Shown here: positions 1 through 64,000 of the stretch, one piece after another
Layout of the letters: each line of letters begins with the position of its first letter
How positions within the stretch are numbered: the stretch's first letter is position 1
IMG/VR virus record: IMGVR_UViG_3300010157_000040
Location: 44,698 to 108,697 of that record
Reading direction: 5' to 3' (one strand)
Source of the DNA: a virus
Length of the DNA: 64,000 bases
The notes under the pieces: generated by a model
Told to the model about the DNA's origin: nothing
The model's input: the letters and a program-made list of their open reading frames with translations, nothing else
The model's database searches: none
Translations under genes and position numbers: made by a program

Positions 1-2
1 AT

Positions 3-662
3 GTAGTACATTTTAGAGGTAGTGTATATATTCCATTAGATAATGGTGCAGGTACTGTAGTTAATATGATATCTACAGATGCATGTAGAACAGTAATACA
101 ATCAACACCTTTTACAGGAGCAGGTGGTATTACATATGATGCGTCTAATAATATAGTATTTAATAATGATTCTTCAGTTGTTCCTGTAACAATAATGGCA
201 GCACCTGAAAACTTTGATGATACATATGCAGTATCAACATACAATGCTACAAGACAACTTGAAATGGTAAATGGTATTGGTGTTGCTACAGCTTTTTTAA
301 ATGCATATGTTAATGTAGAAATGACATTTGATAAAAAGTTATCAGTAACAGCTTTACAAAATTTAGAAATAAATACATTAGACACAAATAGTTTACAAGG
401 TTATTCAGCACCTAGACTCACTACTAGTAATATAAGATTAGGAGACTTTGTTCCAGATTATAATGGTTCTGGTACATATATACATAATGCATCTGTAAAC
501 ACAAATTATCCTTTAGTTTCTGATGCAACAAATGTTGTATGGCCTATTACTATAGATGGTGCAAATCAAAATGATTTAGGTGGGTTTATGTTTAAATTAG
601 ATGGTTTAATAACATACTTAGATGCTTGTACAATTGATGTACCAGTACAAGCATGTTTATAA
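3..662 (+). CDS. Virion/tail-associated structural protein, 5'-truncated by the window edge
   Basis: Frame is open from nt 3 (VVHFRGSVYIPLDNGAGTVVNM...), upstream of the listed ATG at 66; T/N/V-rich beta-type composition; lies before a collagen-like fibre gene. Confidence 0.55.
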   Translation, partial: VVHFRGSVYIPLDNGAGTVVNMISTDACRTVIQSTPFTGAGGITYDASNNIVFNNDSSVVPVTIMAAPENFDDTYAVSTYNATRQLEMVNGIGVATAFLNAYVNVEMTFDKKLSVTALQNLEINTLDTNSLQGYSAPRLTTSNIRLGDFVPDYNGSGTYIHNASVNTNYPLVSDATNVVWPITIDGANQNDLGGFMFKLDGLITYLDACTIDVPVQACL

Positions 663-674
663 AATATAAATAAA

Positions 675-1736
675 ATGGCAACAACAACATGTAAAAAATG
701 TGGATGTCAAGATGACTTCTTAACTTCACCACCTCCATGTCCTACTCCTGCAGGATGTCCTGATCCAGAACCATGTTCTGAAACATTTGACTCACAATGT
801 ATAATATATACAGGTGCTCCAATTATGTGTGGTCTAGATACAGTAGTTCCTACTGATACAAACATAGAAGTAGCATTAGTTGATACAATTACATATTTAT
901 GTGCTAATGGTGGTGGTGGTGGTGCAACTGGTCCACAGGGACCTGCTGGAATTCAAGGAGTCCAGGGTGTAGCCGGTCCAGTTGGTCCTCAAGGAACTAG
1001 TGGTTCTGCAGGTGGTGCTGGCACAACAGGTGCTACTGGACCTCAAGGTATACAAGGTGTCGCAGGACCCGTTGGTCCAGCAGGATTAAATTGGCAAGGT
1101 TCATGGTCTGCTACAGGAATTTATGTTTCTGATGATGCAGTAGGATTTAATGGTGCTTCATGGTTTTGTTTAAATGCTGTTGGTCCATCTGCAAGTAATC
1201 CACTTAGTGATCCAACTAACTGGGCTCTGTTAGCATCAGAAGGTGCTGTAGGTCCAGCAGGACCAACAGGTGCATCTGGTATAGCTGGTGCTGCAGGAGC
1301 TACAGGTCCACAAGGTCCTACAGGTTCAACAGGTAGTCAAGGAATACAAGGTATAACAGGACCAACAGGAGCTCAAGGTATTCAAGGAATTCAGGGAATA
1401 CCTGGTCAAAATAATCCTGCTTATAAAGTATATACAGCTCTATTAACAAGAACTGGAGCAACTGCACCAAGTGCAGTTGTTTTAGAAAACACATTAGGCA
1501 CAATTACATTTAGTTATATAACTACAGGAGTTTATTATATAAATTCAACAAATTTATTTATTTATAATAAAACAGTAATTTTTATACAACAAGAGCCAAA
1601 TGGTACAAATGGAAATGTTTTATCTGCTGGATTCTTAACCCCAAGTCTTATTCCTATAACTCAAAGTACTTTTGCTGGTACAAATGATGATGATTGGGGT
1701 TCCCCAGTATCAGTAGAGATAAGAGTATATAATTAA
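675..1736 (+). CDS. Collagen-like fibre/decoration protein
   Basis: Cys-rich N-terminus (CKKCGC...CPTPAGCPDPEPC); two G-X-Y tracts flanking a Trp-rich module (WQGSWS...DAVGFNGASWFC...PTNWALL, carbohydrate-binding-module-like); C-terminal YKVYTALL...VEIRVY head domain. Confidence 0.8.
   Translation: MATTTCKKCGCQDDFLTSPPPCPTPAGCPDPEPCSETFDSQCIIYTGAPIMCGLDTVVPTDTNIEVALVDTITYLCANGGGGGATGPQGPAGIQGVQGVAGPVGPQGTSGSAGGAGTTGATGPQGIQGVAGPVGPAGLNWQGSWSATGIYVSDDAVGFNGASWFCLNAVGPSASNPLSDPTNWALLASEGAVGPAGPTGASGIAGAAGATGPQGPTGSTGSQGIQGITGPTGAQGIQGIQGIPGQNNPAYKVYTALLTRTGATAPSAVVLENTLGTITFSYITTGVYYINSTNLFIYNKTVIFIQQEPNGTNGNVLSAGFLTPSLIPITQSTFAGTNDDDWGSPVSVEIRVYN
921..1412 (+). repeat. Collagen G-X-Y coding repeats (about 921-1091 and 1242-1412)
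   Basis: GPQGPAGIQGVQG... and GPAGPTG...GIQGIQGIPG in the translation; locally raised GC. Confidence 0.9.
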
Positions 1737-1773
1737 AGAAGTTGCAGTTTGTTGGTTTCTGTAACAACAACGG

Positions 1774-1808
1774 CAAAGCCCTCACACTTGTGGGGGTTTT
1801 GTTTTTTT
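1774..1808 (+). terminator. Rho-independent terminator
   Basis: CAAAGCCCTCAC-ACTT-GTGGGGGTTTTG stem-loop (G-U pairs) followed by a T run, after the fibre gene. Confidence 0.85.
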
Positions 1809-1818
1809 ATACTATATT

Positions 1819-1856
1819 TACATTTGTTAAAGTCAGTTATTTTTAGTATATTAATA
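1819..1856 (+). promoter_or_regulatory. Putative promoter: Bacteroidota-type -7 box TACATTTG (1819-1826) and TATATTAATA motif (1847-1856)
   Basis: Matches TAnnTTTG; the TA[CT]ATT[TA]ATA motif recurs before other late genes. Confidence 0.5.
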
Positions 1857-1864
1857 TATATAGT

Positions 1865-2446
1865 ATGAGGGAGTTTAGAAAACCAGATGTTAAAGCACCA
1901 AGATTTAGACCAGAAGTTTATAATATTTTAAGTCAAGAGTTTTTTAGCAAGTTTAAAGAAAAGTATCCTAGGTATAAAAACCTAGATAATAAAGATTTAA
2001 GAAAGATAGCAAAAACTTTTAATAATCTTGTTTATCAAAAGGTAATAGATACAAGGGATGGTATTCAATTACCTGAATCTATAGGTTGGATATTTATTGG
2101 AACATGTAATCAAAGTAAAAAAGAAAACATTGACTTTGCTAAATCTAATAAATATGGAGTTACTGTAACTAATAAGAACTGGGAAACTGATGGTAAGTTA
2201 GCTAAGATATTTTTTACCAATCATGCACCTAAACATAAAATGAAGAATGCTGAATTCTGGAGTTTTGTTGCATGTAGAGATTTTAAAAGATCAGTTGCAA
2301 AAACATATCCTGAAAATTGGAATATGTATGTTGCTGTAGATCCAACAAAAAAACTTAGATTGATATATCAAAATACAGTTTTTAAAAATATGTTAAAAGC
2401 AAAACAAGATAAAGCTTTAGAAAATTATAATGAGTTTGACCTATGA
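1865..2446 (+). CDS. IHF/HU-like DNA-binding protein of the crAss-like tail module
   Basis: Basic 193 aa; helix (LRKIAKTFNNLVYQKVI) then GIQLPESIGWIFIG beta-turn as in HU/IHF; sits just upstream of the tail ring genes as in crAss-like phages. Confidence 0.55.
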   Translation: MREFRKPDVKAPRFRPEVYNILSQEFFSKFKEKYPRYKNLDNKDLRKIAKTFNNLVYQKVIDTRDGIQLPESIGWIFIGTCNQSKKENIDFAKSNKYGVTVTNKNWETDGKLAKIFFTNHAPKHKMKNAEFWSFVACRDFKRSVAKTYPENWNMYVAVDPTKKLRLIYQNTVFKNMLKAKQDKALENYNEFDL

Positions 2447-3105
2447 CAACAATTGGAGAAGCAATATCAAGAGTAAGAAATACTCTAAAAGCAGTTAAGG
2501 AAGATCCTTTCTTAACTGATAGAACTATATATTATTCATTACTAAAGTATTCTCAATCTCTTATTAAAAGAGAAGACAATCAATTTAGGTTAATGAAAAT
2601 TAGTTCTATCTTCTCTGTATTACCTTATATTGAATTAATAGATGTAGATAAAGTAGAAGCAGGATGTCTTGGTGTTTATTCTGAATGTTATTTTAAAAGG
2701 TCAAAAGAAAAATTACCAACCATACTTGATGGTGTATTTGGTCCTATTATACGTACTACATCTTCTATAGATGGTTCTATAGAAATGTTTAGAACAGATC
2801 CGGGAACTTGGGTATCAATGATAAGAACAACTACATGGAAATATAATACAAGAAAATATTTTTGGTATTTAAATGGATATATCTATTGTCCTAATATAGA
2901 TTGGGATGCAATAAGAATGGAAGCAATCTTTGAAGGTAAGTTAGATACATGTGATGCAGTTGAATGTCAAGTAAAACAAGATCAACAATTTGCATTACCA
3001 GAATACTTATTTTCAGAAGCTGAACAATATGTAGTTAAAGAATTAACAATGTCATTATCTATTCCATCTGATGGTCCTGATGATAGTCAAAATACTTTAA
3101 GATAA
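2443..3105 (+). CDS. Tail ring / adaptor protein
   Basis: Helical N-terminus (TIGEAISRVR), YFWYLNGYIY strand, C-terminal FALPEYL motif; between IHF-like and tail stabilisation genes; ATGA overlap. Confidence 0.55.
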   Translation: MTTIGEAISRVRNTLKAVKEDPFLTDRTIYYSLLKYSQSLIKREDNQFRLMKISSIFSVLPYIELIDVDKVEAGCLGVYSECYFKRSKEKLPTILDGVFGPIIRTTSSIDGSIEMFRTDPGTWVSMIRTTTWKYNTRKYFWYLNGYIYCPNIDWDAIRMEAIFEGKLDTCDAVECQVKQDQQFALPEYLFSEAEQYVVKELTMSLSIPSDGPDDSQNTLR

Positions 3106-4133
3106 TGGATTTTAATTACACACTTAGATATAGAACTTTTGATCAACTTTTAGAAGATGTTTCAGTAGATCTAAACACCTTTGCTCTTGAAAACATGATA
3201 GAGCCTCAAACTCTTATTAAACTAGCTAAGAAGTTAAATTATGATCTAGGTTTAAGAGTAAATCAAACTAAGGAAGTTATATTAGAAGTATGTCATGGTA
3301 GAGTAAAACTACCTGATGATTTTTATGTATTTAATTATGCAATGATCTGTGGTGATGTTACTGTTAAAACAGGTTATGATATTGGTGGAACAAATATACA
3401 AGAAGTACCATATACAGAAGTACCAAGTACAGTAGATGTATGTTCACCAATAAGTGTTAACTGTAGAACATGTAATGCTAATCCTTGTAATCATACTGCA
3501 GGTTGTGATCTTAATCATCCTATAGTAGATCCAATACCTGTTGCATATGATCCTTTAAACCCATATGGTGATACTTGTATACCACCAAGAGTATTCATGA
3601 ACTGTAAAGGAGATAAATATGAACTCATTCAAGTATTAACTGCAGGAACAACAAGAGTATATTCTAATCTTATTTCATTAAGAATGAGATCAAGTCAAGA
3701 AATAGAATGTGACTGTCCAAACTTATATGTAAATTCAGCCAATGAAGGTTGGATTAAAGGAGGATTTTTATTTACTACTCTAGATACTTGTAAAGTATAT
3801 TTAAATTACCAAGGTGCAATGGAAGATGGTCAAGGAAATTTACTTGTACCAGACCATGATCTTATCAATGAGTACTATGAGTATGCTTTTAAACAAAGAA
3901 TACTTGAAAACTTATATATGAATGGTGAAGATGTTGCTCAAAGATTAGGATTGATAGAACAAAAATTAAAAGCATCAAGAAATGCTGCACTTAGTTTAGT
4001 TAATACACCTAACTTTAGGGAACTAGAAAATATGTGGTGGACTAATAGAAGAGCAATGTATAGCAAGTACTATGATATGTTTAAAAGTTATTCAAATGCT
4101 AGTGCTTATGTTGGTCGCAATAGATTAATATAA
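3105..4133 (+). CDS. Tail tubular/ring protein (P22 gp4-like) with Cys-rich insertion
   Basis: GRVKLPDDF and KVYLNY...LLVPD motifs typical of podovirus ring proteins; directly precedes the tail stabilisation gene. Confidence 0.6.
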   Translation: MDFNYTLRYRTFDQLLEDVSVDLNTFALENMIEPQTLIKLAKKLNYDLGLRVNQTKEVILEVCHGRVKLPDDFYVFNYAMICGDVTVKTGYDIGGTNIQEVPYTEVPSTVDVCSPISVNCRTCNANPCNHTAGCDLNHPIVDPIPVAYDPLNPYGDTCIPPRVFMNCKGDKYELIQVLTAGTTRVYSNLISLRMRSSQEIECDCPNLYVNSANEGWIKGGFLFTTLDTCKVYLNYQGAMEDGQGNLLVPDHDLINEYYEYAFKQRILENLYMNGEDVAQRLGLIEQKLKASRNAALSLVNTPNFRELENMWWTNRRAMYSKYYDMFKSYSNASAYVGRNRLI

Positions 4134-4134
4134 T

Positions 4135-7100
4135 ATGGGACAATTTCAGAATACATCAAAAGAATTAAATCATAGTTTTACTAAAGGTTTAAATAAAGAT
4201 TCTGATCCATCTTTTGTTGGAGAAGGTATGTGGACGCATGCACGGAATGTTGTAAACAATTCAAAAGAAGGTGACTTAGGTTCATTATCCAATGATACAT
4301 CAAATTATCTTTGTGCTACAGCAGGAAGTACAATGCCACTTATTGCACAACAAAAATTTATTATTGGTGTAATACATTTGTTTTCAGGTAATTGGTTAAT
4401 ATTTACAGCTGGACACAATGCACTTGGAATACCAGTAATGTCAGAAATAGGATTGTTAGAAGAATCAAGTTGTTTGTATAGACCTATTGTACAAGATGCA
4501 TGTTTAGGTTTTGATAAAAGATATCTTATATCTGGATCATCTAGAAAAAAAGAAGATTGTTCATGGCAAGCATATTGGGCAGATGGTTTAAATCCTGACA
4601 GATATATAAATGTAGGAGATCCACAAACATGGCCATTACCAAATGAATATACTTGGTTAGGTTTACCAATTACAAATCCATCTACTGTTAACTATTATGT
4701 AGATAATTTAGGTAATCAAATACTTTGGCCAGGTGTAAAATGGAAACAACTATGTGATGATAATGTAGGATGTGTACAACTAGTACCCGGAGTATGGCCA
4801 CCTAACTGTCCAACTGTAAATTCATGTATTACTTGTACTAATATAAATGAATTAGATTGTGAAAAAAGTAGATTAGCAAGATTAATGGATACACCTTGTC
4901 TTAAAACTAGATTAGGTCCTGGTGGAGGTACATTAAAAAATGGAACTTACTTTGCTGTAATTGCTTATTTAATAAAAGGTATTAAAGTAACAGATTATTT
5001 TTCACCTAGTAATTCACAACCTGTATATCATCCAGATGATTTAAGAGGATCACTTGTAATAGATGTTGAAGCTGACTCAGTTAATTTTAGTGAGTTTAGT
5101 TTAGTAATAGTACAAAATGTAAATGAAGCTACTATAGCAAAAAAGTTTGGTATATATTCAACTAAAACAAGAACTATACAAATAGATCAGTTACCAATGG
5201 ATTTAGTAACTGTACCATTATCATTCATACCTATTCAAACTCCAATTTTTGAAAAGTCAGATCAAATTGCAGAAGTAAATAGTTACTTACTACGAGTAGG
5301 TCCAACATCTAAATTTGACTTTAACTACCAACCATTAGCAAATCAAATTAGTGCTAAATGGACATCAGTAGAATATCCATCAAACTATTATACTAAAGGT
5401 GGTAATAAAACAAGTTACTTAAGAGATGAAGTATATGCATTCTTTATCCGTTGGATATATGATACTGGTGACAAATCTGCATCATACCATATTCCAGGAA
5501 GACCACCAAGAAACTTTACTAATGGAAATGTTTCTGGTAATGAAACTACTGATAATATTAATGATTTAAATACATTAGATAATACAGATCAATTATTTGA
5601 AATGTATAACACAGCAAGTTCTACTGGAGTACCAACATTAATTGGAACTACAACAGATGATGGTGGTATTATACTTGATTCAGGAGATATGGGTTATTGG
5701 GAATCTACTGAAGTATATCCTGATACTATACCAGAAATTTGGAATTCAAGTTCACATTGTTGGACAGGACCAATTGGACAATCAGGATTATATGATTTAT
5801 GTGGTAAACCAATTAGACATCATAAATTTCCAGATAATTATTTAAATGTTAATACAGTTCACTTTAGAAAAAATACAGTAACAAGTCCACCAAATCCACA
5901 AGCTAATGAAGGTTTAGCAATTAGATTAATGGGTGTTAGATTTGAAAATATTATTTTACCAAAAGATAATGATGGAGTAGATATAACAGGAATTGTAGGT
6001 TATGAAATATTAAGAGGTTCAAGAGAAGGTAATCAAAGTATCATTGCTAAAGGAATGATAAATAACTTAAGAACATATGAAATAAAAGGATCAGTACAAA
6101 GAAATAGAATAGGATTATATCCTAACTATCCTTTTAATACTATCATACCTCCTATGAACTTATTTAATACAAATGATAATAACTATGCATATAATGATCC
6201 ATTCATTAGAATGCCACATAAACCTAATGATTATTCAGTTGTAGATAATCAAACTATTCCAACTGATATTATTACTTTCCATTCACCAGATTTAATGTTT
6301 AGTACACCTTTCTTAGATAGTACTGAAATAAAATTATATGGTCATTTACAAGGTCAATCATCTCAATATTTTGCAGAACCTAATGGTCATCCAAAATGGA
6401 AACTTTTAGCTGATGCTGCTGTATTAATTGCAACACTTGTTGGTATAGGTGAAGCTATTATAAGTATAATTGGTAAAAGAGTATATAATCAACCAGGTTC
6501 ATCTTTTACACAACAAAGACAACTTGAACAACTTATATATGGAGAAACTACTGTTAGTCAATCTATTAATAGTGCAGAATGGAATGCATATACTTTAGGA
6601 CCCCTAGGACCTAGATTTATATATCAACAAAAATATAATGCATATTTTAATAGTGGTCAAGGTATACTTGACGCTTTTACAGGAACTGATTTTTTAGATG
6701 GTTATTTAAATACTTTTAATAAAAATGGTGGTCAATATGGTACATATACAGCTCCAGCATTAGATAGAGAATTAACTTGGACTGACTATATTCCTGCTCC
6801 AGTTCAAATAGCATTTGATGTATTAGGTGGTATTTCAAAATTTTTATATTATTTTTCTGAAGGTGCTGATGTTGCATTAAAAGTAATTCAAGCATCTATT
6901 AGATATGATCAATATGCATTACAACAAATTGGTCATGGTTTTTATGATAATATGTTACCTCCATTAATAAATAAAGTACAAAGATTTAAAATGGAAGATA
7001 GTTTTTATATTAGAGATAATATACAAGAAGTTCCATATTATTTAGGAAACGTATATAACAGTTCTAACGCACCTATTACTGTACCTTATAGATATAGTAT

Positions 7101-9642
7101 CAATAATCTTAAAAGATCTCCTACAGTTGTTGTAAGAACTAAAACTGGTAATTACTATAATCCAATATTATTTCCGACAGGTGCAAATATTGGTCCAGCA
7201 TTTATTCAAGATGCTGCAGGTAATTATATTGATAATTCATTAGTTACATTAGGATATTTTCAAAATGATCATGCAAGTAATGCTGGACAATCATGGGGAC
7301 CACCAGCAAATCCAACTGGAGCACAGTTTCCAAGTTTTGATAATATCAGTATACCATTTGCACAAAACATTGCAAGTCATTATGCAGGTATAAAAGTAAG
7401 ACTAAGAAATCAATATGGACAACTTAACTCAATTAAACAAGTAGTAATAACTCCTTGTGAACAAAAGTCAAGTACATATAAAACTGCTCTTAGTTCATAC
7501 ACTTGTTTAAATGAAAATTTTTATATTAAAACAATTTTAGCTACTCCAGTATTTTTTGGAGGAGACACATATGTAAATAGATACACTGAAAAAAACACCA
7601 TGTTCTTTTTCTATGATTGGTTATATGGTCAACCTGATGGTTTTGAATTTAATTATTTATTGCATCAAATGGTTCCTGAACCAAGATTTTGGGCAAATTC
7701 TAAAGCATATGATATAACAGATCTTGCACCTACAAACTGGTCTAATCCTACTCCTGGAACTGGAGCATTACCTACTAAGTTTTATAATTTAGATAATAGA
7801 AACTATAACTATGAAGATGATAGTCATGGAAATTATCCAGGTACATTTAGAGTTAAAGAATCATTTTTCTATTTAGCTGTTTCATCTGTAAGAGATTTCT
7901 TTGTAGAAAGTGATATCATAGTAGATTTTAGAAAACCAACTACAGTAGAAGCTGAAAGATTTTATGATCCTTATAACTATACTGATCTTCCTGCTTTGTT
8001 TAATATGAATCCTGATGTAATTGCTAAAGGAGATGTATATAGATATGATTATTCATTAAGTATATCTAAATCAAATGCACAATATTCTTCTGCAGGTAAT
8101 TTGCAAAATAGAAACTATAACCCAAATGTATCTCAGTTGTGTTATGTATACTATCCAGATAGATTATATTATTCTAATCCACAACAAAATGATTCATATA
8201 ATGATGCATGGTTTATATATTTAGCAAATAACTATAATCAATTTAAGTCTCAACTTAGTGGTGTTAAATCTATTAATAAAAGTGGTTTATTTATTACATT
8301 TAAAAATGCTAGTCCATTAATGTATCAAGGTGTTGACACACTTCAAACAGAAATTGGTACTAAAATTACTATTGGTGATGGAGGTTTATTTTCACAACCA
8401 GGACAATCAGTAACTAATGCTGATGTACCATATGAGTATGGTTCATCTCAAAGTAGATTAAGTGTTATATCTTCACCTGCTGGACTTTATTACATCTCAC
8501 AAAACCAAGGTAAGATATTTAGTTATGCTGGAGGTTTAAAAGAAATATCACAAATAGGTTTAAAGTGGTGGTTTAATTTATTTTTACCATATAAACTTAC
8601 GGAAGATTTTCCTGAATATCCTTATAAAGATAATCCTGTAGCAGGTATAGGTTGTCAAACATTATATGATAATGAAAACTCTATCTTATATTTTTGTAAA
8701 AAAGATTATAAATTAAAACCGGAAACAGATAGACCAGTAGGAACAGTTACATATGTACCATTAATTACTACCGGTAAGAAAAAAGGTCAAGGAGATTATT
8801 TCCAAATAGAAGGAAGTACAGGTCAGTTTCAATTAGGTGATGAATTATTATTTGAAGATGCATCATGGACTACAAGTTTTGATCCTAAAAATGAATTCTG
8901 GTTATCTTATCATGACTGGCATCCTGATTTAGTTATCCCTAATAAAGGAAAATTCTTAACAACAAAGACTAATCAAATATGGAAACATAATGATCTTTGT
9001 GCAAATTTCTGTAATTATTACGGAACACCATTTCCTTTTGAAATAGAATTTCCAATTATTACAGGACAAACAATTACTACATTAAAAAGTATAGATTATG
9101 TTTTAGAATGTTATAGAAGATCAGAAGTTAATTGTATAGATCAACATCATGTACTTGATGTTAATTTTGATAGAGCAGTTATATTTAATACTGAACAAGT
9201 ATCAGGACATTTGAATCTTAATTTGTTTCCAAAAAATAATGTAACTTTAAGTTTAGATTATCCTAAATTAAATGTTAATCAAAACTCATATGATATTTTA
9301 TTCTCTAAAGAAGAAAACAAATATAAGTTTAATCAATACTGGGATATAACAAGAGATAGAGGTGAGTTTCCTATTGGTTCTAATTATCCTCCTACAGGTC
9401 CTGTTATTCCTGGAAGTACTTTACTATTAGGAAATTATGATAATGAAAACATTTGGATAACAGAAGCTAACGGTTATAAGAAAAAATTAAATGTTGCTAA
9501 TATTGATTATAATAAACCACAAATGCAAAGAAAGAAATTTAGACATTATATAAATTTCCTTAATCTTACAAAAGATGTATCTGGTGATATCAATATGTTA
9601 CTTAAATTAGTAAATACTAAAAATCAAATATCTCCAAGGTAA
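4135..9642 (+). CDS. Tail stabilisation / muzzle protein (P22 gp10-like beta-propeller)
   Basis: N-terminal SFTKGLNKD...ARN; SYLRDEVYAF; FGGDTYV; late YGSSQS and WTTSF...WLSYHDW motifs; 1835 aa; synteny. Confidence 0.75.
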   Translation: MGQFQNTSKELNHSFTKGLNKDSDPSFVGEGMWTHARNVVNNSKEGDLGSLSNDTSNYLCATAGSTMPLIAQQKFIIGVIHLFSGNWLIFTAGHNALGIPVMSEIGLLEESSCLYRPIVQDACLGFDKRYLISGSSRKKEDCSWQAYWADGLNPDRYINVGDPQTWPLPNEYTWLGLPITNPSTVNYYVDNLGNQILWPGVKWKQLCDDNVGCVQLVPGVWPPNCPTVNSCITCTNINELDCEKSRLARLMDTPCLKTRLGPGGGTLKNGTYFAVIAYLIKGIKVTDYFSPSNSQPVYHPDDLRGSLVIDVEADSVNFSEFSLVIVQNVNEATIAKKFGIYSTKTRTIQIDQLPMDLVTVPLSFIPIQTPIFEKSDQIAEVNSYLLRVGPTSKFDFNYQPLANQISAKWTSVEYPSNYYTKGGNKTSYLRDEVYAFFIRWIYDTGDKSASYHIPGRPPRNFTNGNVSGNETTDNINDLNTLDNTDQLFEMYNTASSTGVPTLIGTTTDDGGIILDSGDMGYWESTEVYPDTIPEIWNSSSHCWTGPIGQSGLYDLCGKPIRHHKFPDNYLNVNTVHFRKNTVTSPPNPQANEGLAIRLMGVRFENIILPKDNDGVDITGIVGYEILRGSREGNQSIIAKGMINNLRTYEIKGSVQRNRIGLYPNYPFNTIIPPMNLFNTNDNNYAYNDPFIRMPHKPNDYSVVDNQTIPTDIITFHSPDLMFSTPFLDSTEIKLYGHLQGQSSQYFAEPNGHPKWKLLADAAVLIATLVGIGEAIISIIGKRVYNQPGSSFTQQRQLEQLIYGETTVSQSINSAEWNAYTLGPLGPRFIYQQKYNAYFNSGQGILDAFTGTDFLDGYLNTFNKNGGQYGTYTAPALDRELTWTDYIPAPVQIAFDVLGGISKFLYYFSEGADVALKVIQASIRYDQYALQQIGHGFYDNMLPPLINKVQRFKMEDSFYIRDNIQEVPYYLGNVYNSSNAPITVPYRYSINNLKRSPTVVVRTKTGNYYNPILFPTGANIGPAFIQDAAGNYIDNSLVTLGYFQNDHASNAGQSWGPPANPTGAQFPSFDNISIPFAQNIASHYAGIKVRLRNQYGQLNSIKQVVITPCEQKSSTYKTALSSYTCLNENFYIKTILATPVFFGGDTYVNRYTEKNTMFFFYDWLYGQPDGFEFNYLLHQMVPEPRFWANSKAYDITDLAPTNWSNPTPGTGALPTKFYNLDNRNYNYEDDSHGNYPGTFRVKESFFYLAVSSVRDFFVESDIIVDFRKPTTVEAERFYDPYNYTDLPALFNMNPDVIAKGDVYRYDYSLSISKSNAQYSSAGNLQNRNYNPNVSQLCYVYYPDRLYYSNPQQNDSYNDAWFIYLANNYNQFKSQLSGVKSINKSGLFITFKNASPLMYQGVDTLQTEIGTKITIGDGGLFSQPGQSVTNADVPYEYGSSQSRLSVISSPAGLYYISQNQGKIFSYAGGLKEISQIGLKWWFNLFLPYKLTEDFPEYPYKDNPVAGIGCQTLYDNENSILYFCKKDYKLKPETDRPVGTVTYVPLITTGKKKGQGDYFQIEGSTGQFQLGDELLFEDASWTTSFDPKNEFWLSYHDWHPDLVIPNKGKFLTTKTNQIWKHNDLCANFCNYYGTPFPFEIEFPIITGQTITTLKSIDYVLECYRRSEVNCIDQHHVLDVNFDRAVIFNTEQVSGHLNLNLFPKNNVTLSLDYPKLNVNQNSYDILFSKEENKYKFNQYWDITRDRGEFPIGSNYPPTGPVIPGSTLLLGNYDNENIWITEANGYKKKLNVANIDYNKPQMQRKKFRHYINFLNLTKDVSGDINMLLKLVNTKNQISPR

Positions 9643-12368
9643 TGAAAAAGTATATAACAAAAAGGTCTAACATAAAAGGAGCTGGTAAAGGTTTATTTAC
9701 TAAAGCTGCATATAAAAAAGGAGAAGTAATTGGTTTAGCACATGTTAATGATCAACCTGCTACAGAAATAGGAAGGAATCATAATCATAATGAAGAAAAT
9801 CCTACTGCATATAATGAAAAAATAAATAATAAAAGATATTTATTTGCATCAAGAGATTTAAAACCTAATGAAGAAATTACTACTAACTATAGATTACAAC
9901 CTGAGTTAGAACAACCTGAAGATTTTCAAAAAAGAAAAGGTGGTACTGTATCTATGCCTACTGATAAACCTGAAAAATCTAAAAAGTTTTCTAGAAGTTT
10001 AGATGCAACCAATAGATTGTTTACAGAAAACAAATTATTTAAAATACCTAAGTCTAGAAAGAATAAAGTATTTGATCCACATGCTAAATATTATGCAGAA
10101 GGTGGTAGTTATGAAGAAGCAGAATTAACTCCAGAAGAAATAGAAGCATATAGAGCAGAAGGATATACTGTAGATGAAACTGAATATAAAGAAGGTGGTG
10201 CATACTATGATGATTCTAGAGATGCTTGGGTAGATGCAGATGGAAAAGTAGGACCTAATGGTCCAGCATATTCTAATGGTGGAGATATTTCTGTACCTTC
10301 ATTAAATCAAATGCAAGATGGTGGAACATATACATATGCAGGTAGAAAAGATTCTACATATAAAAAAGATGCAAGTGGTAATTGGTTAATTAAAAATGCA
10401 TCTACCGGAAATAAGTTTACTGCTATCAGTGATCCAAAAGGTACAAGAACTAAAACATTAAATGCACAAGCTGTACCAACTAGTACACCAAGAGCAATAG
10501 AAAAAGTATATGCATCAACAGCTGAATCTACAGATACTCCTAATATTAGAGAAAGAACAGCACTTGATGCACCATATAAAATGAATCAATATGTTAAACA
10601 TGTAAATAATGAACATGGTTTAGTTATAAATTATAAAAACAGTATTTATAATAATACAGCTTTTACACCTAAAGATAAAGATAAATATATAAATAAACTA
10701 AAAGGTAAAAACTTAGATCAACAAGCTGAAATATCTAAAAATTATTTAATGGGTCTTGCTACAGTAAAAGCTAATCAAGGTACTATAAGAGGTGTACCAA
10801 AAAAAGGTACAGCAGATTATATTGAAAGAGGTTGGGATATGGTAACAAATCCATTTGCTGCTTTTCATTATTCTGTTGCAACAGGAGATGTTAATAATAT
10901 GCCATGGCATTATAATGATGCAATGAGAAGAGGTATTAATCCAGAGAAATCATTAAGAGGTGGATCAGAAATTAGTGAAATTGCTAATACACCAAATCCT
11001 TTTGATGCAGGTGATAAAGTTGCATGGAATACAGGACAAGGAAATTATGGTGCTGCACTAATGCATGCTACAAGATTTTTACCATACACAGCAACAACAG
11101 TTGGTGCTAACATGCTTGGGGCATTAAATAGATTTGGTAATGTTGTTGAATCTGCTGCTAATTATAAACCATTAGTTGGTATATCAAGAAGTACTAGTAC
11201 TCTTGGAAGAGCATTAGAAGAAACTGCAACTCTTAATAATTCATTAAGAGTAGGAAGTATGGCTCAATCTGTGTCATTAACTCCAGATATTATATCAGAT
11301 GCAGGTGACTATATAAATTCAGGAGGTAGAAAAACTGAACAAGGAATGAATGCTTTAAAAAATACAGGTAGAGCATTATTATATGGAACATCTGCATTAT
11401 CAACAAGACCTGGTTCATATGGTTCATTAATTAATCAAAATTTAACACCATATAAAGCACCATATAATATTTATAATGACATATATAATGTATATCATAA
11501 AAAACCTAATAGAATGTCATCAGTTCCATTAGATTTATTTGGTGCTGCAAGATCATTAGCTGGTTTACGTGGAGCAAGAAAATTAGGTGGTGAACAAAAA
11601 AGTATAGAAGCAAATGTTACAGATGAAGATATACAAGATTTAATTGATCAAGGTTTTATTGTTGAAGAAGTTGATACATATTCTGAAGGTGGTGATATAA
11701 ACACAGAGATGATTAATACAGAAATAATGGATACAGAATCTCCACAAGATTTAGATCCTGTTCATATGAAAAAATATTTGAGTGACTTAAGATACTTAGA
11801 AAATGGTATTAAAAAAGGATATAAAAATGATAAATGGTATCCACATGCTAGTGTTGAAGGTGGTGCAAAAACAATTGCTTATGGACATAAGTTAGCAAAT
11901 AATTCAGAATACAAAGGTGGACTTACTGAAAAAGAAGCATTAGCATTACAAAAAGAAGATGTATTAAAACATCAATCAGAAGCAGAAAGATTAACTGATG
12001 CAAAATATGGTGAAGGTACTTTTGATAAATTACCACAAAAAAATCAAATGTTATTAGTTGACTATGCATATAATGGTGTATATAATAAATTTCCATCATT
12101 TGTAAAGAGTGTTGTAAATAATAATAAAAAAGGAATGTTAAATAATTACAAAAGATATTCTGGCAACAATCCTATTACAAATAGAAATGAATGGACTGCA
12201 GATGTAATTAATGATCAAGAAAAAACTAACAAAACTGTAGATAAAGCTAAAAAGTCAGAAAATAGTTTTATAAATAGTATTGTTCCTACTTTATATGGAG
12301 AATCTAAACCTAAAGCTAAACCACAATCAAAGAAGGTATATAACTTTATGACAGGTAAATACCAATAA
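9642..12368 (+). CDS. Virion cargo protein: N-terminal SET domain, GG-delimited modules, C-terminal lysozyme-like muramidase
   Basis: SET: SNIKGAGKGLFT...KKGEVI...NHNH...FASRDLKPNEEITTNY (about 9642-9895). Lysozyme (GH24-like): LENG...WYPH...TIAYGH...LVDYAYN...RN (about 11760-12215). Confidence 0.75.
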   Translation: MKKYITKRSNIKGAGKGLFTKAAYKKGEVIGLAHVNDQPATEIGRNHNHNEENPTAYNEKINNKRYLFASRDLKPNEEITTNYRLQPELEQPEDFQKRKGGTVSMPTDKPEKSKKFSRSLDATNRLFTENKLFKIPKSRKNKVFDPHAKYYAEGGSYEEAELTPEEIEAYRAEGYTVDETEYKEGGAYYDDSRDAWVDADGKVGPNGPAYSNGGDISVPSLNQMQDGGTYTYAGRKDSTYKKDASGNWLIKNASTGNKFTAISDPKGTRTKTLNAQAVPTSTPRAIEKVYASTAESTDTPNIRERTALDAPYKMNQYVKHVNNEHGLVINYKNSIYNNTAFTPKDKDKYINKLKGKNLDQQAEISKNYLMGLATVKANQGTIRGVPKKGTADYIERGWDMVTNPFAAFHYSVATGDVNNMPWHYNDAMRRGINPEKSLRGGSEISEIANTPNPFDAGDKVAWNTGQGNYGAALMHATRFLPYTATTVGANMLGALNRFGNVVESAANYKPLVGISRSTSTLGRALEETATLNNSLRVGSMAQSVSLTPDIISDAGDYINSGGRKTEQGMNALKNTGRALLYGTSALSTRPGSYGSLINQNLTPYKAPYNIYNDIYNVYHKKPNRMSSVPLDLFGAARSLAGLRGARKLGGEQKSIEANVTDEDIQDLIDQGFIVEEVDTYSEGGDINTEMINTEIMDTESPQDLDPVHMKKYLSDLRYLENGIKKGYKNDKWYPHASVEGGAKTIAYGHKLANNSEYKGGLTEKEALALQKEDVLKHQSEAERLTDAKYGEGTFDKLPQKNQMLLVDYAYNGVYNKFPSFVKSVVNNNKKGMLNNYKRYSGNNPITNRNEWTADVINDQEKTNKTVDKAKKSENSFINSIVPTLYGESKPKAKPQSKKVYNFMTGKYQ

Positions 12369-12369
12369 C

Positions 12370-12416
12370 TAAACTTTTCAAGTTTATGTATTAAACTAAA
12401 ATTTATTATATTTATA
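12370..12416 (+). promoter_or_regulatory. Putative late promoter/operator: inverted repeat TAAACTT-ttc-AAGTTTA plus TATATTTATA
   Basis: Perfect 7-bp inverted repeat at 12370-12386 and TATATTTATA at 12407-12416; similar layout at 20525-20571. Confidence 0.55.
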
Positions 12417-12430
12417 ATAGAACTAATAAT

Positions 12431-15400
12431 ATGAAAAAGAAAGTAAGAATATACAGAGCACAAGATGGTATTGGTAAGTTTTTGCATAAAAAACAAGAAG
12501 GTGGTATGCTTGATGTAAATGAAAGAGGTTACCCAGGTCAACAAGAGCAAACTCCTGTAACTCAAGAACAATTGACTCAGTTAGTTGTTAATGATATATC
12601 TCAAGGTATTTCTAAAGAACAAGTGATTGTTAAACTTGCTACTGTACATGGATTAGATCCAATGCAAGCTAGTCAATTTTATGATCAAATTTTTGGATTA
12701 TTAGAAGATCAAAAACAAAAAGATATTGACAGTGTTGAAAATCCAGATGAAACAGAAACTGTAGACAATCCTGAAGAAGAAGTTGTAGAAGAAGAAACTC
12801 CAGATACATTAAATTATGATCACACAAGTAATGCAGGTTTAGATATTGCACAAGAAGATGATGGTTTAGATGTTGCTAATGAAGATTTAGGAACTCTTGA
12901 ATCTGATCTTATAATGAGAAGAGGTGGTTTAGTTAGAGCAGATGAAGGTGCAAGTATAGATGATACACTTTGGAATACACAAACTTATCCAATTCAATTT
13001 CCTGGTATGGATACATACTTACCTGATAATACAGGTATGGATCAATATATAAATCAACAAAATACACAGACTGTTGCAGATAGAGCATACCCAGATCCAA
13101 CTGGTGGAATGTTAAATAATACTGACACAGCATCTAATTATGCAGAACGTGTACCAGATCCTAATGCAGATACATCAGAATATAAAAAAGGTGGTACATA
13201 TAAAACTGATAAAAGGAAGTTTGTTAATTCAATTCTTAACTTAGTTAAGAAACAAATGGGTGGACAAGAAAAACCTATGTCTAATGATGCAGATCCTACT
13301 GGACAAAATGTTAGAACAAATAATTTACAAGCATTTATTGGTACAGTAAAAAATCAAAGTCAAATTGCTATTGCTAAAAAAGAAGCAGAAGAACAGTATG
13401 ATAAGATGATGCAGCAACAACAGATGATGATACAACAACAACAACCACCAATGTATCCTATGGCACAAGAAGGTGGTATGTATCCTAATATGGATGAAGA
13501 TCCAGAAAATCCTATGCATCATTTAGAAGCATATGCAAATACAACACATGGTATTTTTGATCAACCAATGGTTGGACTTTCTCAAGCACAGTATGGTGGT
13601 AATACAGAAGGTTGTTTTCCTACACAATTACCTAATGGTCAAGTAATTACTAATTGTTTTCCAAGACAAGAACAAAGAGATGAAAATCAAAGACAAATTG
13701 ATGCAGGATCATATGATGGTTTAGGTGCTACACAAGAACAAGATATTGATAGAGGTAATTATCCAAAAATATTTGATCCTAATGAATCTCATGTAACTAA
13801 TTTTCCAAAAAGATTTGATCCTTATGCACCTCATGTACCTAGTTATGTTAATTATGGTAATGGTCAAGTAATGTATACTCCAAGAAGAAGACAAACTAAT
13901 ATAGGTGTGATACCTGGTATGCAAGGATTACAAGGTATGCCTAATTTTGGTTATGGTAATGGTATGCCTCCTATTACTAAATTAGATGTAAGAAGATCTG
14001 GTTTGTTTGGTAGACCAAGAAGATATACTGCAGAGTTTGGACAAGGTGCAATGTTACCGGGTCAACAAGGTTCTGGTATAGGTTTTTATGGTTATGGTGC
14101 ACCTGAAATAAAAAAGTCACCTGCTAGAGTTATAGTAGAAAATGTTGCATCAACGGTTAATAATGAAGCTATAAAAGAAGTAGCAAAAGTAACTCCGGGA
14201 AGTACAGCAACTACAACTGCAGTTGATCCAAATAAAAAAGCTACTGAAGTAAAAGTTGTTCCAGGAAGTGGATCTGGTTCTGGTTCTGGAACAGGTAATA
14301 CTAATAAGAAATCTAATACAGGTAATTCAACACCAATTAAATCTAATGAAGAAGTTGTTATTGATCCAAAAACTGGTTATGCAAGTAAAGATCAATTTAA
14401 TGTTAGACAAGGAATAAAAATTGGTAATGTTGCTTTTGTAACAGATTTAAAAAATAATGATTTGTACACACAAATGCAAGATGTGTGGACAGGTAATCCT
14501 GTTGAAAATGAATGGAAAAAAAATGATCCAACATATATGCCATCTAAAGGTGGTGCAAAAAATGTAAATAGTAATCCTACTATAGGACCTAATGGTGAAA
14601 AACGTCATACATTAGGAAGAATGTATCCTGGTGAAACTAATGCACATTTTAATCAAAGAGTAAAAGAATATAATGCAAAACCATGGTATGAAAAAATGGT
14701 TAACACAAATCCAGAAAAAGAATGGGCTGATAGTCAAAGTAATAACTATAATGATGTAGGACCTATGCAATACCTTGCACCAACATCAGTTGGTTCAGGT
14801 GCTATACTTGGTGCAGGAAAATTATCTGCAGAAGTTGCAAAAAAACTTGCAAGTAAAGTAGCACCAAAAGTTGCTAAAGTAGTTAGTAAAGTAGCAAAAA
14901 CACCAGCACAAGTAAAAGCAGCAAAAGCACTTGCATCTCAGAAAGCAATGTTAAGACAAATTAATAAAGGTAATTATGGGTATCACGAAGAAGGTGGTAT
15001 TATAGATACATCTACTATAGATCCAAATAATCCTGAGTTAATGAGATTTGTATATGGTGGTAATGATCCTTATGTTACACAACAAGATATAAACTATAGT
15101 AACTCTAAAGATGTAACAGATCCATATTTTCAAGGTGGTGGTGAATTAACTGATGAAGAACAGAAAGAAGCAGATGCAGCAGTATATGATAAAATCAATC
15201 CTGAAATTTTAGCACAAATTCAGAAAGAACAAGCAGCATCTTCACCAAATCCATATATGGAACCTGTTGGTCAAAGAGATAAAAGTTTACCTGATTCTGC
15301 TAATAGAGAAAACTATAGTAGATTAGTTGAAAATGGTAAAGTGTATACTGGATATAATCCAGATCATAAGTATGTAGGTGCTGATTATGTACCTAAAAAT

Positions 15401-18214
15401 ACTACTACCCAACAATATCCTCAAGGATACTATCCACAACAAGGTGGTTACAATCCAAATTTTTTACAAAAGTTTTTTCCAGGTAATTTACCACAAGTTG
15501 TTGGTTCTTACGGAGAAATGAAAAAAATGTATGATCCAAAAACTGGTTTACCATATACTGGAGGATTTGGTCCTGGTACACAACTTACTAAACTAGATGT
15601 AAGAAAATCACGTTTAAATGGAGATCCAAAAAAATACACTATGTATTTTAATAATTCAGAAATGGATCCAAGAAAACAAGGTTTAATTAGTCTTGATGGT
15701 CAAGGTAATGGTTCTGGAAATGGTCATGGAAATGATAATACAAACTATAGTGATGATAGATGGGGAAGACATGATGAAAGATATAATGCTAGAAATAAAA
15801 GAAGATTAAATAGACATGGCATTGATGTACCAGAAGAAACAAGAGATAATCCATATTTAAATGAACGTGAAGATGTTCAAACTCAAATAGATACAGAAGG
15901 TAATTCTATTCCATTAGGAGAAAACAAATATAATTCTAACGTTGTAAATACAAGTACTGCAGTTTTAGATAATAATGGTATTCCAATGACTGATGATGGT
16001 TCTAACTTAATGATAGAAAATCATCCAGATTTCTCTTCAGTATCTCCATCTGAATCATCTAATGTTAGAGAAGATATTAAACTTAATCCAGAAGCAACTA
16101 AACTTGCTGCACAAAAAGCATATGGAGAATATGGTGATGTTTCTGCAGAATTTGGTAACAATGGTCCTCAATTACAAGAAGCATTTAATAATATATTTGC
16201 AACACAAGGTCAAGATGCAGCTGATGCAATGATGTCAAATGCATTTAAAGAAAGAAATGCAAATATTAAAGACATGCCGGTTGAACAACCAGTTGAACAA
16301 ACAGCTGAACAACCTATTGATGAAGCTACAGGTGAACCTATTAATGTACCTACTGATCAACCAGTAAATGAATCTAATGTAGATAATTCTGATGCTGTAT
16401 CAGAAGCACCAATGCAGAAAATTAGTAGTAATAATTCTGCAATAGATTTTATGAATAATTACAATACTAATCCTGAGTTTGCTGCAATGGTAGATGATGC
16501 TAAAAATAGAGCACAAGGAACAAATGGTGATTGGTATGGAACAGGAGATAGTCAGAATTTAGAATCACCTACTGTTCGTGATATGGCAAACTATAATAAT
16601 GAAGCAAATGCATTAAATAAATTTACATCTGCAATAGATGAAGATCAATATGCACAACAAGAAGGTTTACCAATAAGACAAGCACATATAGATCAGAATA
16701 CTAATTATCCTGATAAAATAGAAATGCCTGCGGAATTACAAGATTGGCAAAACAAACAAAATATAAATAATAGTAATAATCAAGTTGTTAATAATAAAAA
16801 CCCTAGACAAGGTACAAACCAAAACAATAGAGGTAATAGTAAAGTTGATAATAAAATAAATACTAAATTAAATAATATTGATATTAAGGAAAATCCATAT
16901 CCAAAAGATTCAGAAATGCATTATGTATATGAAGAGTTAACACCTGAAGAGAAAAAATTACATAAAATAGCTAATATAAAAAATGAATCAAAACGTCAAG
17001 GAGATAAAAATAATAGAAATAAAGAACTTGAAGTATTTAATCATTCAAATGAAGGAAGAGAACAGTATTATAATAACTTAGATAGAGGTGCAGCTCAACA
17101 ATATTATAAATCTGATATAGAACCTAAAATTACTCAAACAACAAATGCATATAATAATGCAATTGATGCAGCTAAAACAGATGCAGCAAGAAATAAACTT
17201 GTAAAAGAAAAAGAAATTGCCTTAAATAATATTAATAAACAATTCTTTAAAGGTATTGATTTTGATCAAGCAGGTTCACAATATACTCCACCTCCAAAAA
17301 ATATTACAGAAGGTAATGACTTTAGAAAATATATGCATGAGTTTTATCCTAACATAAGTAAAAGTTTTAATTTAGATGTTAAAGGAAATATTAATTCAAG
17401 TGAATTTAAAGATGTTTGGAATAAGTATGGTGCAAGATTTTTATATGGTAATCGTTCAGATGATCAAAAAGTAAAAGTTAGAAATACTATAAAAAGTCAT
17501 ATGGGTGCTTTTGGACATCTTAGAGATGGTGGTGCATTAAATAAATTTATTCCTAAAGCATCACCAGGATTAGAAGTTGGTTCACCAGTTACCTATACAG
17601 GTAATAAAGCACTAGAAGGAATGACTGATGTACAAATGATTAGTCTTAATCCAGGTATACAAGATTTAAATCCATCTTCTCTAACAGGTTTCATGAATAA
17701 TAATAATAATGCACCTGCTAGAAATATGTCACAAGATCCTGCACAAATGAATATAGATAAAAACCAAATTGAAAGTCAAAATGCAGAAAAAGTTTATAAT
17801 CCTAATGGAGACTTTGCAATAGATATTAAACAAAAAAACATGTATGAAGTAGATCCTGAAGTTTTATTACAAACAGGTAATGCACTTGGTAGAGGTTATG
17901 CAGGAATGATGAATAATATACAAAATCGTAAAAATACACGTAACATGTATAACGATCTTAATGCAGATAATTTATATTCAGCAACTACTGATAGAGACAG
18001 AGGAGATTATACTAAGTCTGGTTCTGCAAGAGGTGAGTTAAGATTTGATGAACAAGGTGCTAATAGTACTGGTAGATTTGCACAATACGGTGGAACATCT
18101 AATGAAGATAATATGTATGACCAAGGTGGTTATTTTGATGGTGATGAAGCATACATGACAGAAGATCAAATTAAACAGTTCTTAGAAGCTGGAGGAGAAA
18201 TAGAATATTTATAA
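12431..18214 (+). CDS. Large low-complexity virion cargo protein with many xxxGG motifs
   Basis: 1927 aa, Q/N/G/D/E-rich and probably largely disordered; between muzzle and ejection genes; duplicated TKLDVR module. Confidence 0.6.
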   Translation: MKKKVRIYRAQDGIGKFLHKKQEGGMLDVNERGYPGQQEQTPVTQEQLTQLVVNDISQGISKEQVIVKLATVHGLDPMQASQFYDQIFGLLEDQKQKDIDSVENPDETETVDNPEEEVVEEETPDTLNYDHTSNAGLDIAQEDDGLDVANEDLGTLESDLIMRRGGLVRADEGASIDDTLWNTQTYPIQFPGMDTYLPDNTGMDQYINQQNTQTVADRAYPDPTGGMLNNTDTASNYAERVPDPNADTSEYKKGGTYKTDKRKFVNSILNLVKKQMGGQEKPMSNDADPTGQNVRTNNLQAFIGTVKNQSQIAIAKKEAEEQYDKMMQQQQMMIQQQQPPMYPMAQEGGMYPNMDEDPENPMHHLEAYANTTHGIFDQPMVGLSQAQYGGNTEGCFPTQLPNGQVITNCFPRQEQRDENQRQIDAGSYDGLGATQEQDIDRGNYPKIFDPNESHVTNFPKRFDPYAPHVPSYVNYGNGQVMYTPRRRQTNIGVIPGMQGLQGMPNFGYGNGMPPITKLDVRRSGLFGRPRRYTAEFGQGAMLPGQQGSGIGFYGYGAPEIKKSPARVIVENVASTVNNEAIKEVAKVTPGSTATTTAVDPNKKATEVKVVPGSGSGSGSGTGNTNKKSNTGNSTPIKSNEEVVIDPKTGYASKDQFNVRQGIKIGNVAFVTDLKNNDLYTQMQDVWTGNPVENEWKKNDPTYMPSKGGAKNVNSNPTIGPNGEKRHTLGRMYPGETNAHFNQRVKEYNAKPWYEKMVNTNPEKEWADSQSNNYNDVGPMQYLAPTSVGSGAILGAGKLSAEVAKKLASKVAPKVAKVVSKVAKTPAQVKAAKALASQKAMLRQINKGNYGYHEEGGIIDTSTIDPNNPELMRFVYGGNDPYVTQQDINYSNSKDVTDPYFQGGGELTDEEQKEADAAVYDKINPEILAQIQKEQAASSPNPYMEPVGQRDKSLPDSANRENYSRLVENGKVYTGYNPDHKYVGADYVPKNTTTQQYPQGYYPQQGGYNPNFLQKFFPGNLPQVVGSYGEMKKMYDPKTGLPYTGGFGPGTQLTKLDVRKSRLNGDPKKYTMYFNNSEMDPRKQGLISLDGQGNGSGNGHGNDNTNYSDDRWGRHDERYNARNKRRLNRHGIDVPEETRDNPYLNEREDVQTQIDTEGNSIPLGENKYNSNVVNTSTAVLDNNGIPMTDDGSNLMIENHPDFSSVSPSESSNVREDIKLNPEATKLAAQKAYGEYGDVSAEFGNNGPQLQEAFNNIFATQGQDAADAMMSNAFKERNANIKDMPVEQPVEQTAEQPIDEATGEPINVPTDQPVNESNVDNSDAVSEAPMQKISSNNSAIDFMNNYNTNPEFAAMVDDAKNRAQGTNGDWYGTGDSQNLESPTVRDMANYNNEANALNKFTSAIDEDQYAQQEGLPIRQAHIDQNTNYPDKIEMPAELQDWQNKQNINNSNNQVVNNKNPRQGTNQNNRGNSKVDNKINTKLNNIDIKENPYPKDSEMHYVYEELTPEEKKLHKIANIKNESKRQGDKNNRNKELEVFNHSNEGREQYYNNLDRGAAQQYYKSDIEPKITQTTNAYNNAIDAAKTDAARNKLVKEKEIALNNINKQFFKGIDFDQAGSQYTPPPKNITEGNDFRKYMHEFYPNISKSFNLDVKGNINSSEFKDVWNKYGARFLYGNRSDDQKVKVRNTIKSHMGAFGHLRDGGALNKFIPKASPGLEVGSPVTYTGNKALEGMTDVQMISLNPGIQDLNPSSLTGFMNNNNNAPARNMSQDPAQMNIDKNQIESQNAEKVYNPNGDFAIDIKQKNMYEVDPEVLLQTGNALGRGYAGMMNNIQNRKNTRNMYNDLNADNLYSATTDRDRGDYTKSGSARGELRFDEQGANSTGRFAQYGGTSNEDNMYDQGGYFDGDEAYMTEDQIKQFLEAGGEIEYL

Positions 18215-18223
18215 ATTTACACT

Positions 18224-20527
18224 ATGTTTTATAAAGTAAAAATTAAAAAAGTTCCAAAAGCAAAAGTTGGATACCAAGTACAAGGTTCATTAGCTAATGA
18301 TGTTCCTGCAATGGGTGGTGCAGATTATAATTCCTATATGGGAGTTCCTAATCCAAAAGTAAAAAAAGTTTTACAACCTGTTCCAAGAGAAGAAGCTAAT
18401 TTAGAAGCTGAGAAAGGTGAAACAGTTATTGGAAACATAGATGGTTCTATGATGCCATCATTATATACTATTGGTGGTAAACGACATGTAAATGGAGGTA
18501 CACCACTTAATCTTCCTGATGATAGTTTTATTTTTAGTGATACTAAATCTATGATGATATCTGATCCACTTATACTAAAGATGTATAACAAACCTGTTAA
18601 GAAAGGTGGTTATACTCCGGCAGAATTATCAAAGCAATTTGATATGAATAGATACAGGAAGATTTTACAAGATCCAAATTCTGATTCAATTGACAGAAAG
18701 ACTGCAGAAATGATGATCAAAAACTATGTAATGAAACTTGGTGCATTAGCATTAGCACAAGAATCTAAAAAAGGTTTTCCACAAGGTATACCAGAAATTG
18801 CTAAACCATATATGGAAGCAAATAAAATTAGTGAAGATCAACTTATGCCACAAAAAGCAAAAGAAGAAGCAAGTGAATCTCCACAACAAGAACAACAAGA
18901 GTCTGCAGGTCATGATATGCAAGAAGGTGAAGCACCAACAGAAATGCCTGATGGTTCTCCTGTTGCTATGCCAGGTTCTATGGAAGAATCTGTAGCACCA
19001 GAACAAGCACCAGAACAAACTATGGAACAACCTACCATGGAACAGATGCAAGAAGCTCCTATGGCAGCTTATGGTATGCAAATGGGTGGTTATGATACTT
19101 ATGGAACATATGCTTTTGGTGGTAACTTATACAAAGCAAAAGATGGTATTATTACACCATATGGACAAGCAAATACTACACAAGGTAATGTTACTCCAAT
19201 GAAAACTGATGATAAATTTAGTTCTACTGGACTTGCACTTCCTGATTATTTAAAATCTTGGGAAACAAACATACCTGGTATAAGTACTAATATGTCAGAA
19301 GGTGATGCACAAAAAGCAATGTATGAGTGGTCATTAAAAAATAATCCAGATGCTATTAGAAACATGTGGGGAACACATGGTCTTACAGCACAAGGAATGA
19401 AATTAAGAGATCAAAGAGCATTATCTACTAATGGTACAGGTACATTTACTGCAGAACAATTAAAAGATCCTGCATTACTTGCAAAATTACAAGCATCATA
19501 TGTAGATAAAAAGTTTGGTGTTAGACAGTTAGATCCTAATAAACCACCACCACCACCAGAAGGTCCATGTCAATGTACAGATCCAACTGGAAAAATAGGT
19601 CCGTATAAACCAATGGTTAATGGTAAATGTTCATGTGAACCATCTACAACTATAAAAACATGTGTGTGTACTAAAGAAGATGGTACTGAGTATGATCCAG
19701 GTAAAGATGCTGATGGTAATTGTAAAGAGTGTGAAGAAGTAATACCACCTGATACAAAGTATCCACCAGCTCCTCCTGCAGGACCTGCAAAATGGTGGTT
19801 ACAAGATACTGTAAATAGTATGGGTGCATTTGGTGATTTAGCTAGTATAAAAAAACAAATGCCATGGGAAGCTGCAGTAAAACTTGAAAAACCAAGACCT
19901 GTATTTGAAAATAAAGATAGAGAACTTGCTGCACAAGCAGAACAAGCCGCAATTGCAACTGATGCAGCTGCAGGTTTTGCAGGTGGTGCACAACAATTAG
20001 GTTCTAGAACTTCTGGTATTCAGGGTAATGCAGCAGCACAAGCAGCAAATACAAGTGCTAGAGTTAATAATACTAATGTTAACATAGCAAATCAATTTGA
20101 AGGTCAAAGAACAGGTATTGCTAATCAAGAATCTATGTTAAACTCACAAATGAGAGGTAGAGTATATGATAAAAATGTAATTGCAAACCAACAATTTGAT
20201 AATTCTAAACTTGCTGCAAGAGGTAACTTAAGACAAAATTATAACACAGGAGTTACAAATAAGTGGAAGACAGATGCAATGAATCAAATGACACCTAACT
20301 ATCAAGTTGATCCAAGTTCTGGAGGTAGAGTACATTATACTCCTACTGATAAGACAATAGATAAAACTGCACAACAAGAAACATTAAATTCATTTATTGA
20401 TAGTATCCGTGATGAACCTATAGAAATTCAAAAATTGTTAATCAAACAAAAGTATGGAAAAATGGGTGGACAGATGTTTGAACATGGTGGTTTTGTGTAC
20501 ACAGTATTCCCTGCAGTAACATTATAA
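18224..20527 (+). CDS. Virion cargo/ejection protein with EAEKGE...GKRH.NGG N-terminal domain
   Basis: NLEAEKGETVI...GGKRHVNGGTPL...FIFSD domain; Cys-rich pair of repeats; A/Q/N-rich coiled-coil C-terminal half. Confidence 0.6.
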   Translation: MFYKVKIKKVPKAKVGYQVQGSLANDVPAMGGADYNSYMGVPNPKVKKVLQPVPREEANLEAEKGETVIGNIDGSMMPSLYTIGGKRHVNGGTPLNLPDDSFIFSDTKSMMISDPLILKMYNKPVKKGGYTPAELSKQFDMNRYRKILQDPNSDSIDRKTAEMMIKNYVMKLGALALAQESKKGFPQGIPEIAKPYMEANKISEDQLMPQKAKEEASESPQQEQQESAGHDMQEGEAPTEMPDGSPVAMPGSMEESVAPEQAPEQTMEQPTMEQMQEAPMAAYGMQMGGYDTYGTYAFGGNLYKAKDGIITPYGQANTTQGNVTPMKTDDKFSSTGLALPDYLKSWETNIPGISTNMSEGDAQKAMYEWSLKNNPDAIRNMWGTHGLTAQGMKLRDQRALSTNGTGTFTAEQLKDPALLAKLQASYVDKKFGVRQLDPNKPPPPPEGPCQCTDPTGKIGPYKPMVNGKCSCEPSTTIKTCVCTKEDGTEYDPGKDADGNCKECEEVIPPDTKYPPAPPAGPAKWWLQDTVNSMGAFGDLASIKKQMPWEAAVKLEKPRPVFENKDRELAAQAEQAAIATDAAAGFAGGAQQLGSRTSGIQGNAAAQAANTSARVNNTNVNIANQFEGQRTGIANQESMLNSQMRGRVYDKNVIANQQFDNSKLAARGNLRQNYNTGVTNKWKTDAMNQMTPNYQVDPSSGGRVHYTPTDKTIDKTAQQETLNSFIDSIRDEPIEIQKLLIKQKYGKMGGQMFEHGGFVYTVFPAVTL

Positions 20528-20571
20528 ACTTTTAAGATTTAGTAAACTTAAAAAATTTTAATATATTTATA
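20525..20571 (+). promoter_or_regulatory. Putative late promoter/operator, second copy
   Basis: TAAACTTTTAAGATTTAGTAAACTTAAAAAATTTTAATATATTTATA aligns with 12370-12416. Confidence 0.55.
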
Positions 20572-20590
20572 CTATATATAAAGACAAATT

Positions 20591-23500
20591 ATGGCAACGT
20601 ATTTACAAGGTGTCACAGATTACATTCCTCAATTTCAGCCGTTTCAACCGGACCTGAATTTCTATTCTAATATTTTACAGACTAAACAAAGTCAGTATGA
20701 TACTAATTGGAAAGCATTAAACACAATGTATAGTCAGTATTATAATGCTGACCTTACAAGAACTGAAAATGCTGATAAGAAAGATCAATATATAAAAGGA
20801 ATAGACTTTAATTTAAAAAGAGTATCTCAATTAGATTTATCATTAGAACAAAATGTAGATCAAGCTACACAAGTATTTAAACCATTTTATCAAGATAAAG
20901 GTTTAATGAAAGATATGGCATGGACTAAAAATTATAATGCTGCAGTTGGAAGAGCTGAATCTTTAAAAACTGCATATGATGATAAACAAAGAGGTCAATA
21001 CTGGGCAACAGGAGTAACTGAATTAAATTATCTTAAAGATGAATTTAAAAATACTACTTCAGACAAAGCAATGAATTTTGGTAATGTTAGTTACACACCT
21101 TATGTAAATGTAAGTGAAAAAGCACAAAAAATTGCAAAAGACTTTGGTAATATGGAAACACCAAGTTTTAGTAAAGATGGAAAATTTATTTTAAAAACTA
21201 AAAATGGTGAACAATTAATTGAACCACTTAGTAAATTATTTGAATCTAGATTAGGAGATGATCCTTCTGTACAAGCTTTATATAAAACACAAGCATATGT
21301 AAATAGAAAAGATTATGCATATTCTAATGCTGCTCAATTTAATGGAGACAAGAATGCTGCAGAAATGAAATATCTTGAAACTAGTTTTACTTTACTTAAA
21401 GAAAAAAGTACTGCAAGATATAATGCATTAAAAGAAAATTCACAAGGGTATACTGATAAGATAGCAAATTTACAAAAACAAGTAGATGATAAAACTGCTT
21501 CTCCAGAAATACAAAAACAACTTGCTGATTTAAAAATGAATAAAGATATTAATGACAAAGTATTAACAAGATCTGAAGAAGAACAAAAAACATTAAATGG
21601 TGGACAGTCAAGTACTGCTACTACAACTACCGGTTTTGTTAATCCTTATGGAGATTTAGAATCTTTAAGATGGAAAGTAGATAATGGTATGGCATCTACA
21701 TTAATGCAAAAAGATTTAAATGAATCTGCACAATTATTTGCTTATAGTAATTATAAACAAGATATTGAAGCAAATCCATATGCTGTATTAGAAGAAAAAA
21801 ATAGATTTAGTATGCAACAAATTGCTGCAAGAAATGCAGGTTTAGAGCGTGCTGTTAAATTAAAAGTTGCAGGTGATGCAAAAAATACTTTGAATGCTGC
21901 AAGAATAGCTGCCGGAACACATTACTTAGATGAAGAAACAGGTCAAGTAGTACCATATGAAGCATTTCAAAATATAATCAGTGAACCTTCTGATCAAGCA
22001 CATACTGACAAGTTAAACTTAAAAGAAACTAGTAAACGTATAAATGATGTTCAAGCACAGACTACAGGTATACCTTATCTAAAAAATACTGTAGGTTTAA
22101 TACAAAAACTTGTTACAGAACATTCAATGACTCAACAAGAAGCATCTGCAATTTTAGGTTATGATAAAAATCCTAATATTTCTTTAGATAGTTTTAGTAA
22201 AAAATTAGATAAGTATGGTGTTAATTGGATGCGTAATGAAGTTGGTGCTAAAAACTTACATCAGATAGAAAAAGAAATGACTACTTGGTTAGGTCGTAAT
22301 AGTGAACAGTCTGGTTTAAATAGTGAACAATATCAAGCATACAGAAAATCTGCAATTAGATTTGATGATTATACAAAGTATTTAAAAGAAGATCATGAAT
22401 GGAGAAAAACAACTTCATTTGAAGTAGAAAGAGAGTTAAGAAAACAAGGTCTACATGGTGCTGATTATTTATATGACAATGGAGGTAATCTTAGAACAAG
22501 AGAAGAATTCATTGATATAATGGAAAAGAAAGGTAAGATTGATTCTCAAGAAAGTAAACATGAAATTATTGTTTCAAAAATAGATAAGTTGGCTAATGAA
22601 AAACATAAGTTATTAGAAGATAGATATAATAATGGTAAGCATTTTAAAAATGGAATTGAAGCTCAACAAGCATTACATAAAGCAAATGATTCTGAATTAA
22701 AAGCATTTGATCAAGAAATAATTAAATTACGTCATCAATTACCAGAAAATTTAAGAAATGGTTATGAAATGGGTAAGATTAAAGGAAACATGTATGATAA
22801 TTATGAAGCTTTAGTAAATGCAGCTGGTAAAGTATATACAAGTGGTAGAATTAAAAAACCATTACCTGGAATGGCACAGTTTGGTGAAATGGAAGGTACT
22901 GGTACATTTGCTCCACGTGTAAATACAATATTAGTAAATCCTAAAGGTCATGGACCTACATCAGTATTTGCTGGTGAAGTATTCAGAGATTTAGATAATA
23001 ATATAGACTGGGGTGACAATACTAAAAATAGAGCATCATTTAGAGGATTTAATAAAGGTTCATGGGATAACCATAGTAATGGTGATTTAAATAGTACTTT
23101 TAGACAAGTATATGAAGCAATGCGTAATGAACAAAATACTGCAAAATCTAAAATGGGTAACTATAAAATTACAGTATCTCCACTTGCTGCAGGTTCAATA
23201 AATAAAGTTGCTATAGTTATTAAACCAGATTTAACATGGTTAAAAACTCAAGTATATAATGTTGATAAAGATGGTAATCAAAATAGTCCAGGAACAATTA
23301 GTTATGAGCAATTTAAAAATATATCAACATATGGTATGAACATGATTACTGATGCTAAAAATATGACAAACAGTTTATATACTACTGCATACCAAAGTCC
23401 ATTACAATCTTATGTAGATCATCATGAAGGTGGTTATGTTTATACTGATCCATTAAATCCTAATTATAATTTAACTATTCAAAAAGGTGCAAAAGGTGGT

Positions 23501-23686
23501 GGTGATTATATGCAAACAATTAATTATCAAACTTGGAACCCAAATACAAATTCATATGATAATCAAACAGTAGTAGATAATTCAACTGTTTTTGGAGCAA
23601 ATTTGGAAAACAGTAGAGATGATTTTACACAATGGATAGATAATATGAAAATCCAGAATAAACTTATAGCCAATGGCAACTACTGA
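20591..23686 (+). CDS. Ejection/cargo protein
   Basis: 1031 aa, helical/coiled-coil, N-terminal YIPQFQPFQPD, no Cys seen; precedes the giant ejected proteins. Confidence 0.55.
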   Translation: MATYLQGVTDYIPQFQPFQPDLNFYSNILQTKQSQYDTNWKALNTMYSQYYNADLTRTENADKKDQYIKGIDFNLKRVSQLDLSLEQNVDQATQVFKPFYQDKGLMKDMAWTKNYNAAVGRAESLKTAYDDKQRGQYWATGVTELNYLKDEFKNTTSDKAMNFGNVSYTPYVNVSEKAQKIAKDFGNMETPSFSKDGKFILKTKNGEQLIEPLSKLFESRLGDDPSVQALYKTQAYVNRKDYAYSNAAQFNGDKNAAEMKYLETSFTLLKEKSTARYNALKENSQGYTDKIANLQKQVDDKTASPEIQKQLADLKMNKDINDKVLTRSEEEQKTLNGGQSSTATTTTGFVNPYGDLESLRWKVDNGMASTLMQKDLNESAQLFAYSNYKQDIEANPYAVLEEKNRFSMQQIAARNAGLERAVKLKVAGDAKNTLNAARIAAGTHYLDEETGQVVPYEAFQNIISEPSDQAHTDKLNLKETSKRINDVQAQTTGIPYLKNTVGLIQKLVTEHSMTQQEASAILGYDKNPNISLDSFSKKLDKYGVNWMRNEVGAKNLHQIEKEMTTWLGRNSEQSGLNSEQYQAYRKSAIRFDDYTKYLKEDHEWRKTTSFEVERELRKQGLHGADYLYDNGGNLRTREEFIDIMEKKGKIDSQESKHEIIVSKIDKLANEKHKLLEDRYNNGKHFKNGIEAQQALHKANDSELKAFDQEIIKLRHQLPENLRNGYEMGKIKGNMYDNYEALVNAAGKVYTSGRIKKPLPGMAQFGEMEGTGTFAPRVNTILVNPKGHGPTSVFAGEVFRDLDNNIDWGDNTKNRASFRGFNKGSWDNHSNGDLNSTFRQVYEAMRNEQNTAKSKMGNYKITVSPLAAGSINKVAIVIKPDLTWLKTQVYNVDKDGNQNSPGTISYEQFKNISTYGMNMITDAKNMTNSLYTTAYQSPLQSYVDHHEGGYVYTDPLNPNYNLTIQKGAKGGGDYMQTINYQTWNPNTNSYDNQTVVDNSTVFGANLENSRDDFTQWIDNMKIQNKLIANGNY

Positions 23687-26600
23687 TGTTGATGCAGGAT
23701 TTAATTCATTAGATCCTTTAGGTCCTGAATATGGTAAAATAAATGCACCTTTATTAGATAGTAAAGGTGTTGCACCTTTTGAAGGTGACAAAATAAAAAT
23801 GCCAGAAATTAATTTCCCGGTTACTCCAAGTTTTGGTAGTAGTTTGGATATGCCGCAACATAATGTTAGAACGGCAATTGTAGGTTCACCACCTAATAAA
23901 CCAGGTGGTAATAAACCATTTGATTATAATGCTTTTGTTAAAGGTACTAAAGATCAATTAAGAGGTCAACTACAAACTAGTCAAGATAAAAGTTCATATG
24001 GTAAAATATATTCTTATGATGCAGGTCCAGATGGTAATGCATTCTATAAAAGATATCAAGCATATGGTCAAGATACATTTGACAAAATTGGTTTCTCACC
24101 ATTAAGAGATAATGAAGCAGTATTTAATTCCCGTACTACTATGTGGGATGACCATAAAAGAATGATGCAACATTCATTCTGGCCATTGTTTGGTAGAGGT
24201 TTCATTGCTGGTCCACAGAGTTTATGGAAAATGGCACAGGGAGATTTTACTAGTACAGATACTGAAGATGCAAGAGCATATGCAGATGCTGCTGCTATAG
24301 GTCAAACTACCAAAGGTGGTGTAATGGGTTTTACAAACAATATGTTAATGAACTTTGGTTATTCTGCAGGTATTATGTCTGAAGCAATAATAGAAGAAGC
24401 AGTAGGTACATTAGTTGCACCTGAAACATTAGGAGGTAGTTTCTTTCTTACTACTGCAAATGCTGCAAAGAATACCATGAAAGCAATAAAAGGATTAGAT
24501 ATTGCAGTTGATGGATATAAAGCAGTTAATACAACTTTAAAAGCAGTTGATAATATAAATGATGCAAGAAATTTTTGGAAATCTGCAGCAAATGTTGCTA
24601 AGATGGATTTTAGTCCAATTAAAAATACAGTAACTGCATTAACAAGTTTAGGTAAAACTGTTGAAAAAGGTGATCAAGTATACAACTTAACTAATTTAGC
24701 TAAGATGTATAAAACTGCTGGTGGTTTTTATAAAGATGTTAGAGGTTTTAATATGGCTTTATCTGAAGCTAGACTTGAAGCAGGAATGGTAGAAAATCAA
24801 ATTTATGATAATGGTTACAATGCATATTATAATAAATTTGGTGAAGCACCGGATAATAAAGCACAATATGCTTTACTTAAAGAAGCTAAGAAAGGTTCAT
24901 TAGATACATTGTATTGGAACACGGCATTAATTTATGGATCTAATGCAATTACTTTCCCAAATATTATGGGACCTAAAGGTGGTGTTGCTGGATTTATGAA
25001 AAATACTATTAAGGAATTTACAGAAGTAGGTGGTGGTAAATTTGGTAATTTGGGTAAAGTTGTTTATGATCAAAGCAAAAAATTATTTGCTTTTAAAAAA
25101 AATAATCTTATTAACATGGTTAAAGACTATGGAAGACAACCATTATATAAATCAGTTAAAGGTACTGTAGGTTATTTTAAATCAAATTTTACAGAAGGTA
25201 TTCAAGAAAGTTTACAGGAAGTTATTTCTGGAGCAAATGAAAAATATTATTCTGATGCATATGATAGAGCAGTAATAAGATCACATGAATATGCTAAAGG
25301 TGTTAGTAGATATAATGTAGAATCACAAGGTGCAAAATCTAAAGGTGAGTATTATAAAGAAGAATTAAAAAATCAAAAAACTGGTCAAGGATTTGAAACT
25401 TTTGCTTCAGGTTTTTTCATGGGTATGTTAGCAACACCACTTAATGCAGCTATACCACATATGTTTGTAGGATACAATAGAGTATTTAATCCAAAAGCAT
25501 ATCAAGAATTTAAAACAGAAAAATTAAATATTACCAAGAATGTAGTAAATAATCTTAATGCAATTGACATGAAAGATTTTTTAGATTCAAAAATATTTAA
25601 TTATGCAACACAAGATGCAGTTGCAAGTATTAAGAATACTGGTACAAAGAAAGAAGCACATGATGCTGATTTAGATGGTTTCTTATCTCAAATGAATCAT
25701 GTAAATCAAATGGGTGCAATGGGTGTATTTAGAGATAAACTAAATGAACTTAAACAACTTACACCTGAAGAGTTTGAAGATAACATTCCTAATATTCCTA
25801 AAGGTGAAGGTGCTAAGTATCAAGCTAAAATAGATGATGTTGTAAAGAAAACTGAAAGAATAGAACAGAGATATAAGTATTATCAAGATAAACATCCTAA
25901 TCCAATATCAAATGATAATCTTCCACCAAAAAATACTCCAGAGTATGAAGATGCAGTTTCATTATATCATGCATGGAATAGAGGTGTTGAAAATGCAATT
26001 TATTTTAATGAAGCATTTGAAGATGGAATGAAAAGAAAAGTAGATATTCAAGGTAGATTTTTAGAACAATCACCATTGAAGTCTATGACACATAGAGATA
26101 GTGAAGTTATATTTCAACCAAAAGAATTAAAAAAAGAAATTGGTTTTCTTAAAAATGAAATTGATACATTAAAAACTTTAAGTGATCCTGAATCAAAACA
26201 AGAGTTAATTTCTAAAGAAAAGAAATTAGCAGCAATGGAAAAATTAGAAAAAGGATCAAGTTCATTTAGTAATTTTTTTAATAGATATCAGAATACTGAT
26301 CAGATTAGAAAAATGTTACAAGAACAAAAAGGTGGTGAAGAAGTAACTGATGAAGAAGTTGAAGCTGTATTAGATAATGTATTAGGAGAATTTTCAGATG
26401 ATAATAAAATAAAAGTAACTTCTGATTATGAATCAGCATTTAAAGGTTATTTAAAAACTACAGCTGAATTAAATGATGATTATTTATTTGATCAAAAAGT
26501 AGATGAATCATTTGCATTATTAATGGATCATCATAAGTTAGATCATGAATCTAAAGGTTTAATGAAATATATCAATCTATTACATGATCCGGGAGGATTT

Positions 26601-29570
26601 TTAGAAATGGTAGATAGAAATAGACAATGGATGAAAGACCTCTATAAAAAAAGAGGTGGTATGTACGATAAAATGGTTAATGAAGAATTAGATTTAGTTA
26701 CAGATAATGCTTTGTTAAACACACTTGCAAATCAAGGTGTTTATATTAGTATTGAAGCATTTGAAAATTGGAAAAATAATGGAATTCCTCCAACAGAATT
26801 TTTTGATAATACTAAAAAAATAATTATACCAGAAGGATCAAGTGACTATGAAAAGTATTATATGTTATTTGAACAAGCTTCACAATTAAAAGATGAAAAA
26901 AGTACACCAATTAGAAAAACTTTTGATAAAGAATTACAAGAAGAGTTAGATAAACTTGATGTACAAAAAGAAGCAGAATTAGCTAATGTTCCTGTAATTG
27001 AAGTTAGAGAAGATATTAAAACTATTAAAAATGAAAATGGTCAAAATTTATCTTTTTCAAATATTGATAATGAACTTTTACCTAATCAATTTGCTGATTG
27101 TAAATTCATTCAAGAAAATGATGATAATGTTAGCAGAAACTTAATTATTCGTAAAGATTCAGATGGTACTTTAACAGATGTTAATGTTGATCAAAAAATA
27201 CCAGAGTCATTAGATCAAACAGTAGAACGTTTTGTATCTGCTGATATTTATGAAATGGTTAACAAACCTAACCCAGAACTTGCACAACCTATCATTGATA
27301 GATATGAAGAGGCAAAGAATAAAATAATGCAAGAATATGCATTAAAAGAAGAAACTGCTGCTAAAACAGAAAGTGAATCAAAAGAAGAATTTGTACCGAT
27401 TACAACTGATATTGATATAGAATCAATGCCTGCTTCATTATATAATAACTTATATAAACTATTCCAAGAAAAACAACTTAAGAAATTAAGTGATGAGGAA
27501 TTTACTAATATGAGTGAAGATGAAGAAAGAAACTTATTTATTAAGTTTATTCAAGGTAATGTTGAAGCTAAACAAATGATTGATGAGTATAATAAAGAAG
27601 CACAAGTTAATCAAGCAACTAAGGAAACTGGAGAAAAAGAAAACTTTCAGTTTATATATCAAGGTAAAACTTTTGATACTGAAAATATAAAAACTTTAGT
27701 AGAATTAAGAACTTTCCAAAGAAGGTTTAAAGCATTACTTAAAACTTTAGAAGATAAGAAAAATCCAACAGCTGATGATTTAGTTTTAAAAAGTAACTAC
27801 ATGGTTTTAATAAAAGACTTTGATAAGTTAATTAATACTAGAGCTAAACAAGGTAGAACTCCTGAAATGCAAACTGCTATTGATTTAATTGAAAAGTTAA
27901 GATCAATGCAAGATGGTATTGAACAATCTACAGAAGGATATAAAATTAATGATATTTTACATGAAAGAGTTAGTAATGTAATATCAAAATTAAAATCAAC
28001 TCCTTATGGATATAAAGATCAATCGGGAATAAATATTGCATTTGGATTAACTATTGGTTCAAATGGATTTAATCAAACTAGTATAGATGCATTTATTAGT
28101 GAGTTAAGAAAAAGAGGATTATCCGGATTTAGTAATTTTACATATAATGAACTTACTAAAGATCTAACAAATCTATTAGATAATATAAATACATTAGAAG
28201 ATACTAGTAATAAAAATTTACTTAAAATTATCAGTGGTTATGTTTCTGAAAAAACATATGAAGAATCTAGAATTTCTGGTAACTACTTAGATGCACAAGT
28301 TAAAAATCTATTTGATGGTAAAGAACCTGTATTTAATGAAGATAACATAACTAGAGAAGCATTTGATAACTTGTTTGGTCCTAAAGGAGTATTATCAGAA
28401 TTAAAAACAAAAGTAGATAACGGTGAATTATATGTAGTTTCTCAAGGTATTAGAGTATATGATACTGAATTAAAAATTGCAGGTGAGATAGATTTACTTG
28501 TAGCGGATACTAAAGGTAACATTACTATTGTGGATCTTAAGTCCGGAGAAAAAAATAAATGGGATGGTTTTAAAGATCCTAATAATAAATTTTCTAAGGA
28601 AGAAGATTACCAATTACAACAAACTGCATATGCTAACTTATTAAATAGAATGTTAGGTATCAATGCAGCAATTGCAATCTTACCAATACAAATGGTTAGA
28701 GAAGCAGAAACAGGTAGAATAATGTCAGCAGGAAAACCTACTGCAAAAAATTTACTTACATCTGATACATTGATTTCATTAAATAAAGCGCCAGTTGCAG
28801 AAAGAATTAATTCTATTATTCCATTAAGAGAAACTAAAGAAGAAGTAATTATAACTCCATCACAAGTTGTTCCGGAAGATAATGAATCATCAGAAGATGA
28901 AGAAACAATAGTACCAGAAGATACTACAGGTAAAGAAGGATTTATTAATGATGCTGATAGAGTAACAGTAAAAGATATACAGAATCAACTTGACAAAGCA
29001 AACACAATAGATGATGTTAAACAAATCATTGCTGATTTAAATAGTAGTGTAAGTCAAGGTTTTGTTACTGCAGATGATGTAGTTCCAATTACAGAAGCAA
29101 TTAAAACTAAAGTATCACAATTAGCTACTCCACAAGAAGTTATTCTTAAGGCAGAAAATTTAGAAAAAGGTACAGAACTTATTGCTAAAAATAATATTAA
29201 TGGTAAAGATTCTCGTATATTTGCTAATACATCAGATGCAGTTATGCAGAATGACATTATAGTAGTAGACTCTATAGATACTAAGTATAAAGTAGTTACT
29301 GCAAGTGTACTAGGTAAATCAATTACATTGCGTATACCATTTAATGAATTGAATGATAACTTTAGTTTAAAAGAAGTAATTATGGGCACAACAGAACAAC
29401 CAGTAGAAACATTAACACCAGAGGATAAATCTTTAATAAATGAAACTACGGATTTAACATCAAGTTTTATTGAAGATACAAACAGAATTGATGAGATAGA
29501 AAAAAGTGCTTCAACTAAATCTATTACAGAGTTAGATGATGATTTGTTGGATGATATAGATTGTAAATAA
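23673..29570 (+). CDS. Giant ejection protein with membrane-channel-like N-terminal region and PD-(D/E)xK nuclease domain
   Basis: G/A-rich hydrophobic helices (TEGIQESLQE, ETFASGFFMGMLA); nuclease HERVS...IAGEIDLL...IVDLKSG...YQLQQTAY (about 27940-28690); ends DCK. Confidence 0.7.
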   Translation: MATTDVDAGFNSLDPLGPEYGKINAPLLDSKGVAPFEGDKIKMPEINFPVTPSFGSSLDMPQHNVRTAIVGSPPNKPGGNKPFDYNAFVKGTKDQLRGQLQTSQDKSSYGKIYSYDAGPDGNAFYKRYQAYGQDTFDKIGFSPLRDNEAVFNSRTTMWDDHKRMMQHSFWPLFGRGFIAGPQSLWKMAQGDFTSTDTEDARAYADAAAIGQTTKGGVMGFTNNMLMNFGYSAGIMSEAIIEEAVGTLVAPETLGGSFFLTTANAAKNTMKAIKGLDIAVDGYKAVNTTLKAVDNINDARNFWKSAANVAKMDFSPIKNTVTALTSLGKTVEKGDQVYNLTNLAKMYKTAGGFYKDVRGFNMALSEARLEAGMVENQIYDNGYNAYYNKFGEAPDNKAQYALLKEAKKGSLDTLYWNTALIYGSNAITFPNIMGPKGGVAGFMKNTIKEFTEVGGGKFGNLGKVVYDQSKKLFAFKKNNLINMVKDYGRQPLYKSVKGTVGYFKSNFTEGIQESLQEVISGANEKYYSDAYDRAVIRSHEYAKGVSRYNVESQGAKSKGEYYKEELKNQKTGQGFETFASGFFMGMLATPLNAAIPHMFVGYNRVFNPKAYQEFKTEKLNITKNVVNNLNAIDMKDFLDSKIFNYATQDAVASIKNTGTKKEAHDADLDGFLSQMNHVNQMGAMGVFRDKLNELKQLTPEEFEDNIPNIPKGEGAKYQAKIDDVVKKTERIEQRYKYYQDKHPNPISNDNLPPKNTPEYEDAVSLYHAWNRGVENAIYFNEAFEDGMKRKVDIQGRFLEQSPLKSMTHRDSEVIFQPKELKKEIGFLKNEIDTLKTLSDPESKQELISKEKKLAAMEKLEKGSSSFSNFFNRYQNTDQIRKMLQEQKGGEEVTDEEVEAVLDNVLGEFSDDNKIKVTSDYESAFKGYLKTTAELNDDYLFDQKVDESFALLMDHHKLDHESKGLMKYINLLHDPGGFLEMVDRNRQWMKDLYKKRGGMYDKMVNEELDLVTDNALLNTLANQGVYISIEAFENWKNNGIPPTEFFDNTKKIIIPEGSSDYEKYYMLFEQASQLKDEKSTPIRKTFDKELQEELDKLDVQKEAELANVPVIEVREDIKTIKNENGQNLSFSNIDNELLPNQFADCKFIQENDDNVSRNLIIRKDSDGTLTDVNVDQKIPESLDQTVERFVSADIYEMVNKPNPELAQPIIDRYEEAKNKIMQEYALKEETAAKTESESKEEFVPITTDIDIESMPASLYNNLYKLFQEKQLKKLSDEEFTNMSEDEERNLFIKFIQGNVEAKQMIDEYNKEAQVNQATKETGEKENFQFIYQGKTFDTENIKTLVELRTFQRRFKALLKTLEDKKNPTADDLVLKSNYMVLIKDFDKLINTRAKQGRTPEMQTAIDLIEKLRSMQDGIEQSTEGYKINDILHERVSNVISKLKSTPYGYKDQSGINIAFGLTIGSNGFNQTSIDAFISELRKRGLSGFSNFTYNELTKDLTNLLDNINTLEDTSNKNLLKIISGYVSEKTYEESRISGNYLDAQVKNLFDGKEPVFNEDNITREAFDNLFGPKGVLSELKTKVDNGELYVVSQGIRVYDTELKIAGEIDLLVADTKGNITIVDLKSGEKNKWDGFKDPNNKFSKEEDYQLQQTAYANLLNRMLGINAAIAILPIQMVREAETGRIMSAGKPTAKNLLTSDTLISLNKAPVAERINSIIPLRETKEEVIITPSQVVPEDNESSEDEETIVPEDTTGKEGFINDADRVTVKDIQNQLDKANTIDDVKQIIADLNSSVSQGFVTADDVVPITEAIKTKVSQLATPQEVILKAENLEKGTELIAKNNINGKDSRIFANTSDAVMQNDIIVVDSIDTKYKVVTASVLGKSITLRIPFNELNDNFSLKEVIMGTTEQPVETLTPEDKSLINETTDLTSSFIEDTNRIDEIEKSASTKSITELDDDLLDDIDCK

Positions 29571-29571
29571 T

Positions 29572-32500
29572 ATGAAAATTACTTGTTCTTTAAAGCAGTC
29601 TCAAATTGAGAAACTGTATGCAAATATTTATGGGCACCTATTAGATAGTCAAAATAAAGGAAAAACTTTTGACTCTAAAGGATACATGATAAACTTATTT
29701 AATAAGATTGCTACAAAAGGTGATGTAGAAACGGCTGCAAAATTTTTACAACAAGTACCTACATTAATTGGTACTGCATCATTTAGACCATCTTTAGAAG
29801 AATTAGGTTTGCCAACAGATATGTTAAGACCTTTAATTAAAAGTTTTAAGAATGAAGATGCGGGTTTATTAAATGTAGTTAGTTATTTTAATCCTACATT
29901 AAATATTAATGTACAACAAGAATTAATTGATCAATCAGAAAAGAATGCATTTGTTGTACCAGAAAATGATTCTGAAACTGTTACTAAAGATCTGTTTGAT
30001 TATTTACCCTATGACTCTTTTTCTACTACATTTCAAGAATTCTTAACTGTAGATCCAGATAAAGCTGCAACAAATGAACAACTTGATGTAAATAGAAAAG
30101 TTATTTATGCAACACTTAAAGAACTTAAAAAAACTATTGGAACTACACCTAATTTAGGTAAACTTGTATATCAAAATGTTACTTTAAAATTAGTACCACA
30201 AAGACTAGATACTGCTGATACAGATGAGTTAGATAAAACAACAAAAAGATTACAAAATAGATCAGAATTTTTAAATAGAAAAGGTGTAGCTCAACCTAAT
30301 GTAACTAAACCAAATGAAATTTTCTTAATGATAATTTCAAATGAAATAGGTGAACCAGTTTATTTTAATGATGAAGGATCAATTACTACAAAAGAAGAAG
30401 GTGGTAAACAAGTTTATCAATTCTTAAGAGATGCAAGAAAAAAAGGTGATAGATATACAGTAACTGATATTTATGGAAAAGATAATCAGATACTTAATGC
30501 AAAAGAACTTGCAACATTAATGGATAAAAATTCAAAAATTAAATTAAGTAAAGAAGAATTTAATAATTTAGTTGCAGAATTAGATAAAAAACAACAAGAA
30601 GAATTTAAACAGTTATATAACTTTAGACAACGTTTGATTAAAGGTGAAATACCATTAATTAATATAACAGATGTAAGTCAAGGTATAAAAGAATATACCA
30701 ATAAAGAAATTACATTAAGTAATATAAGAAGATATCCGTTTGGTACAGATCATGTATTTAAAACAATACAAACTATTAAGACTCCAAGAGGTCAGTTTAA
30801 AAAAGGTGAAGCAACAATTACTATAGAGGGTCAAGAATTTAAAATTGATAGACCAAACTTGACAGATGATTTAATTAAAAAAATTGCAACAGTATTAACT
30901 GATAAAAATTTAAGTAAAGAACTAAGATATAGATTTTATTCACAATTTTTAGCAAATAAAGCATCTCTTGCAACAAGAAAACATACTTTATCTTATACTC
31001 CTGTTACAGATGAATTGATTTTTTCTTATTCAAAAAAAACATTTCAAGAAGGATACGATAGTAAGTTTACTGATGTTATGTTAGATAGTGATACAGCATA
31101 CACAGAAATATATGATGCATTAAAATTAGCTTCAGGTAAAAATGGTAATTACTTTTCTGCTAAAATGACTTATAATAAAGACTTGTTAAACATTAATGGT
31201 TATCAAGATTATAATTTAGATACAAAAGAATTATCAGAAGATTTTATTCCTTATATTCCATTGCTTGAAACTCTTCCTAATACAAAGGTAGATGCTAGTG
31301 TAACTAGTAATCCAAGATTTTTTAATTCATATATGAAGTTTGCACTTCCAAATGAGTTTACACAACAATTAGAAGAAGCACAAAACAGTTCAAATGATGC
31401 AGAAAAAGATGATTTCTTTGAAACTTTATCCGCACCTTCTGATGTAGAAAATTTAATGCCCAGTGAAAAGAAAAAAGTTATTGTTGATACACTTAAGTCT
31501 GATAAGAAAATAGTAGGAACAATTACTAAACCTTTTGGTTCAGATACTAAATGGAAATTTATTACTGCAAAAGGAACAACAATAGATTTTTATTCTCATA
31601 CAAATAATATTACTGATTTAGATACAGTTGCTCAAGCTAATTTAAACTTACTTCCAGAAGTTGACTTTAATGGAAAAGTAATGACAGATGTTGTTGAGGT
31701 TAGAATAGGAGATAAAGTAATTGGTTATGTAAGAGAAACAGATGACTTTGATAAAGTAAATATTGTTGAACCAACAAAGTCTCAAGAAGAAATTGATGCA
31801 GAAATAGAAGAAAAAATTAATCCTAAAAACACAAGTCATCCATCTGAAGATAGTTTATTTTTTACTAGGTCGGGTGATTTAACTAATAATGTAACAGAAT
31901 CTGAAATTAAAGATGCTCATACATGGTGGGCTAAGTCAGATTTAACTAAACATATTGGTTTTAAAGAAGCAGTAAACATAGTTAATTCTGATGCATATGC
32001 AAGATTTATGACTTATGGTGCTAGACTTAACGGTACATTAGGTACTATAGAAATTGCAAATAAAGGTTCTATGGTTGATGTTTATCATGAAGCATGGCAC
32101 GGATTTTCACAATTGTATTTAACTAGAAAACAAAAAACCTCTTTATACAAAGAAGTAAGAAGAAAATTAGGAAGAAATAAAAAATTATCATTCTTTGAAA
32201 TAGAAGAAATAATTGCTGAAGAATTTAGAGAGTATGCAAAAAATCCTAAACCTAAACCTGATTCACCAGTAAGAAATACTATATTTAGAATAATATTAAA
32301 CTTTTTAAGAGAAGTTTTTGGAAAAGGTAGTGTTACAAATGTTAGAGATATTAAAAAAGTTCAAGAATTATTTGATAATTTATATTTAAACAAAAATCTT
32401 AATAAGTATACTCCTACTATTGATAATGTAATGTTTGATTTATTATATAGAAATAGTGGTATTGTTAAACCAGGAACATTAACTGATCAAGTACTAGATA

Positions 32501-35500
32501 GACAAGATTCTAATCTAATTAAAGATAGTATGGATTCAATAATTTCTGATTTGGTTGATTCTGATAATGGTATCAAAGGAAATAAATCAGGAACTTTGGC
32601 TATACTGCTAGATAGTAGAAATAGAGATGAGTTATATAAACTAATTAATATTAATTTAAATAAATCTTTAAGTCATTATAAATCTACATTAGAAAAACTT
32701 GATGATAAAGATGAAAATAAAAATACTAAAGAAGTTTTAGAAAATAGAGTAAGAATACTTCAAGCAGCTGTAGATAATTATGGAAATTCAAAAAGTGGTG
32801 TTATACAATATCATATAGAAAATAGTACATTTGATTTAATTAAACAAAAATATACAACTCTTGAATTAGATGAAGAAGGTAATTTGTTTGATCCAAATAA
32901 TACTGACAATACAGAAAGATATGGTGATACTAAAGTTGGAGAAAAGTCTTTAATTCAGTTAGCTGGAAAAGAAACACTTTATATTCTTAAAAGTTTACAT
33001 GAAGTTGTTGATGGTAAAATAAAGTATAATGAATTAGGTTATAAAAAATTAGCTCCTTTTAGAACTACCTGGAATAATACTGTAAGAGCAATCAGTGGTC
33101 TACAAGATCCACAAGAAATGTATGATAAATTAGTTGAAGAAAGCAAAGTCAGTCCTGAGTTTAAACAGTTGACAGAAAATAAATTAGCTAATCCGTTAAA
33201 TTCTAAAAATCCAAATGAACAAAAAGCAATAACTTCATTTTGGCAAGATTTTAACAAACCAAGAGTTCCATATATTCAGTTTACAATTTTTAAAAAGACA
33301 GATGAAAATCCAAAGGGATCTTCTGAAGTTACTGAAGCATCAATTGAAACTAAAACTGTTATAAATAAATTTCAAAATAAATTTAAAGCAGATATTAATA
33401 GTGTATATATTAAAAGAATAGGTAAAGAAAACATTCCAACACTTGACATATCTGAGATAGTAAAAGATTTTTCTGATGCAAATGGTAATTTAGATATATC
33501 AAAATCCTATGAGTTTGCAAGAGCTATTGGTTTTTATTTAGATGACATAGGTATAATCAAAAATACATTAAAGAAAGATGAATCTACCATACAACAGTTT
33601 GGTTTACCATACATCTTTAATGCTGTTAAAGTACTTAACCGTAAAGATAAACTACCAGTAAAGAGTGCTTTAGTAAGTAAATGGATTAGTAAATTTAAAA
33701 CTAATCCAATTAAAACATTAACAGAGGCTATACCTGTAGGTGTTATTGGTCCTGATATATTTAAACAAAAAAATAAGGTAGAAGCATTAGCAAGACTACA
33801 AGGAAGATATGGTGTTGACTCATCTAATTTTGGTGTATTTAATGCTGAAAGAAACTTAGTATTTGAACACATAGACAATAACAGTATTACTAAGATAGTT
33901 TATGCATTAAACAATGCTGAAAAATTATCAGATCTTTGGGAATCAGATAAATTTAATTATACTAAGTTTTTAGACCCAAAAATAAATAGTTTTACAAATA
34001 GATCTGGTATACTAAGATCATTATTTGACATGAGAGATCCAAAGAAATCTAAATTAAAAGATAGAGATCTTGAATTATTTATGAATTCTGGTACACAAGT
34101 AGAACAATCTGCAGTAGGTTTAAATACTACATCTTTAGATGTTAATAGTAAAATGCTTCAGGAAATGAATACAATGCTTAAAGGTGGTGTTCAAGAATTT
34201 ATGAGACATGCATCTAAGTCATCTTCATTTGGAGCAAGAATTAATGGAGGTATAGTTGGTAAACCTGGTAAACAAGGTAGTGATGAAAGGTTATGGGTAG
34301 ATATAGATATGTTTGCAAAAAATATAGCACATGACTATGCATTTACAGCACATCTTTTACCATACATGGAATCTGAAGCAGAAAGAATATTTAAGTGTAA
34401 TAGTAATCTTGATACATTTAAAAATTATGTAGGTTATAATAGAGAACTTAGTAATGGTAGAATTGCTGGTCAAGAGTTTACTGCATTTGATAATGTATTA
34501 ACTGATAATACTAAAGAACTTATTTATGCTGCAATTAATAAAGCAATAAAAAATAAAGAGTTGTTTAATCTTGGAACTTTTTTAAAAAATAATCCAACTT
34601 TATTATCTACAGTTAAAAAAGAAACTGCCTTTTATTTTGCAGATCAAACTCGTGAAAATTTATATAAGTTAACAACAAGTAATTATATCAGTCCTAGTCT
34701 TAGAGAAAAATTAAATGTGTTTAATATTACTGAAGATGCACAAGATAAAGTTTTAGTTGATGCTTATACATATAATGCATGGATTCATAATTTTGAAACA
34801 GCAAGTTTATTTTATGGTGACATTGTACAATACAATCATGATAAAGAGGAGATGCATAAAAGAAATACTGGAGCAACTTCTGGTGGTAGAACTTTTAGAA
34901 CTGATATATCTGCACAAAACTTTGCAAATGGATATTTAGCTGATACATCATATGCAAAAAAACATAATGCCACTCCTATTAGTTATAATGGTACTTTTAA
35001 TACTGCTATCATAAAAGATATTGAAAGAACTTCTATATACTATCCAGATTTTGAAAAAGCATTAAGAGAAGATTATACTAAAAGATTTTCTAAAGTACTT
35101 GATAAAAGTAAAGTAGCTGCAGCTGTAGAAGATAGAGTTGCAAAAGAAATTAAGAAGTATAAAGATATGGAAGAAGGTGATGGTCAAGGTTGGATCACAT
35201 TTGATGCATATAGATTATTAAAAACAAATGAAAATAGTTGGTCTAATGCACAAGAAGTATTGTTCCAAAAAATAAATAACAATCAACCAATAGAAGCAAC
35301 AGAAATAACTGAAATGTTTCCTGTTTATAAATTGCAAAACTTTGGTCACTTAGCAAATACAGATTTGTTAGCACCAATAAATGCAATGCATAAATTTGCA
35401 CTTATGCCACTTATTCCTAGTATGATAGAAGGTACTGATTTAGAATCTTTACATCAACAAATGATGTCTAAGAACATTCAGTATTTAACATTTCAAACTG

Positions 35501-38500
35501 GTTCTAAAGTAGGTAGTGTAACTTCTAATGGTAAAGCAGATCAAATATATGATGCTAACTCTGACGAAAAGATTTTAAAAACAGATATTAAATTTACTCC
35601 AAATACTATTTATGTTGATTATTTAAAAAATGTAACTGCTGTTCCATCTAAATTTAAAAACAAAACAGTTTTTTCAACACAGTTGAGAAAATTAATTCTT
35701 AGTAATTTATATGAAAATGGTAAAATCATTAATTCTGATAATACAAAAGCAATAAAAGAATATGAAGCTGCAGTAGATCATCATAGTAATTTATTAAAAT
35801 TAGAATTACTTAATGAAATAGGATACGAGCATGATGTAAAGAATAATAAATATTATGGTAATGTAGATAAATTTTTAGATGTGGTTCAAGCTGAACTTGA
35901 AAAAAGAGATTTACCAGAACATTTAATTCAAATGGTTGGTCTTACTAGAGACAAGTCTTTAAGAACAGATTTATCATTACATTTAAAAGCAGATGAGATA
36001 GAAAAAATTCTTGTTGCTTTAGTTGAAAAAAGATTAATTAAACAAAAAGTTAAAGGTGAAGCATTAGTTCAGGTATCCAGTGCAATGACTAATGGTATAT
36101 GGGATCAAAAAACTAAATTTAAAAATGCTACAGTAGCTGATGTTAAAAAATTCATGGGTAGTAATAACTTACCTTTCTATCATCAAGATGCATCTGGTAA
36201 TACATTAGCTATGAAAGTTGCTATTGCTTTACAAGGTGACTTTGTTAACTTACTTAAACTTAATCATTTAGATGGTCAACCTATAGGTACAAGAGCTAGA
36301 TTAAATGATATGATTAAAGAAGACAAGTGGTTAGACTTAAATGATAATAGAAAGTCTGTTACTTTATCTGCTGTAAGAATACCAGTACAAGGATTAAACT
36401 CTATGGAGTTTATGGAAGTATATGAATTTTTAGATCCAGCTGCAGGAAATATTATTATTCCTCCATCTGAAATTGTTGCTAAATCAGGAGCTGACTTTGA
36501 TGTTGATAAGTTAACTACATTTATGCCACACATAGATTACAAAGGTAATTATGTGAAAGGTCAATTAAGTAATGAGGAGTTACTTAAAAAAGTTAATAAA
36601 CTTAATGAAACTCCAGAAGGTAAAAAACTTGCAACTAATTTAATTAAGTCTCAAAAATCCGCATCTGAAAATAATTTAATAGCAACAATCAGAGGTATAC
36701 TTGAACTAAAAGATAATTTTGCTAGTTTAATTAGACCAAATGATACATATTTATTAAAAGAAATAGCCGATGAGTTACAAGATCATGTAACAGATTACAA
36801 TAGATTTGGAAATGTACATAATGAAAATAGAACAGGACTTAAAAATCAAAAAGTTATTAGTCCTACTAGAGTATTAGAAGCAGGTTATAATTTACATAAA
36901 CATGAAGCCAACATGGTTGGTAAGAGAGTGTTAGGTATTATTGCTGTAGAAAATGCATTACATCCTATCTTTAATGCTATTGGTGCAGCAATGCCTAAAA
37001 CATATAAAGAGTCAAGTTATGTAGGTAACAAGTATATTGATGGTAAAATTGACTATGATACTAGAATACTACTACCTACAAATATGACAAAGGATGGTAG
37101 AATTTCATTGTCTGGAACTGAAACTTCTGATGGTATGGATAACATAGGAGAATTATTTTCTCAAATGTTAAATGGTGCTGTGGATGTTGAAAAAGATGCA
37201 TGGATATTCTTTATTCAAGGTAACTATGAATTAATTCCAATGCTTACATTTTTGTTTAAAGCAGGTGTACCTAAAGAACAAGCAATTATGTTTGTATCAC
37301 AACCACTTGTTAGAGAATATGCAAAACAACAAAGAGAAGTAAAGAGTGCATATGCTACACTTACTGGTGTTGTACCTGAAGATTATAATCCAATGTTTGC
37401 TAAATATACAGCAGCACAAAATACATTAGAAGGTAAGAATCTTAACAGTGTAATTAATAAAGCTACTGCATTAAAAGTTAAAGATGTTTTAAGTTTACAA
37501 GGTGATACAGAAATAAAGTTTGCAGAAAATAAAGTATATAAAACTAAAAAAGCAAGTACTATACTAAAAGAAATTAAAGATGGTACTATAGATCCAACAA
37601 AAATTACCTATATGGTAAATAATGAAACTGGTGAAAAAATATTCAAACCAATTGGAAAACATCCTGTATCTAATGCAAACTTTTATTATACAGCTAAAGC
37701 AGCAACAGAAAATAAAAAAGAATTTTCATTAGAAGAATTAAAGCAAAATGTAGTTGATAATGATAGTACTTCACCACAAGCAATTGCAGCTTTCTTACAT
37801 TTATTAGAAATTGAAAAGTCATCAAAAGGATTCAGTGTATTAAAAATGCAAGCAAATCCGGATACTAAAACATCTAAGACAATTCAAGAAATAATTAAAA
37901 GAAACTTATCACTTGAAGATATTAAAGAATTATCAAAATTAGAACCAGGATTAGTAGACAAATTACAAAAGTCAATACTAGGTACTTTCTTTGATAACAA
38001 ACTAATTAAAGATTTAGTAGTACCAGTATTCCAATTAAGAAATAATGATGTTGTTACTTCAACTATTTTAAAATTACTAGATAAAAACTCAAATTCAATA
38101 GCAGAAAAGTTTGGTAAAGGTCAAGATGGTGCTAGTCAGTTTATTACACAGTTTAAAAATGCAATTCCTAATTACATTTATCAAAACTATATGTCTCACT
38201 TTATTGATAAAGCAGGTAATTTAACTGATACTCCAACTGAATTTAATGAACTTACCGTAAAAAATGTAGCGGGAACTACTAATGGAGCAAAAGTAGTAGG
38301 TAATAATATATATGTAGATACGGAAAGACTAAGAAATGAATTTGAAAATAAACTGTACACAAGAGAAAGTACACTTGAAGGTAACTATAAAGAATCTGGA
38401 TTAAGAGGATTTAAACTTCAAGATGATATGTTCCCTAACTTATCTTCTTATGTAAGATATGTATATGAAAGAGAATATCAAAGACATTTATATCCAATTG

Positions 38501-40395
38501 ATTCTTTAAAAACTAATAAAGATTATTTAAAGTTTAAATCAGATTTTAAATCTGCAGGTGTAGATGAAAGTAAATTAACTGATGTAGCATATGAAGCATA
38601 TCTAAATCAAAGAGCATTAATAAATGCATTTAATAGAGAAGCAATTATGGGTATGGAAGATTATTCATATACTGATATGGTTTTAAATATGGTAGAAGAA
38701 TTTTCTAACTTAAAACATAAGTATCCAATTGTTAATCAATTCACTAAACCTAAAGTTGTTACAAGAAATATACACGGTCAGGTACTTAAAGAAAATTATG
38801 TTTTAACATTAAATGATGTTAAAGAATTAAAAGATGGTCAACTTGCAGAAGTATATTACCAAAATATAAAAGATCTTGGAGATGAAACTGTAAAGAAAGT
38901 ATCTAATATAGAAGATAATAAAAGAATTAGTAAATTATTTAGTCTGTTGCCTATGATGATGATATATCAACATGGTTTAGGATATAGTAAATATGGATTT
39001 AATGAAGCATTACCATATAATGATTTTATAGGTGTAATGCAAACAGCAGCAGATATTTATGAAGATAAAATTCTTAATGAACAATCTTTATATTCTATTT
39101 ATAATTTACTAATGAATGAGAATAATGCAAACTTTAAAGATTATGTTGCACCAAGAGCTAAAGATTATAAAAATCCAGTTGCTAGTGAATTCTCAAATCC
39201 TGTAGTAACAACTGTTGAAGAATTAGATGATAGCATGAGAGCATTATTAATGAAAAATGCTGTTCCTGTAGTACAACCATCTACTAATGTTGAATATAAT
39301 TATAATCCATCAAATGTATCTGAGCAAACAAGAGATGATTATAAACAATATGTATTAAAACAACTTGGAAAACCTGAAATTAAAGCTAAAGCAAATGCAT
39401 TTGATTTTATATATCCAGATTTAACAATTACAATATCTAAAGATGGTTCTCTTAGTTACACAAATGTTAATCAAAAAATTGTAGATTTATCTAAAACAGA
39501 TTCTGGATATGATCTTAAATTTATGGTTGGTTTAAATAAATTAGCTGAAGAGTTTACTCAACCATCTGCTAGTGTTGAAACAGAAGTAGTAATTCCAGGT
39601 GTTGAAATTAAAAGAAATGTTATAACTAAAGAAGAACAACTTGAGTTATTTAATATTCTTAAACCTTATATTGAAAAACAAGGAGCCACAACCAATAAAG
39701 CTACTAGTGCAAATGTAATGATTGGATTAGGTTTAAGATGGGATTATAAATCAAATAATCCTAATTATAAAGCTATTGAAATAAAAAATATTATTGTACC
39801 TGGAAGTAGTGCTAAGTATGGTTATTATGAAGTATCTATTAATGGTCAACCATTAGGTCCTATTAATCCTAGAATTAAAACATTAATGTCTAAAGCTACT
39901 GGTATAGATGCTACTGATTATGATGGGGCTATAATAAATCTTTATACAGATAAAACTTTTATAAGTGCTCATAATGATGTAGATGAAGCTGCTGATGCTA
40001 TTGGATATCCTGTACTTGTTTTAAATATAGGTGGAAGTGGCAATTTTAGTGTACAACAAACTGGAAAATATGAACCTACTCCTCTTAATTCTGGAGACTC
40101 ATATATTTTTGGAATAAATGGAGAAAACAGAAAAGTAATGCATAGAACTTTTCCTTCTAAACAAGATGGATTTTTACCTGCAATAACTACAGCAATAGAT
40201 GGAGAAACTTATTCAAAAGGAAGTTATAGATTATCTATTACTTTAAGAAGAGTAAAAAATCTAAAACCAGGAATGCCTACAGTACCAGCTAAAGTTGTTA
40301 CTCAACCATCTACTAGTGAACCTACAGATATAGTTAAAACAATTAGTCCTAATGGTAAACCACCAATTGAAAGAACATCATCAGATTGTGAATAA
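29572..40395 (+). CDS. Virion-packaged RNA polymerase (crAss-like/phi14:2 gp66 type) with zincin domain and C-terminal AlkB-like domain
   Basis: Catalytic RIPVQG...GADFDVDKL (DxDxD near 36493) and DGQG motif; zincin HEAWH...EEIIAEEF (about 32080-32230); 2OG-Fe(II) motifs INLY, HND, H, RLSITLR (about 39590-40255). Confidence 0.88.
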   Translation: MKITCSLKQSQIEKLYANIYGHLLDSQNKGKTFDSKGYMINLFNKIATKGDVETAAKFLQQVPTLIGTASFRPSLEELGLPTDMLRPLIKSFKNEDAGLLNVVSYFNPTLNINVQQELIDQSEKNAFVVPENDSETVTKDLFDYLPYDSFSTTFQEFLTVDPDKAATNEQLDVNRKVIYATLKELKKTIGTTPNLGKLVYQNVTLKLVPQRLDTADTDELDKTTKRLQNRSEFLNRKGVAQPNVTKPNEIFLMIISNEIGEPVYFNDEGSITTKEEGGKQVYQFLRDARKKGDRYTVTDIYGKDNQILNAKELATLMDKNSKIKLSKEEFNNLVAELDKKQQEEFKQLYNFRQRLIKGEIPLINITDVSQGIKEYTNKEITLSNIRRYPFGTDHVFKTIQTIKTPRGQFKKGEATITIEGQEFKIDRPNLTDDLIKKIATVLTDKNLSKELRYRFYSQFLANKASLATRKHTLSYTPVTDELIFSYSKKTFQEGYDSKFTDVMLDSDTAYTEIYDALKLASGKNGNYFSAKMTYNKDLLNINGYQDYNLDTKELSEDFIPYIPLLETLPNTKVDASVTSNPRFFNSYMKFALPNEFTQQLEEAQNSSNDAEKDDFFETLSAPSDVENLMPSEKKKVIVDTLKSDKKIVGTITKPFGSDTKWKFITAKGTTIDFYSHTNNITDLDTVAQANLNLLPEVDFNGKVMTDVVEVRIGDKVIGYVRETDDFDKVNIVEPTKSQEEIDAEIEEKINPKNTSHPSEDSLFFTRSGDLTNNVTESEIKDAHTWWAKSDLTKHIGFKEAVNIVNSDAYARFMTYGARLNGTLGTIEIANKGSMVDVYHEAWHGFSQLYLTRKQKTSLYKEVRRKLGRNKKLSFFEIEEIIAEEFREYAKNPKPKPDSPVRNTIFRIILNFLREVFGKGSVTNVRDIKKVQELFDNLYLNKNLNKYTPTIDNVMFDLLYRNSGIVKPGTLTDQVLDRQDSNLIKDSMDSIISDLVDSDNGIKGNKSGTLAILLDSRNRDELYKLININLNKSLSHYKSTLEKLDDKDENKNTKEVLENRVRILQAAVDNYGNSKSGVIQYHIENSTFDLIKQKYTTLELDEEGNLFDPNNTDNTERYGDTKVGEKSLIQLAGKETLYILKSLHEVVDGKIKYNELGYKKLAPFRTTWNNTVRAISGLQDPQEMYDKLVEESKVSPEFKQLTENKLANPLNSKNPNEQKAITSFWQDFNKPRVPYIQFTIFKKTDENPKGSSEVTEASIETKTVINKFQNKFKADINSVYIKRIGKENIPTLDISEIVKDFSDANGNLDISKSYEFARAIGFYLDDIGIIKNTLKKDESTIQQFGLPYIFNAVKVLNRKDKLPVKSALVSKWISKFKTNPIKTLTEAIPVGVIGPDIFKQKNKVEALARLQGRYGVDSSNFGVFNAERNLVFEHIDNNSITKIVYALNNAEKLSDLWESDKFNYTKFLDPKINSFTNRSGILRSLFDMRDPKKSKLKDRDLELFMNSGTQVEQSAVGLNTTSLDVNSKMLQEMNTMLKGGVQEFMRHASKSSSFGARINGGIVGKPGKQGSDERLWVDIDMFAKNIAHDYAFTAHLLPYMESEAERIFKCNSNLDTFKNYVGYNRELSNGRIAGQEFTAFDNVLTDNTKELIYAAINKAIKNKELFNLGTFLKNNPTLLSTVKKETAFYFADQTRENLYKLTTSNYISPSLREKLNVFNITEDAQDKVLVDAYTYNAWIHNFETASLFYGDIVQYNHDKEEMHKRNTGATSGGRTFRTDISAQNFANGYLADTSYAKKHNATPISYNGTFNTAIIKDIERTSIYYPDFEKALREDYTKRFSKVLDKSKVAAAVEDRVAKEIKKYKDMEEGDGQGWITFDAYRLLKTNENSWSNAQEVLFQKINNNQPIEATEITEMFPVYKLQNFGHLANTDLLAPINAMHKFALMPLIPSMIEGTDLESLHQQMMSKNIQYLTFQTGSKVGSVTSNGKADQIYDANSDEKILKTDIKFTPNTIYVDYLKNVTAVPSKFKNKTVFSTQLRKLILSNLYENGKIINSDNTKAIKEYEAAVDHHSNLLKLELLNEIGYEHDVKNNKYYGNVDKFLDVVQAELEKRDLPEHLIQMVGLTRDKSLRTDLSLHLKADEIEKILVALVEKRLIKQKVKGEALVQVSSAMTNGIWDQKTKFKNATVADVKKFMGSNNLPFYHQDASGNTLAMKVAIALQGDFVNLLKLNHLDGQPIGTRARLNDMIKEDKWLDLNDNRKSVTLSAVRIPVQGLNSMEFMEVYEFLDPAAGNIIIPPSEIVAKSGADFDVDKLTTFMPHIDYKGNYVKGQLSNEELLKKVNKLNETPEGKKLATNLIKSQKSASENNLIATIRGILELKDNFASLIRPNDTYLLKEIADELQDHVTDYNRFGNVHNENRTGLKNQKVISPTRVLEAGYNLHKHEANMVGKRVLGIIAVENALHPIFNAIGAAMPKTYKESSYVGNKYIDGKIDYDTRILLPTNMTKDGRISLSGTETSDGMDNIGELFSQMLNGAVDVEKDAWIFFIQGNYELIPMLTFLFKAGVPKEQAIMFVSQPLVREYAKQQREVKSAYATLTGVVPEDYNPMFAKYTAAQNTLEGKNLNSVINKATALKVKDVLSLQGDTEIKFAENKVYKTKKASTILKEIKDGTIDPTKITYMVNNETGEKIFKPIGKHPVSNANFYYTAKAATENKKEFSLEELKQNVVDNDSTSPQAIAAFLHLLEIEKSSKGFSVLKMQANPDTKTSKTIQEIIKRNLSLEDIKELSKLEPGLVDKLQKSILGTFFDNKLIKDLVVPVFQLRNNDVVTSTILKLLDKNSNSIAEKFGKGQDGASQFITQFKNAIPNYIYQNYMSHFIDKAGNLTDTPTEFNELTVKNVAGTTNGAKVVGNNIYVDTERLRNEFENKLYTRESTLEGNYKESGLRGFKLQDDMFPNLSSYVRYVYEREYQRHLYPIDSLKTNKDYLKFKSDFKSAGVDESKLTDVAYEAYLNQRALINAFNREAIMGMEDYSYTDMVLNMVEEFSNLKHKYPIVNQFTKPKVVTRNIHGQVLKENYVLTLNDVKELKDGQLAEVYYQNIKDLGDETVKKVSNIEDNKRISKLFSLLPMMMIYQHGLGYSKYGFNEALPYNDFIGVMQTAADIYEDKILNEQSLYSIYNLLMNENNANFKDYVAPRAKDYKNPVASEFSNPVVTTVEELDDSMRALLMKNAVPVVQPSTNVEYNYNPSNVSEQTRDDYKQYVLKQLGKPEIKAKANAFDFIYPDLTITISKDGSLSYTNVNQKIVDLSKTDSGYDLKFMVGLNKLAEEFTQPSASVETEVVIPGVEIKRNVITKEEQLELFNILKPYIEKQGATTNKATSANVMIGLGLRWDYKSNNPNYKAIEIKNIIVPGSSAKYGYYEVSINGQPLGPINPRIKTLMSKATGIDATDYDGAIINLYTDKTFISAHNDVDEAADAIGYPVLVLNIGGSGNFSVQQTGKYEPTPLNSGDSYIFGINGENRKVMHRTFPSKQDGFLPAITTAIDGETYSKGSYRLSITLRRVKNLKPGMPTVPAKVVTQPSTSEPTDIVKTISPNGKPPIERTSSDCE
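39274..40318 (+). repeat. Three in-frame direct repeats CAACCATCT[AG]CTA[AG]TG, cores starting at 39274, 39559 and 40303
   Basis: GTACAACCATCTACTAATGTTGAA / ACTCAACCATCTGCTAGTGTTGAA / ACTCAACCATCTACTAGTGAA; spacings 285 and 744 bp, both multiples of 3. Confidence 0.85.
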
Positions 40396-40402
40396 AAATA
40401 AG

Positions 40403-40412
40403 TACATTTATA
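40403..40412 (+). promoter_or_regulatory. TACATTTATA putative late-promoter motif
   Basis: Same motif and the same 14-nt distance to the ATG as at 12407-12416. Confidence 0.4.
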
Positions 40413-40426
40413 ATATAATTTAAGTT

Positions 40427-43400
40427 ATGCCTTGTCCTATTAAAATAAAAGAATTTTTAACTAATCAAGTTTTTGAAAAAGGTCAAGCAGGTCTTTTTAT
40501 GAGAAAAGAACTTGCTGATAAATTAGCTGCAGATATTAATGCTGAGTATGATGCTAAAGTTATAAAATTTACTAAGTACTTTGATCACTTAGAAAGAGAA
40601 ATTACTATTCCTCAATCTTTAATTGATGAGTATTATGATGCAGAACTTCAAGAAGAAATTAAAGAAATGAAATCTGCAGAAAGAGAAGCAGAAGAACAAC
40701 AACTACAAGAAGATATAAGAGCAGGTAAAGTATTAGTAGAAAATCTTGATGTAGATACAGATAATAATGATTATAACTTTAATGAAAACTTTACTGAAGA
40801 CTATTACAAAACTAAAGTAATAGAAAATAGAGACTTACAAATTGCTCAAAAACTTGGTGAAAAATATGCTAAAGCATTTAATGTTTCATATTCTATAATT
40901 ACACCAGGAGAAGCAGCAATCTTATTAGAAGATAGTCCAACACCATTTACATCTGATGTATCTTCATTTTTTTATGATAATGCTATTTACTTTATAGAAG
41001 GTAAATTTACTGCAGCATCTGTATTACATGAATTTGCTCACCCATTAGTTAAAGGTATAGCATTTCAAAATCCAAAGTTATTTCAAAATTTGTTTTCACA
41101 GCTCACTAGTACTAATACTGGAATTGATGCATTAACAAAAGTAAAAGATAAGTATCCGGAACTTGATGAGGATTCAGATAGATTTAAAGAAGAAGCAATT
41201 GTTACAGCCATGGAAATGGATGCTGCAATGGAAATTGAAAATGTTAAAAATAATGACAGTGCATTTGCTAAGTTTATACAAAACTTAATTTTTGCAATTA
41301 AAAAAGTTATTAAAGCTTTAACAGGAAATATTAATCTTAAAAACTTATCTACATCAACTACCAGAGATGAGTTAGTTAATATGATGCTTAATGAAGATTT
41401 TCAAATAGAAGATTTAAAATATCAGTTATCATTATTTGCTGAATTTAAAAAAGATACGGAAGATTATATTAAAGAACTTAAAGATACTACACCTAAAAAA
41501 TTAGTTGAAGCAATTAATAAGTTTCATAATGAAATGACTTTCCAAATTGGTGTACTTAAAAATTCTCCTAAAAAACTTAGAGAAGAACTAAAAGGAAAAG
41601 AAGGATTAGATGTATTACGTAATATAAAAGATTATGTAAAAGGTTATAAAACTGCAGGAGAAGATTTAACTGAAGAAGAATTAGAAGAATTATTTAAAAA
41701 TTTAGGTGAAGAACAAGATGACTTAAGAGTACGTTCACTTGCATTTATAAATAGTTTAACTGAGTTAGAAGTTTTTGCAAGAAGAGTACAAACTTTACTA
41801 TCTGATATGAGAAAGTCAGATAAGTTTATGACTTATGATGGTAATGGTAAAATTCAATATTTTAAACAATTCATGGAGAGAGAAGTAAAATTCTTGAATG
41901 AAGTAAGAAGATCACTTGCATTAGATCCTTCTAATGAATTAGTTAAAAAAATATTAGCAATTAAAGCAGTTGTTGAAGATAATGTTGAAAATGCTAAAGA
42001 AATGACATTTGAATTTGTTAAAGGGTTTTTTATGGAAAACAGTATAACAATGCAAAAAAATGTTAAAGAAAAATTAGAAGAAACAATTGATAGAGTTTTA
42101 AAAGCTGAAAAATTTACCCAGGATGACATTGATGTATTTAAAGATGATTTATTTAATAAGTTAGATATAGATAATATTAAAGGAATAAAACAATCAGATT
42201 TTTTATTACCAAGTATTCCTAAAGGAGCAAAATATATTTTATCAGAAATTGGTAATTATAATTCAAACAAAATTACTGAAGAAACAGTAGATAATTATTT
42301 AAGAGGTCATGTAAGAGATTTAGGTATGATGGGATCACTTGCAACTCCTATGGGTAATGTTAATGATATGTTTGGATCTTTTGTAAATTTTATGAAATCT
42401 AAATTATCAAATGCTGAAGTTAAAAGTTTAGATAAACAATATAAGATAGCTGAAGAATTACAACCTTATTTAAATGCTGTTGGAATAAATCATAATGATA
42501 CTAAAGCTATTGCAGATTTAGTATTATTTATTGATACTGTACCAGATACAGATGAACATGGAAATTTTATTGAAAAACAAATCTATGCATATCTTGATAA
42601 ATTTCAAAACTGGAGAGCAGATAGAGGTAAGTTAGAATTTGATTTAGAAAAAGCTAGAACTTTAGGAAAGAAAGATGAAATAAAAGCAGCTATGCAAGCT
42701 CGGTGGGAGTTTGATGAAAAATACATGCAACGGAAGTATGTAGATGCTGTTTATGATGTTAAAAAGATGTGGAGACAAGATAATGTTTTATTAAATCCTG
42801 CAACAGGAAAAGAAATAAAAATATCTGCAAGTACTTCTATTGAAGCATATATGGAAAGACAATCTGCATTAGATGATTTGGCAACATTTAATAGTTCAAA
42901 CTTTACTGAATTAGATGATCTTAATGAATTTACTCCTTCAAAAGCTGCTAAAATTAAATATGATGAATTGTTTAACATGTTTAATTTAAACGGTGAATAT
43001 AAACAAGGTAAAGAATTAGAAAAAGTATTAATAAGAAGAGCATACAGAGAACAGTCTAGAAAATTTAATGAGAGCACTACTAATATTGATAAAGTACAAA
43101 AAGATTTAGATCATTTTGTTAATGTAACTTTAGCTGGTATGGGTATAACTAAAGATTCTGATTCTGCAAAATATGAATCTGAGATTGCTAAGTTTACTAG
43201 TAAAAACTTTAAGATAGCATATACTAATGAATACTTTCAAGAAAGAAATGCAACATTAGATGCTATTAAAAAAATAAATGAAAAAACAAAAGGGTCAGAT
43301 ATTTCTAAACAGTTAGCTAATTTATATGAACAAAGATATAATTTAGTAAATAGAGTAACTGATAAAGATGGAGAACCTAATGGTTTAATGTTAGGTCAAG

Positions 43401-46297
43401 ATCAAATCAAAAGACTTAAAAGTATTGAAGAAGAAATTGTTGCAGCACAAGAACAGTTTGATAGAAAAACTGGTTTATCTAAAGAAGATTCAAATAGATT
43501 AAAATACTTTGAAGAAGAAATAATTGGTAAAGGTAAGTTTAATGAAATGACACCTGAAGATAAAGCTGAATATCAAAATCTATCTAACAATAGAACAGCA
43601 TTTGGTTTGTCTGGTCAAGAAACAACTTATTTAAGAGGTTTATATAGAAAACTTAATGAACTTACTGATACACAAGCAACTGATTATTATATCACTGCAT
43701 TTAATAATGCATTAGGTGATGCTGATGTTCCAATTGCAACAATAGAAACTGCTGATAACTGGATTAATTCAAATGATGTAATGAAAGCAAAAGCTGAAAG
43801 TTCTGCATTTGCTGAATGGTTTGATAGAAATCATTATACTAGACCAAGTTTTGATCAAGAAACCGGAGAGTACATGAATAAGTACTATAGGTTAAAAGCA
43901 TGGACTATAAGTAAACCAAGTGATTCTTCATTTTATAAAAAAACAGAATTAGTTGATCCTACTACTGGTGATAAACTTACAGTAGATGGAGTTCCTATTG
44001 CTAAATATTCATATACTAAAATTAAAGATGAATTTTTTACAGGATATGATGCAAAGACTAAAACTATTAATAAAAAAGTAGGAGTGCATGTAGATAACAG
44101 AGGTAACTTTTTACCTAAGACATTTGCTATTGGAGATGTGAATGATAAATACATGAATAAAAAATATTTTGAACTTCAAAAAGCAAACAATGCACAATAT
44201 AAATTACTTGAAAAATTAAAACAAAATATATTAGATGTACAAGAAGATTCACAATTTGCATCAAGAATGTATTTAGATTTTGCTAGATTTAGAATTGATA
44301 CTAATCTTGAATATTTACAAAAAGGTAAGCTTCAAGAAAGTATAAAAGATAAGAAAAATATTGTATTACAAAATCTAAAGGCTGCTGTTACTGCAGCTAA
44401 AGATGACCCGGAAAGAAGTTTGAATTTTGATAATAAATATTTATTAGTTCCAACAGACTTACAAGGTAAACCAATTGCTAAAGTTCCTATTAGAGGATTA
44501 TTTAATTTAGATATTAATACTGTTTCTACAGATGTGTTTAGATCAATGTTTAATTATATGTATTCAATTGATCAACAAAATGCATTAATAGAAAATGAAC
44601 CATTAGCACAAGCACTACTTAATGTATATAGAGATCCAGATAATGCAATTGATAAATTAGATAGAGCAAGTAAAACTCTTGCAAAAATAGATGATAAAGC
44701 ATCTTCTTTCTTAAAAAGATCTACTAATAAAAGATTACAGTTAGCTGAAGATTTTATTAACAGAACTTTTTATGGTCAAATTACTAGTGAATTTCAACAA
44801 GAAAATGTAATGACAACTAAAATTGCAAAAGGTTTAGTTGGTCAAGCAAGTAGAGCATTTTATGCATTAAACTTACAATCCTCAGTAAAAAATAAATGGG
44901 GAATGACAGTGCAGAAACTTATATATTCTGCAGGTGGAAAATATATTGACTATCCTTCAATGGCAAGAGGTCAAATATCTGCAACAAAAGCAATGTTTGA
45001 ATATGCTGCTAAAGGTGCATATGCAAAAGGAATGAAAAGTTTACCAATGCAAATGATGGATAAGTTTGATATGAATCCAGGAAAAACTAAATCTGAGTTT
45101 GGTAAATCTACTACAAGAACAGCTGTAAAAGATTTATTAGATGGTGCATGGATGTATTCTGATAGAAAATTATTAGAACTAGAAGGAGCATTAGAACTTG
45201 GATTTGCAGTTATGGAAAAACAACTTGTTGATCAAGTACAAGATGATGGTTCAGTAACACAAATAAGATATGCAGATGCATTTGAAACTAATGCAGAAGG
45301 TAAAATGGTGTTAAAGAAAGGTATTGATCCTGAATGGGGAACAGAAGAACTTACTCATACTGTACAAGTAGGGGACACATTAGATTCTATTGCTAAGAAA
45401 TACCATATGACAGCAGAAGAATTAAAATCAAAAAATAAAATTACAGAACTTCCGGAACTAGGTGAAGATATAACAATTTCAACAAATAAGAAATTTAATG
45501 ATGTTAAACTAATCATAGCATCAGTAAATAAAAAACTGAATGGTACAATGACCAACATTGATGGACCAGCAGCTGAAAAGTATTTGTTATATAATCTATT
45601 TAGTTTTTCAAGAAAATATGCCACAGGTATGTTCTTGCAAAGATTTCAAATGGATACTTCTAAAGGTAATAAAGGTAATGAAACATGGGATTGGGACACT
45701 AATGATACAACTAAAGGAACATACATAGAATTCTTACAACTATCAGGTAAATTAATTAAAGGTTTTAGTACATACTGGCCAATTATGAAACCTTCAGAAA
45801 AAGCTGCTGCTAAACAAGTAATTATGGAAGGTATGTTATTATTTCTTATAGGAATGGTAATAACTTATTTATTTGGTTATGATCAAGGTGATGAAGATAG
45901 ATTTGCTAAAATTAAAGCACGTGAAGATAAATATGGTGCTGCAGGATTTATGGCAAACCATTTATTATATCAGTTAATGATGGTAAAGAAAGAAAATCAA
46001 TCTTTTATTCCACTTCCTGGAGTAGGTTTAAATGATTGGTTAAGTTTTGGTAAAGCAACTACAATTGTAATAGGTCCAACATTAGGTGTATATGGAAAAA
46101 TATTTGTTGATCTTGGTCAAATCTTAATTGGTAGTGATAAAGCTACATATAAACAAGATGTTGGTCCATATTCATGGCAAAAACAAGATGTATATAAGAT
46201 TTGGAATCACATAGGTTCATTATTTGGTGTATCAGGTAAGAATGTTAGTCCTTATTGGTCTATCAAGAAGAAAGAGATATTTGAAAACATGAATTAA
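40427..46297 (+). CDS. Giant ejection protein with zincin-like metallopeptidase motif, LysM domain and C-terminal hydrophobic helices
   Basis: VLHEFAHP...EEAIV (about 41020-41200); LysM HTVQVGDTLDSIAKKYHMTAEELKSKN...GEDITI (about 45355-45480); TM-like MLLFLIGMVITYLFG; starts MPCP. Confidence 0.72.
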   Translation: MPCPIKIKEFLTNQVFEKGQAGLFMRKELADKLAADINAEYDAKVIKFTKYFDHLEREITIPQSLIDEYYDAELQEEIKEMKSAEREAEEQQLQEDIRAGKVLVENLDVDTDNNDYNFNENFTEDYYKTKVIENRDLQIAQKLGEKYAKAFNVSYSIITPGEAAILLEDSPTPFTSDVSSFFYDNAIYFIEGKFTAASVLHEFAHPLVKGIAFQNPKLFQNLFSQLTSTNTGIDALTKVKDKYPELDEDSDRFKEEAIVTAMEMDAAMEIENVKNNDSAFAKFIQNLIFAIKKVIKALTGNINLKNLSTSTTRDELVNMMLNEDFQIEDLKYQLSLFAEFKKDTEDYIKELKDTTPKKLVEAINKFHNEMTFQIGVLKNSPKKLREELKGKEGLDVLRNIKDYVKGYKTAGEDLTEEELEELFKNLGEEQDDLRVRSLAFINSLTELEVFARRVQTLLSDMRKSDKFMTYDGNGKIQYFKQFMEREVKFLNEVRRSLALDPSNELVKKILAIKAVVEDNVENAKEMTFEFVKGFFMENSITMQKNVKEKLEETIDRVLKAEKFTQDDIDVFKDDLFNKLDIDNIKGIKQSDFLLPSIPKGAKYILSEIGNYNSNKITEETVDNYLRGHVRDLGMMGSLATPMGNVNDMFGSFVNFMKSKLSNAEVKSLDKQYKIAEELQPYLNAVGINHNDTKAIADLVLFIDTVPDTDEHGNFIEKQIYAYLDKFQNWRADRGKLEFDLEKARTLGKKDEIKAAMQARWEFDEKYMQRKYVDAVYDVKKMWRQDNVLLNPATGKEIKISASTSIEAYMERQSALDDLATFNSSNFTELDDLNEFTPSKAAKIKYDELFNMFNLNGEYKQGKELEKVLIRRAYREQSRKFNESTTNIDKVQKDLDHFVNVTLAGMGITKDSDSAKYESEIAKFTSKNFKIAYTNEYFQERNATLDAIKKINEKTKGSDISKQLANLYEQRYNLVNRVTDKDGEPNGLMLGQDQIKRLKSIEEEIVAAQEQFDRKTGLSKEDSNRLKYFEEEIIGKGKFNEMTPEDKAEYQNLSNNRTAFGLSGQETTYLRGLYRKLNELTDTQATDYYITAFNNALGDADVPIATIETADNWINSNDVMKAKAESSAFAEWFDRNHYTRPSFDQETGEYMNKYYRLKAWTISKPSDSSFYKKTELVDPTTGDKLTVDGVPIAKYSYTKIKDEFFTGYDAKTKTINKKVGVHVDNRGNFLPKTFAIGDVNDKYMNKKYFELQKANNAQYKLLEKLKQNILDVQEDSQFASRMYLDFARFRIDTNLEYLQKGKLQESIKDKKNIVLQNLKAAVTAAKDDPERSLNFDNKYLLVPTDLQGKPIAKVPIRGLFNLDINTVSTDVFRSMFNYMYSIDQQNALIENEPLAQALLNVYRDPDNAIDKLDRASKTLAKIDDKASSFLKRSTNKRLQLAEDFINRTFYGQITSEFQQENVMTTKIAKGLVGQASRAFYALNLQSSVKNKWGMTVQKLIYSAGGKYIDYPSMARGQISATKAMFEYAAKGAYAKGMKSLPMQMMDKFDMNPGKTKSEFGKSTTRTAVKDLLDGAWMYSDRKLLELEGALELGFAVMEKQLVDQVQDDGSVTQIRYADAFETNAEGKMVLKKGIDPEWGTEELTHTVQVGDTLDSIAKKYHMTAEELKSKNKITELPELGEDITISTNKKFNDVKLIIASVNKKLNGTMTNIDGPAAEKYLLYNLFSFSRKYATGMFLQRFQMDTSKGNKGNETWDWDTNDTTKGTYIEFLQLSGKLIKGFSTYWPIMKPSEKAAAKQVIMEGMLLFLIGMVITYLFGYDQGDEDRFAKIKAREDKYGAAGFMANHLLYQLMMVKKENQSFIPLPGVGLNDWLSFGKATTIVIGPTLGVYGKIFVDLGQILIGSDKATYKQDVGPYSWQKQDVYKIWNHIGSLFGVSGKNVSPYWSIKKKEIFENMN

Positions 46298-46329
46298 AAA
46301 AAATAAGGGAAAGTCCTAAGACTCTCCCT
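46296..46329 (-). terminator. Terminator at the convergence of the two transcription blocks (possibly bidirectional)
   Basis: Minus strand AGGGAGAGTC-TTAG-GACTTTCCCT followed by a T-rich run. Confidence 0.8.
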
Positions 46330-46353
46330 ATATGTTTTTATCTTGTTCCAACT

Positions 46354-46384
46354 AAAAAAAAAGAGGTGCATCTCTGCACCCCTT
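46354..46384 (-). terminator. Second terminator, first reached by - strand transcripts
   Basis: Minus strand AAGGGGTGCA-GAGA-TGCACCTCTT plus T run (GNRA loop). Confidence 0.85.
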
Positions 46385-46418
46385 AATTGATATATATTAA
46401 CCCTGTAAACCAGGTTCT

Positions 46419-47570
46419 TTAAAAGAAGTCAGTTATATCATCTGATTCTTCTTCATTTTCATCTACAAAATCAATAGATAAATTAAAATCTAACACTTCA
46501 ACTTTTTCTATTTCTAATTTAGTTAAGTCAGCTTCTATTTCTATTTCTACTTCTTCTTCTACTGTAATAATGTGTTGTTCTGACCAAATATTAATCTCAT
46601 CATCATCATCATCTGGATCTTTAGTTACTGCATTATGAAAATCTATAGCTTCAAATGTATTTCCTGCAACATCAGTATAGGTTACTATATCTTCTTGCAA
46701 TTTAGTAAAAATAATTTCTTCAGCTGCATATCTGATATCTTCATCCATTTGATCAGCTTCCATATCAGCAATCTGGTTAAGTAAGTTAACTTGATTAGGA
46801 TCAACAAACTCTACCTCAGATTCAACAACTACAGGAACTACTACAGGAGCAGCAACTGCAAAATTATTAATACTTGACATAAAATAATGAAGTACTCTTT
46901 GGTCTTCCATCCATGTTTTAGGATGTGAATGTTGTAGAGCAATAGTTACATAATTATAAAAAGCCCATAGACTATTAGAATCATCATATATATGACTTGG
47001 TCTATCCATTTGGTTTCTAATCATACTTGCTTGTTCAGTTGTAATTATCTGATATTCAGCAAATAAGATACCTAACATTTGTGCTTGTCTTCTTTTGTTT
47101 AACACAATAGTTTTCATTTGTTCTTTATCAGCTACTAACTGATCATAATACATCTGTGCACCAGCAATTTGCTCTTTAATAGTAGCAATTGTTTCTGTGT
47201 CAGCTGTTCCAGTATGTTTTCTAGCCCAACTTCCCATATCACCACATACCATTACAGTTCCTGTATTATTTATATAAGCTCCAACTCCACATTTAAATCT
47301 CACTTGCTTATTATAACTATTAGTCCATGCAAACATCATATTTAATTCCGGGTCATTATTATAGTTTAATTTATAAATCCCCTGAGCAATCTGACCATCT
47401 GCAGTTGCTCTATACTCTTCTGTATTAACTACAAAACCTGCTGTTGCAAGTTCTGTAAATACATAATCTATTACTGATTGATGACTGATAACTGTATAAG
47501 TATCACCATGAATAGGTAATGTCACACTAATTAAGTGTGCTTTTGTGCAATCTTGAATTTTCTTTGGCAT
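46419..47570 (-). CDS. DUF932-like protein with long acidic C-terminal tail
   Basis: YTVISH...NSY...G.MVC...RKHTG...LWAFYN.VT pattern; last about 130 aa are D/E-rich. Confidence 0.6.
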   Translation of the reverse strand: MPKKIQDCTKAHLISVTLPIHGDTYTVISHQSVIDYVFTELATAGFVVNTEEYRATADGQIAQGIYKLNYNNDPELNMMFAWTNSYNKQVRFKCGVGAYINNTGTVMVCGDMGSWARKHTGTADTETIATIKEQIAGAQMYYDQLVADKEQMKTIVLNKRRQAQMLGILFAEYQIITTEQASMIRNQMDRPSHIYDDSNSLWAFYNYVTIALQHSHPKTWMEDQRVLHYFMSSINNFAVAAPVVVPVVVESEVEFVDPNQVNLLNQIADMEADQMDEDIRYAAEEIIFTKLQEDIVTYTDVAGNTFEAIDFHNAVTKDPDDDDDEINIWSEQHIITVEEEVEIEIEADLTKLEIEKVEVLDFNLSIDFVDENEEESDDITDFF

Positions 47571-49469
47571 TTAAAATAATTTCAATTGTTCAACTCTTGG
47601 TTCTAAGGAATTAATTTCCTTTTCTATTTTTTCTAAATAATAATCATAATTAATATTATAGTCTTCCATGTCTTTTTCAACATGCTTAATCATAACAGTT
47701 TGCATCCACTTTCCTGCTTCAACTTGTATTTCTCTGGAATCTAGTAAGTTAGTTTTAATAATCTTACTTCCTTTATGTGAGATGTAATACCTAATTGTAT
47801 GCTGTAATGGTTGTTTTGTATAATTTCCATTAACAACTGAGTGTTCATAAAATTTCCAATCTCCTTTTATCTTTACTCCACCACAATAATCAAAGATGTT
47901 TTTTTGAGTTTTTAAATATTCTATTGGTTCAATACCATTTACAAAATAGTTAAAAATTGCTTTTGGAATAATCAGAAAACTTTTGTTTTTATGCAATGCT
48001 AAATTTTCAAAATCAAATCTACCTTTACATTTAGTTTTACCATCTTCTGTAATAGCAATATAATTATTTACATCTCCTAAAATAATCTTACTATAAGTAT
48101 CATGTTCTAGTTCTAGATTAGTAATTTTTTCCCAATCAGAACATATCTCTAAATATTTATCTTTATACTCTCTTGGTATAATCATTTCAATACCATCAGT
48201 ATTTTGCATTAATGGAACAGCATTAGGAATCTCTTCAGCAATCCTTTCGTACAACATCATCAAACTAAGTTGACCATTAACAGTAATTCTCATAGTAAAT
48301 TCAGGATCATACAAAAAACTATTCTTATCATTACTTAAACCATAAGTAGAATTTAAAATAATTTTATATACATAATTTTTAGGATCTTTTTTAGGTATCT
48401 TTTTTCTTTCATCAAAAAACCATTCATACTGATCACAAAATTCTTTTTGTGGTAAATGTGCTGGAGCCCACTTATTTCTAATAGCAAGATTAGGATAAAA
48501 AGAAGTTACATCAGAAGTCATAATAACCATGTCTTCATTAGAAGTATACACTTTACTACTTCTAGCTCCGTGAACACCACCAAGACCAAAATCAGTCTTC
48601 ATTCCTTTGTACTGTATAGAATATTTAAATCCTCCTTTAGTTTCTCCAGGATAGATAACTACTTCATTAAACTTATCTAATAATTTTTGAAATGTAGCAG
48701 TTTTAAAGCTAATGTAAGGTAGTATAATATCTTTTACAACTATCTTATCTCTTTTAGTTCTTAACTGTCTAAGATCCCATTTTTTAATACCAGTTTTTTG
48801 ACTTAAGAAATGTAAAAATAATTCTTTAGAAATTCTTGGTTCAGATGCAGAATATAAATCTATACCATATTCATCAGTTAATTGTCTACGCAGATCTATA
48901 CTACTTTTACTAAGGAACATAATTGCTTTTGTAGACTTAACATCATTTATACAGTATTCTATGATAGAATCTATTTGATGTGCAAAAACATCAGTACTGT
49001 GATGAATTGGCATATCTATAATATTTTTCCAATCCATAGTATACTGAATCCATTTTAATGAACTTCTCTTAGCTGGATTATCCCAATGATTAAGTTTAAA
49101 AACATCTAACTGTCTTATTTGTAAATCTCTAGGACTAAATTCTAAGAATTCTCCTTCATTTTGTCTTTGGATAACATTCTGTGCTTTATCATAAATAAAG
49201 TTTGCAATATCTCCACCAGACATTTCCAGTAATTGGTCTTTGTTTCTTAATACATGTTCAGTAATTTGGCTATCAAAACCTAAACCATTAAAACTTACAT
49301 GCCATTCATCATAAGCTATGTTTCTTTCTAAGAAAGTTACTAGCTCTAATATTTCATTTTTACTTTCGTGGATTACAAATATTTCTCTTTCTTCAGATTT
49401 TACATCTTCAAATACTCCAAGAAATAAATTGGACATGGTTTCATAGTCCATTACATAGTTTGTTTTCAT
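47571..49469 (-). CDS. polB: Family B DNA polymerase
   Basis: Exo I DYET, FNG..FD, YCINDV; polymerase motifs DVTSFYP, KIILNSTYG, NTDG; ATG at 49469 preferred over TTG at 49475. Confidence 0.9.
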   Translation of the reverse strand: MKTNYVMDYETMSNLFLGVFEDVKSEEREIFVIHESKNEILELVTFLERNIAYDEWHVSFNGLGFDSQITEHVLRNKDQLLEMSGGDIANFIYDKAQNVIQRQNEGEFLEFSPRDLQIRQLDVFKLNHWDNPAKRSSLKWIQYTMDWKNIIDMPIHHSTDVFAHQIDSIIEYCINDVKSTKAIMFLSKSSIDLRRQLTDEYGIDLYSASEPRISKELFLHFLSQKTGIKKWDLRQLRTKRDKIVVKDIILPYISFKTATFQKLLDKFNEVVIYPGETKGGFKYSIQYKGMKTDFGLGGVHGARSSKVYTSNEDMVIMTSDVTSFYPNLAIRNKWAPAHLPQKEFCDQYEWFFDERKKIPKKDPKNYVYKIILNSTYGLSNDKNSFLYDPEFTMRITVNGQLSLMMLYERIAEEIPNAVPLMQNTDGIEMIIPREYKDKYLEICSDWEKITNLELEHDTYSKIILGDVNNYIAITEDGKTKCKGRFDFENLALHKNKSFLIIPKAIFNYFVNGIEPIEYLKTQKNIFDYCGGVKIKGDWKFYEHSVVNGNYTKQPLQHTIRYYISHKGSKIIKTNLLDSREIQVEAGKWMQTVMIKHVEKDMEDYNINYDYYLEKIEKEINSLEPRVEQLKLF

Positions 49470-49508
49470 ATGCAAGTTCAGTTAAGCTGTTCCCCCTATT
49501 TAATTAAC

Positions 49509-49536
49509 AAAAAAAATGGGTAGCATAACTACCCAC
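49509..49536 (-). terminator. Rho-independent terminator upstream of polB
   Basis: Minus strand GTGGGTAG-TTATG-CTACCCAT plus T run. Confidence 0.8.
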
Positions 49537-49542
49537 TTTTTA

Positions 49543-49944
49543 TTATATACCTGCTACAGGTAAATCTTCTGTAGGAATTTCTTCAACTAAGAATTTCTTA
49601 TAATCAAAAGTTTTTGCATTAATTGCAACAAGTTTAATTATTTCTTCCATAGCTGTTTTATCCTCAACATAATACTCTTGAAAAGTATCTACTGTTTTTC
49701 TTTCTTCTTTAACAGTTCTTCCATTAGGTCTTTGACCTTTAACTGACATGGCATCACCATTATCATCTAATCTTGGAATCATGTGTAAAGATGTTTTAAC
49801 AATTTTAGAAATCACAACAAAAACTTTTGTTGCAGGATCTAAAATACATTCTACATAAGGACATTCATTAGTAATTGGAACTAATCTGAATGTTTGACTT
49901 TCTTGCCAGCTTGACTGCACAAGAATCATTGAATTTTGACTCAT
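49543..49944 (-). CDS. Hypothetical protein
   Basis: Clean 133-aa ORF in the operon orientation; no recognised family. Confidence 0.7.
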   Translation of the reverse strand: MSQNSMILVQSSWQESQTFRLVPITNECPYVECILDPATKVFVVISKIVKTSLHMIPRLDDNGDAMSVKGQRPNGRTVKEERKTVDTFQEYYVEDKTAMEEIIKLVAINAKTFDYKKFLVEEIPTEDLPVAGI

Positions 49945-49975
49945 AATATTTATTGATTTTAAAATTTAATACAAA

Positions 49976-50542
49976 TTAATCAAGAATTTTTATATTTTCC
50001 AAATTAACTACCTCTAATAATAATTTTTCTTTATTAAAATCGGGTTTATTACATAGTTCACCTACTTCTTTTAGTAGACTCTCAGGTACATCTAGCAAGT
50101 CTGCATACACCTTGAAATAATTTTCAGGAAATAAGTAACTTTCAACATATACATGGTTGGCACTATGTTTATCAAAATAATTTAGAATTTTGCGCTTTGT
50201 TTTTTCTTGCATTTTACTGTAGTGTCCATTTATAAAATGAGACCAGTCATCTGTCAAATCAGAAAAGTCAAATGTGAATACACTAGTTGAGTTATCTACT
50301 TCTATATAATCACAAAGTCTTGTATGTTTAAGAAGAACATTCTTCTCAAAATTTAAATACTCTGGATCTTTTCTAGTGTGATAAACACAAACTAATTTCA
50401 TATCCTCGGGACCGTATGATTCATTCCAACTAAGATATGTTTCAGTTGGAATAATACTTGTACCTCTTTTAATATCTAAGAGTGGATATAAAAATATCTT
50501 AGATTTTTGGAAATATTTCCTATAAAGCGCTTTTAATGACAT
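49976..50542 (-). CDS. Hypothetical protein
   Basis: 188-aa ORF tightly packed behind the nuclease gene. Confidence 0.7.
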   Translation of the reverse strand: MSLKALYRKYFQKSKIFLYPLLDIKRGTSIIPTETYLSWNESYGPEDMKLVCVYHTRKDPEYLNFEKNVLLKHTRLCDYIEVDNSTSVFTFDFSDLTDDWSHFINGHYSKMQEKTKRKILNYFDKHSANHVYVESYLFPENYFKVYADLLDVPESLLKEVGELCNKPDFNKEKLLLEVVNLENIKILD

Positions 50543-50545
50543 AAT

Positions 50546-51565
50546 TTACAATTTTACATTACCAATAGCTAGTTCATATGGAAGTGTGTAATCTTTGTTT
50601 AAATAGTGATAACTTATTGTATCTTCTATATTTTCAAAATCAAAACCCCATATCTCTAGACTTTCTTTAGAGACTTGGAATGGGTATACTTGGTTGTATT
50701 TATCTATTACAATAAATGTTACAACTATATCCCAATCTATAGCATCTGGTAAATCTTTGATAAACTTTACATATGCCATCTTTTTATACATAGTGGCTTG
50801 AATCCAATATTTATAATATTTAACAGCATCAGGAAAATCTATTAAATTTTTACCTGTGGTTTTAAGGTCATTAATAAATATTGTTTTAGATTCTCTATCT
50901 ATCACAACATTATCAAGAAATCCTTTATAACCAAATGGAAGATTTTCAATATCAACTTGTAATGGCAACTCATTATAAACTGATAAATGTTTATCTTCTG
51001 CAGTCATGTCAAGTTGTAGTAATGCTCTAACTGATGTATCCATCTTTAAAACTTCAACACTTTCCTTGCAACCACTCAAGGTGTCTTGATCTACTACAGT
51101 CTTTCCTTGACTGTTTTTAAGAAAACTAAAATAGTCTTTGTGGTCCTCTGTCAGAATTTTTGCAAGTCTTTGCTCATCTGTTTTTAAGGATTGATGTAAG
51201 TTAACTGTAAGTAGATGTGTAAGTATTTCTTGAGAGTAGTCCTCCAAAGATAGTGTATCATTTTGTAATGTGCAATGATATTTAAAAATATTATGCAACA
51301 ATTTTAAATTACTATCACTTGGATTTTTTGCATTCATTGTAATAAAGTCTCTATCATAATTATCAGGTTCAAGTAATAAACAGTGTAAGACACGCCCTGT
51401 TACCAGATGCGCATCTATACTGTCTTCTTTTTGATTAAGTACATAATGACTGTAAAAAGCTCTAGGTGAGAATAACAACTTATTAATGCTGCTATAACTA
51501 AAGTAAAACTTTTTATTATAAAATTGTTTTAGTTCATCAGAACCAGTCAATGTCTGTAGATTCAT
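50546..51565 (-). CDS. PD-(D/E)xK exonuclease (RecE/exonuclease VIII-like)
   Basis: FSYSSIN; G..LHCLLLEP; KGFLD...INDLKTT; YWIQATMY. Confidence 0.8.
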   Translation of the reverse strand: MNLQTLTGSDELKQFYNKKFYFSYSSINKLLFSPRAFYSHYVLNQKEDSIDAHLVTGRVLHCLLLEPDNYDRDFITMNAKNPSDSNLKLLHNIFKYHCTLQNDTLSLEDYSQEILTHLLTVNLHQSLKTDEQRLAKILTEDHKDYFSFLKNSQGKTVVDQDTLSGCKESVEVLKMDTSVRALLQLDMTAEDKHLSVYNELPLQVDIENLPFGYKGFLDNVVIDRESKTIFINDLKTTGKNLIDFPDAVKYYKYWIQATMYKKMAYVKFIKDLPDAIDWDIVVTFIVIDKYNQVYPFQVSKESLEIWGFDFENIEDTISYHYLNKDYTLPYELAIGNVKL

Positions 51566-52844
51566 TTGTGTTTATTTGAGTATTAATTAAATTTTTTTCA
51601 AGGGTATTGTCAGTACCCTCAAGATTTAAATTAGAATTTTCTGTTTCTAAAGCAATTAACTCTGACTTGAGTTCTTTTCTCTCAATACTAGTAAATGCAG
51701 CTTCTATAAGTTCATCTTCATCTTCTTCCTGTGCAGGTTCACTGCATAGGTCTTCTGAGGACACTTCAGGAACATAATCAGGAATAATTTCATATGTATA
51801 ATTAGAATCAATAAGATTTACATATTCTGGATTTACAGTAACAGTTTTTACATGAAAATATCTACTATCTCCACCAGCACTAATTCTTTTATGTAAATGT
51901 TTTAATACAATTTCTATTTTATCAGTAGTAAATTGGCCTTTAGAAATTAAAGATTTAGCAATATCATCAATATCAGTACTAAAATATCTGCTATTTTTAT
52001 CTAAATAACTAACAAGAGACTTAAAATTAACATGTGATTTAGTATTAGATCCAGATATTTTATATTCATGCTGATTAAATAATAGTTCAAGATAAACTAA
52101 ACTTTCTGTATATTTAGAATTAGCCATAATCTCCATTGCTAACACATGATTATCAGTATCAGAACTATCAAACATTTGTGACAATTGATCATACATAGCC
52201 TCATCTATTACAGTAGCATCTTCACCATTTAATATATCTATTACTGTAGCTTCATCATAAATGGTTACTGTTTGTAAATGATCATATAAACTTATATAGT
52301 CACCCTCTATTGTTAATAATCTTGCACTATATCTACTACTAGTAAAATCAACATCAGATAGTGTAGAGTTCATTGTAGACATAATATTATAACTTACTGC
52401 AACAAATTCATTTTCATAAAATTCAAATGCAGTAATAACATTATCATAGTAATATTTATCTATTTTATGTTTAATCTCTTCAATAAAAGATAAAAAATTC
52501 TCAGCAGTAACTCTATATTGCCAAGTACTATCAGTCATTTGATGTATACTCTTTGAGTTACCAAAAAATACATTTGCCTGAGTTGCATCTCTTACTGTTT
52601 TAATATTATATTCAAGACATACATTTTTAAATTTAACTCTTGGAACATTAACAGCAGGTAAGAAATATATCTTATCTCCTTTTTGTGGTAAATATGGTGT
52701 TTTTACAAGATTTAATGCTACTTCTGTATCATCATCAAAAGTTCCATATAATGTTTGTAAATTAAATGAAATACTATCTTGTTCTTCAATGCTATAGCCA
52801 GAAGATAAAGTATCACTTGATATTCTTAATATTGGTTTTATCAT
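51537..52844 (-). CDS. Hypothetical protein of the AAA/VWA cluster (possible BRCT-like N-terminal region, helical C-terminal region)
   Basis: KIYF...VPRVK...IKTVRD...ANV pattern; QLSQMFDSSDTDNHVLAMEIMAN motif; acidic tail. Confidence 0.55.
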   Translation of the reverse strand: MIKPILRISSDTLSSGYSIEEQDSISFNLQTLYGTFDDDTEVALNLVKTPYLPQKGDKIYFLPAVNVPRVKFKNVCLEYNIKTVRDATQANVFFGNSKSIHQMTDSTWQYRVTAENFLSFIEEIKHKIDKYYYDNVITAFEFYENEFVAVSYNIMSTMNSTLSDVDFTSSRYSARLLTIEGDYISLYDHLQTVTIYDEATVIDILNGEDATVIDEAMYDQLSQMFDSSDTDNHVLAMEIMANSKYTESLVYLELLFNQHEYKISGSNTKSHVNFKSLVSYLDKNSRYFSTDIDDIAKSLISKGQFTTDKIEIVLKHLHKRISAGGDSRYFHVKTVTVNPEYVNLIDSNYTYEIIPDYVPEVSSEDLCSEPAQEEDEDELIEAAFTSIERKELKSELIALETENSNLNLEGTDNTLEKNLINTQINTNESTDIDWF

Positions 52845-52855
52845 TTTTAATGGTT

Positions 52856-52881
52856 TAAAAAAGGGAGTCTTACCTCCCTTT
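52856..52881 (-). terminator. Rho-independent terminator after the AAA+ ATPase
   Basis: Minus strand AAAGGGAG-GTAAGA-CTCCCTTTTTT. Confidence 0.7.
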
Positions 52882-52937
52882 ATGTTTGTTTTAATGGTAG
52901 TTAGGTTCTTTTTATTTGGAACAGTTTAATGTCAGTC

Positions 52938-54107
52938 CTACTGGATAGCCATCTTAACTACGTTTTGATTCATCATTAACTTACCAAACTTATTTTTATT
53001 TCCGTTCACTATTTCTTTAACCATGTAGTATCTAAGGTCATTAGTGAATGCATTACAATCAGTTGTAAGTTTAATCAGTCTTTGACTCATTGCGTCAGAT
53101 ATGGTCTTTTTATCCGCATATACTAAAGAATAGTTAATTATTCTAGTTGCAATTATACTTGCTAAATCTGCTCTAAAGTCATCATCTGCACCAACTGCAC
53201 TTGTCAAAGCTCCCATTACATATGCTTCATCTTTAGTTAAGATATCTTCCGGAGAAATAATCTTATCTAACTTATTATTAATGAACATAGTAAACATAGA
53301 ACTAAAATCAGGACCAACAGAACCTTCACCAATCATTTGAATCAAAGGTAAATTATCTTCAAACTTAGGAATAGAACTAATTGCATTGAAAAATGTAGTA
53401 ATACTTCTAGGATTAATTCTTTGAGTTACTAACTCAGGATTCATCAACATAAAGTTTATACATCTACCATCTATGTCTGCATTCTCTGCCCACTTAGCCC
53501 ATACATTTGCATCATACTTTAACTCACAAGAAATAAATCTTGTCTTTTGAGCAACATCTAATGTAGTTACATTGTAATCACCATTATCAGGATTAGTAGT
53601 AAGAATAACATGCCAGTTCTTAGGTAATTTCCAAGATACATATTCTTGTCTATCTAAGATCTCCATAGTTGCTTGCATAAATCTATGATCAGCTCTAGTA
53701 TAATCATCTAATACTAAAAATCCACCTTCACCTTTACCTTGAATCCATTCTGGTGCAGCATGTGCCATTCTTTTAGCACCAACTTTATATCCTTTCTTCA
53801 TAGCTGCATCTATCTGAACTTCATTAATCCAGGTAGACTTACCTTCTGCATTTGTGATCTCAAATTCTTTTACAGGAAAACCTACTAAGTCACCTAATTC
53901 TTCTATCTGAGATAGATTTAACTTTACAACTTGCATATCAAGTTCTTTACCTAACTGCATGATAGCAGAAGTTTTACCAAGTCCGGCATCACCTTCAATA
54001 TTAATTGCTACAGGTACTTTACCTTCAGCTTGAATATGTTGGTTATTCTTAACCATGTGTTTAATAAAATCTTTTAATTCTTCTACATTCAATTGTACTT
54101 GACTCAT
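52938..54107 (-). CDS. MoxR-like AAA+ ATPase
   Basis: Walker A GDAGLGKT; Walker B LVLDDYTRA; sensor TTNP; arginine finger TRF; PRS motif; adjacent to a VWA gene. Confidence 0.85.
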   Translation of the reverse strand: MSQVQLNVEELKDFIKHMVKNNQHIQAEGKVPVAINIEGDAGLGKTSAIMQLGKELDMQVVKLNLSQIEELGDLVGFPVKEFEITNAEGKSTWINEVQIDAAMKKGYKVGAKRMAHAAPEWIQGKGEGGFLVLDDYTRADHRFMQATMEILDRQEYVSWKLPKNWHVILTTNPDNGDYNVTTLDVAQKTRFISCELKYDANVWAKWAENADIDGRCINFMLMNPELVTQRINPRSITTFFNAISSIPKFEDNLPLIQMIGEGSVGPDFSSMFTMFINNKLDKIISPEDILTKDEAYVMGALTSAVGADDDFRADLASIIATRIINYSLVYADKKTISDAMSQRLIKLTTDCNAFTNDLRYYMVKEIVNGNKNKFGKLMMNQNVVKMAIQ

Positions 54108-54119
54108 ACTTTTCTTTTT

Positions 54120-55307
54120 TTATAGTTCTAACTTAATTACTTTTCCAGGAAGACCAGGATTCATTTCCGATCTCTCTGATATAACCCAAAGGACATTACC
54201 TTTTGGTTTTACACTTGCACTACATTCTCCATCAGTAAAATATACTAGGCTTGTATATTTCTTGTTATTATTATTATAATATTCTAAGACAGGATCAAAT
54301 TCAGTTCCTCCTCTACCGTGTACTTCAAGATCACTTTTACCTCTATAAGGTTCTACTGATCTTATACTTGTGTCACACTGAACTATAGTGACATCTACTC
54401 CTGCTTTATAAATATGATGAATTTCATTCATAAACTCAATTAGTTCTGTATCACTTACAGAACCTGAGGTATCTATACCTAATAACATATGTTGTTTCAT
54501 CTTGATCTTAAGACCAGGATTACCATCATACCTTTTATTCTCCTTTCTACGGATCTTCTTGGTAAATACTTTTGTACTAATACCAGTAAATCTTCTCATA
54601 TATCCTCTCCAATCAAACTTAGGTGGTAGAATTTCTTCTATAATAATTTTTCCATCTATTTCTCCAGGAACATTACCTCTTTTCTTAACAGTTTGTTCTT
54701 TAGCATCTGATAAAACTTTCTGTAATTGTTTTTCAATTAACTTTTGCTCAGCTTCAGTAAGATCTTCAAAGTCTGACCATGTACTATGATCAGGTAAACC
54801 TTCTCCATCTCCATCCATGCTGTCACATAGCTTATCAAAGTTTTCATCTCCAGATGTACCATTCTTATCTTTTTCATCTTTAGCTTGTGATAGTTTATCA
54901 TAATAATATCTAGCACCTGCTTTTCTGTCAAGATTAAGATCTTCATAGTCATTTATATCTATACCACCTTCTGGTAACCAATCTTCATCAATATATTGGT
55001 TAATTTCCATATCCATTGCTATGTTAGCCATCTTGTGATTACTAAACTTAAAATAAGTAGTAAGATGTCCAAATGCAATGTGAAGTAATTCATGTTTAAG
55101 TAGACCAAGTTTATGATCTTCACTTAGACCCATCCAGAATTCTTCATTAATACATAGTTGGTAGTTAATACCATTTTTGCTTACACCAGCAGTTGGAACT
55201 TTTTTACTGTCCCATAATTTATTTAGCATTAGTAGAAAGAACCCATAATAGGGCTCTTTTAACATTAATTCTTTTGCTGTCTTACTAAGACTTTGTGCTT
55301 TGTCCAT
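54120..55307 (-). CDS. Metallopeptidase-VWA protein (DUF2201-like)
   Basis: HELLH...NIAMDMEIN; MIDAS DTSGS; GRGGT.F; YFTDG. Confidence 0.88.
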   Translation of the reverse strand: MDKAQSLSKTAKELMLKEPYYGFFLLMLNKLWDSKKVPTAGVSKNGINYQLCINEEFWMGLSEDHKLGLLKHELLHIAFGHLTTYFKFSNHKMANIAMDMEINQYIDEDWLPEGGIDINDYEDLNLDRKAGARYYYDKLSQAKDEKDKNGTSGDENFDKLCDSMDGDGEGLPDHSTWSDFEDLTEAEQKLIEKQLQKVLSDAKEQTVKKRGNVPGEIDGKIIIEEILPPKFDWRGYMRRFTGISTKVFTKKIRRKENKRYDGNPGLKIKMKQHMLLGIDTSGSVSDTELIEFMNEIHHIYKAGVDVTIVQCDTSIRSVEPYRGKSDLEVHGRGGTEFDPVLEYYNNNNKKYTSLVYFTDGECSASVKPKGNVLWVISERSEMNPGLPGKVIKLEL

Positions 55308-55692
55308 CTTTTAGTTTTAATATTATATCAAATTTGTCAACAGGATATCCCATTTGACCTAAAAAGCCAACCATATTTTCTGTAAATAATTCCATAAAAA
55401 GCTCTATAGAATACATACTAACTTTATTAAATGTCATGGCTGAAAGACATTGACCAGAAGATAATGTTCTATTTATATCTATTGCTTTACTTATAGCAGT
55501 AAAACACTTAGGACAATTAGCTTCCCAAACAGCATTTGTTTGTTTACCAAATTTATATAATACAATTAGTTCTCCAATATATGTCTTTATGTCAACATTA
55601 TTTAAAGATTCAAATGCTATAATAGCATTTTCTTCATCAGGTGACTTTAACATGTTTAATAAGTTCTTTGTTTCTTCTTTGTTAAAAATCAT
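55285..55692 (-). CDS. Hypothetical helical protein
   Basis: 135 aa; LLNMLKSPDEENAIIAFE motif shared with the 435-aa protein. Confidence 0.65.
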   Translation of the reverse strand: MIFNKEETKNLLNMLKSPDEENAIIAFESLNNVDIKTYIGELIVLYKFGKQTNAVWEANCPKCFTAISKAIDINRTLSSGQCLSAMTFNKVSMYSIELFMELFTENMVGFLGQMGYPVDKFDIILKLKDGQSTKS

Positions 55693-56033
55693 TAGTCTTC
55701 AATTTTTAAAGTTTTAATCATCCACTCTGTAGGTTTATTTATATTATCCACCCATTCTTTTGCAGTAGGAATATATCCATTGCAATCTTCTTTAACATGT
55801 TGTTCACCAACATATCTTACATACACATTTTTATTATCAGAATTAGTAATCATAATACCAAATTTTTTCTCACATTCAAAAATACCTTCTGAGTGATGTC
55901 TGAACATTCTGTGCTTACTGTGCCCAATCCATGCTTTAGTTTCATCAAACCATTCATGTATTTCTAAATAATCTGTTGCTACACCACCAAACTTTCTAGA
56001 TGATGATTTTGCATGTTCATATGGATGTGACAT
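55692..56033 (-). CDS. His-rich protein (DUF6915-like)
   Basis: HPYEHAKSS..KFGG...IHEWFDETK...HRMFRHHSEG...EQHVKED. Confidence 0.7.
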   Translation of the reverse strand: MSHPYEHAKSSSRKFGGVATDYLEIHEWFDETKAWIGHSKHRMFRHHSEGIFECEKKFGIMITNSDNKNVYVRYVGEQHVKEDCNGYIPTAKEWVDNINKPTEWMIKTLKIED

Positions 56034-56208
56034 TTTTAATTTCTTTTAGTGTTAATTCATATATTTTACCATTATACATAATAATATTAGTTCCTTCTAT
56101 AGTTTCAACAGCTCTATAAATACTAGAAGGTTCTAATTTAAAATATTTAATTACAGCATCTCTTAAAAGATACTGAGCACTACTATTAAATTTCCAACTA
56201 TTAATCAG
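56017..56208 (-). CDS. Unlisted 63-aa ORF with probable CTG start
   Basis: Open frame (L)INSWKFNSSAQYLLRDAVIKYFKLEPSSIYRAVETIEGTNIIMYNGKIYELTLKEIKNVTSI fills the gap; the CTG overlaps the upstream TGA (CTGA). Confidence 0.5.
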   Translation of the reverse strand: MINSWKFNSSAQYLLRDAVIKYFKLEPSSIYRAVETIEGTNIIMYNGKIYELTLKEIKNVTSI

Positions 56209-56609
56209 TTTAAGCTTTGATTAATTAAATTACCATCATGATAGTACTCTTCAGTATTAGTAATATAAATAGTGTTGTCAATTTTATAATTACCAGAAGG
56301 AACAGCAATAAGCATTACTCCATAACCACCATCATTATTCCACCAATCTTCAATATCACTTAAAATTTGTTCTGTAGCAAAGTTTTCTATGTCTGCATTA
56401 AGTGCTGAGTCAAGATCTTTCAAGTAATGAACTTTATCACCAAAGTTTTCTAAATAGTTGATATCTTCAATATCTTCTATTTCTTTTGTTGTATATACAA
56501 TATCATCAAGAGCACCACTGTCTCCACCACCTGAATAAAATATCTTAATTCCGGTAACACCAAGGTCAGCCAACTTAAGTAGAAGGCCTGTCATATCATT
56601 TTCTGTCAT
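56205..56609 (-). CDS. Acidic protein (DUF6878-like)
   Basis: I.YSGGGDSG...D...DWWNNDGGYG pattern; neighbour of the DUF6915-like gene. Confidence 0.65.
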   Translation of the reverse strand: MTENDMTGLLLKLADLGVTGIKIFYSGGGDSGALDDIVYTTKEIEDIEDINYLENFGDKVHYLKDLDSALNADIENFATEQILSDIEDWWNNDGGYGVMLIAVPSGNYKIDNTIYITNTEEYYHDGNLINQSLN

Positions 56610-56611
56610 AG

Positions 56612-57037
56612 TTATTTTGTTTTGTAAAACCTGCCAAGAATATTGGCATTTAAGTATTCATCTTTGTCAAGCACCTCATATTTAAACTGGTGCTTTACTT
56701 CTTGATAAGTTAATTCTGTAGCTGAGTAACATATCAACAAGATCTCTCTTTTGATAGAAACTCCTGCTTTGTGAGCATTTTTAAGAATTGTATTACTACT
56801 GTAATAATTTACAAAGTCTGGTTTTATTTCTCTAGTATACTTTTTTACTCTTTTATCTGTAATTAATGCTAAAGCTTTCTTACCTAAAGGTTTTTTTCTG
56901 TTAGCAAAAAAGTTTTTCTTACCAATATATGAAACAGACTTACCATCTATGATAGCAGTCATAATGTAAATAAAACCAATACCGTGTTGTGGTATACTTA
57001 GTTCATTAAACTCTTTACCTTTGTATATCCAACTCAT
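56612..57037 (-). CDS. GIY-YIG-like endonuclease
   Basis: GFIYIM...YIGKK...YYSS...REIL...E...YLN; start MSWIY at 57037 gives an ATGA overlap with the upstream ORF. Confidence 0.7.
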   Translation of the reverse strand: MSWIYKGKEFNELSIPQHGIGFIYIMTAIIDGKSVSYIGKKNFFANRKKPLGKKALALITDKRVKKYTREIKPDFVNYYSSNTILKNAHKAGVSIKREILLICYSATELTYQEVKHQFKYEVLDKDEYLNANILGRFYKTK

Positions 57038-57189
57038 TTTTGTTTGTATCTTTTCATGTCCCAATCTGCTACAGTATTTATTATAGTAGATAGTATACTT
57101 ATAGCATCTTGTACTGATCTTGCTTCAAAACTTAATTTTGCTTTTGTTACATTATGTCTAAAAACATATTTATATATAGAATTTTTCAT
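57034..57189 (-). CDS. Unlisted 51-aa protein
   Basis: MKNSIYKYVFRHNVTKAKLSFEARSVQDAISILSTIINTVADWDMKRYKQK; ATGA overlaps at both ends. Confidence 0.7.
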   Translation of the reverse strand: MKNSIYKYVFRHNVTKAKLSFEARSVQDAISILSTIINTVADWDMKRYKQK

Positions 57190-58166
57190 AATGCTTGTTT
57201 TAATAAAGGTAATAACATTTCTCTAACTTTTTCAATACCATATTTCTTAACAGAATCTGATAAATCTTTCTCTAAGTCTAATTGAACATAAGGAAATTTA
57301 AATTTTTCATTATATTTTTTAGCAGCATTAGTTCCTGGATCATCATTATCAAATAATACAATTATAGATTTATACCGTTTTTTAAGTTTATTTAGAATTA
57401 CTTCAGAAATCATTGTATTTTCACTATCCGGAGCAATTATCTCTATATTAGTAATATTTAACATTTTGAAACACATTAAATCTTTTAATGAAGAAACAAT
57501 AAGTAAATATTTACTTTCATATTGTAATTGATCAATACCTTGAATATAATTTTCTATCTTAATAAACTTTTTATCAATTGTCTTTGGCATATATATTTTA
57601 TACAAACTGCCATCTTCTCTAAAATAACCATAGATATATGGTTTATTAAATTTAATTGAACTTAAACTATTATCTAATTCTTTTTTTTCCATTACAAAAT
57701 AAGATAATGGATGTACATTATGATACTCAAGTATTTTTGAACCAAGTTTATAACCTGACCAATACTGTTGATCTAATGATGTCCAATGTCTTATTTCATG
57801 ATCTGTTACCTTGTATTTATCATGTATCTGATAAACATCCCTAGAAATAGAAGTATTATTATTTTTATAATTCTGATAGTCATTGATTATTTTATTTAAT
57901 GCATGTTCTCTATTTGGTAAATCATACATATACATAACTAACTGTATACCGTCTCCTTGATTACTTGAAGAAAAATCTTTAAATTTATAAACATTATTTG
58001 TATCCGTATAGATACACATTGATGGTACTTTATCTTTTGCATTAAACACGGATAATATTTTTACATCTTGTCCAGTAAGAATTTCAGTTAAACTTAAATA
58101 ATATTCAAATACCCATTCTTTAGGAATATCTCCTAATGATGAAATTATATTTTTAGTTGAAATCAT
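57186..58166 (-). CDS. DNA primase (DnaG-like Toprim, crAss type)
   Basis: PSMCIY...FKDFS..GD N-terminal domain; SSLKD, LFDND..G, KDLSD. Confidence 0.85.
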   Translation of the reverse strand: MISTKNIISSLGDIPKEWVFEYYLSLTEILTGQDVKILSVFNAKDKVPSMCIYTDTNNVYKFKDFSSSNQGDGIQLVMYMYDLPNREHALNKIINDYQNYKNNNTSISRDVYQIHDKYKVTDHEIRHWTSLDQQYWSGYKLGSKILEYHNVHPLSYFVMEKKELDNSLSSIKFNKPYIYGYFREDGSLYKIYMPKTIDKKFIKIENYIQGIDQLQYESKYLLIVSSLKDLMCFKMLNITNIEIIAPDSENTMISEVILNKLKKRYKSIIVLFDNDDPGTNAAKKYNEKFKFPYVQLDLEKDLSDSVKKYGIEKVREMLLPLLKQAL

Positions 58167-58180
58167 AGATATAGTATTAA

Positions 58181-58212
58181 TAATAAAGGGAAACCTAAGT
58201 CTCCCTTTATTA
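58181..58212 (-). terminator. Stem-loop / terminator after the putative SSB
   Basis: Minus strand TAATAAAGGGAGAC-TTAG-GTTTCCCTTTATTA. Confidence 0.65.
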
Positions 58213-58221
58213 AATTAATTA

Positions 58222-58893
58222 TTAATCTAAATTAAAATCAGAAGAACTTTTCTTTGGTACTGTAAAATCATCATCAGCTCCAAAATCTGTAACTTCTTTA
58301 ACTTCAATTTTCTTAAGATGTTTTGTTTCATCATAAGGCATAACATTTACACCATATGCATATGTTTTATTTTCTGCTTTTGGCAACCACATGTCATAAT
58401 TAGTATAACCAGTTTTACCAACATATTCTTTACCAGAAATACAAAAATCAACAAACTTATCTTTAAAAGGTTTTGCTTTATTTAATGCATCAACAAATGC
58501 TTCAATAGTTGCATGTTTTCCATCTTCTTTAATGAACCAATCATTAAAATCAAATGCTTTAGATAAACTTTGTAAGAAAATTAAAACTGATTTATCTCTT
58601 TGAATTTTAATTCCAGATTTAGTAACTCCATCTGCAAATGCATATTGACTAGCTTTTACTCTACCAATTTGACCTCCAAATCTACCTTTACTTTCATCAT
58701 TTACATCAATTAGAAATCCGTCAAATCCTTCAATTGGTTCTGTTTCTACATGCAACATTAAATGTTTTGCACCTTCAATATACTGAAAATCTTCTAGAAC
58801 AATGCTATTAATTTTTAATACATGATTACCTGGTGCAATTGTTTTCTGCATTCCTGAACCACCTGTTCCTAAATCTGTTGTACTTAATCCCAT
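58222..58893 (-). CDS. Putative single-stranded DNA-binding protein
   Basis: PG.H.L.I beta start; acidic/aromatic tail (DFGADDDF...DFNLD); between Sak4-like ATPase and primase. Confidence 0.5.
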   Translation of the reverse strand: MGLSTTDLGTGGSGMQKTIAPGNHVLKINSIVLEDFQYIEGAKHLMLHVETEPIEGFDGFLIDVNDESKGRFGGQIGRVKASQYAFADGVTKSGIKIQRDKSVLIFLQSLSKAFDFNDWFIKEDGKHATIEAFVDALNKAKPFKDKFVDFCISGKEYVGKTGYTNYDMWLPKAENKTYAYGVNVMPYDETKHLKKIEVKEVTDFGADDDFTVPKKSSSDFNLD

Positions 58894-58920
58894 TTTGTTT
58901 TTGTTTTTAATTATTAATTA

Positions 58921-59643
58921 TTATTTATACACTTTATCCCAGTGAAACACTAGTTTACCTTTTTCATTCATCTCAGAAATTAATATTTCTTCATTTCTTA
59001 AATGTTCAGGTCTTGCACCACAAGTTACTTCATCATTAGTTTTAAAACTTAGAATACTTTGGTTACCTCTTCTGAACATATATCCAATTGCATCAGCATT
59101 TGCACAAATCAAAGATTTAATTTTACCTGTCAAATCTATATTTGCAGACATAACCATCTCACCTTTATCATCTACCTGTTTGTCTTTAATATGACCAGAT
59201 AAAATAATATGGGGTGCTAAGGTATCAATAAAATCTAAAACTTGAAAGAAAGCTTGACGGATATATAAATATCCTGCTCCATTTGGTAAAGTTAATACAT
59301 TATCTCCATCATAGTTTTTACCCATAGATGTTTGTTTGTATAATTTTATTGCTAATGGAGCTACCATTTCCTCTAATGCAGTTACTGTATCAATAGTAAC
59401 ATACTTATAAGGACATCCTGCTTCTTTAATTGCTTTACCAGTTTCAAGTAATTCTTGTAATGAATTTACATTAATCTTTAATGCTTCAACATAATCAGAA
59501 CCATTTTCTAAATCCATTATTAAATTATCTGCTAAACCTGCAAATGCAGTTGTCTTACCAGTTTTAGGTTTAGAATAAATAATTAACCTTTTAGGATTAG
59601 TTCTTTCTACTTTTACTTTTTTAGTTGGAAGTATAATACTCAT
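58921..59643 (-). CDS. AAA_24 / Sak4-like P-loop ATPase (recombinase-type)
   Basis: IIYSKPKTGKTT, DLENG, VTIDT, LSGH, ADAIGY. Confidence 0.8.
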   Translation of the reverse strand: MSIILPTKKVKVERTNPKRLIIYSKPKTGKTTAFAGLADNLIMDLENGSDYVEALKINVNSLQELLETGKAIKEAGCPYKYVTIDTVTALEEMVAPLAIKLYKQTSMGKNYDGDNVLTLPNGAGYLYIRQAFFQVLDFIDTLAPHIILSGHIKDKQVDDKGEMVMSANIDLTGKIKSLICANADAIGYMFRRGNQSILSFKTNDEVTCGARPEHLRNEEILISEMNEKGKLVFHWDKVYK

Positions 59644-59644
59644 A

Positions 59645-60247
59645 TTAGTTAAGTTTTTGTGCTAATTTTTGAAATTCAGCTGCTATTTTTAAAAGAATAT
59701 CTGAAACTGATTCATCATCACTTTTTACAGTAACTTCCTTTTTAAGAAAATCATCTGCAAAATCTGGAAACATACCTACAGACTTTTGTAACTGTGGTAA
59801 TGCTTCTTCAGTAACTTCTGCTTCAGTTCTTCTTTTCTCATACAGAGCATAAGTAATCTCAGTACCATCACTAAGTACTGCTACTAATTCAGAAACAGGA
59901 ATTACATATGCAGAATAAGGTTCACCTTTTGAGTTAGTACCTTCTTTTACTGCATATTCTTCACTAAAGTATGGATTATACTTATACTTAAATAGTGGTC
60001 TATCAGAATACATGGGAACCATGTCTACTTCTTTATTATTGTTATCTCTAACAACATCCACAAATTCAATATATACATCAATACCTTTGTTCAACTCTCT
60101 TTCAAATAATTGCACTTGTCTACCAAATGAACCTTTTTGAAAAAATGCTGTTTTAATTATAAATACGGGATCTACAATTTTTAGTTTTCTGAAATCATCA
60201 AAATGATAAGCAAAAAACTCATTCTCTTTTTCTTTTCTATTAAACAT
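59645..60247 (-). CDS. Hypothetical protein
   Basis: 200-aa ORF packed in the replication operon. Confidence 0.65.
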   Translation of the reverse strand: MFNRKEKENEFFAYHFDDFRKLKIVDPVFIIKTAFFQKGSFGRQVQLFERELNKGIDVYIEFVDVVRDNNNKEVDMVPMYSDRPLFKYKYNPYFSEEYAVKEGTNSKGEPYSAYVIPVSELVAVLSDGTEITYALYEKRRTEAEVTEEALPQLQKSVGMFPDFADDFLKKEVTVKSDDESVSDILLKIAAEFQKLAQKLN

Positions 60248-60262
60248 ACATATTATTTATTT

Positions 60263-61273
60263 TTACATTGTTGTTGGTGGGAAATCTATCTCCACTATTC
60301 TTACTGTTTTTCTATCAAGTTTACAAAAGAATAAACCTGTTAGACCATTTCTAGATTTAAGGAAATGAAATGCTAATAATTCTTCATCATTAACAATATA
60401 TTTTTCAGGACCATAAAATCTTATTTTTCTTGAAAATGGTTTATTAATACCTATTACTACATCTGCATGTTGTAATAAAGCATCAGCACCAAATAAATCA
60501 GAATCTAATACATAATTTCCATATTGTCCATCTTTTGCTCTGTCAGGATGATCAATATTTCTATTTAATTGACTTAAAACAACAAATGCAACAGGATACC
60601 TTTTCTTCATTTTAGTAAGAGCTTCTCCTAATGCATATAACATTTCAAATTTATCTTTTTCTCCTTTACCAACTCTGAATAAACCTGAGTGGTCAATAGT
60701 TACTAAAGTATTTGAATAATTATAAATTGGTTGTTCATGTTCATCAAAACCTATTTGAATTTTATTTTCTTCCATATAAGCATGAATGGTAGCACACATT
60801 TCATCTACGGTACAAGGATCATAAATTACATCAACAATATCAGTTGCTGCAGTTTTCTCATATACTTCTACACATTTTTGAAAAATTAACTTATCAATTA
60901 ATTGACCTTTACTCATTAATGTATTGTAATCAGCACCTGTATTCATAGACAGTTTTCTAATACCATTTGTTTCATCTAACATCTCAAACTGAAACTTTAA
61001 TACTCTGAACACTTGATCTTTGTTATTTTCTATAACATCATTTACTAATTGTTCCATGAATAAAGTTTTCCCAGTTCCAGGTCTAGCTCCAACTACGGTA
61101 ATTGTTCTCCATTCAAGACCATCACAAAATGCATCATTAAATCTAACCCAAGAAGTTTTTAAGGATTTTAAATCTCCTTGTCTTCTTGCTTTAATTTTTA
61201 ACAGTGCTTTTCTTAATGAGTCTCTTTCACTCACAGGTAAATATGCCCGTGCTCCATTATATAATTCACCCAT
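60263..61273 (-). CDS. dnaB: DnaB-like replicative helicase (ATPase domain only)
   Basis: GARPGTGKT, FEM, IDH, LSQLNR, SDL...L.Q.AD.V, KSRNG. Confidence 0.9.
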   Translation of the reverse strand: MGELYNGARAYLPVSERDSLRKALLKIKARRQGDLKSLKTSWVRFNDAFCDGLEWRTITVVGARPGTGKTLFMEQLVNDVIENNKDQVFRVLKFQFEMLDETNGIRKLSMNTGADYNTLMSKGQLIDKLIFQKCVEVYEKTAATDIVDVIYDPCTVDEMCATIHAYMEENKIQIGFDEHEQPIYNYSNTLVTIDHSGLFRVGKGEKDKFEMLYALGEALTKMKKRYPVAFVVLSQLNRNIDHPDRAKDGQYGNYVLDSDLFGADALLQHADVVIGINKPFSRKIRFYGPEKYIVNDEELLAFHFLKSRNGLTGLFFCKLDRKTVRIVEIDFPPTTM

Positions 61274-61284
61274 AAAATTTTAAT

Positions 61285-61470
61285 TTAAGATTTTAGTAAT
61301 ACTCTTTTTTTAGAATAATTATATAACCAGTGAAATACGGTTATAATAAATTCAATTGCTAAATATTCTGTTAAATTTATGGATATGATGAAAGTTTTTA
61401 TAATTAAATATCCCAACACACTTCCTAAAATAGCAGTAAATAACAATACTACATTTAGTTTTAAAATCAT
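61285..61470 (-). CDS. Small membrane protein
   Basis: 61 aa, two hydrophobic stretches, basic C-terminus; ATGA overlap with the upstream gene. Confidence 0.55.
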   Translation of the reverse strand: MILKLNVVLLFTAILGSVLGYLIIKTFIISINLTEYLAIEFIITVFHWLYNYSKKRVLLKS

Positions 61471-62054
61471 AATCTTCTTTCTTTTATAAATACTACTTCA
61501 TCATCTAATACACTATTAATCATATTGCAGTAATCAGCTAATTCAGAATCATAACTTTTATCAGTATTTTGTTTTCTTATAAAATATTGAGAAGTTCTCA
61601 TATATTCATAATTCTTTAATCCATAATCATACACATACTTTTTTGTTGCTTTAATTATTGTTTCCCAATCATATTCATAATTTTCAAAGAACCATCTAAA
61701 TGAATTTTCTAAGTTTTTAGGATTTACTCTTGCATATTTACCAGAACCAAGTTTCCTATTAGGAAATGACTCAACATATACTATTATATTATTTGTAAAT
61801 TCTGAACCTAGTAAATCTTTAGATGTTTTCTTTTTACTTCTTTTAAAGAAGCTATCAATTTCAGTTATAAAGATAAGACTTTTACTTGTAACACACAAAT
61901 TTTCATCTAACCAATCTTCTTGTTTTAATTTTGTAACTTCTAAACTACTATTAACAAATTTATATGGTTTAATGTTATTATATATTGAATATAAAACATA
62001 AAAACTATTAGGTGTTAACTCTTCTTTTACAAGTTTATCAAATATTTCTTGCAT
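61467..62054 (-). CDS. Hypothetical replication protein (possible initiator/helicase loader)
   Basis: wHTH-like N-terminus; F...FP...R...II.AT..Y...YM....YF C-terminal pattern; next to dnaB. Confidence 0.45.
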   Translation of the reverse strand: MQEIFDKLVKEELTPNSFYVLYSIYNNIKPYKFVNSSLEVTKLKQEDWLDENLCVTSKSLIFITEIDSFFKRSKKKTSKDLLGSEFTNNIIVYVESFPNRKLGSGKYARVNPKNLENSFRWFFENYEYDWETIIKATKKYVYDYGLKNYEYMRTSQYFIRKQNTDKSYDSELADYCNMINSVLDDEVVFIKERRL

Positions 62055-62055
62055 A

Positions 62056-62766
62056 TTACCAATGTATTGAATAATTATATTGATCTTTTACTAATTTGCT
62101 TATTTTATTAAAAGAATCTTGAGAATCCCATGATTGTTCTTTAGTATAAAATGCTGTAGCAGGATGAGTTAGAAATAGTTTGTAATTGTTATCATTGACA
62201 CAATCTGACCAATCTTTTGCTTCTTTCCCAAGGTAAAGATAAACAATTCCATCTTTATTCCAAGTAAGTAAATCAAAAATATATGCAATAAATGGTTTCC
62301 ATATACTATAATGCTGACCAACTTTTCCAATTGTAGTAGTTAATGCTATGTTTAACATTAATATACCTTGGTTTGACCATCTACTTAAGTCTCCATCAAC
62401 AGATTCTGGATGATTATTGTAAACAGTTTTGTTTATTTCATCCAACATATACTTTAAATTTGACTGAATATCAGTATTACTACAGCTAAAACCAATACCA
62501 TCTGCAACATTAATGTTTGGATACGGATCTGTTCCTACTATAACTACTTTAAGTTCATTATAAGGACATTCTTCAAATGCTTTAAACATTTGTTTTAAGG
62601 GTGGTGTAAATCTTTTACCATCAATAGATAATCTTGCTAATTGAGTAATTATATTATCAAAATCTCCACTAAATATAAATGGTTTAAGTTTTTGTCCCCA
62701 ACCTGACGGTTCAAGTTTATCAAACAATTTTTGTTTAATTTCTTCTATATTTAATTTTTGTTTCAT
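62056..62766 (-). CDS. ung: Uracil-DNA glycosylase (family 1)
   Basis: KVVIVGTDPY, ADGIGFS, L.RW..QGILMLN..LT, H...W..F, THP; ATG at 62766 (MKQKL) preferred. Confidence 0.88.
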   Translation of the reverse strand: MKQKLNIEEIKQKLFDKLEPSGWGQKLKPFIFSGDFDNIITQLARLSIDGKRFTPPLKQMFKAFEECPYNELKVVIVGTDPYPNINVADGIGFSCSNTDIQSNLKYMLDEINKTVYNNHPESVDGDLSRWSNQGILMLNIALTTTIGKVGQHYSIWKPFIAYIFDLLTWNKDGIVYLYLGKEAKDWSDCVNDNNYKLFLTHPATAFYTKEQSWDSQDSFNKISKLVKDQYNYSIHW

Positions 62767-62778
62767 ATATTTGTTAAA
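62766..62778 (+). promoter_or_regulatory. Bacteroidota-type -7 box TATATTTG(TTAAA)
   Basis: TAnnTTTG; 12 of 13 nt identical to TACATTTGTTAAA at 1819; just upstream of the ATG at 62789. Confidence 0.5.
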
Positions 62779-62788
62779 AATTATTATT

Positions 62789-63094
62789 ATGTCAGTTACA
62801 GTAACGGAAATGAAAGATGATGCACTTTTAGATATAAAAGTAAACAAGTCATACTATTTTATGGTTAAAGCAACATCTTTTTATTTATTTAGTAATATGC
62901 CTGAAGGTGATAAAGAAACCATGCTTAAGGAAGTTACAGAAAAAAAATATGAAGACTTGAATGAATGGCAAAGATCATTTTATACAGTAGCATTACTTCT
63001 TGCAGAAATTGAAAAACAAGCAAAAAATACTAATGCATATGTTGAAAGAGAAATTTCACAACCTGGAGATCCAGATTATATAGAATCTAAGTAA
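62789..63094 (+). CDS. Hypothetical protein
   Basis: ATG at 62789 (MSVTVTEMKDDA...); natural composition; fills the gap between ung and the NinB-like gene. Confidence 0.65.
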   Translation: MSVTVTEMKDDALLDIKVNKSYYFMVKATSFYLFSNMPEGDKETMLKEVTEKKYEDLNEWQRSFYTVALLLAEIEKQAKNTNAYVEREISQPGDPDYIESK

Positions 63095-63464
63095 GATCCA
63101 TATTGTAATTTTCTTTACCAATTTGTACACAAGCTTCAATAGCTAGTAACAATTCATCCTTACTACATTCTGCAAAAGATTTGCATAATATTGCACCTCC
63201 TCCATCATAACATAGACCAGATTTTTGTTTTATTAATGTTTTCATTTCATCAAAAGTATAGCCAGATTCTGTAGCTAATTCTCTAATGCATGCATGTACT
63301 TTTGCAAGCTGTGCAACACTTTTATCACTAGAAGTAAGACCCATAAATATTTCTATTTCTTGTCCTTCAGAAAGTTTATCTAAAAACATTTGGTAATTTA
63401 ACTTTGATTTATCATTTAGATAAACTAACTTTCCACTTTGTTTAATTAATTTAGCAGTAAACAT
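63087..63464 (-). CDS. NinB/YbcN-like protein
   Basis: KSVAQLAKVHA...LA..SGYTFDEMK...KS...S..E pattern. Confidence 0.6.
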   Translation of the reverse strand: MFTAKLIKQSGKLVYLNDKSKLNYQMFLDKLSEGQEIEIFMGLTSSDKSVAQLAKVHACIRELATESGYTFDEMKTLIKQKSGLCYDGGGAILCKSFAECSKDELLLAIEACVQIGKENYNMDLT

Positions 63465-63488
63465 ATTGATTATTTTATATTATTAATA

Positions 63489-64000
63489 ATGGGAAAACAC
63501 TCAAAAAACACACATGCAATACACAAAAATACTGATATTGTACATGAATATCTAGAAAAGTTTCCGGAAGCACCTTCTAAAACTTTAGCTAGAAAAATCT
63601 ATTCTGAAAACACTGGTTTCTTTACATCTTTTGAAAGTACTTATAGTAGAGTAAGATATTACAGAGGTCAAATAGGTAAAATACATAGAGATAGAATGAC
63701 AAATGGTGTAAATTCTAAGTTTGTAAAAGAACTAAAAGTTAAAGTTACACAAACTAAATTAGTTTTACCAGAATCACATACAAAAACAAGAAATCAATTT
63801 ACTTTTCCTACAGGATGTATGAGATTAGGTGTTTTTGGTGATGTTCATATACCTTTTCATGATAATACAGCTTTAGAAACAATGTTTACTAAGTTTGAAG
63901 AAGAAAATGTAGACTCTATATTAATTAATGGAGACTTATTAGACTTCTATCAGCTATCATTTCATGAAAAAGATCCAAGAGTAATTCATTTTAAAGATGA
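63489..64000 (+). CDS. Calcineurin-like metallophosphoesterase with N-terminal helical/HTH region, 3'-truncated and not in the ORF track
   Basis: MGKHSKN...LARKIY...GVFGDVHIPFHD...ILINGDLLDFY runs to the window end. Confidence 0.85.
   Translation, partial: MGKHSKNTHAIHKNTDIVHEYLEKFPEAPSKTLARKIYSENTGFFTSFESTYSRVRYYRGQIGKIHRDRMTNGVNSKFVKELKVKVTQTKLVLPESHTKTRNQFTFPTGCMRLGVFGDVHIPFHDNTALETMFTKFEEENVDSILINGDLLDFYQLSFHEKDPRVIHFKD

Follow-up and report, generated by a model that had tools for sequence, protein, structure and literature searches.

The protein encoded directly after the muzzle (tail-tip gatekeeper) gene of an uncultured crAss-like phage begins with a genuine, cut-down SET domain, as read from its sequence motifs and its predicted structure. 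We consider it probable that this 908-aa protein is an ejected modular virion protein, which combines a GH24-like muramidase with a probably active, accessory SET methyltransferase head. The analysis covered a window of 64,000 nucleotides of this phage DNA, and the features discussed below are collected in Table 1.

Table 1. Coordinates of the features of the SET locus and of the neighbouring giant ORFs in the window
Feature	Position (nt)	Strand	Description or evidence
Muzzle (tail-tip gatekeeper) protein gene	4135..9642	+	1835 aa; stop codon overlapping the SET ORF start
SET ORF	9642..12368	+	908 aa; ATG start overlapping the muzzle stop (TAATG)
Minimal SET domain, aa 1-95	9642..9926	+	SET-N, no SET-I, SET-C, then family-specific tail
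K97-R-K-G-G101 junction closing the SET module	9930..9944	+	Gly-Gly in 164/227 and 199/227 copies
Lys/Arg-rich neck, aa 102-155	9945..10106	+	..SRSL.ATNRLF..KPKSRKNKVFDP.AKYY.EGG
Roughly 20-aa motif, copy 1, aa 162-186	10125..10199	+	ELTPEEIEAYRAEGYTVDE then ..EGG; motif scan
Middle region, aa 290-658, predicted helical	10509..11615	+	25-29% identity to relatives (A2 alignment)
Roughly 20-aa motif, copy 2, aa 659-684	11616..11693	+	NVTDEDIQDLIDQGFIVEE ..SEGG; motif scan
GH24-like muramidase domain, aa 700-858	11739..12215	+	Sub-threshold Pfam match, conserved residues
Next giant ORF	12431..18214	+	1927 aa; ends with the same 20-aa motif; Cys 0.10%
AlkB-like 2OG-Fe(II) oxygenase domain	39601..40248	+	Pfam PF13532, 46.5 bits, cut-off 31.2

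The N-terminal SET domain

The initial annotation had recognised a minimal SET signature at the N-terminus, and all of its motifs lie at the positions then given: G13-A-G-K-G17-L-F, G27-E-V-I30 and N48-H49-N50 in the first half, A69-S-R-D-L73 and E77-E-I-T-T-N-Y83 in the second, the module being closed by KRKGG as it had proposed. The start of the domain at 9642 was also correctly placed, but the end at 9900 was set slightly too early: the SET-C part, which carries N48-H49 and E78..Y83, is followed by a family-specific and near-invariant tail (Q86-PELEQPED-F95, QPELEQPEDF), with which the domain reaches its full 95 residues. The NHN found in place of the canonical NHS/NHC is a minor variant, the residue after N48-H49 being Ser in 118, Asn in 78 and Asp in 25 of the 227 family copies. 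N48-H49 aligns with the NH of yeast-type Set1 and EEITTNY with its EELTYDY, so that Y83 corresponds in the alignment to the Tyr of ELTYDY. The SET-I insert is absent, only 13 residues lying between H34 and N48, as is the Cys-rich post-SET region, and a small residue, Thr81, occupies the Phe/Tyr-switch position.

Profile and structure comparisons agreed with the SET assignment. The Pfam SET profile (PF00856, cut-off 22.4) scored residues 1-103 alone at 28.3 bits (E 2.4e-6) and the whole 908-aa protein at 17.4 bits, under the cut-off, while the relatives P0004, P0039 and P0105 reached 31.1, 23.6 and 39.7 bits, respectively. Searched against the PDB sequences, the domain alone gave marginal matches to Set1 only (E 0.08-0.4), and the profile of the wide SET-family alignment (A1) gave no match. 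The AlphaFold2 model of the domain has a mean pLDDT of 80, with a core of about 90, and it is in this predicted model that the SET beta-fold is seen, with its C-terminal segment lying against the NH loop. Foldseek comparison of the model with the PDB gave a probability of 1.0 and 151 matches at E <= 1e-3, every named row at the top of the list being a SET or PR-SET domain, and VIA-align superposed it on MLL1, EZH2 and vSET with Z 12-12.7, an rmsd of 1.4-2.5 Å and 27-31% identity over about 80-86 residues. The Pfam score, the AlphaFold2 model and the Foldseek and VIA-align matches thus place the SET identity far beyond chance.

A phmmer search with the domain, in a library clustered at 50% identity, retrieved 369 clusters at E <= 1e-3, all belonging to its own phage family, and conservation was counted over 227 representative copies. 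Ten residues (S9, I11, G17, G31, H34, G44, N48, H49, E78 and Y83) are invariant in all 227, and G15, of the Gly-rich GxG cofactor strand, is kept in 198 of them; the Phe/Tyr-switch position holds Thr in 204 copies, Val in 17 and Ala in five, and 220 of the 227 copies are free of Cys. This pattern supports a strong purifying selection on the cofactor and catalytic motifs. The cultured phages of INPHARED gave no SET-module homologue, the best match being to Pseudoalteromonas phage PH1 (E 0.1). The bacterial genomes searched provided one close match, located in a mis-binned 4.4-kb MAG contig, and otherwise only distant cellular SETs of Lewinella-type and Pacearchaeota origin (25-31% identity). 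An origin of the module as a prophage or cellular gene was rejected because these genomes gave nothing beyond the mis-binned contig and the distant SETs.

The comparison with chlorovirus vSET drawn by the initial annotation is a fair one. This virion-packaged enzyme has been described as the smallest of the histone methyltransferases, and its action on the chromatin of the host comes early in infection (PMC7019647). Both vSET (A612L of Paramecium bursaria chlorella virus 1, PDB 3KMA) and the phage domain are viral and minimal, devoid of pre-SET and of Cys-rich post-SET, and the phage model superposes on vSET with Z 12.2 and an rmsd of 1.6 Å over 79 residues at 27% identity. However, vSET is a free-standing 119-aa protein of a eukaryotic virus, which is active as a dimer and has histone H3K27 as its target, whereas the phage domain forms the N-terminal module of a 908-aa protein from a phage whose host is devoid of histones. 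The latter is also about 20 residues shorter, model residues 1-83 aligning with residues 3-105 of vSET, and differs by the lack of the SET-I strands, the Thr at the Phe/Tyr switch and the extra tail. The phage domain has the fold and the GxG, NH and ELxxxY motifs of the canonical SETs (MLL1, EZH2, Set1, SET7/9), at Z 12-12.7 over 80-86 residues and with an identity of up to 31%, but its residues 1-94 span 117-123 residues in MLL1/EZH2, which indicates a deletion of SET-I, and its family does not present their Zn/Cys post-SET.

Modular architecture and genomic context

The upstream ORF matches the muzzle families of both Pfam (crAss_MUZ, PF25731; 84.4 bits, cut-off 27) and PHROGs (PHROG 37948, virion structural protein; E 8e-50). 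The SET ORF starts 0-3 nt from the stop of the muzzle homologue in 31 of 50 related loci of IMG/VR, and this synteny supports a location of the SET gene in the cargo position of crAss-like phages, directly after the muzzle gene. In Bacteroides phage crAss001, the gene that follows muzzle gp44 encodes gp45, a cargo protein detected in the virion by mass spectrometry, whose N-terminal part occupies the tail barrel and has been proposed to be the first to leave (PMC10172136). Cargo protein C1 (gp45) and the SET protein are both encoded directly after the muzzle gene and have similar lengths (842 and 908 aa), but a sequence or profile similarity between them is not detectable, either by BLASTP (best E 0.009 over 36 aa) or by profile comparison with hhalign (probability 0.2). 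Neither a SET nor a lysozyme domain is reported in gp45 (PMC10172136), whereas the SET protein has a SET and a GH24-like domain.

From its N-terminus, the 908-aa protein consists of the SET head, the neck, a helical middle and the GH24-like domain, and it contains no Cys at all. Beyond the N-terminus its 290 homologues form a mosaic, and it is at the KRKGG junction (residue 97 onward) that relatives begin to show swapped or inserted modules. The neck is conserved in the SET-headed relatives (A1 consensus) as well as in SET-less ones (A2 consensus; L061). The roughly 20-aa motif found here in two copies usually stands in relatives 1-2 residues before the stop codon, and many of them terminate at the second copy. 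AlphaFold2 modelled the middle region (aa 290-678, from a 22-sequence alignment) as entirely helical, with a mean pLDDT of only 43, too low for a comparison with the portal-binding fold of gp45. Since homology with gp45 was not detected and the middle fold is poorly modelled, it is by its position, its composition and the logic of its domains that the protein is assigned as cargo.

The SET head proved to be variable at this locus, a possibility already raised by the initial annotation. The domain is absent from 19 of the 120 best homologues, and the similarly related phage L061, whose muzzle is 59% identical, has a different head on this neck at the corresponding site; the alternative head of SET-less relatives returned no Pfam family and no useful Atlas lead. 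On account of these absences and of the swap in L061, the SET head is to be read from the sequences as a swappable first module, and as accessory. In relatives it is fused to GH24, SLT, phage tail lysozyme, Amidase_2 and PG_binding_1 domains.

The muramidase that had been noted at the C-terminus is a weaker assignment than the SET domain. The Phage_lysozyme profile (PF00959) scores the domain at 15.6-17.8 bits, below the cut-off of 22.3, while the region is 46-60% identical to relatives which pass this cut-off or are annotated as PF00959, the homologous domain of P0004 reaching 26.3 bits and others carrying a precomputed annotation. At least 95% of 31 relatives keep E720, E739, T744 and G748-H749, in line with the GH24 pattern of a catalytic Glu and an Asp/Glu...Thr pair ahead of a G-H turn, and we take the first three to be the equivalents of E11, D20 and T26 of T4 lysozyme. 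A search of the PDB sequences with the lysozyme region gave no match; in INPHARED, it is the only region of the protein with a match, a weak one to Alteromonas N4-like phages.

The SET ORF belongs to a block of giant ORFs, and the Cys content is at most 0.1% in five of the six others, against 1-3.5% in the tail proteins. One of them, a 3607-aa ORF (29572-40395), has an ADFDVD motif at aa 2308, and from this single motif it may encode a virion RNA polymerase; no such polymerase was recognised by PHROGs or Pfam among the giant ORFs. The C-terminus of the same ORF (aa 3344-3559) constitutes the AlkB-like domain, which the initial annotation had paired with SET as a methyl eraser facing a methyl writer. 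The AlkB-like domain exists, but enzymes of the AlkB family remove alkyl lesions from nucleic-acid bases and not methyl groups from lysine, and the pairing was rejected for this reason, with no link between the two domains.

Proposed role of the SET head

From the synteny, the peptidoglycan hydrolase domain and the Cys-free composition, we infer that the 908-aa protein is packaged and ejected; its order of ejection, activity, compartment and target would then be the following. By analogy with gp45 of crAss001, the distal end of the tail would house the SET head, which would be the first part to leave the virion. The GH24-like domain would cut peptidoglycan during entry, and the head, on meeting SAM in the host cytoplasm, would methylate one or several lysines of a host protein at the very start of infection, as an accessory take-over or counter-defence effector and not as a structural necessity. 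Ejection proteins of the T7 gp16 type are large, internal or ejected proteins which associate a peptidoglycan-cleaving domain with other functions; to our knowledge, none of them carries a protein methyltransferase domain. In the SET enzymes that have been studied, the SET-I insert forms part of the substrate groove, and its absence counts against an active SET. Channel-forming ejection proteins are proposed to have their N-terminus in the outer membrane or periplasm, and a SET head located there would have no SAM available. The absence of the module from the INPHARED cultured phages also counts against the proposed role.

An active SET could instead work in the producing cell or in the particle on phage proteins, an alternative that we regard as unlikely; it might, for example, methylate the Lys-rich segments of co-packaged cargo proteins, or its own neck, and thereby tune DNA binding, protease resistance or ejection. 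The producing cell certainly offers SAM, the SET protein and its neighbours are rich in Lys (9-10%), the 1927-aa ORF that follows holds a Lys/Ala-rich, H1-like stretch (nt 14807-14987), and the relative P0105 associates SET with a sub-threshold match to HC2 (histone-H1-like). Moreover, SETs of prokaryotic cells are reported to methylate non-histone, DNA-associated nucleoid proteins, namely Hc1 for cpnSET of Chlamydia and MC1-alpha for Go1-SET of Methanosarcina (PMC10117894); unlike the phage domain, these two enzymes are cellular, stand-alone and larger, and are expected to be about 25-31% identical to it at best. However, the Lys-rich neck is kept equally in SET-less relatives and therefore does not co-vary with SET, and the replacement of the head by an unrelated module in L061 argues against a role that assembly would require.

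It is still more doubtful that the SET-fold module serves as a non-catalytic docking or plug domain, anchoring the N-terminus of the cargo at the muzzle or in the tail barrel. Its gene adjoins that of the muzzle, and its conservation extends along all 95 residues (50-85% identity), with a mean identity of 58% against 52% for the muzzle over 31 loci, that is, about the same for both. The near-invariant tail QPELEQPEDF, predicted to be helical at residues 92-98 in the AlphaFold2 model, has no counterpart in canonical SETs, and the crAss001 muzzle has an unassigned helix of 14 residues bound to its inner side (PMC10172136). Docking would nevertheless leave aside that strict invariance is found at the residues of SAM binding and catalysis (G17, N48-H49, E78, Y83), and that the tail motif also occurs in the short stand-alone ORFs L041, L042 and L045, of which only L041 adjoins a muzzle-like ORF. 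The module is, in addition, dispensable at the locus, as seen in L061.

That the protein stays unpackaged, as a late cytoplasmic or lysis-associated product whose gene merely lies within the structural module, would fit with its packaging being a deduction and with the homology to gp45 going undetected by BLASTP or profile, but is very improbable, given that the SET ORF shows translational coupling with the muzzle gene (TAATG), forms part of a continuous series of giant, Cys-poor ORFs, of which one has the ADFDVD motif and may be a virion RNA polymerase, and has its 20-aa terminal motif in common with the next giant ORF, and that large multi-domain peptidoglycan hydrolases of tail modules are typically virion-associated.

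Implications for crAss-like phages

Protein-lysine methylation by SET domains is a hallmark of eukaryotic chromatin control, and few prokaryotic substrates are known. No description of the module was found in the literature on SET domains with crAss-like phages, virions or polyvalent proteins, nor was any phage delivering a SET enzyme in the literature searched, while relatives of the protein are already labelled automatically as “SET domain-containing protein” in UniProt. The wording “SET domain” in PMC10172136 and PMC9022992 refers to C2-set and I-set immunoglobulin domains.

With the 908-aa protein read as ejected cargo, we tentatively suggest that many freshwater and other environmental crAss-like phages could inject a 95-aa SET domain at the head of their first ejected protein, marking a bacterial protein within seconds of adsorption. 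The target would belong to the nucleoid, transcription or defence proteins and, if this holds true, would bear methyl-lysine marks. The domain would then be the smallest SET known and, in a bacterial virus, the counterpart of chlorovirus vSET, and no phage would have been described before it as delivering a protein-lysine methyltransferase with its virion. As the smallest SET core maintained by selection, of about 95 aa and devoid of both SET-I and Cys, the phage module could be useful for enzyme engineering and for defining what a SET minimally needs. It could also represent an early take-over step in an abundant and poorly cultured group of phages, and the swappable-head architecture of the SET protein suggests an effector slot at the N-terminus of the first protein that crassviruses eject.

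Gene setting and modular build of the SET-headed protein

The virus record to which these 3' 64 kb belong (108,697 bp in IMG/VR) is estimated to be 91% complete. Genes for the large terminase, portal and major capsid protein are followed by tail genes, including collagen-like fibres, by a 1835-aa ORF and the 908-aa SET ORF, by six further large ORFs (767-3607 aa) and, on the opposite strand, by a replication module (DNA polymerase, primase, helicase). The 1835-aa protein scores 84.4 bits (cut-off 27) with the Pfam family crAss_MUZ, the crassvirus muzzle protein, and the phage is therefore crAss-like; its closest cultured relatives, Cellulophaga phi17:2 and phi4:1 and the Flavobacterium FPSV phages, are distant (~25% identity in the muzzle protein). 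The ATG of the SET ORF overlaps the stop of the muzzle gene (TAATG), and the minus-strand ORFs around it are short and AT-biased.

Features of the SET-headed ORF and of the neighbouring cargo block (window positions; residues are those of the ORF named)
Feature	Strand	Residues	Window position
Muzzle ORF (1835 aa)	+		4135-9642
Cargo block			9642-46297
SET-headed ORF (908 aa)	+		9642-12368
SET domain		1-95	9642-9926
K-R-K-G-G closing the SET unit		97-101	
Neck		102-155	
~20-aa motif, copy 1		162-180 (to 186 with EGG)	10125-10199
~20-aa motif, copy 2		659-678 (to 684 with SEGG)	11616-11693
GH24-like muramidase		700-858	
Next giant ORF (1927 aa)	+		12431-18214
Lys/Ala-rich stretch of the 1927-aa ORF			14807-14987
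~20-aa motif of the 1927-aa ORF		last 19	18155-18211
1965-aa ORF			23673-29570
PD-(D/E)XK nuclease domain		1589-1676	
3607-aa ORF			29572-40395
ADFDVD motif		2308	
AlkB-like domain		3344-3559	
1956-aa ORF			40427-46297
LysM motif		1644-1672	

Of the 30 closed ORFs that contain the ~20-aa motif, ELT(P/D)EEIxx(Y/F)xxGG(Y/W)I(V/I)E(E/D), in the window and 50 related loci, 19 have it at most five residues from the stop (one or two residues in all the cases listed); this applies to the SET-headed ORF and the next giant ORF alike, in loci including L008-L035. Internal copies mark module joints. Many relatives stop where the second copy lies in the window and have their lysozyme elsewhere in the protein, so that the 908-aa protein can be read as a chain of three units, the SET with its neck, a helical middle and the lysozyme. 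The motif might serve as a tag for packaging or docking and may be identical to DUF7210, to which the C-terminus of one relative protein (P0050) gives a Pfam match of 23 bits, below the cut-off. Gly-Gly pairs between positions 9642 and 20527 exceed expectation in the 908-aa (11 vs 6.2), 1927-aa (18 vs 14.3) and 767-aa (10 vs 5.9) ORFs, often following K, E or Q at module borders.

The SET domain and its departures from studied enzymes

The SET domain proposed in the initial annotation was recovered by profile, predicted structure and structural comparison. Pfam SET matches residues 1-103 taken alone with 28.3 bits (E 2.4e-6, cut-off 22.4), the score being lower, 17.4 bits, on the whole protein. 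A phmmer search of PDB sequences with the SET domain gave marginal matches only, aligning N48-H49 with the NH of Set1 NHCCEPSC and EEITTNY with EELTYDY. From an alignment of 50 sequences, AlphaFold2 gave a model of residues 1-108 with a mean pLDDT of 80.4, a core near 90 and values below 50 from residue 99 on. Foldseek matched this model to 151 PDB entries at E <= 1e-3, the named rows among the matches listed being all SET or PR-SET, and VIA-align superposed it on EZH2, MLL1, Set1, SET7/9 and the chlorovirus enzyme vSET with Z of 12-12.7 and rmsd of 1.4-2.5 A over 80-86 residues (27-31% identity). In a library of predicted viral structures the top match was A0A218ML49, a 971-aa "SET domain-containing protein [uncultured virus]" with 38% identity, followed by SET proteins of giant viruses and "uncultured Caudovirales". 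Sequence and predicted structure thus agree that the N-terminal domain is a SET domain.

The model nevertheless differs from studied SETs. Its residues 1-94 spread over 117-123 residues of MLL1 and EZH2 in VIA-align and just 13 residues lie between H34 and N48, from which we conclude that the SET-I insert is absent. Residues 1-83 correspond to residues 3-105 of vSET, making the phage domain ~20 residues shorter than an enzyme that has been called the smallest histone methyltransferase (PMC7019647). It also lacks a Cys-rich post-SET, and 220 of 227 family copies contain no Cys. The catalytic Tyr is instead followed by a near-invariant tail, R84-x-Q-P-E-L-E-Q-P-E-D-F95, with residues 92-98 predicted to be helical, which is kept even in the divergent stand-alone SET forms of three related loci (L041, L042, L045); this family-specific tail would replace the post-SET function, with F95 as the aromatic cap. 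Where ELTYDY has its first Tyr, at the Phe/Tyr switch, the phage domain has Thr81; 204 copies have T here, 17 have V and 5 have A. Reasoning from what is known of this switch, so small a side chain should leave space for multiple methylation.

Conservation and exchange of the SET module among relatives

With residues 1-108 as query, a full HMMER scan across 1.84 billion representative proteins found 369 clusters at E <= 1e-3, 231 of them at E <= 1e-10; the best 150 of the 369 share at least 47% identity over ~95 residues and belong to proteins whose lengths range from 73 to 3301 aa. Of the 227 extracted copies, 151 have the module at the N-terminus, and ten residues are invariant (S9, I11, G17, G31, H34, G44, N48, H49, E78, Y83). 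Strict fixation thus falls on the positions for cofactor and catalysis, as expected of an active enzyme rather than of a scaffold; that the domain merely docks at the muzzle, with no catalysis, seems improbable. Full-length homologues align well over their first 100-190 residues only (60-85% identity), the remainder being mosaic. Across the 31 loci holding both genes, mean identity to the window's copy is 58% for the SET domain and 52% for the muzzle protein, the best-conserved tail protein; the SET module thus evolves as a core gene does.

Among 50 IMG/VR loci retrieved with the SET domain alignment, 31 have a muzzle homologue stopping 0-3 nt ahead of the SET ORF. Other arrangements exist: in L010 the SET copy lies deep in its ORF (~aa 656), the muzzle homologue being found upstream of it, and in L037 (8001-9866) and L041 (7752-8081, a free-standing 109-aa protein) the SET ORF immediately precedes a muzzle-like ORF. 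In L046-L053, which come from other phages, proteins of 276-279 aa encoded at a different place (~nt 7455-8294 in L046) end in a more distant SET (36-41% identity), and the flanks retrieved for them showed no muzzle homologue; PHROG 34170, whose function is not annotated, is probably the family of these proteins.

The initial annotation had suggested comparing this locus in relatives for variability of the SET, and the head is indeed variable, being missing from 19 of the 120 best full-length homologues. In locus L061, whose muzzle is 59% identical to that of the window, a 934-aa protein (6998-9802) has the same overlapping start and a different ~95-aa head (..DPRGQWEHPGQNTRIP..ITMQGV.YPV..KKGG), for which no known family was found, followed by the same Lys-rich neck and terminal motif. 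The domains fused to the SET head differ among relatives as well, being GH24, SLT together with phage tail lysozyme, Amidase_2 or PG_binding_1. A search of 185,579 species genomes turned up a single close SET copy, located on a MAG contig of 4.4 kb, so the module is phage-borne.

Probable cargo status and possible role of the SET head

In the crassvirus crAss001, the gene after muzzle gp44 encodes gp45 (842 aa), cargo protein C1, seen in virions by mass spectrometry, with residues 214-245 inside the tail barrel and 425-552 on the portal, and proposed to be ejected N-to-C as the first of the cargo proteins (PMC10172136). The 908-aa protein shares its gene position and similar size, with no homology to it detectable by BLASTP or profile comparison; the AlphaFold2 model of its middle region reached a mean pLDDT of only 43. 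We infer that it is likewise virion cargo, since a peptidoglycan hydrolase domain suits a particle-borne entry protein (E720, E739, T744 and G748-H749 of the GH24-like region are kept in at least 95% of 31 relatives), its ORF is translationally coupled to the muzzle gene, it shares the ~20-aa motif with the next giant ORF and it is Cys-free among Cys-poor neighbours. Across the cargo block, Cys is absent from the 908-aa and 1031-aa ORFs and makes up at most 0.1% of four others, the 767-aa ORF (1.04%) being the exception; tail, fibre and muzzle proteins contain 1-3.5% and replication proteins 0.5-1.5%. That the protein is not packaged at all is very unlikely.

Neighbouring ORFs carry further features. 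The 1965-aa Cys-poor ORF has a PD-(D/E)XK domain (Pfam 23.8 bits; PHROG 298, exonuclease) and may encode an ejected nuclease; the 1956-aa ORF, which has a LysM peptidoglycan-binding motif and weakly matches an endolysin-family PHROG, may add a second module directed at the wall. The ADFDVD motif of the 3607-aa ORF may bind the metal in a virion RNA polymerase, and the C-terminus of this ORF is an AlkB-like 2OG-Fe(II) oxygenase domain (46.5 bits), an unusual fusion of a nucleic-acid dealkylase to a giant cargo protein. The initial annotation had coupled this domain, as eraser, to the SET as writer: the domain is real, but the pairing fails because the AlkB family acts on alkylated bases and not on methyl-lysine.

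As to function, we lean towards a modular protein that would be ejected, its muramidase opening the wall and its leading SET head reaching the SAM-containing cytoplasm, where it would modify a host protein by methylation, an accessory contribution to take-over or counter-defence. That the enzyme instead works in the producing cell on phage cargo or virion proteins is rather unlikely; precedents for such a role are cpnSET, which acts on Hc1, and Go1-SET, whose substrate is MC1-alpha (PMC10117894), and the phage encodes Lys-rich H1-like stretches. One of these, the histone-H1/Hc2-like Lys/Ala-rich stretch (AKKLASKVAPKVAKVVSKVAK...) inside the 1927-aa ORF that adjoins the SET gene, is a candidate DNA-binding segment and SET substrate.

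SET domains, viral SETs and the packaged vSET are already known, and UniProt automatically labels relatives as SET-domain proteins; the literature searched held no description of a SET domain on virion proteins of crassviruses or other phages. The module described here varies this theme: its SET core is cut down further than vSET and ends in a tail of its own, and it serves as a swappable head of a putative entry protein of a phage.

What the first reader, a model, noticed from the sequence alone, without database searches (positions are those of the whole stretch)
29559..40438. Matched terminal cysteines suggest the three giant ejected proteins are chained head-to-tail
Seen: the 1965-aa protein ends ...DIDCK* and the RNAP starts MKITC; the RNAP ends ...SSDCE* and the 1956-aa protein starts MPCP. 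By eye these roughly 7500 residues contain only about six Cys (the others are FADCKF and IFKCNS). Four lie within five residues of a terminus, only at the two internal junctions; the outer ends have none. Both C-termini are D-C-[K/E]. The Cys cap sits beyond the last repeat of the RNAP cassette array, so cassette exchange would preserve it. Inference: disulfide (or metal) links join the products in gene order into a 1:1:1 chain that is packaged and threaded through the tail in sequence, then released in the reducing cytoplasm.
Basis: partly seen in the sequence, partly recalled or inferred. Interest (0 to 1): 0.85.

Follow-up and report, generated by a model that had tools for sequence, protein, structure and literature searches.

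The report
Terminal cysteines chain crAss-like cargo proteins
Three giant proteins of this lake crAss-like phage, with its particle-borne RNA polymerase in the middle, have almost no cysteine except one at each end that faces the next protein. Relatives keep such a pair wherever the proteins are separate and lack it wherever they are fused, which points to untested end-to-end, probably disulfide, links.

Summary
The 1965-, 3607- and 1956-aa proteins hold six Cys in 7,528 residues, and four of them sit 2-5 residues from the termini that face a gene junction (chance about 7e-10).

The pattern is strongly conserved:
- About 70 homologues of the first protein have one Cys, C-terminal.
- About 80 homologues of the middle protein have two, at position ~5 and at the C-terminal end.
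- About 90 homologues of the last have one, at position 3-6.
- In 78 IMG/VR loci plus the window, 142 junctions carry both cysteines, 85 carry neither, and 2 are discordant (both wrong start calls).

Natural experiments agree. Extra proteins inserted in the series carry a Cys at both ends. B+C fusions (p-crAssphage, crAss002) and A+B fusions (Suoliviridae, probably Fpv1) lack the pair at the fused joint. ΦcrAss001 and DAC15 keep the pattern although the first gene lies on the other strand.

A direct precedent exists in an unrelated cyanophage: cryo-EM shows a Cys1715(gp27)-Cys5(gp26) disulfide in phage A4.

The bond itself, the stoichiometry, threading and reductive release are untested for crassviruses. 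I found no paper describing the rule. This scan has already noted the same pattern on many other crAss-like genomes.

The parts
23673..29570 (+). Gene A, 1965 aa, first link. It has a PD-(D/E)XK nuclease domain (aa 1589-1676) and an acidic C-terminal tail ...LDDDLLDDIDCK. It is the orthologue of ΦcrAss001 gp47.
   Evidence: BLAST to gp47 E=3e-9; family alignment A2 has C1964 invariant.
29562..29564 (+). TGT codon of A Cys1964, two residues from the C-terminus.
   Evidence: 71 of 73 homologues have a Cys in the last 8 residues, and 69 have no other Cys.
29572..40395 (+). Gene B, 3607 aa, middle link: the virion RNA polymerase homologue. It carries DFDVD at aa 2308-2312 and an invariant HEAWH at 839-843, followed by a variable C-terminal cassette region and a short Cys cap.
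   Evidence: BLAST to phi14:2 gp077 (PDB 6VR4) E=1e-25 and to ΦcrAss001 gp50; motifs.
29584..29586 (+). TGT codon of B Cys5 (MKITC).
   Evidence: C5 is invariant in alignment A1. The structure model leaves residues 1-8 uncoiled ahead of helix 9-28, with low confidence at 1-4.
39601..40248 (+). AlkB-like 2OG-Fe(II) oxygenase cassette of B (aa 3344-3559), lying between linker repeats and before the Cys cap.
   Evidence: Pfam PF13532 E=6.5e-12; repeats. Homologues carry other cassettes here (PF08719, PF18760, PF25176) before the same cap.
40387..40389 (+). TGT codon of B Cys3606, two residues from the C-terminus (...RTSSDCE).
   Evidence: 78 of 86 homologues have both terminal Cys; the 8 exceptions are truncated, given an upstream start, or (P0038) have the Cys nine residues from the end, just outside the 8-residue window.
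40427..46297 (+). Gene C, 1956 aa, last link. It has an invariant zincin motif HEFAH (aa 201-205) and a LysM domain (aa 1644-1672). It is the orthologue of ΦcrAss001 gp49 and phi14:2 gp076 (weak similarity plus synteny), and it is the last gene of the + strand block.
   Evidence: BLAST to gp49 E=5e-4.
40433..40435 (+). TGT codon of C Cys3 (MPCP).
   Evidence: 94 of 96 homologues have a Cys in the first 8 residues, and 89 have no other Cys.
27099..27101 (+). A Cys1143 (FADCKF), an internal cysteine that is not conserved.
   Evidence: It is shared only by the 95%-identical homologue P0087 (Cys 1143); the other A homologues lack it.
34396..34398 (+). B Cys1609 (IFKCNS), an internal cysteine that is not conserved.
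   Evidence: Nearly all B homologues have exactly two Cys.

Best explanation
A, B (the virion RNA polymerase) and C are cargo proteins of a crAss-like phage. I propose they are joined end to end by two inter-chain disulfide bonds: A Cys1964 to B Cys5, and B Cys3606 to C Cys3. This would make one unbranched thread of about 7,500 residues. All other cysteines have been purged, so no wrong or branching cross-link can form. Because the bonds sit at the extreme termini, the joined chain stays as thin as a single polypeptide apart from a few residues at each joint, and it can pass the narrow portal and tail channel partly unfolded. The link would fix co-packaging of one copy of each protein and make each protein pull the next out during ejection. 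Thiol reductants in the host cytoplasm would then free the polymerase and its partners.

Shown here: the cysteine pattern, its conservation, its strict pairing, and its gain and loss with polypeptide breaks and fusions.

Shown by others: homologues of these proteins are in virions (phi14:2, ΦcrAss001); crassvirus virions contain inter-subunit disulfides; and one such C-terminus-to-Cys5 disulfide exists in cyanophage A4.

Inferred: the bond in crassviruses, the 1:1:1 ratio, ordered threading and reductive release.
For: 1. Window: four of six Cys in 7,528 residues lie at the junction-facing termini (P=7e-10).

2. Families from a 5.8-billion-protein search:
- A: 71 of 73 have a C-terminal Cys, and 69 have no other.
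- B: 78 of 86 have Cys at about position 5 plus one in the last 1-8 residues, and 76 have no other.
- C: 94 of 96 have Cys at position 3-6, and 89 have no other.

3. In 78 IMG/VR loci plus the window, 142 junctions have both Cys, 85 have neither, and 2 are discordant; both discordant cases are upstream-ATG artefacts. Forty dereplicated complete chains hold 307,041 residues, 166 junction Cys and 12 other Cys.

4. Extra links carry a Cys at both ends. Proteins of 242-307 aa, 655 aa and 762 aa lying between B and the last protein each have exactly two Cys, at position 3 and at or within 3 residues of the end. L057 has five links. Their C-terminal cap domain is homologous to the C-terminal cap of B in loci that lack them.

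5. Fusions replace the pair with a peptide bond in the same orientation:
- B+C fused in p-crAssphage gp44 and crAss002 gp33: the A/B pair is kept and there is no C-terminal Cys.
- A+B fused in three Suoliviridae and probably Fpv1: only the B/C pair is kept.

6. The pattern does not depend on gene adjacency. ΦcrAss001 has gp47 [2339 of 2341], gp50 [5, 1334, 2404 of 2412] and gp49 [5]; DAC15 has gp078, gp076 and gp077. In both, the first gene is on the other strand. Both TGT and TGC codons are used.

7. phi14:2 has gp078 [1797 of 1797], gp077 (the 6VR4 vRNAP) [3, 2179 of 2180] and gp076 [3]. All three are annotated as MS-verified structural proteins.

8. Precedent: A4 gp27 (1717 aa, sole Cys 1715) and gp26 (1114 aa, sole Cys 5) are disulfide-bonded in the cryo-EM map (PMC12002296; sequences).

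9. ΦcrAss001 virions contain gp47, gp49 and gp50 and have many inter-subunit disulfides in the tail (PMC10172136).

10. The two junction types have different conserved contexts. A ends LL-[DN]-D-[LI]-x-C, with a net charge of about -5 over the last 15 residues, and B starts MK[IV]TC[AS]LSQSQ. B ends R-[TS]-S-x-D-C-[QK], and C starts MPCxIKIK. This fits cognate pairing.
Against: - No physical evidence for the bond in any crassvirus; these proteins were not resolved in the ΦcrAss001 maps.
- Virions assemble in a reducing cytoplasm, and gut crassviruses live without oxygen, so when and how oxidation would occur is unknown. No thioredoxin was found in this phage genome; the Erv1 search was uninformative because its control found nothing anywhere.
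- In gut crassviruses the purge is not absolute: ΦcrAss001 gp50 has Cys1334, DAC15 gp076 has three internal Cys, and p-crAssphage gp44 has seven.
- p-crAssphage gp47 (857 aa) has a lone Cys856 with no N-terminal Cys in the next protein, so a terminal Cys can exist without the neighbour partner.
- Chemistry alone would also allow A-B-A, C-B-C or B polymers. The A-B-C order rests on gene order and on the fusions.
Confidence: 0.7

Rival explanations
1. The same facing termini are joined, but not by a disulfide. The link would be a bridging metal ion (Zn, Fe or Cu held by the two thiolates plus neighbouring Asp/Glu) or another thiol-based covalent bond.
For: One Cys per terminus with conserved acidic neighbours (D-C at both C-termini in the window) could help bind a metal. 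A metal bridge would form in a reducing cytoplasm, which removes the oxidation problem.
Against: Two thiolates alone make a weak site, and no conserved His or second Cys lies near either partner. In many homologues the C-terminal Cys is the very last residue, preceded by I, F or K rather than D or E. The one solved case (A4) is a disulfide.
Confidence: 0.1
2. The terminal cysteines pair only after ejection. They are oxidised in the host periplasm (by Dsb-type enzymes, or by oxygen outside the cell) and assemble or lock a trans-envelope ejection conduit. They do not tie the cargo together inside the capsid.
For: Cys avoidance in ejection proteins has been explained by passage through the oxidising periplasm (PMC11445570). 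C carries LysM and a zincin motif, which suggests work in the cell wall.
Against: B is an RNA polymerase that must reach the cytoplasm. In A4 the bond is already present in the packaged virion. Fusion of B to C or of A to B shows the proteins can be permanently joined before packaging.
Confidence: 0.07
3. Each terminal cysteine attaches its protein to something else (portal, inner capsid or other cargo), or makes homodimers (A-A, C-C) and B polymers. It does not attach to the neighbouring gene product.
For: p-crAssphage gp47 has a lone C-terminal Cys without a partner in the next protein. Tail and portal-vertex proteins of ΦcrAss001 do use disulfides.
Against: The valence pattern is always 1, 2..., 2, 1, with 142 paired junctions against 0 truly unpaired ones. 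Inserted proteins always carry both Cys. A fusion removes exactly the two Cys that face each other and leaves the others. None of this is expected for attachment to a third party.
Confidence: 0.07
4. The pattern is a by-product of DNA-level signals at gene junctions (translational coupling, start and stop contexts), or of chance on a Cys-poor background.
For: In the window the C-terminal TGT codons lie 5-40 nt upstream of the next start codon.
Against: The pattern persists when the genes are not adjacent or are on opposite strands (ΦcrAss001, DAC15). Both Cys codons are used (TGT 241, TGC 45). The position varies by a few residues while the residue is kept. Chance is about 7e-10 for the window alone.
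Confidence: 0.01

Closest known systems
Cyanopodophage A4 (Anabaena phage A-4L) pre-ejectosome proteins gp27 and gp26, PNAS 2025, PMC12002296
   Same: These are adjacent ejection-protein genes. gp27 (1717 aa) has a single Cys at 1715, and gp26 (1114 aa) has a single Cys at 5. Cryo-EM shows these two residues disulfide-bonded in the packaged virion, with the C-terminal helix of gp27 lying in a cleft of gp26. The signature is the same as at each junction here.
   Different: There is only one link between two proteins, present in five copies as part of a symmetric ring on the portal, and no RNA polymerase is involved. I found no sequence similarity to A, B or C by BLAST or profile comparison, and no fold match for the B N-terminal domain. 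The paper reports the bond as a structural detail and does not state a general rule.
Crassvirales virion RNA polymerase and its two partner proteins: phi14:2 gp078-gp077-gp076 in GenBank numbering (the vRNAP, gp077, is called gp66 in the literature, PDB 6VR4; its neighbours are gp65 and gp67) and ΦcrAss001 gp47-gp50-gp49
   Same: They are homologous proteins and carry the same terminal-cysteine pattern. They are known to be in virions and, in some phages, to be fused into one polyprotein (preprint 10.1101/2020.03.07.982082; PMC10172136).
   Different: Neither paper contains the word cysteine or a disulfide statement about these proteins. The window's B is much longer (3607 aa), carries an AlkB cassette, and has the HExxH motif in its N-terminal third. 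Its clade also has 4- and 5-link chains.
Cysteine-free ejection proteins of Schitoviridae (N4 gp50 vRNAP, gp51, gp52; DEV gp71-73), PMC11445570
   Same: These are giant ejected proteins, including a virion RNA polymerase, with extreme Cys depletion (0.00075% against 0.865% for the proteome). Non-terminal Cys here are at 0.004%.
   Different: The N4-like proteins have no cysteines at all. Crassviruses keep exactly one at each facing terminus.

Membership tests
Crassvirales cargo triad (vRNAP plus two partners) | The middle protein is homologous to the two-barrel virion RNAP and carries the DFDxD catalytic motif. | tested here: met
   B against phi14:2 gp077 (6VR4) E=1e-25, also against ΦcrAss001 gp50, DAC15 gp076, p-crAssphage gp44 and crAss002 gp33. 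DFDVD lies at 2308-2312, and G-x-D-x-D-x-D-K is invariant.
Crassvirales cargo triad (vRNAP plus two partners) | The flanking proteins are homologous to gp47-type and gp49-type partners. | tested here: met
   A against ΦcrAss001 gp47 E=3e-9. C against gp49 only E=5e-4 (weak), supported by position and by the shared zincin HExxH at about residue 200-245, as in phi14:2 gp076.
Crassvirales cargo triad (vRNAP plus two partners) | The proteins are packaged in the virion and ejected. | not testable with these tools
   Shown by MS only for phi14:2 and ΦcrAss001 homologues. Here it is inferred from position after the tail and muzzle genes.
Terminal disulfide between consecutive ejection proteins (A4 gp27-gp26 type) | A sole or near-sole Cys within a few residues of the C-terminus of one protein and at about position 5 of the next. 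| tested here: met
Terminal disulfide between consecutive ejection proteins (A4 gp27-gp26 type) | The S-S bond is physically present in the virion. | not testable with these tools
   This needs non-reducing gels, cross-link MS or cryo-EM.
Terminal disulfide between consecutive ejection proteins (A4 gp27-gp26 type) | Sequence or fold homology to A4 gp27 or gp26. | tested here: not met
   BLAST found none. hhalign gave probability below 1%. Foldseek with the B N-terminal model found no match at E<=0.001. The resemblance is therefore in mechanism, not in detectable descent.
Cys-free ejection operon (Schitoviridae type) | Complete absence of cysteine from the ejected proteins. | tested here: not met
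   Depletion is met (0.004% non-terminal Cys), but the terminal Cys are strictly retained.

The most novel reading that the evidence does not exclude
The terminal cysteine caps are a general, evolvable coupling system for phage cargo. Any protein that carries an 'M-x-C...' head and a '...C' tail can be spliced into the ejected thread as an extra link; this clade has 3 to 5 links and swappable AlkB, NADAR and ADP-ribosyltransferase cassettes. Reduction of the joints in the cytoplasm would be the long-sought switch that releases and activates the auto-inhibited virion RNA polymerase, so that early transcription is gated by redox state and not by proteolysis.
Probability: 0.3. Interest if true: 0.85.

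Novelty: new variant of a known kind. Interest (0 to 1): 0.78.

Why it matters
How crassviruses, the most abundant phages of the human gut, pack and deliver close to a megadalton of protein, including their RNA polymerase, is an open question.

A covalent end-to-end tether would explain four things:
- co-packaging of the proteins in fixed ratio;
- the order in which they are ejected;
- why the three proteins can be fused or split freely in evolution;
- the extreme purge of cysteines.

It also offers a simple release and activation step for the polymerase.

The idea can be tested at once on cultured phages (phi14:2, ΦcrAss001, DAC15) with non-reducing gels and cross-link mass spectrometry. The rule is also a practical annotation aid. 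It marks true start codons (crAss002 gp33), identifies which neighbouring genes belong to the ejected set, and flags extra cargo links.

Tried and rejected
- Complex prediction on B residues 1-320 with A residues 1786-1965 gave no verdict: median 0.55 against a control at 0.40. It is not used as evidence either way.
- The AlphaFold model of B 1-320 (mean pLDDT 74) was searched against the PDB with Foldseek. There was no match at E<=0.001 and nothing resembling A4 gp26.
- hhalign of the A and C family alignments against A4 gp27 and gp26 found no similarity.
- Megablast and tblastn of the window's B against the GenBank phage collection found no match. The search for related loci with a single A fragment found none. 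An alignment query was needed.
- phmmer of A, B and C against PDB sequences gave only LysM for C and nothing significant for A or B.
- A local MAFFT run timed out. Local HMMs of A1-A3 against cultured-phage proteins recovered only phi14:2 gp077, so A and C orthology rests on BLAST.
- BLAST did not show that the N-terminal 2,400 residues of Fpv1 gp33 are A-like, so that fusion is called 'probable' only.
- Searches of the phage's own 108.7-kb record found no thioredoxin. They also found no Erv1/Alr sulfhydryl oxidase, but that control found nothing anywhere, so the result is uninformative.
- Rejected ideas:
  - Lipoprotein or signal-peptide cysteine: there is no signal peptide, and the Cys is at position 3-6.
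  - Intein or native-chemical-ligation chemistry: the Cys is not residue 1 and there is no intein-sized domain.
  - A translational-coupling artefact: see the rival explanations.
Full report
**What is in the window**

The + strand block of the window ends with three giant genes:

| Gene | Coordinates | Length |
|---|---|---|
| A | 23673..29570 | 1965 aa |
| B | 29572..40395 | 3607 aa |
| C | 40427..46297 | 1956 aa |

A has Cys 1143 and 1964 and ends ...DIDCK. B has Cys 5, 1609 and 3606, starts MKITC and ends ...SSDCE. C has only Cys 3 and starts MPCP. That makes six Cys in 7,528 residues. The non-cargo genes of the window mostly carry 0.5-4% Cys, and the window as a whole carries 0.59%.

Four of the six lie 2-5 residues from a terminus, and only at the two internal junctions. 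The binomial chance of that is 7e-10. The junction DNA is shown; all four terminal codons are TGT. The window is part of a 108.7-kb IMG/VR virus record, about 91% complete.

**What the proteins are**

- B is the virion RNA polymerase homologue.
  - It matches phi14:2 gp077 at E=1e-25, and also ΦcrAss001 gp50, DAC15 gp076, p-crAssphage gp44 and crAss002 gp33. phi14:2 gp077 is the protein of PDB 6VR4.
  - It carries DFDVD at 2308-2312 inside an invariant G-A-D-F-D-V-D-K, and an invariant HEAWH at 839-843.
  - Its C-terminal part holds an AlkB-like 2OG-Fe(II) oxygenase domain (Pfam E=6.5e-12) between short direct repeats.
- A has a PD-(D/E)XK nuclease domain and matches ΦcrAss001 gp47 at E=3e-9.
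- C has LysM and an invariant zincin HEFAH motif. It matches ΦcrAss001 gp49 only weakly (E=5e-4).

Upstream lie tail-fibre and virion structural genes. On the opposite strand lie replication genes. ΦcrAss001 gp47, gp49 and gp50 were found in virions by mass spectrometry and assigned to the capsid cargo zone (PMC10172136). The three phi14:2 proteins are annotated as MS-verified structural proteins.

**Conservation in homologues**

Three searches of a 5.8-billion-protein collection gave 86 B, 73 A and 96 C homologues, down to about 25-30% identity. The results:

| Family | Expected terminal pattern | No other Cys | Non-terminal Cys / residues |
|---|---|---|---|
| A | 71 of 73: Cys in last 8 residues | 69 | 2 / 150,527 |
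| B | 78 of 86: Cys at ~5 and in last 1-8 residues | 76 | 5 / 307,357 |
| C | 94 of 96: Cys at position 3-6 | 89 | 14 / 204,116 |

Seven of the eight B exceptions are proteins truncated at contig ends or given an upstream start (for example MTLNVKTMKVTC); in the eighth (P0038) the Cys lies nine residues from the end, just outside the 8-residue window. The window's two internal Cys are not conserved.

**Synteny and the pairing rule**

An alignment of 26 B proteins (A1) retrieved 78 IMG/VR loci with 10-kb flanks. Wherever the flanks reach, the order is the same:

- a protein of about 600-1,200 aa with no Cys;
- A, with a C-terminal Cys only;
- B, with both terminal Cys;
- C, with an N-terminal Cys only.

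Over all adjacent same-strand ORFs, 142 junctions have a Cys on both facing termini, 85 have none, and 2 are discordant. Both discordant cases arise from an ATG upstream of the real MK(I/V)TC start. Both Cys codons occur (TGT 241, TGC 45), so selection acts on the residue. In 40 dereplicated complete chains there are 307,041 residues, 166 junction cysteines and 12 others, which is 0.004%.

**Natural experiments: splits and inserted links**

In several loci further proteins lie between B and the last protein. Each has exactly two Cys, at position 3 and at or within 3 residues of the C-terminus:

| Locus | Extra protein(s) |
|---|---|
| L009 | 242 aa |
| L010, L013 | 252 aa |
| L014 | 261 aa |
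| L033, L051 | 307 aa |
| L038 | 655 aa |
| L057 | 762 aa and 300 aa (two extra links, five in all) |

The roughly 120-aa C-terminal cap of these proteins (...ILKxIC) is homologous to the C-terminal cap of B in loci that lack them. The last 46 residues of the 762-aa protein match the C-terminus of an unsplit B. One locus (L003) has a 6,381-aa B with two polymerase cores and only two Cys, at residues 5 and 6381; the next ORF starts MSCP.

**Natural experiments: fusions**

- In p-crAssphage and crAss002, B and C are one protein.
  - The polymerase motif lies near residue 1430-1500, and gp49-like sequence lies at about residue 3,530 onward.
  - A (gp45 or gp32) still ends in Cys, and the fusion still starts M-S-C. 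In crAss002 this holds only if translation starts at Met33, which suggests the annotated start is wrong.
  - There is no C-terminal Cys.
- In three Suoliviridae (cr50_1, cr1_1, cr109_1) a 4,300-4,800-aa protein carries the polymerase motif at about 3,150-3,450. It has no N-terminal Cys but has a Cys 1-3 residues from its end, and the next protein has Cys at 3-5. Flavobacterium phage Fpv1 looks the same: gp33 (4,401 aa) has a sole Cys at 4400, and gp34 has Cys 3. I could not show that the front part of Fpv1 gp33 is A-like.

In each case a peptide bond replaces exactly the proposed link, in the proposed orientation, and only the two cysteines that would have faced each other are missing.

**Independence from gene adjacency**

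In ΦcrAss001, gp47 is on the + strand and gp50-gp49 are on the - strand. The pattern is nevertheless the same:

- gp47: Cys 2339 of 2341;
- gp50: Cys 5, 1334 and 2404 of 2412;
- gp49: Cys 5.

DAC15 is arranged likewise. phi14:2 shows the cleanest case: gp078 has Cys 1797 of 1797, gp077 has Cys 3 and 2179 of 2180, and gp076 has Cys 3. This rules out a DNA-level junction signal.

**Mechanism**

The valence pattern 1, 2, ..., 2, 1, the strict pairing, and the behaviour at splits and fusions are what a linear covalent chain predicts. They are hard to explain by attachment to third parties.

A disulfide is the simplest bond, and it has a direct structural precedent. In cyanopodophage A4 the C-terminal helix of gp27 lies in a cleft of gp26 and is fixed by a Cys1715-Cys5 disulfide in the packaged virion (PMC12002296). 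I checked the A-4L genome: gp27 (1717 aa) and gp26 (1114 aa) each have that one cysteine only. I found no sequence or fold relationship to the crass proteins, so the likeness is in mechanism.

Three other observations fit this reading:
- ΦcrAss001 virions are known to contain many inter-subunit disulfides in the tail and portal vertex.
- The model of B 1-320 leaves residues 1-8 uncoiled ahead of the first helix, with low confidence at 1-4, as a tether would need.
- The two junction types have different conserved contexts (a very acidic amphipathic A tail against MK[IV]TCALSQSQ, and R-T-S-x-D-C-Q against MPCxIKIK), which could give cognate pairing.

Terminal placement keeps the chain unbranched and thin enough for a channel with constrictions of less than 50 Å, which the cargo must pass partly unfolded. 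The purge of all other Cys would prevent jamming cross-links. Ordered ejection and release by cytoplasmic reductants are inference.

**Comparison with the literature**

Cys depletion of ejected proteins is known: N4-like vRNAP and its partners are essentially Cys-free (PMC11445570). What differs here is the strict retention of one Cys at each facing terminus.

The phi14:2 vRNAP preprint notes that the three proteins are in virions, and that they are fused into one polyprotein in some phages. It does not contain the words cysteine or disulfide. The ΦcrAss001 atlas reports disulfides only for tail and vertex proteins. Six full-text searches found no description of the rule for crassviruses.

**Earlier notes of this scan**

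The same pattern has already been noted and followed up on many other crAss-like genomes in this scan: 163 notes in at least 137 genomes. The lead to the A4 paper came from those notes, and I verified it myself. This window adds four points from its lake clade:
- 3- to 5-link chains;
- the cap kept beyond swappable AlkB, NADAR and ART cassettes;
- a 6,381-aa two-Cys polymerase;
- the complementary fusions across three crassvirus families.

**Caveats**

- No physical evidence exists for the bond in crassviruses.
- The time and place of oxidation are unknown.
- Gut crassviruses tolerate a few internal Cys.
- p-crAssphage gp47 has a lone C-terminal Cys without a partner in the neighbouring protein.
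- The complex prediction gave no verdict.

Noticed in passing
L003:7386-26531: A 6,381-aa B homologue with two RNA-polymerase-like cores. Residues about 1750-2610 and about 5150-5900 both match phi14:2 gp077 and the window's B. It has only two Cys, at residues 5 and 6381.
   Followed up: partly
window 18224-20527: The 767-aa protein inside the otherwise Cys-poor cargo block has eight Cys in four close pairs within 55 residues: three C-x-C (449/451, 469/471, 480/482) and one C-x-x-C (500/503). This looks like a small metal-binding or knotted module.
   Followed up: no
window 12431-18214: The 1927-aa cargo protein has just two Cys, 14 residues apart, in a repeated motif (G-C-F-P-T-Q at 395 and N-C-F-P-R-Q at 409). 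The 908-aa (9642-12368) and 1031-aa (20591-23686) proteins have none.
   Followed up: no
window 32086-32100 (B aa 839-843) and 41027-41041 (C aa 201-205): Both B and C carry invariant HExxH zincin-type motifs (HEAWH and HEFAH). In ΦcrAss001, p-crAssphage and crAss002 an HExxH lies near the C-terminus of the A-type protein instead. The position of this motif relative to the A/B break may therefore differ between clades; homology of these regions was not tested.
   Followed up: partly
P0001-P0086 (B homologues), C-terminal regions: The region before the Cys cap carries different enzyme cassettes in different phages: PF08719 (NADAR/YbiA), PF13532 (AlkB-like), PF18760 (ART-PolyVal), PF25176, and in P0082 helicase domains. 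The arrangement resembles the swappable C-terminal cassettes of polymorphic toxins, placed here on a virion RNA polymerase.
   Followed up: partly
L082:12088-24825 (crAss002 gp33): The annotated start is probably 32 codons too far upstream. Residues 33-35 read M-S-C, like the start of p-crAssphage gp44 (MSCGN).
   Followed up: partly
L080:1588-4161 (p-crAssphage gp47) and L082:1393-3066 (crAss002 gp30): Smaller cargo-block proteins have a single Cys near the C-terminus: Cys856 of 857 in ...QSCR, and Cys550 of 557 in ...FRCGGKK. The following protein has no N-terminal Cys, so the partner is unknown.
   Followed up: no
L088 (cr109_1, Suoliviridae): Table 11 translation of the giant genes shows many in-frame stops (70 in gp53), which fits stop-codon reassignment in this phage. 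The terminal Cys pattern still holds.
   Followed up: no

What the first reader, a model, noticed from the sequence alone, without database searches (positions are those of the whole stretch)
39274..40395. Repeat-bounded, in-frame cargo-cassette array at the C-terminus of the virion RNA polymerase
Seen: three direct repeats with cores at 39274, 39559 and 40303 (consensus ACTCAACCATCTACTAGTGTTGAA, peptide TQPS[TA][SN]VE). They cut the RNAP tail into a 285-bp unit (unknown domain of about 90 aa), a 744-bp unit (complete AlkB domain) and a short cap ending DCE. Both spacings keep the frame and the repeats sit at domain borders. By eye about 11 of 15 Ala codons in the AlkB unit are GCT and Gly is often GGA, whereas the RNAP core favours GCA/GGT, suggesting foreign origin. 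Inference: the repeat is a recombination/insertion site that lets the phage add, swap or drop effector domains on a protein injected with the DNA, like an intragenic integron. Caveat: CAA/CCA/TCT are common codons here, so the repeat could be selected as a peptide linker or cleavage site.
Basis: partly seen in the sequence, partly recalled or inferred. Interest (0 to 1): 0.92.

Follow-up and report, generated by a model that had tools for sequence, protein, structure and literature searches.

The report
Codon-fixed DNA joints swap polymerase cassettes
The tail of a crAss-like phage's giant virion RNA polymerase holds two add-on domains bounded by a short in-frame DNA joint that stays letter-identical across many phages, and related phages gain, lose and swap domains exactly at that joint.

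Summary
Observation confirmed. Three in-frame copies of one motif (39271, 39556, 40300) are the only ones in the 108.7-kb phage genome. They cut the tail of a 3607-aa crAss-type virion RNA polymerase into an 88-aa unknown domain, an intact AlkB domain and a 25-aa cap.

- **Add/drop:** a 95%-identical polymerase (P0026) lacks exactly these 343 residues and has one motif copy at the junction.
- **Swap:** two phages with 70-73% identical backbones carry the AlkB cassette at 95-98% nucleotide identity. At four-fold sites this is 83-95% against 49-55%. Identity starts and stops at the motif.
- **DNA-level conservation:** in IMG/VR the consensus 21-mer ACTCAACCATCTACTAGTGTT (TQPSTSV) is exact in 43 of 52 unrelated contexts, against about 1 expected from codon usage. 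Variants are mostly non-synonymous, so the conserved unit is the DNA, not the peptide.
- **Other cassettes bounded by it:** DUF7831, ART-PolyVal, a SLOG domain and at least 16 sequence families.
- **Machinery:** no integrase was found.

Best reading: an in-frame short-homology recombination joint for shuffling a probably injected payload. This is integron-like in logic only. I found no paper on it. Earlier follow-ups in this scan reached the same reading on other genomes. Read-level tests could not be run.

The parts
29572..40395 (+). Gene for a 3607-aa crAss-type virion RNA polymerase (P0001), a polyvalent protein
   Evidence: ORF. DFDVD at aa 2308 fits the DFDxD motif of crAss-like vRNAPs (bioRxiv 10.1101/2020.03.07.982082). 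Residues 2000-2700 hit crAss-like 'RNAP' genes by tblastn at 22-25% identity, E down to 2e-12. It lies in a run of giant virion-type genes.
32086..32100 (+). HEAWH zincin-like metallopeptidase motif (aa 839-843)
   Evidence: Sequence motif only. A zincin (MPTase) domain on virion RNAPs is described for polyvalent proteins (PMC5512222).
36493..36507 (+). DFDVD catalytic-type motif (aa 2308-2312)
   Evidence: The motif is present in 101 of 121 related giant proteins.
39271..39291 (+). Joint copy m1 (VQPSTNV), 4 mismatches to the 21-nt consensus
39292..39555 (+). Cassette 'unit 1', an 88-aa domain of unknown function
   Evidence: No Pfam or PHROG hit. AlphaFold2 gives a compact helix, four strands, two helices at pLDDT 82, with no significant fold match. 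It is 85-99% identical in unrelated backbones and flanked by the joint there.
39556..39576 (+). Joint copy m2 (TQPSASV), 1 mismatch
   Evidence: It is the left breakpoint of the high-identity AlkB cassette.
39577..40299 (+). AlkB cassette (2OG-Fe(II) dioxygenase; Pfam domain about 39601-40248)
   Evidence: PF13532, E 6e-14. HxD and distal His are aligned to 5xeg. Nucleotide identity to L004/L005 is 95-98% against 66-74% for the backbones. Codon usage is foreign to the core.
40300..40317 (+). Joint copy m3 (TQPSTS); identity to the consensus runs one base further, and the GTT codon is missing
   Evidence: It is the right breakpoint of the high-identity cassette.
40318..40392 (+). Conserved 25-aa C-terminal cap ending ...IERTSSDCE, with the penultimate Cys
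   Evidence: It is 100% identical in the cassette-less P0026. Related caps (GLPGI.RTS.DC[EQ]) occur in P0003, P0004, P0006, L004 and L021. Many relatives end with a Cys in the last few residues.
58921..59643 (-). Sak4-like ssDNA-annealing protein: candidate recombination machinery, link inferred only
   Evidence: phrog_124, E 3.7e-26. A homologue was found in only 7 of 19 related genomes.
50546..51565 (-). Exonuclease VIII-like nuclease: candidate partner of the annealing protein, link inferred only
   Evidence: phrog_412, E 2.7e-21.

Best explanation
The repeat is a local, slightly worn set of copies of a 21-23-nt in-frame DNA joint, (CT)ACTCAACCATCTACTAGTGTT, encoding TQPSTSV. A group of AT-rich crAss-like phages keeps this joint between the core of the virion RNA polymerase, each add-on domain, and a conserved C-terminal cap. 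Every copy has the same sequence and the same reading phase. Recombination between any two copies, in one genome or between co-infecting relatives, therefore deletes, inserts or replaces whole domains without breaking the frame or losing the cap. In this phage the array reads core | m1 | unknown 88-aa domain | m2 | AlkB dioxygenase | m3 | cap.

Shown here: the copies exist; the joint is conserved as DNA rather than as peptide; mosaic breakpoints fall on it; and near-isogenic polymerases differ by exactly the joint-bounded block.

Inferred: exchange runs by short-homology general recombination (phage annealing protein plus exonuclease, or host functions) rather than a dedicated site-specific enzyme. 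Also inferred: the joint stays intact because cassettes with intact joints are the ones that keep spreading; the polymerase with its cassettes is ejected into the host; and the cassettes are early-acting effectors, such as AlkB removing alkyl or methyl marks from nucleic acid.
For: (1) Three copies, unique in the genome, against 0.19 expected.

(2) P0026 is 95% identical over 3241 aa with one gap. It is 343 aa shorter (285+744 nt) and reads core-QPSTSVE-cap, with a 100% identical cap.

(3) Against L004/L005 the AlkB cassette is 97.9/94.7% identical in nucleotides and 94.6/82.6% at four-fold sites. The core and the downstream gene are 66-74% and 49-55%. Identity begins at ACTCAACC and ends after ACTAGTG.

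(4) The two cassettes have separate histories. Unit 1 is 93-98% identical in backbones whose core regions, where they align at all, are 35-66% identical. AlkB is 93-96% identical in backbones that are 25-64% identical.

(5) A degenerate scan for any TQPSTSV coding (first Ser TCN, second Ser AGY) found 52 unique contexts in ORFs of at least 300 aa. Of these, 43 are the exact 21-mer, against 1.0 expected from each ORF's own codon usage. Conservation has sharp edges at 23 nt in 47 distinct contexts.

(6) Half-anchored scans gave 30 variant contexts with a non-synonymous change and 2 that were synonymous only. The TQSSTSV variant is itself codon-fixed in 10 contexts.

(7) Pfam domains sit between joints: AlkB, DUF7831, ART-PolyVal and cpYpsA-SLOG. 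There are at least 16 families of joint-to-joint segments.

(8) The AlkB unit's codon usage is foreign to the core.

(9) The genome has a Sak4-like annealing protein and an exonuclease but no integrase.
Against: No recombination event was observed directly.

A stretch of 21-23 nt is at the lower limit of homology lengths known to support efficient general recombination (established knowledge, from memory). Exchange would therefore be rare unless helped.

A homologue of the window's Sak4-like protein was found in only 7 of 19 related genomes, and several complete joint-bearing genomes lack one.

What keeps the joint letter-perfect is not explained mechanistically.

The window's own copies carry 4, 1 and 2 mismatches, so this array may be partly frozen.

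Most AlkB-bearing relatives use looser TQPT/TQxx-type linkers, not this exact joint.

P0026 is known only as a protein, so the empty site was not seen as DNA.
Confidence: 0.68

Rival explanations
1. The 23-nt block is the recognition site of a dedicated sequence-specific enzyme, a recombinase or a homing-type nuclease. This enzyme would excise and insert cassettes, making a true intragenic integron.
For: The conserved block has a fixed length, sharp edges and near-perfect conservation in 47 unrelated contexts. Cassettes are flanked by direct copies as after Campbell-type insertion, and an empty site has a single copy. An HNH-type endonuclease gene lies at 54120-55307. Variant 'alleles' of the site spread as units.
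Against: The 91%-complete genome has no tyrosine or serine recombinase. The site has no dyad symmetry or conserved flanks. It occurs only inside the polymerase gene, 3 copies in the genome, and no free cassettes or circles were seen. The HNH gene has no demonstrated link to the site.
Confidence: 0.12
2. The motif is kept for the peptide TQPSTSV, as a flexible linker or a protease cleavage site that releases cargo domains. On this reading the DNA identity is a by-product of codon bias and common descent.
For: The protein carries a zincin-like HEAWH motif, and some polyvalent proteins are processed (PMC5512222). The peptide is Ser/Thr/Pro-rich like a linker. Looser TQPT/TQxx linkers flank AlkB in distant relatives.
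Against: All seven synonymous sites are fixed in 43 of 52 contexts against about 1 expected. Variants are 30 non-synonymous against 2 synonymous-only, the opposite of peptide-level purifying selection. Flanks are unrelated, so simple common descent of a region cannot explain the identity. N4 virion RNAP is packaged unprocessed (PMC5512222).
Confidence: 0.08
3. The mosaics are assembly chimeras: metagenome assemblers joined different phages at the shared 21-23-mer.
For: All the data are metagenome assemblies. The shared block is about as long as the smallest k-mers used by common assemblers (general knowledge).
Against: The same architectures recur in independent datasets and sources: P0003 from ENA against L005 from IMG/VR, and P0004, P0005 and P0006 from JGI, ENA and NCBI. 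The frame and the C-terminal cap are always preserved. In the window m2 shares only 12 uninterrupted bases with the L004/L005 copies, too short for a k-mer join. The order unit 1 then AlkB then cap also occurs in the diverged P0006 with decayed linkers.
Confidence: 0.03
4. The block is an RNA- or transcription-level signal, such as a pause, processing or internal start site, that happens to lie between domains.
For: Conservation is at nucleotide level.
Against: It is found only in frame at domain borders of one gene and not in intergenic regions. It has no conserved flanking structure. This reading does not explain the mosaic breakpoints or the presence/absence polymorphism.
Confidence: 0.03

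Closest known systems
Polyvalent proteins of phages and conjugative elements (Iyer, Burroughs, Anand, de Souza, Aravind 2017; PMC5512222)
   Same: Giant virion-delivered proteins string together many effector-type domains on a core such as a virion RNAP with a zincin domain. ART-PolyVal, NADAR, SF1 helicase and SLOG domains occur in this family's tails. That paper raises 'recombinational variability' as a possibility.
   Different: That paper's text has no mention of a linker, of AlkB or of crAss phages. A codon-fixed DNA joint at domain borders, with breakpoints mapped to it, is not described there.
crAss-like virion RNA polymerase (Cellulophaga phage phi14:2 gp66; bioRxiv 10.1101/2020.03.07.982082)
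   Same: A large virion-packaged protein with a DFDxD motif. Here DFDVD sits at aa 2308, with weak but significant similarity to crAss-like RNAP genes.
   Different: It is 3607 aa long, with a cassette tail. There is no detectable sequence match to any solved chain, and the fold was not tested.
PeSL-mediated modular shuffling in T4-type phages (Arbiol et al. 2010, PMC2839356; PMC4122927)
   Same: Short conserved repeats flank non-essential modules, and recombination between them causes insertion, deletion and replacement between closely related phages. Exchanges between nearby copies make mini-circles.
   Different: PeSLs are intergenic promoter-terminator cassettes that move whole genes. The joint here is intragenic, in frame, has no known regulatory role, and moves protein domains.
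Conserved-motif recombination in T-even tail-fibre adhesins (gp38 glycine-rich motifs; PMC3157838, citing Tetart 1996, 1998)
   Same: [quoted passage not shown]
   Different: [quoted passage not shown] Here the peptide shows no constraint beyond the DNA, and the swapped units are whole, unrelated enzyme domains.
Polymorphic toxins (CdiA with its VENN motif, Rhs) and their orphan cassettes (review PMC7662968)
   Same: A conserved motif demarcates a swappable C-terminal effector on a delivered giant protein. The shared sequence allows recombination with other cassettes.
   Different: These are bacterial, with one terminal toxin plus an immunity gene and orphan modules stored downstream. Here there are several tandem cassettes, no immunity genes, no orphans in the genome, and a conserved cap after the array.
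Integrons
   Same: An array of promoter-less cassettes bounded by a repeated site, expressed from one upstream signal, with gain, loss and reshuffling.
   Different: There is no IntI-type recombinase. The site is a 23-nt unstructured direct repeat, not a folded attC. The cassettes are protein domains fused in frame, not genes.

Membership tests
crAss-like virion RNA polymerase | DFDxD catalytic motif in a giant protein | tested here: met
   DFDVD at aa 2308; definition from bioRxiv 10.1101/2020.03.07.982082.
crAss-like virion RNA polymerase | Sequence similarity to RNAP genes of recognised crAss-like phages | tested here: met
   tblastn of aa 2000-2700 matched 81 records, all crAss-like, at 21-27% identity and E down to 2e-12. 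They include crAss002 'putative RNAP catalytic subunit'.
crAss-like virion RNA polymerase | Two double-psi beta-barrel fold like gp66 | tested here: inconclusive
   phmmer against all PDB chains found nothing. No structure of the core was predicted.
crAss-like virion RNA polymerase | Packaged in the virion and ejected into the host | not testable with these tools
   Only context is available: the gene lies in a run of giant structural-type genes.
Polyvalent proteins (Iyer 2017) | One very large phage protein combining several unrelated effector-type domains, variable between relatives | tested here: met
   The protein has RNAP, HExxH and AlkB. Relatives add helicase, NADAR, ART-PolyVal, RNase H, SLOG and DUF7831.
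AlkB-type 2OG-Fe(II) dioxygenase | Full-length match to PF13532 above the curated cut-off | tested here: met
   53.1 bits against 31.2, profile 1-194 of 194.
AlkB-type 2OG-Fe(II) dioxygenase | HxD...H iron-binding residues | tested here: met
   HND and the distal His of VMHRT are aligned to 5xeg.
AlkB-type 2OG-Fe(II) dioxygenase | Oxidative dealkylation activity | not testable with these tools
   Needs a biochemical assay.
Integron | IntI-type tyrosine recombinase next to the array | tested here: not met
   No PF00589 or PF00239 match in the 91%-complete genome; the control genomes were positive.
Integron | attC-type sites with imperfect inverted repeats that fold | tested here: not met
   The conserved block is 23 nt with unconserved flanks, and the 21-mer has no dyad symmetry on inspection.
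Repeat-mediated modular shuffling (PeSL / adhesin-motif type) | A short conserved sequence flanks the variable modules | tested here: met
Repeat-mediated modular shuffling (PeSL / adhesin-motif type) | Mosaic breakpoints coincide with the repeat | tested here: met
Repeat-mediated modular shuffling (PeSL / adhesin-motif type) | Insertion/deletion between near-identical genomes bounded by the repeat | tested here: met
   P0026 against P0001: 95% identity, exactly 343 aa fewer, seen at protein level only.
Repeat-mediated modular shuffling (PeSL / adhesin-motif type) | Recombinant molecules or circles observed | not testable with these tools

The most novel reading that the evidence does not exclude
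The 23-nt block is not merely a passive stretch of homology. It would be the address of a dedicated system: an unrecognised sequence-specific nuclease or recombinase, or an annealing protein tuned to it. That system would actively load and unload domain cassettes, possibly through excised circles, on a protein injected ahead of the genome. This would be a true intragenic integron for protein domains, maintained by selection for evolvability.
Probability: 0.15. Interest if true: 0.92.

Novelty: new variant of a known kind. Interest (0 to 1): 0.78.

Why it matters
If the reading holds, it shows how a phage can re-equip a protein that probably enters the host with the DNA. Ready-made domains are exchanged at a standard in-frame joint, without disturbing the polymerase core or the terminal cap.

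It gives a simple sequence handle, the 21-mer, for harvesting a catalogue of candidate early-acting or counter-defence domains from metagenomes. Many of these have no known family; unit 1 and at least 16 joint-bounded families were seen here.

It is a natural design for modular protein engineering in crAss-like phages.

It is also a rare case in which a coding sequence is conserved as DNA rather than as peptide. That makes selection on recombination potential, or spread of selfish cassettes, directly testable.

Tried and rejected
- **Searches of the tail that found nothing.** blastn and tblastn of the tail against INPHARED phages.
- **Searches of the whole protein that found nothing.** phmmer against PDB and PHROGs.
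- **Unit 1 function.** Pfam, PHROGs, the ESM Atlas and Foldseek against PDB and BFVD gave nothing significant.
- **Close backbone relatives.** The search for related loci with the core just upstream of m1 returned only 3 loci, too few for a census.
- **Integrase or resolvase hypothesis.** No match in the genome.
- **Sak4 dependence.** A homologue was found in only 7 of 19 related genomes, so there is no clean association.
- **SpeI-type site (ACTAGT) inside the joint as a nuclease target.** ACTAGT is not unusual in the window, 21 observed against 21 expected.
- **A DNA-level test of the looser TQPT linkers.** The loci in hand held too few examples.
- **Cassette clustering.** Single-linkage clustering of joint-to-joint segments chained some multi-cassette segments together, so the count of 16 families is approximate.

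Full report
**What is there.** The window lies in a 108.7-kb IMG/VR virus record judged 91% complete. ORF 29572-40395 encodes a 3607-aa protein, P0001. It carries HEAWH at aa 839 and DFDVD at aa 2308. DFDxD is the motif that defines the large virion-packaged RNA polymerase of crAss-like phages (bioRxiv 10.1101/2020.03.07.982082).

Residues 2000-2700 match only crAss-like phages in INPHARED. There were 81 records at 21-27% identity with E down to 2e-12, some annotated as RNAP. The gene sits in a run of giant plus-strand genes with virion, tail-fibre, nuclease and LysM/transglycosylase signatures. It is followed by a minus-strand replication module. Calling it a virion RNAP is therefore reasonable. 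Its packaging, ejection and fold were not tested, and no solved chain matched by sequence.

Three in-frame copies lie at 39271 (VQPSTNV), 39556 (TQPSASV) and 40300 (TQPSTS). The 16-nt core occurs three times in the window against 0.19 expected, and nowhere else in the genome.

The copies delimit three parts:
- an 88-aa unit with no family match;
- a full-length AlkB-type 2OG-Fe(II) dioxygenase (PF13532, 53 bits against a cut-off of 31.2; HxD and distal His present);
- a 25-aa cap ending SSDCE.

Ala GCT is 11/15 against 60/182 in the core (p=0.0035), and Gly GGA is 13/22 against 44/157 (p=0.006). The unit's codon usage lies outside every 240-codon window of the core.

**Relatives add, drop and swap at the repeat.** A search with the tail found 167 giant proteins of 2000-5900 aa. 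Nearly all of the 120 listed carry AlkB, with varying extra domains: SF1 helicases, NADAR, DUF7831, RNase H, ART-PolyVal and SLOG.
- **P0026** is 95% identical to P0001 over 3241 aa with a single gap. It is exactly 343 aa shorter and reads core-QPSTSVE-cap, with the cap 100% identical. So near-isogenic polymerases differ by precisely the repeat-bounded block.
- **P0004** has core, then a decayed motif, then the same AlkB, then a different HExxH domain, then the cap.
- **P0003/L005** add a DUF7831 unit between two motif copies.
- **P0006** has unit 1 (93% identical) followed by a distant AlkB (37%).
- **P0118** carries unit 1 (96%) between two motif copies in a protein with ART-PolyVal and a helicase.

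Unit 1 turns up in at least eight backbones. In the six backbones where it is most conserved it has the motif, sometimes worn, on both sides.

**Recent transfer with breakpoints on the motif.** Against L004 and L005 the polymerase core and the downstream gene are 66-74% identical in nucleotides. The segment 39547-40318 is 97% and 94% identical. At four-fold degenerate sites the cassette is 94.6% and 82.6% identical, against 49-55% for the backbone. Protein-level constraint cannot explain that. The alignments show unrelated sequence up to ACTCAACC, and identity ending right after ACTAGTG.

**The conserved unit is DNA, not peptide.** A scan of IMG/VR with ACNCARCCNTCNACNAGYGT, any coding of TQPSTSV with the first Ser as TCN and the second as AGY, gave 114 hits.
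- About half lie in short ORFs or GC-rich contigs with scattered codons. These are the chance background.
- The rest lie in long ORFs, up to 4260 aa, of AT-rich phages.
- Among 52 unique contexts in ORFs of at least 300 aa, 43 are the exact 21-mer ACTCAACCATCTACTAGTGTT. Each ORF's own codon usage predicts about 1.
- In 47 contexts with unrelated flanks, conservation is a sharp-edged block of 23 nt, the 21-mer plus a preceding CT.

Two further scans each fixed only one half of the motif, leaving the other half free of coding assumptions. They gave 43 exact copies. The variants were 30 contexts with a non-synonymous change against 2 that were synonymous only, where about a quarter would be expected with no coding constraint. 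The commonest variant, ACTCAATCATCT... (TQSSTSV), is itself codon-fixed in 10 contexts. Peptide-level selection predicts the opposite pattern. The motif and its variants spread as pieces of DNA.

**The motif marks domain borders generally.** In other phages AlkB, DUF7831, ART-PolyVal and a cpYpsA-SLOG domain each sit between, or start just after, motif copies. About 16 sequence families of motif-to-motif segments were seen in this limited sample. Most arrays lie roughly 700-1500 aa downstream of DFDxD, but two phages (L071, L035) have arrays upstream of the HExxH motif.

**Mechanism.** The genome has no tyrosine or serine recombinase. The site has no dyad symmetry, and there are no stored cassettes elsewhere in the genome. 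It does encode a Sak4-like annealing protein, an exonuclease VIII-like nuclease and an HNH protein.

The most economical reading is short-homology recombination between joints, within a genome or between co-infecting relatives. Because every joint is in the same phase, each event yields an intact protein that keeps its cap.

The perfect conservation would then follow from turnover. Cassettes with intact joints keep moving, and worn joints freeze. The window's m1 and the decayed linkers of P0004 and P0006 would be examples of frozen joints.

This part is inference. No recombinant molecule was observed, 21-23 nt is short for general recombination, and the Sak4 homologue is present in only 7 of 19 related genomes. 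A dedicated enzyme therefore remains possible.

**Rivals.**
- **Peptide linker or cleavage site.** Disfavoured by the codon data.
- **Assembly chimeras.** Unlikely. The architectures recur in independent sources. The frame and the cap are always kept. The window's m2 shares only 12 uninterrupted bases with the donor-like copies.
- **RNA-level signal.** Would not explain the breakpoints or the presence/absence polymorphism.

**Comparison with what is known.** The protein is a polyvalent protein in the sense of Iyer et al. 2017. That paper does not mention linkers, AlkB or crAss phages.

The closest mechanisms in logic are:
- PeSL-mediated shuffling of genes in T4-type phages, which also yields mini-circles (PMC2839356);
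- exchanges at conserved motifs in T-even adhesins (PMC3157838);
- the conserved pre-toxin motifs of polymorphic toxins (PMC7662968).

What is new here is an intragenic, in-frame, codon-fixed joint shared by many phages that moves whole enzyme domains. No paper in the library contains TQPSTSV.

Earlier follow-ups in this scan reached the same reading on other genomes (e1-5347233, e1-5956451, e1-5956441, e1-5953250). I formed my reading before seeing them and tested it independently here.

**Verdict.** I class it as a new variant of a known kind and give it high interest. The decisive test is read-level or experimental evidence of joint-to-joint recombination, and its loss on synonymous recoding of the joints.

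Noticed in passing
window 23673-46297 (three giant ORFs): Cysteines are almost confined to the termini. The 1965-aa protein has Cys at 1143 and 1964 (it ends DIDCK). The polymerase has Cys at 5, 1609 and 3606 (it starts MKITC and ends SSDCE). The 1956-aa protein has a single Cys at position 3 (MPCP). Many related polymerases also end with a Cys in the last few residues. This could explain why cassettes are inserted before a conserved cap rather than appended after it.
   Followed up: partly
L071:1426-4425 and L035:5013-8012: In two other phages, arrays of 2-4 joint copies spaced 150-160 aa apart lie upstream of the HExxH and DFDxD motifs. Cassette arrays are therefore not restricted to the C-terminal tail. 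None of these units has a Pfam match.
   Followed up: partly
P0007-P0122 (relatives without the exact joint): In most AlkB-bearing relatives the AlkB domain is preceded by ...N.PK and followed by looser TQPT, TQxx or TEPT-type linkers. These may be older or alternative versions of the joint. Whether they too are fixed at DNA level could not be tested with the loci in hand.
   Followed up: partly
L035, L061, L110, L112, L337, L149, L214, L245, L252 (joint variant): The variant ACTCAATCATCTACTAGTGTT (TQSSTSV) is itself codon-fixed in 10 distinct contexts, as if a second allele of the joint were spreading.
   Followed up: yes
whole window: The palindrome ATCGAT is absent (0 against 21 expected from base composition), while ATGCAT is over-represented (61 against 21). 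This may reflect avoidance of a restriction site.
   Followed up: no
P0003, P0004 and L005:4619-6769 (tails): After the AlkB cassette these relatives carry a second HExxH-containing domain (HEILHAL) before the conserved cap. It has no Pfam match.
   Followed up: no
window 23673-29570 and 40427-46297: The neighbouring giant proteins carry an exonuclease-like segment (phrog_298, aa 1587-1665) and a LysM/transglycosylase-like segment (aa 1639-1724). This fits ejected proteins that carry enzymatic modules of their own.
   Followed up: no

Follow-up and report, generated by a model that had tools for sequence, protein, structure and literature searches.

gp66 of Cellulophaga phage phi14:2 and gp47/49/50 of crAss001 are virion cargo that is ejected and then refolds, and in some phages neighbouring gp65-, gp66- and gp67-type proteins are reported to be fused into one huge polyprotein. 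Polyvalent proteins (Iyer, Burroughs, Anand, de Souza, Aravind 2017, PMC5512222) occur in phages and conjugative elements and combine unrelated enzymatic domains in a single polypeptide, with a zincin-like motif, and the main text of that study mentions neither AlkB nor 2OGFeDO nor dioxygenase. The AlkB enzyme used for comparison is that of E. coli (PDB 3BI3, 3KHC, 2FD8, 3I3M), a DNA oxidative demethylase that acts as a free-standing, inducible repair protein; among viruses, the replicases of plant RNA viruses (Flexiviridae, Closteroviridae, some potyvirids) hold an AlkB fold inside a polymerase or replicase polyprotein, where it often adjoins an SF1 helicase. Reversal of base modification on phage DNA has its own phage-borne agents: NADARs reverse the DNA ADP-ribosylation introduced by DarT, and orphan NADARs are used by phages against DarTG1 (PMC11825919, PMC11543638), with T4-type NADARs described as separate phage-encoded elements and not as virion-polymerase modules (PMC11825919).

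The locus presented here lies in a 64,000-nucleotide stretch of DNA (the window) from an uncultured crAss-like phage and centers on one 3,607-aa giant ORF, P0001, which, like the polyvalent proteins, unites unrelated enzymatic domains, an RNA polymerase core and an AlkB domain, in a single reading frame, which also encodes an HExxH motif. Its overall layout is as follows:

29572..40395, + strand: giant ORF P0001 (3,607 aa), running from an N-terminal HExxH region through a crAss-type RNA polymerase core and a cassette array to a conserved tail
32086..32100, + strand: HEAWH, a zincin-like HExxH motif (aa 839-843)
34969..38271, + strand: RNA polymerase core, spanning aa ~1800-2900, a homologue of gp66 from phi14:2 (tblastn, phmmer)
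36493..36507, + strand: DFDVD (aa 2308-2312), the metal-binding motif of the catalytic site, opposite DFDID in gp66
40318..40395, + strand: conserved C-terminal tail EPTDIVKTISPNGKPPIERTSSDCE, with penultimate Cys3606, and the stop codon; the tail directly follows the linker in the cassette-less sister protein P0271

Homology shows ORF 29572-40395 to encode a predicted crAss-type giant RNA polymerase. The core finds phi14:2 gp66 (PDB 6VR4) by phmmer at an E-value of 6.3e-19, with SGADFDVDKL of P0001 standing opposite TGSDFDIDKM of gp66, and a tblastn search with the same core matched 91 crAss-like phage records, phi14:2 g066 among them at 1e-16; DFDxD recurs in most of the AlkB-bearing homologues. 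As in phi14:2, the gene sits within a block of giant genes, here eight ORFs of 767-3,607 aa (4135-46297) that follow a tail-fibre gene, and the minus strand of the window encodes DNA polymerase, primase and DnaB helicase. This is a crAss-like genome layout, in which the giant genes separate the tail module from a replication module on the opposite strand. In its N-terminal region P0001 carries an HExxH motif reminiscent of the zincin-like protease reported in gp65; HE(A/S)(W/F)H is kept in 176 of 179 aligned P0001 homologues, the region matched no Pfam or PHROG family, and tblastn with aa 601-1400 found no match among GenBank phages. Cysteine occurs only three times across the 3,607 residues, one of these in the tail. 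Of 282 giant homologues, 267 have a Cys among their last 6 residues and 74 end in a GLPxIxR(T/S)..C-type tail. Unlike phi14:2, which lacks this AlkB domain, P0001 has the AlkB domain, a C-terminal cassette slot and this conserved Cys-bearing tail. The slot for optional in-frame cassettes lies between the polymerase body and the short tail, is joined to them by QPS-type linkers, and in this phage holds a ~90-aa cassette to which annotation assigns no function together with a complete AlkB-type Fe(II)/2-oxoglutarate dioxygenase:

39601..40248, + strand: AlkB-type 2OG/Fe(II) dioxygenase domain (aa 3344-3559; Pfam PF13532, AF2 model, Foldseek, VIA-align)
39937..39945, + strand: N3456-x-Y3458, the 2OG-binding pair equivalent to AlkB N120/Y122 (hhalign; invariant in alignments A1 and A2)
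39970..39987, + strand: H3467-N-D3469-V-D3471-E3472, equivalent to AlkB H131, D133, D135 and E136, iron ligands and base-contact residues (HMMER, hhalign)
40141..40143, + strand: H3524, the distal iron ligand equivalent to AlkB H187 (hhalign; invariant in 242/242)
40228..40248, + strand: R3553-x5-R3559, equivalent to AlkB R204/R210, for 2OG carboxylate binding (hhalign)

The initial annotation had proposed an intact AlkB domain fused to a virion-packaged RNA polymerase, and both the intact domain and its fusion to a homologue of crAss-type virion RNA polymerases are borne out. All of the AlkB motifs it named lie in frame in ORF 29572-40395 on the plus strand, namely PGVEIKRN at aa 3342 (window 39595), GAIINLY at 3452, AHND at 3466, VLNIG at 3483, LNSGDSY at 3505, VMHR at 3522 and RLSITLR at 3553, and the frame is shared with the DFDVD motif at aa 2308 and the core that matches gp66. 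Its coordinates, 39590-40260, are correct for the catalytic domain, the exchangeable DNA unit being slightly larger (39547-40318). The full signature holds as well: PF13532 (2OG-FeII_Oxy_2, the AlkB-like family) matches, and HxD...H, N-x-Y and R-x5-R correspond one-to-one with E. coli AlkB. In the whole protein the profile covers aa 3344-3559 (profile positions 2-194 of 194, E 6.5e-12) and in the excised domain it spans positions 1-194 of 194 (52.3 bits, E 1.1e-13); with scores of 46-52 bits against a family cut-off of 31.2 bits, the match is far beyond chance level.

The fold agrees. An AF2 model of the domain (pLDDT 95.4, pTM 0.93) has the double-stranded beta-helix fold, and all of its top 20 Foldseek matches are E. 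coli AlkB, at ~1e-11 (best 3e-12) and TM 0.75-0.79. VIA-align superposes the model on E. coli AlkB with Z 23.0 and an rmsd of 2.1 Å over 188-190 of ~201 residues, covering AlkB residues 13-215 including the nucleotide-recognition lid, so that the two share the same fold nearly throughout; ALKBH2/3/5 follow at Z ~15, and hhalign places the domain with E. coli AlkB at 93.6% probability. The modelling thus supports a full AlkB-family domain with a predicted double-stranded beta-helix core and an AlkB-type N-terminal lid, and from the superposition it follows that the HxD...H residues should be co-located in three dimensions.

Equivalents of N120/Y122, H131/D133/H187, D135/E136, R204/R210 and Y76 are identical in the two proteins, with Y76, D135 and E136 aligned by hhalign; the W69 region falls outside that alignment, and a conserved LRW motif is the candidate counterpart of W69. 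The iron triad H3467, D3469 and H3524 is unchanged in all 242 homologous domains; E3472 is found in 241 and D3471 in 162 of them, and the 2OG arginines R3559 and R3553 in 241 and 206, respectively. Because the triad and R3559 are kept to this degree and the domain is far better conserved than its polymerase (~57% identity among homologues whose RNAP cores are only 21-65% identical), the comparison indicates that the putative active site is under selection. Unlike the free-standing E. coli protein, the phage domain is an in-frame module of a 3,607-aa protein; its sequence identity to E. coli AlkB is only ~20%, and, as read from the sequences, an insertion of ~18 residues lengthens its lid in the stretch from the Trp motif to the Tyr-Gly-Tyr motif. 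Because of this longer lid, substrate choice may differ from that of E. coli AlkB.

The DNA around the domain is organized by short linker-encoding repeats:

39274..39294, + strand: linker repeat 1, QPSTNVE (aa 3235-3241; a member of direct repeat family D8 with 90% identity to linker 2)
39286..39555, + strand: cassette 1, a ~90-aa domain (aa ~3239-3328; comparison with P0296 and P0271)
39547..40318, + strand: AlkB cassette, the exchanged DNA block (nucleotide comparison with L003 and L004)
39556..39579, + strand: linker repeat 2, TQPSASVE, which bounds the AlkB cassette on its 5' side (repeat families D1, D2 and D8)
40300..40317, + strand: linker repeat 3, TQPSTS, which bounds the AlkB cassette on its 3' side (repeats D1 and D2)

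Across linker repeat 2 the identity to two other phages, L003 and L004, jumps from unalignable to ~97%, and immediately past linker repeat 3 it collapses; within the cassette the nucleotide identity is 96.9% to L003 and 94.4% to L004, in flanking giant genes 67-76%. Both edges of the block coincide with in-frame repeats that encode TQPSTS. Linker repeat 1 is the departure point of the sister protein P0271, which is 94.6% identical over aa 1-3241, where the alignment stops, and then runs straight into the tail with neither cassette 1 nor an AlkB cassette. Cassette 1, which has no Pfam match and belongs to no named Atlas family, shares 93% identity with its counterpart in P0296, against 66% for the RNAP cores of the two proteins. 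AlkB subtype is, moreover, incongruent with polymerase relatedness. These comparisons show an AlkB cassette that has evidently been gained, lost and exchanged between phages via recombination at the linker-encoding repeats. Unlike in the polyvalent proteins (PMC5512222), the shuffling is here visible at the DNA level, with exchange and indel exactly at the linker repeats.

The initial annotation had overlooked the optional, laterally exchanged nature of the in-frame cassette and its linker repeats. Nor did the fusion prove to be a rarity: this AlkB clade occurs on at least 157 giant proteins from metagenomes and on 14-17 of the 120 nearest polymerases (~12-14%). No GenBank phage record was found to contain the domain, phi14:2 and the 91 with a matching polymerase included, and a literature search returned no paper describing AlkB fused to a phage virion polymerase. 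Searched with the AlkB domain by phmmer, 1.84 billion representatives yielded only 210 relatives; among the 150 matches listed nearly all are giant proteins or their fragments. Related polymerases carry further cassettes, NADAR on 24 and ART-PolyVal (PF18760), an element shared with the polyvalent proteins (PMC5512222), on 5 of the 120, sometimes alongside AlkB. The homologues' companion modules comprise SF1 helicase, RNase H, NADAR and ART, the helicase directly following AlkB in some phages, a neighbour that AlkB often has in plant RNA viruses too; SF1 helicase, RNase H and NADAR point to a probable role in nucleic-acid work.

As for the polyvalent proteins, delivery of P0001 together with the DNA is probable, judging from its relatives, and by analogy an AlkB base-repair or base-erasing activity probably enters the cell with the phage genome. 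We give an even chance to the leading proposal, that the packaged, polymerase-tethered AlkB removes N-alkyl lesions from entering phage DNA or nascent early RNA. Packed in the capsid, as are phi14:2 gp66 and the polymerase proteins of crAss001, P0001 would leave it before or together with the DNA and refold in the cytoplasm. There the AlkB module would take up host Fe(II) and 2-oxoglutarate and oxidatively clear lesions such as 1-methyladenine and 3-methylcytosine from single-stranded parts of the incoming phage genome (the transcription bubble) or from nascent early RNA. As long as the module stays tethered, repair would already be at work on the template when expression of phage genes begins, so that damage picked up outside the cell or suffered on entry would not block early transcription. 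AlkB identity, the invariant iron triad, polymerase identity, the packaging precedent, the cassette nature and the nucleic-acid companion modules all speak for this repair reading. Against it, a housekeeping repair function ought to be stably retained, and AlkB is present on only 12-14% of the nearest polymerases and is quickly swapped and lost, a pattern more typical of arms-race genes; the slot is, furthermore, common to NADAR and ART cassettes, known or suspected conflict enzymes, and the lid is longer than in E. coli AlkB, which may also count against it.

The same chemistry would serve if the lesions came from an immune system: the injected AlkB could reverse a base modification that the host imposes on incoming phage DNA or RNA through a system possibly undescribed, much as phage NADAR undoes DarT ADP-ribosylation, a precedent in which a phage-borne enzyme likewise reverses modification of phage-DNA bases (PMC11825919, PMC11543638). 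We regard such counter-defence as a tentative and somewhat doubtful possibility. It would account for a cassette that is accessory and patchy (14-17/120), absent from the 94.6%-identical sister P0271, recently exchanged between divergent phages, and of a subtype that does not follow polymerase relatedness, as well as for the NADAR (24/120) and ART-PolyVal (5/120) cassettes on related polymerases, sometimes with AlkB itself; packaging the enzyme in advance, too, would be most useful against an attack that precedes phage gene expression. Guilt by association is nonetheless weak evidence, and a fixed chemical lesion would explain the strong sequence conservation of the domain equally well. A literature search for defence systems that place AlkB-reversible N-methyl or alkyl marks on phage nucleic acid found none, and none is known to us; no host toxin is known to match the AlkB cassette, unlike the NADAR of the DarTG1 conflict. 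The two enzymes also differ in fold and reaction, a glycohydrolase versus a predicted oxidative dealkylation. Unlikely, in our estimate, is the broader proposal that the QPS-type linkers are dedicated in-frame recombination joints reshuffling a kit of injected enzymes in environmental crAss-like phages and that AlkB counters an undescribed alkylating or methylating defence; if true, the AlkB cassette would be the oxidative counterpart of the DarT-NADAR pair. A very unlikely target is the host itself, with AlkB demethylating its tRNA, rRNA or mRNA or stripping protective methylation from its DNA early in infection and so reprogramming or crippling the cell. ALKBH8, ALKBH5 and ALKBH1 are among the structural matches, and family members act on tRNA or mRNA; Iyer and co-workers proposed that sporadic AlkB-like enzymes of jumbo phages might reset methyl marks on phage or host DNA (PMC7824862), and host modification is typical of the ART enzymes that occur as cassettes on related polymerases. 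The model is, however, far more similar to E. coli AlkB, a repair enzyme (Z 23), than to erasers of RNA marks (Z ~15), the D135/E136 equivalents that read 1mA/3mC are retained, and the few injected copies would hardly erase genome-wide host marks in time. That the domain has no enzymatic role, and instead spaces the structure, binds nucleic acid or was recently carried along by linker recombination, is highly improbable: loss of the cassette leaves the polymerase undestroyed in P0271 and the adjoining cassette 1 has no recognisable function, but the iron triad (242/242) and R3559 (241/242) persist in a domain far better conserved than its carrier.

A further comparison is with the plant RNA viruses. 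Unlike those viruses, the present phage has a dsDNA genome and a DNA-dependent RNAP, and its protein is probably pre-packaged and not translated by the host. Their AlkB domains do appear among the structural matches to the phage model in BFVD, with lower scores and only 13-18% identity.

The initial annotation had described an intact AlkB-family domain fused to a virion-packaged RNA polymerase, and all of the motifs it quoted are found in frame, at the positions it gave, at the end of the giant ORF 29572–40395. Single-sequence phmmer of the domain against the PDB returned weak matches only (OsALKBH1 at 0.013), so that profile and fold searches were needed for the assignment, and PHROGs contained no family for either the giant protein or the domain. 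These searches bear out a double-stranded β-helix fold of the AlkB type: Pfam PF13532 matches aa 3344–3559 over its full profile (E = 1e-13 when the domain is excised, with a score that clearly exceeds the curated cut-off); the AlphaFold2 model, built with 39 related sequences as input, reaches a mean pLDDT of 95.4 and a pTM of 0.93; and Foldseek against the PDB places E. coli AlkB at all of ranks 1–20 (E ~1e-11, target TM 0.75–0.79), followed by OsALKBH1 and then by ALKBH6, 2, 1, 5, 3 and 8. VIA-align superposes the model on 188–190 of ~201 residues of E. coli AlkB (Z 23.0, rmsd 2.1 Å), covering AlkB residues 13–215 and hence the nucleotide-recognition lid, with OsALKBH1 at Z 21.7 and ALKBH2, 3 and 5 at only ~15.

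Profile-profile alignment with E. coli AlkB (probability 93.6%, E = 2e-7) pairs the 2OG residues N3456/Y3458 and R3553/R3559 with AlkB N120/Y122 and R204/R210, the iron residues H3467/D3469 and H3524 with H131/D133 and H187, and the putative base-contact residues D3471/E3472 and a lid tyrosine with D135/E136 and Y76. By both this residue-by-residue alignment and the close superposition on AlkB, the HxD motif and the distal histidine should lie together in the predicted fold. Across 242 homologous domains the iron triad is kept in every one, and R3559 and E3472 in 241 each. By profile, fold, iron triad and 2OG ligands the domain belongs to the AlkB family, and the alignments show an intact and strongly conserved predicted active site, which a homologue of the virion polymerase carries in a modular slot.

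The carrier itself is, by sequence and motif, a putative member of the family of gp66, the virion RNA polymerase of Cellulophaga phage phi14:2: aa 1700–2900 match this DNA-dependent RNA polymerase (PDB 6VR4) at E = 6e-19, and the catalytic motif SGADFDVDKL aligns with TGSDFDIDKM of gp66. The structure is found only with the excised core, the whole 3,607-aa protein giving zero PDB matches. By tblastn, 91 crAss-like phage records match, among them phi14:2 (g066) and crAss002 (“putative RNAP catalytic subunit”), and the N-terminal region (aa 601–1400) has no match among GenBank phages, a result that lends no support to homology with phi14:2 gp65. At aa 839 the protein has the sequence HEAWH, which 176 of 179 homologues retain in the form HE(A/S)(W/F)H; the putative peptidase domain around it has no Pfam, PHROG or BLAST match, and the motif would fit the zincin-like protease reported in gp65, the neighbor of gp66, as well as reports that some phages have these proteins fused into a single polyprotein. 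In crAss001, three polymerase-associated proteins are capsid cargo that must partially unfold to exit and is thought to refold in the cytoplasm. By parallel with phi14:2 and crAss001 we infer that the 3,607-aa protein would be packaged and ejected, and the best overall description would be a putative polyvalent virion protein, with polyvalent used as by Iyer et al. (2017).

The source record (108,697 bp in IMG/VR, estimated completeness 91%, G+C ~28%) has a crAss-like phage layout, with a tail-fiber gene that precedes eight very large ORFs (767 to 3,607 aa, together occupying 4135–46297) on the plus strand, and a replication module of DNA polymerase, exonuclease, primase and DnaB-like helicase on the minus strand.

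Features of the giant-gene block
18224–20527, plus: 767-aa ORF; four clustered CxC pairs at aa 449–503 (Cys 449/451, 469/471, 480/482 and 500/503) and no other Cys
~28437–28700, plus: PD-(D/E)XK nuclease domain (PF12705, E = 5e-5), aa 1589–1676 of the 1,965-aa ORF 23673–29570, just upstream of the polymerase
29572–40395, plus: largest ORF, 3,607 aa, with the AlkB domain at its end
~45356–45442, plus: LysM peptidoglycan-binding motif (PF01476, E = 4e-7), aa 1644–1672 of the 1,956-aa ORF 40427–46297, downstream of the polymerase
29563–29565, 29584–29586, 40387–40389 and 40433–40435: Cys codons in the three giant ORFs of 23673–46297

The CxC cluster of the 767-aa protein may form a metal-binding knot. 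Outside the window, in the rest of the phage record (G000:C1 ~12181–12672; L002 1399–1890, plus strand), there is another AlkB-like gene, which stands alone and encodes 163 aa; it matches PF13532 at E = 1e-12 and has the HxD, the distal His and the R-x5-R. That the fused domain is a duplicate of this gene was rejected: the two show no pairwise similarity, and among solved structures the gene is closest to S. pombe Ofd2, ALKBH8 and ALKBH5.

Three independent observations back the view that AlkB is a mobile in-frame cassette. The sister protein P0271 (3,264 aa) is 94.6% identical over aa 1–3241 and then joins directly to the last 37 residues, its junction within a QPST linker, so that it lacks ~340 aa comprising AlkB and a preceding ~90-aa domain, here called cassette 1. 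Two related phage loci, L003 and L004, share the AlkB block at the DNA level far more closely than they share its surroundings:

Nucleotide identity of the window to related loci
L003: flanking giant genes 67–71%; block 39547–40318 96.9%
L004: flanking giant genes 71–76%; block 39554–40315 94.4%

In the three-way alignment the high identity starts at ACTCAACCATCT(A/G)CTAGTG (encoding TQPS(T/A)S) and ends just past the second copy of this repeat; because protein-level selection cannot keep synonymous sites at 97%, the block was exchanged recently. Finally, polymerase identity is overall no guide to AlkB identity (Spearman 0.16): the giant homologue P0002 carries an AlkB 96% identical to ours on a polymerase whose match is only 28% identical, and polymerases 60–66% identical to that of the window carry an AlkB subtype that is only ~31% identical.

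Linker copies at 39274, 39556 and 40300 bound cassette 1 and AlkB in the ORF. Next to AlkB the TQP[ST] linker is ~20- to 40-fold more frequent than in the background, yet it flanks the domain in only 16–20% of giant homologues. It is present in 19 of 45 related loci, and its Thr codon is ACT in 30 of 32 cases vs. 49% background usage. A universal joint was rejected on these counts, TQP[ST] being one linker type among several. Cassette 1 (39286–39555), between two QPS linkers, is mobile as well: it is 93% identical in P0296, a giant protein with a 66% identical polymerase and an AlkB of another subtype (31% identical). It matches no Pfam family or named Atlas cluster and, in the set compared, has only three clear BLAST relatives.

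AlkB on such polymerases is no rarity, the fusion being common in metagenomes with many carriers beyond this window. In a search limited to proteins of 1,983–6,313 aa, the clade is present in at least 157 cluster representatives at 50–96% identity, and 102 of the best 120 of these are BLAST-similar to the polymerase core, with DFDxD in most; 45 IMG/VR contigs encode it. Exhaustive phmmer over 1.84 billion representatives found only 210 relatives, and since nearly all of the 150 listed are giant proteins or their fragments, the clade is specific to phage polyproteins. JGI automatic naming calls some AlkB-bearing giants “alkylated DNA repair dioxygenase AlkB.” The domain has no tblastn match in any of 50,697 GenBank phage records, and therefore no cultured or deposited phage has this clade. 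Giant proteins homologous to the polymerase core number at least 1,262, and a census of the nearest 120 shows AlkB as one of several passengers:

Cassettes among the 120 nearest giant polymerase homologues
AlkB: 14 by BLAST, 17 by precomputed Pfam
NADAR: 24
ART-PolyVal: 5
DUF7831: 5
SF1 helicase: 2
No recognized extra domain: ~70

The position of AlkB also varies among homologues: an SF1 (RecD/Pif1-like) helicase comes straight after it in P0002 and RNase H in P0009, DUF7831 precedes it in P0003, and a few proteins (P0016, P0059, P0104 and P0108) have it on the N-terminal side of the polymerase core.

We propose, at roughly even confidence, that the module serves lesion repair on phage nucleic acid. 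The polypeptide would be packaged in the capsid and ejected into the host, with the AlkB module inert in the capsid, where Fe(II), 2OG or O2 would not turn over, and active once refolded in the cytoplasm. Since the nearest relative is E. coli AlkB and the D135/E136 equivalents are kept, the expected substrates would be 1-methyladenine/3-methylcytosine-type lesions in single-stranded DNA or RNA, and the obvious sites of action would be the transcription bubble of the tethered polymerase and the RNA emerging from it; that some homologues have a helicase or RNase H module right behind AlkB fits a kit for nucleic-acid processing. The proposal is least certain on the source of the lesions, which could be chemical damage built up in free virions or host-inflicted modification.

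The latter leads to the possibility, which we hold to be unlikely though worth serious thought, that the module reverses a mark inflicted by host defense: the distribution of the cassette is patchy and of fast turnover, and NADAR and ART cassettes keep it company on related polymerases, but the anti-phage literature on AlkB yielded no known defense making AlkB-reversible marks, and closeness to a classical repair enzyme favors repair. A host-directed role appears quite improbable, and that the module has no catalytic role at all we consider very improbable indeed. Resetting of the phage’s own methyl marks was rejected as unlikely, the 91%-complete genome having no match to the three main DNA methyltransferase families, PF02086, PF01555 and PF00145.

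We found no published description of an AlkB-virion polymerase fusion in the crAss-like/Crassvirales, polyvalent-protein or anti-phage literature, and the main text of Iyer et al. (2017) mentions neither AlkB nor dioxygenases. New relative to the literature searched are the finding of AlkB as putative cargo on a virion polymerase of a DNA phage, the breadth of the fusion across environmental crAss-like phages, and DNA-level evidence of cassette exchange at linker repeats. Should lesion repair by an injected module hold, a nucleic-acid dealkylase would be at work from the very start of infection, ahead of any phage gene expression. The concept of injected polyvalent proteins would then also cover the direct reversal of damage in DNA or RNA, and DNA phages would offer a counterpart to the AlkB domains in replicases of plant RNA viruses. 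AlkB, NADAR and ART modules on related polymerases could then indicate host defenses against incoming DNA, one of them perhaps undescribed so far. Sister phages with and without the module, and identical modules on divergent polymerases, constitute a natural experiment that can reveal its purpose, and the linker-bounded slot between polymerase body and conserved tail would show a route for loading passenger domains into a crAss-type capsid, of practical interest for phage engineering.

The tail after the slot (40318–40392), of the type (N/D)G(K/L)PxIxR(T/S)xxDC(E/Q), recurs in 74 of 282 giant homologues; this Cys-ending tail is kept with or without cassettes, including in the cassette-less P0271, and may be a packaging or anchoring signal. 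Cysteine is otherwise nearly absent from the three giant ORFs of 23673–46297, and the residues present are mostly terminal: positions 1143 and 1964 (penultimate) in the 1,965-aa protein, 5, 1609 and 3606 (penultimate) in the 3,607-aa protein, and Cys3 alone in the 1,956-aa protein. The 282 giant homologues have a median of 2 Cys per ~3,700 aa, with Cys in the last 6 residues of 267 and in the first 8 of 196, a pattern suggestive of a terminal signal or of head-to-tail chaining through disulfides or other covalent bonds.
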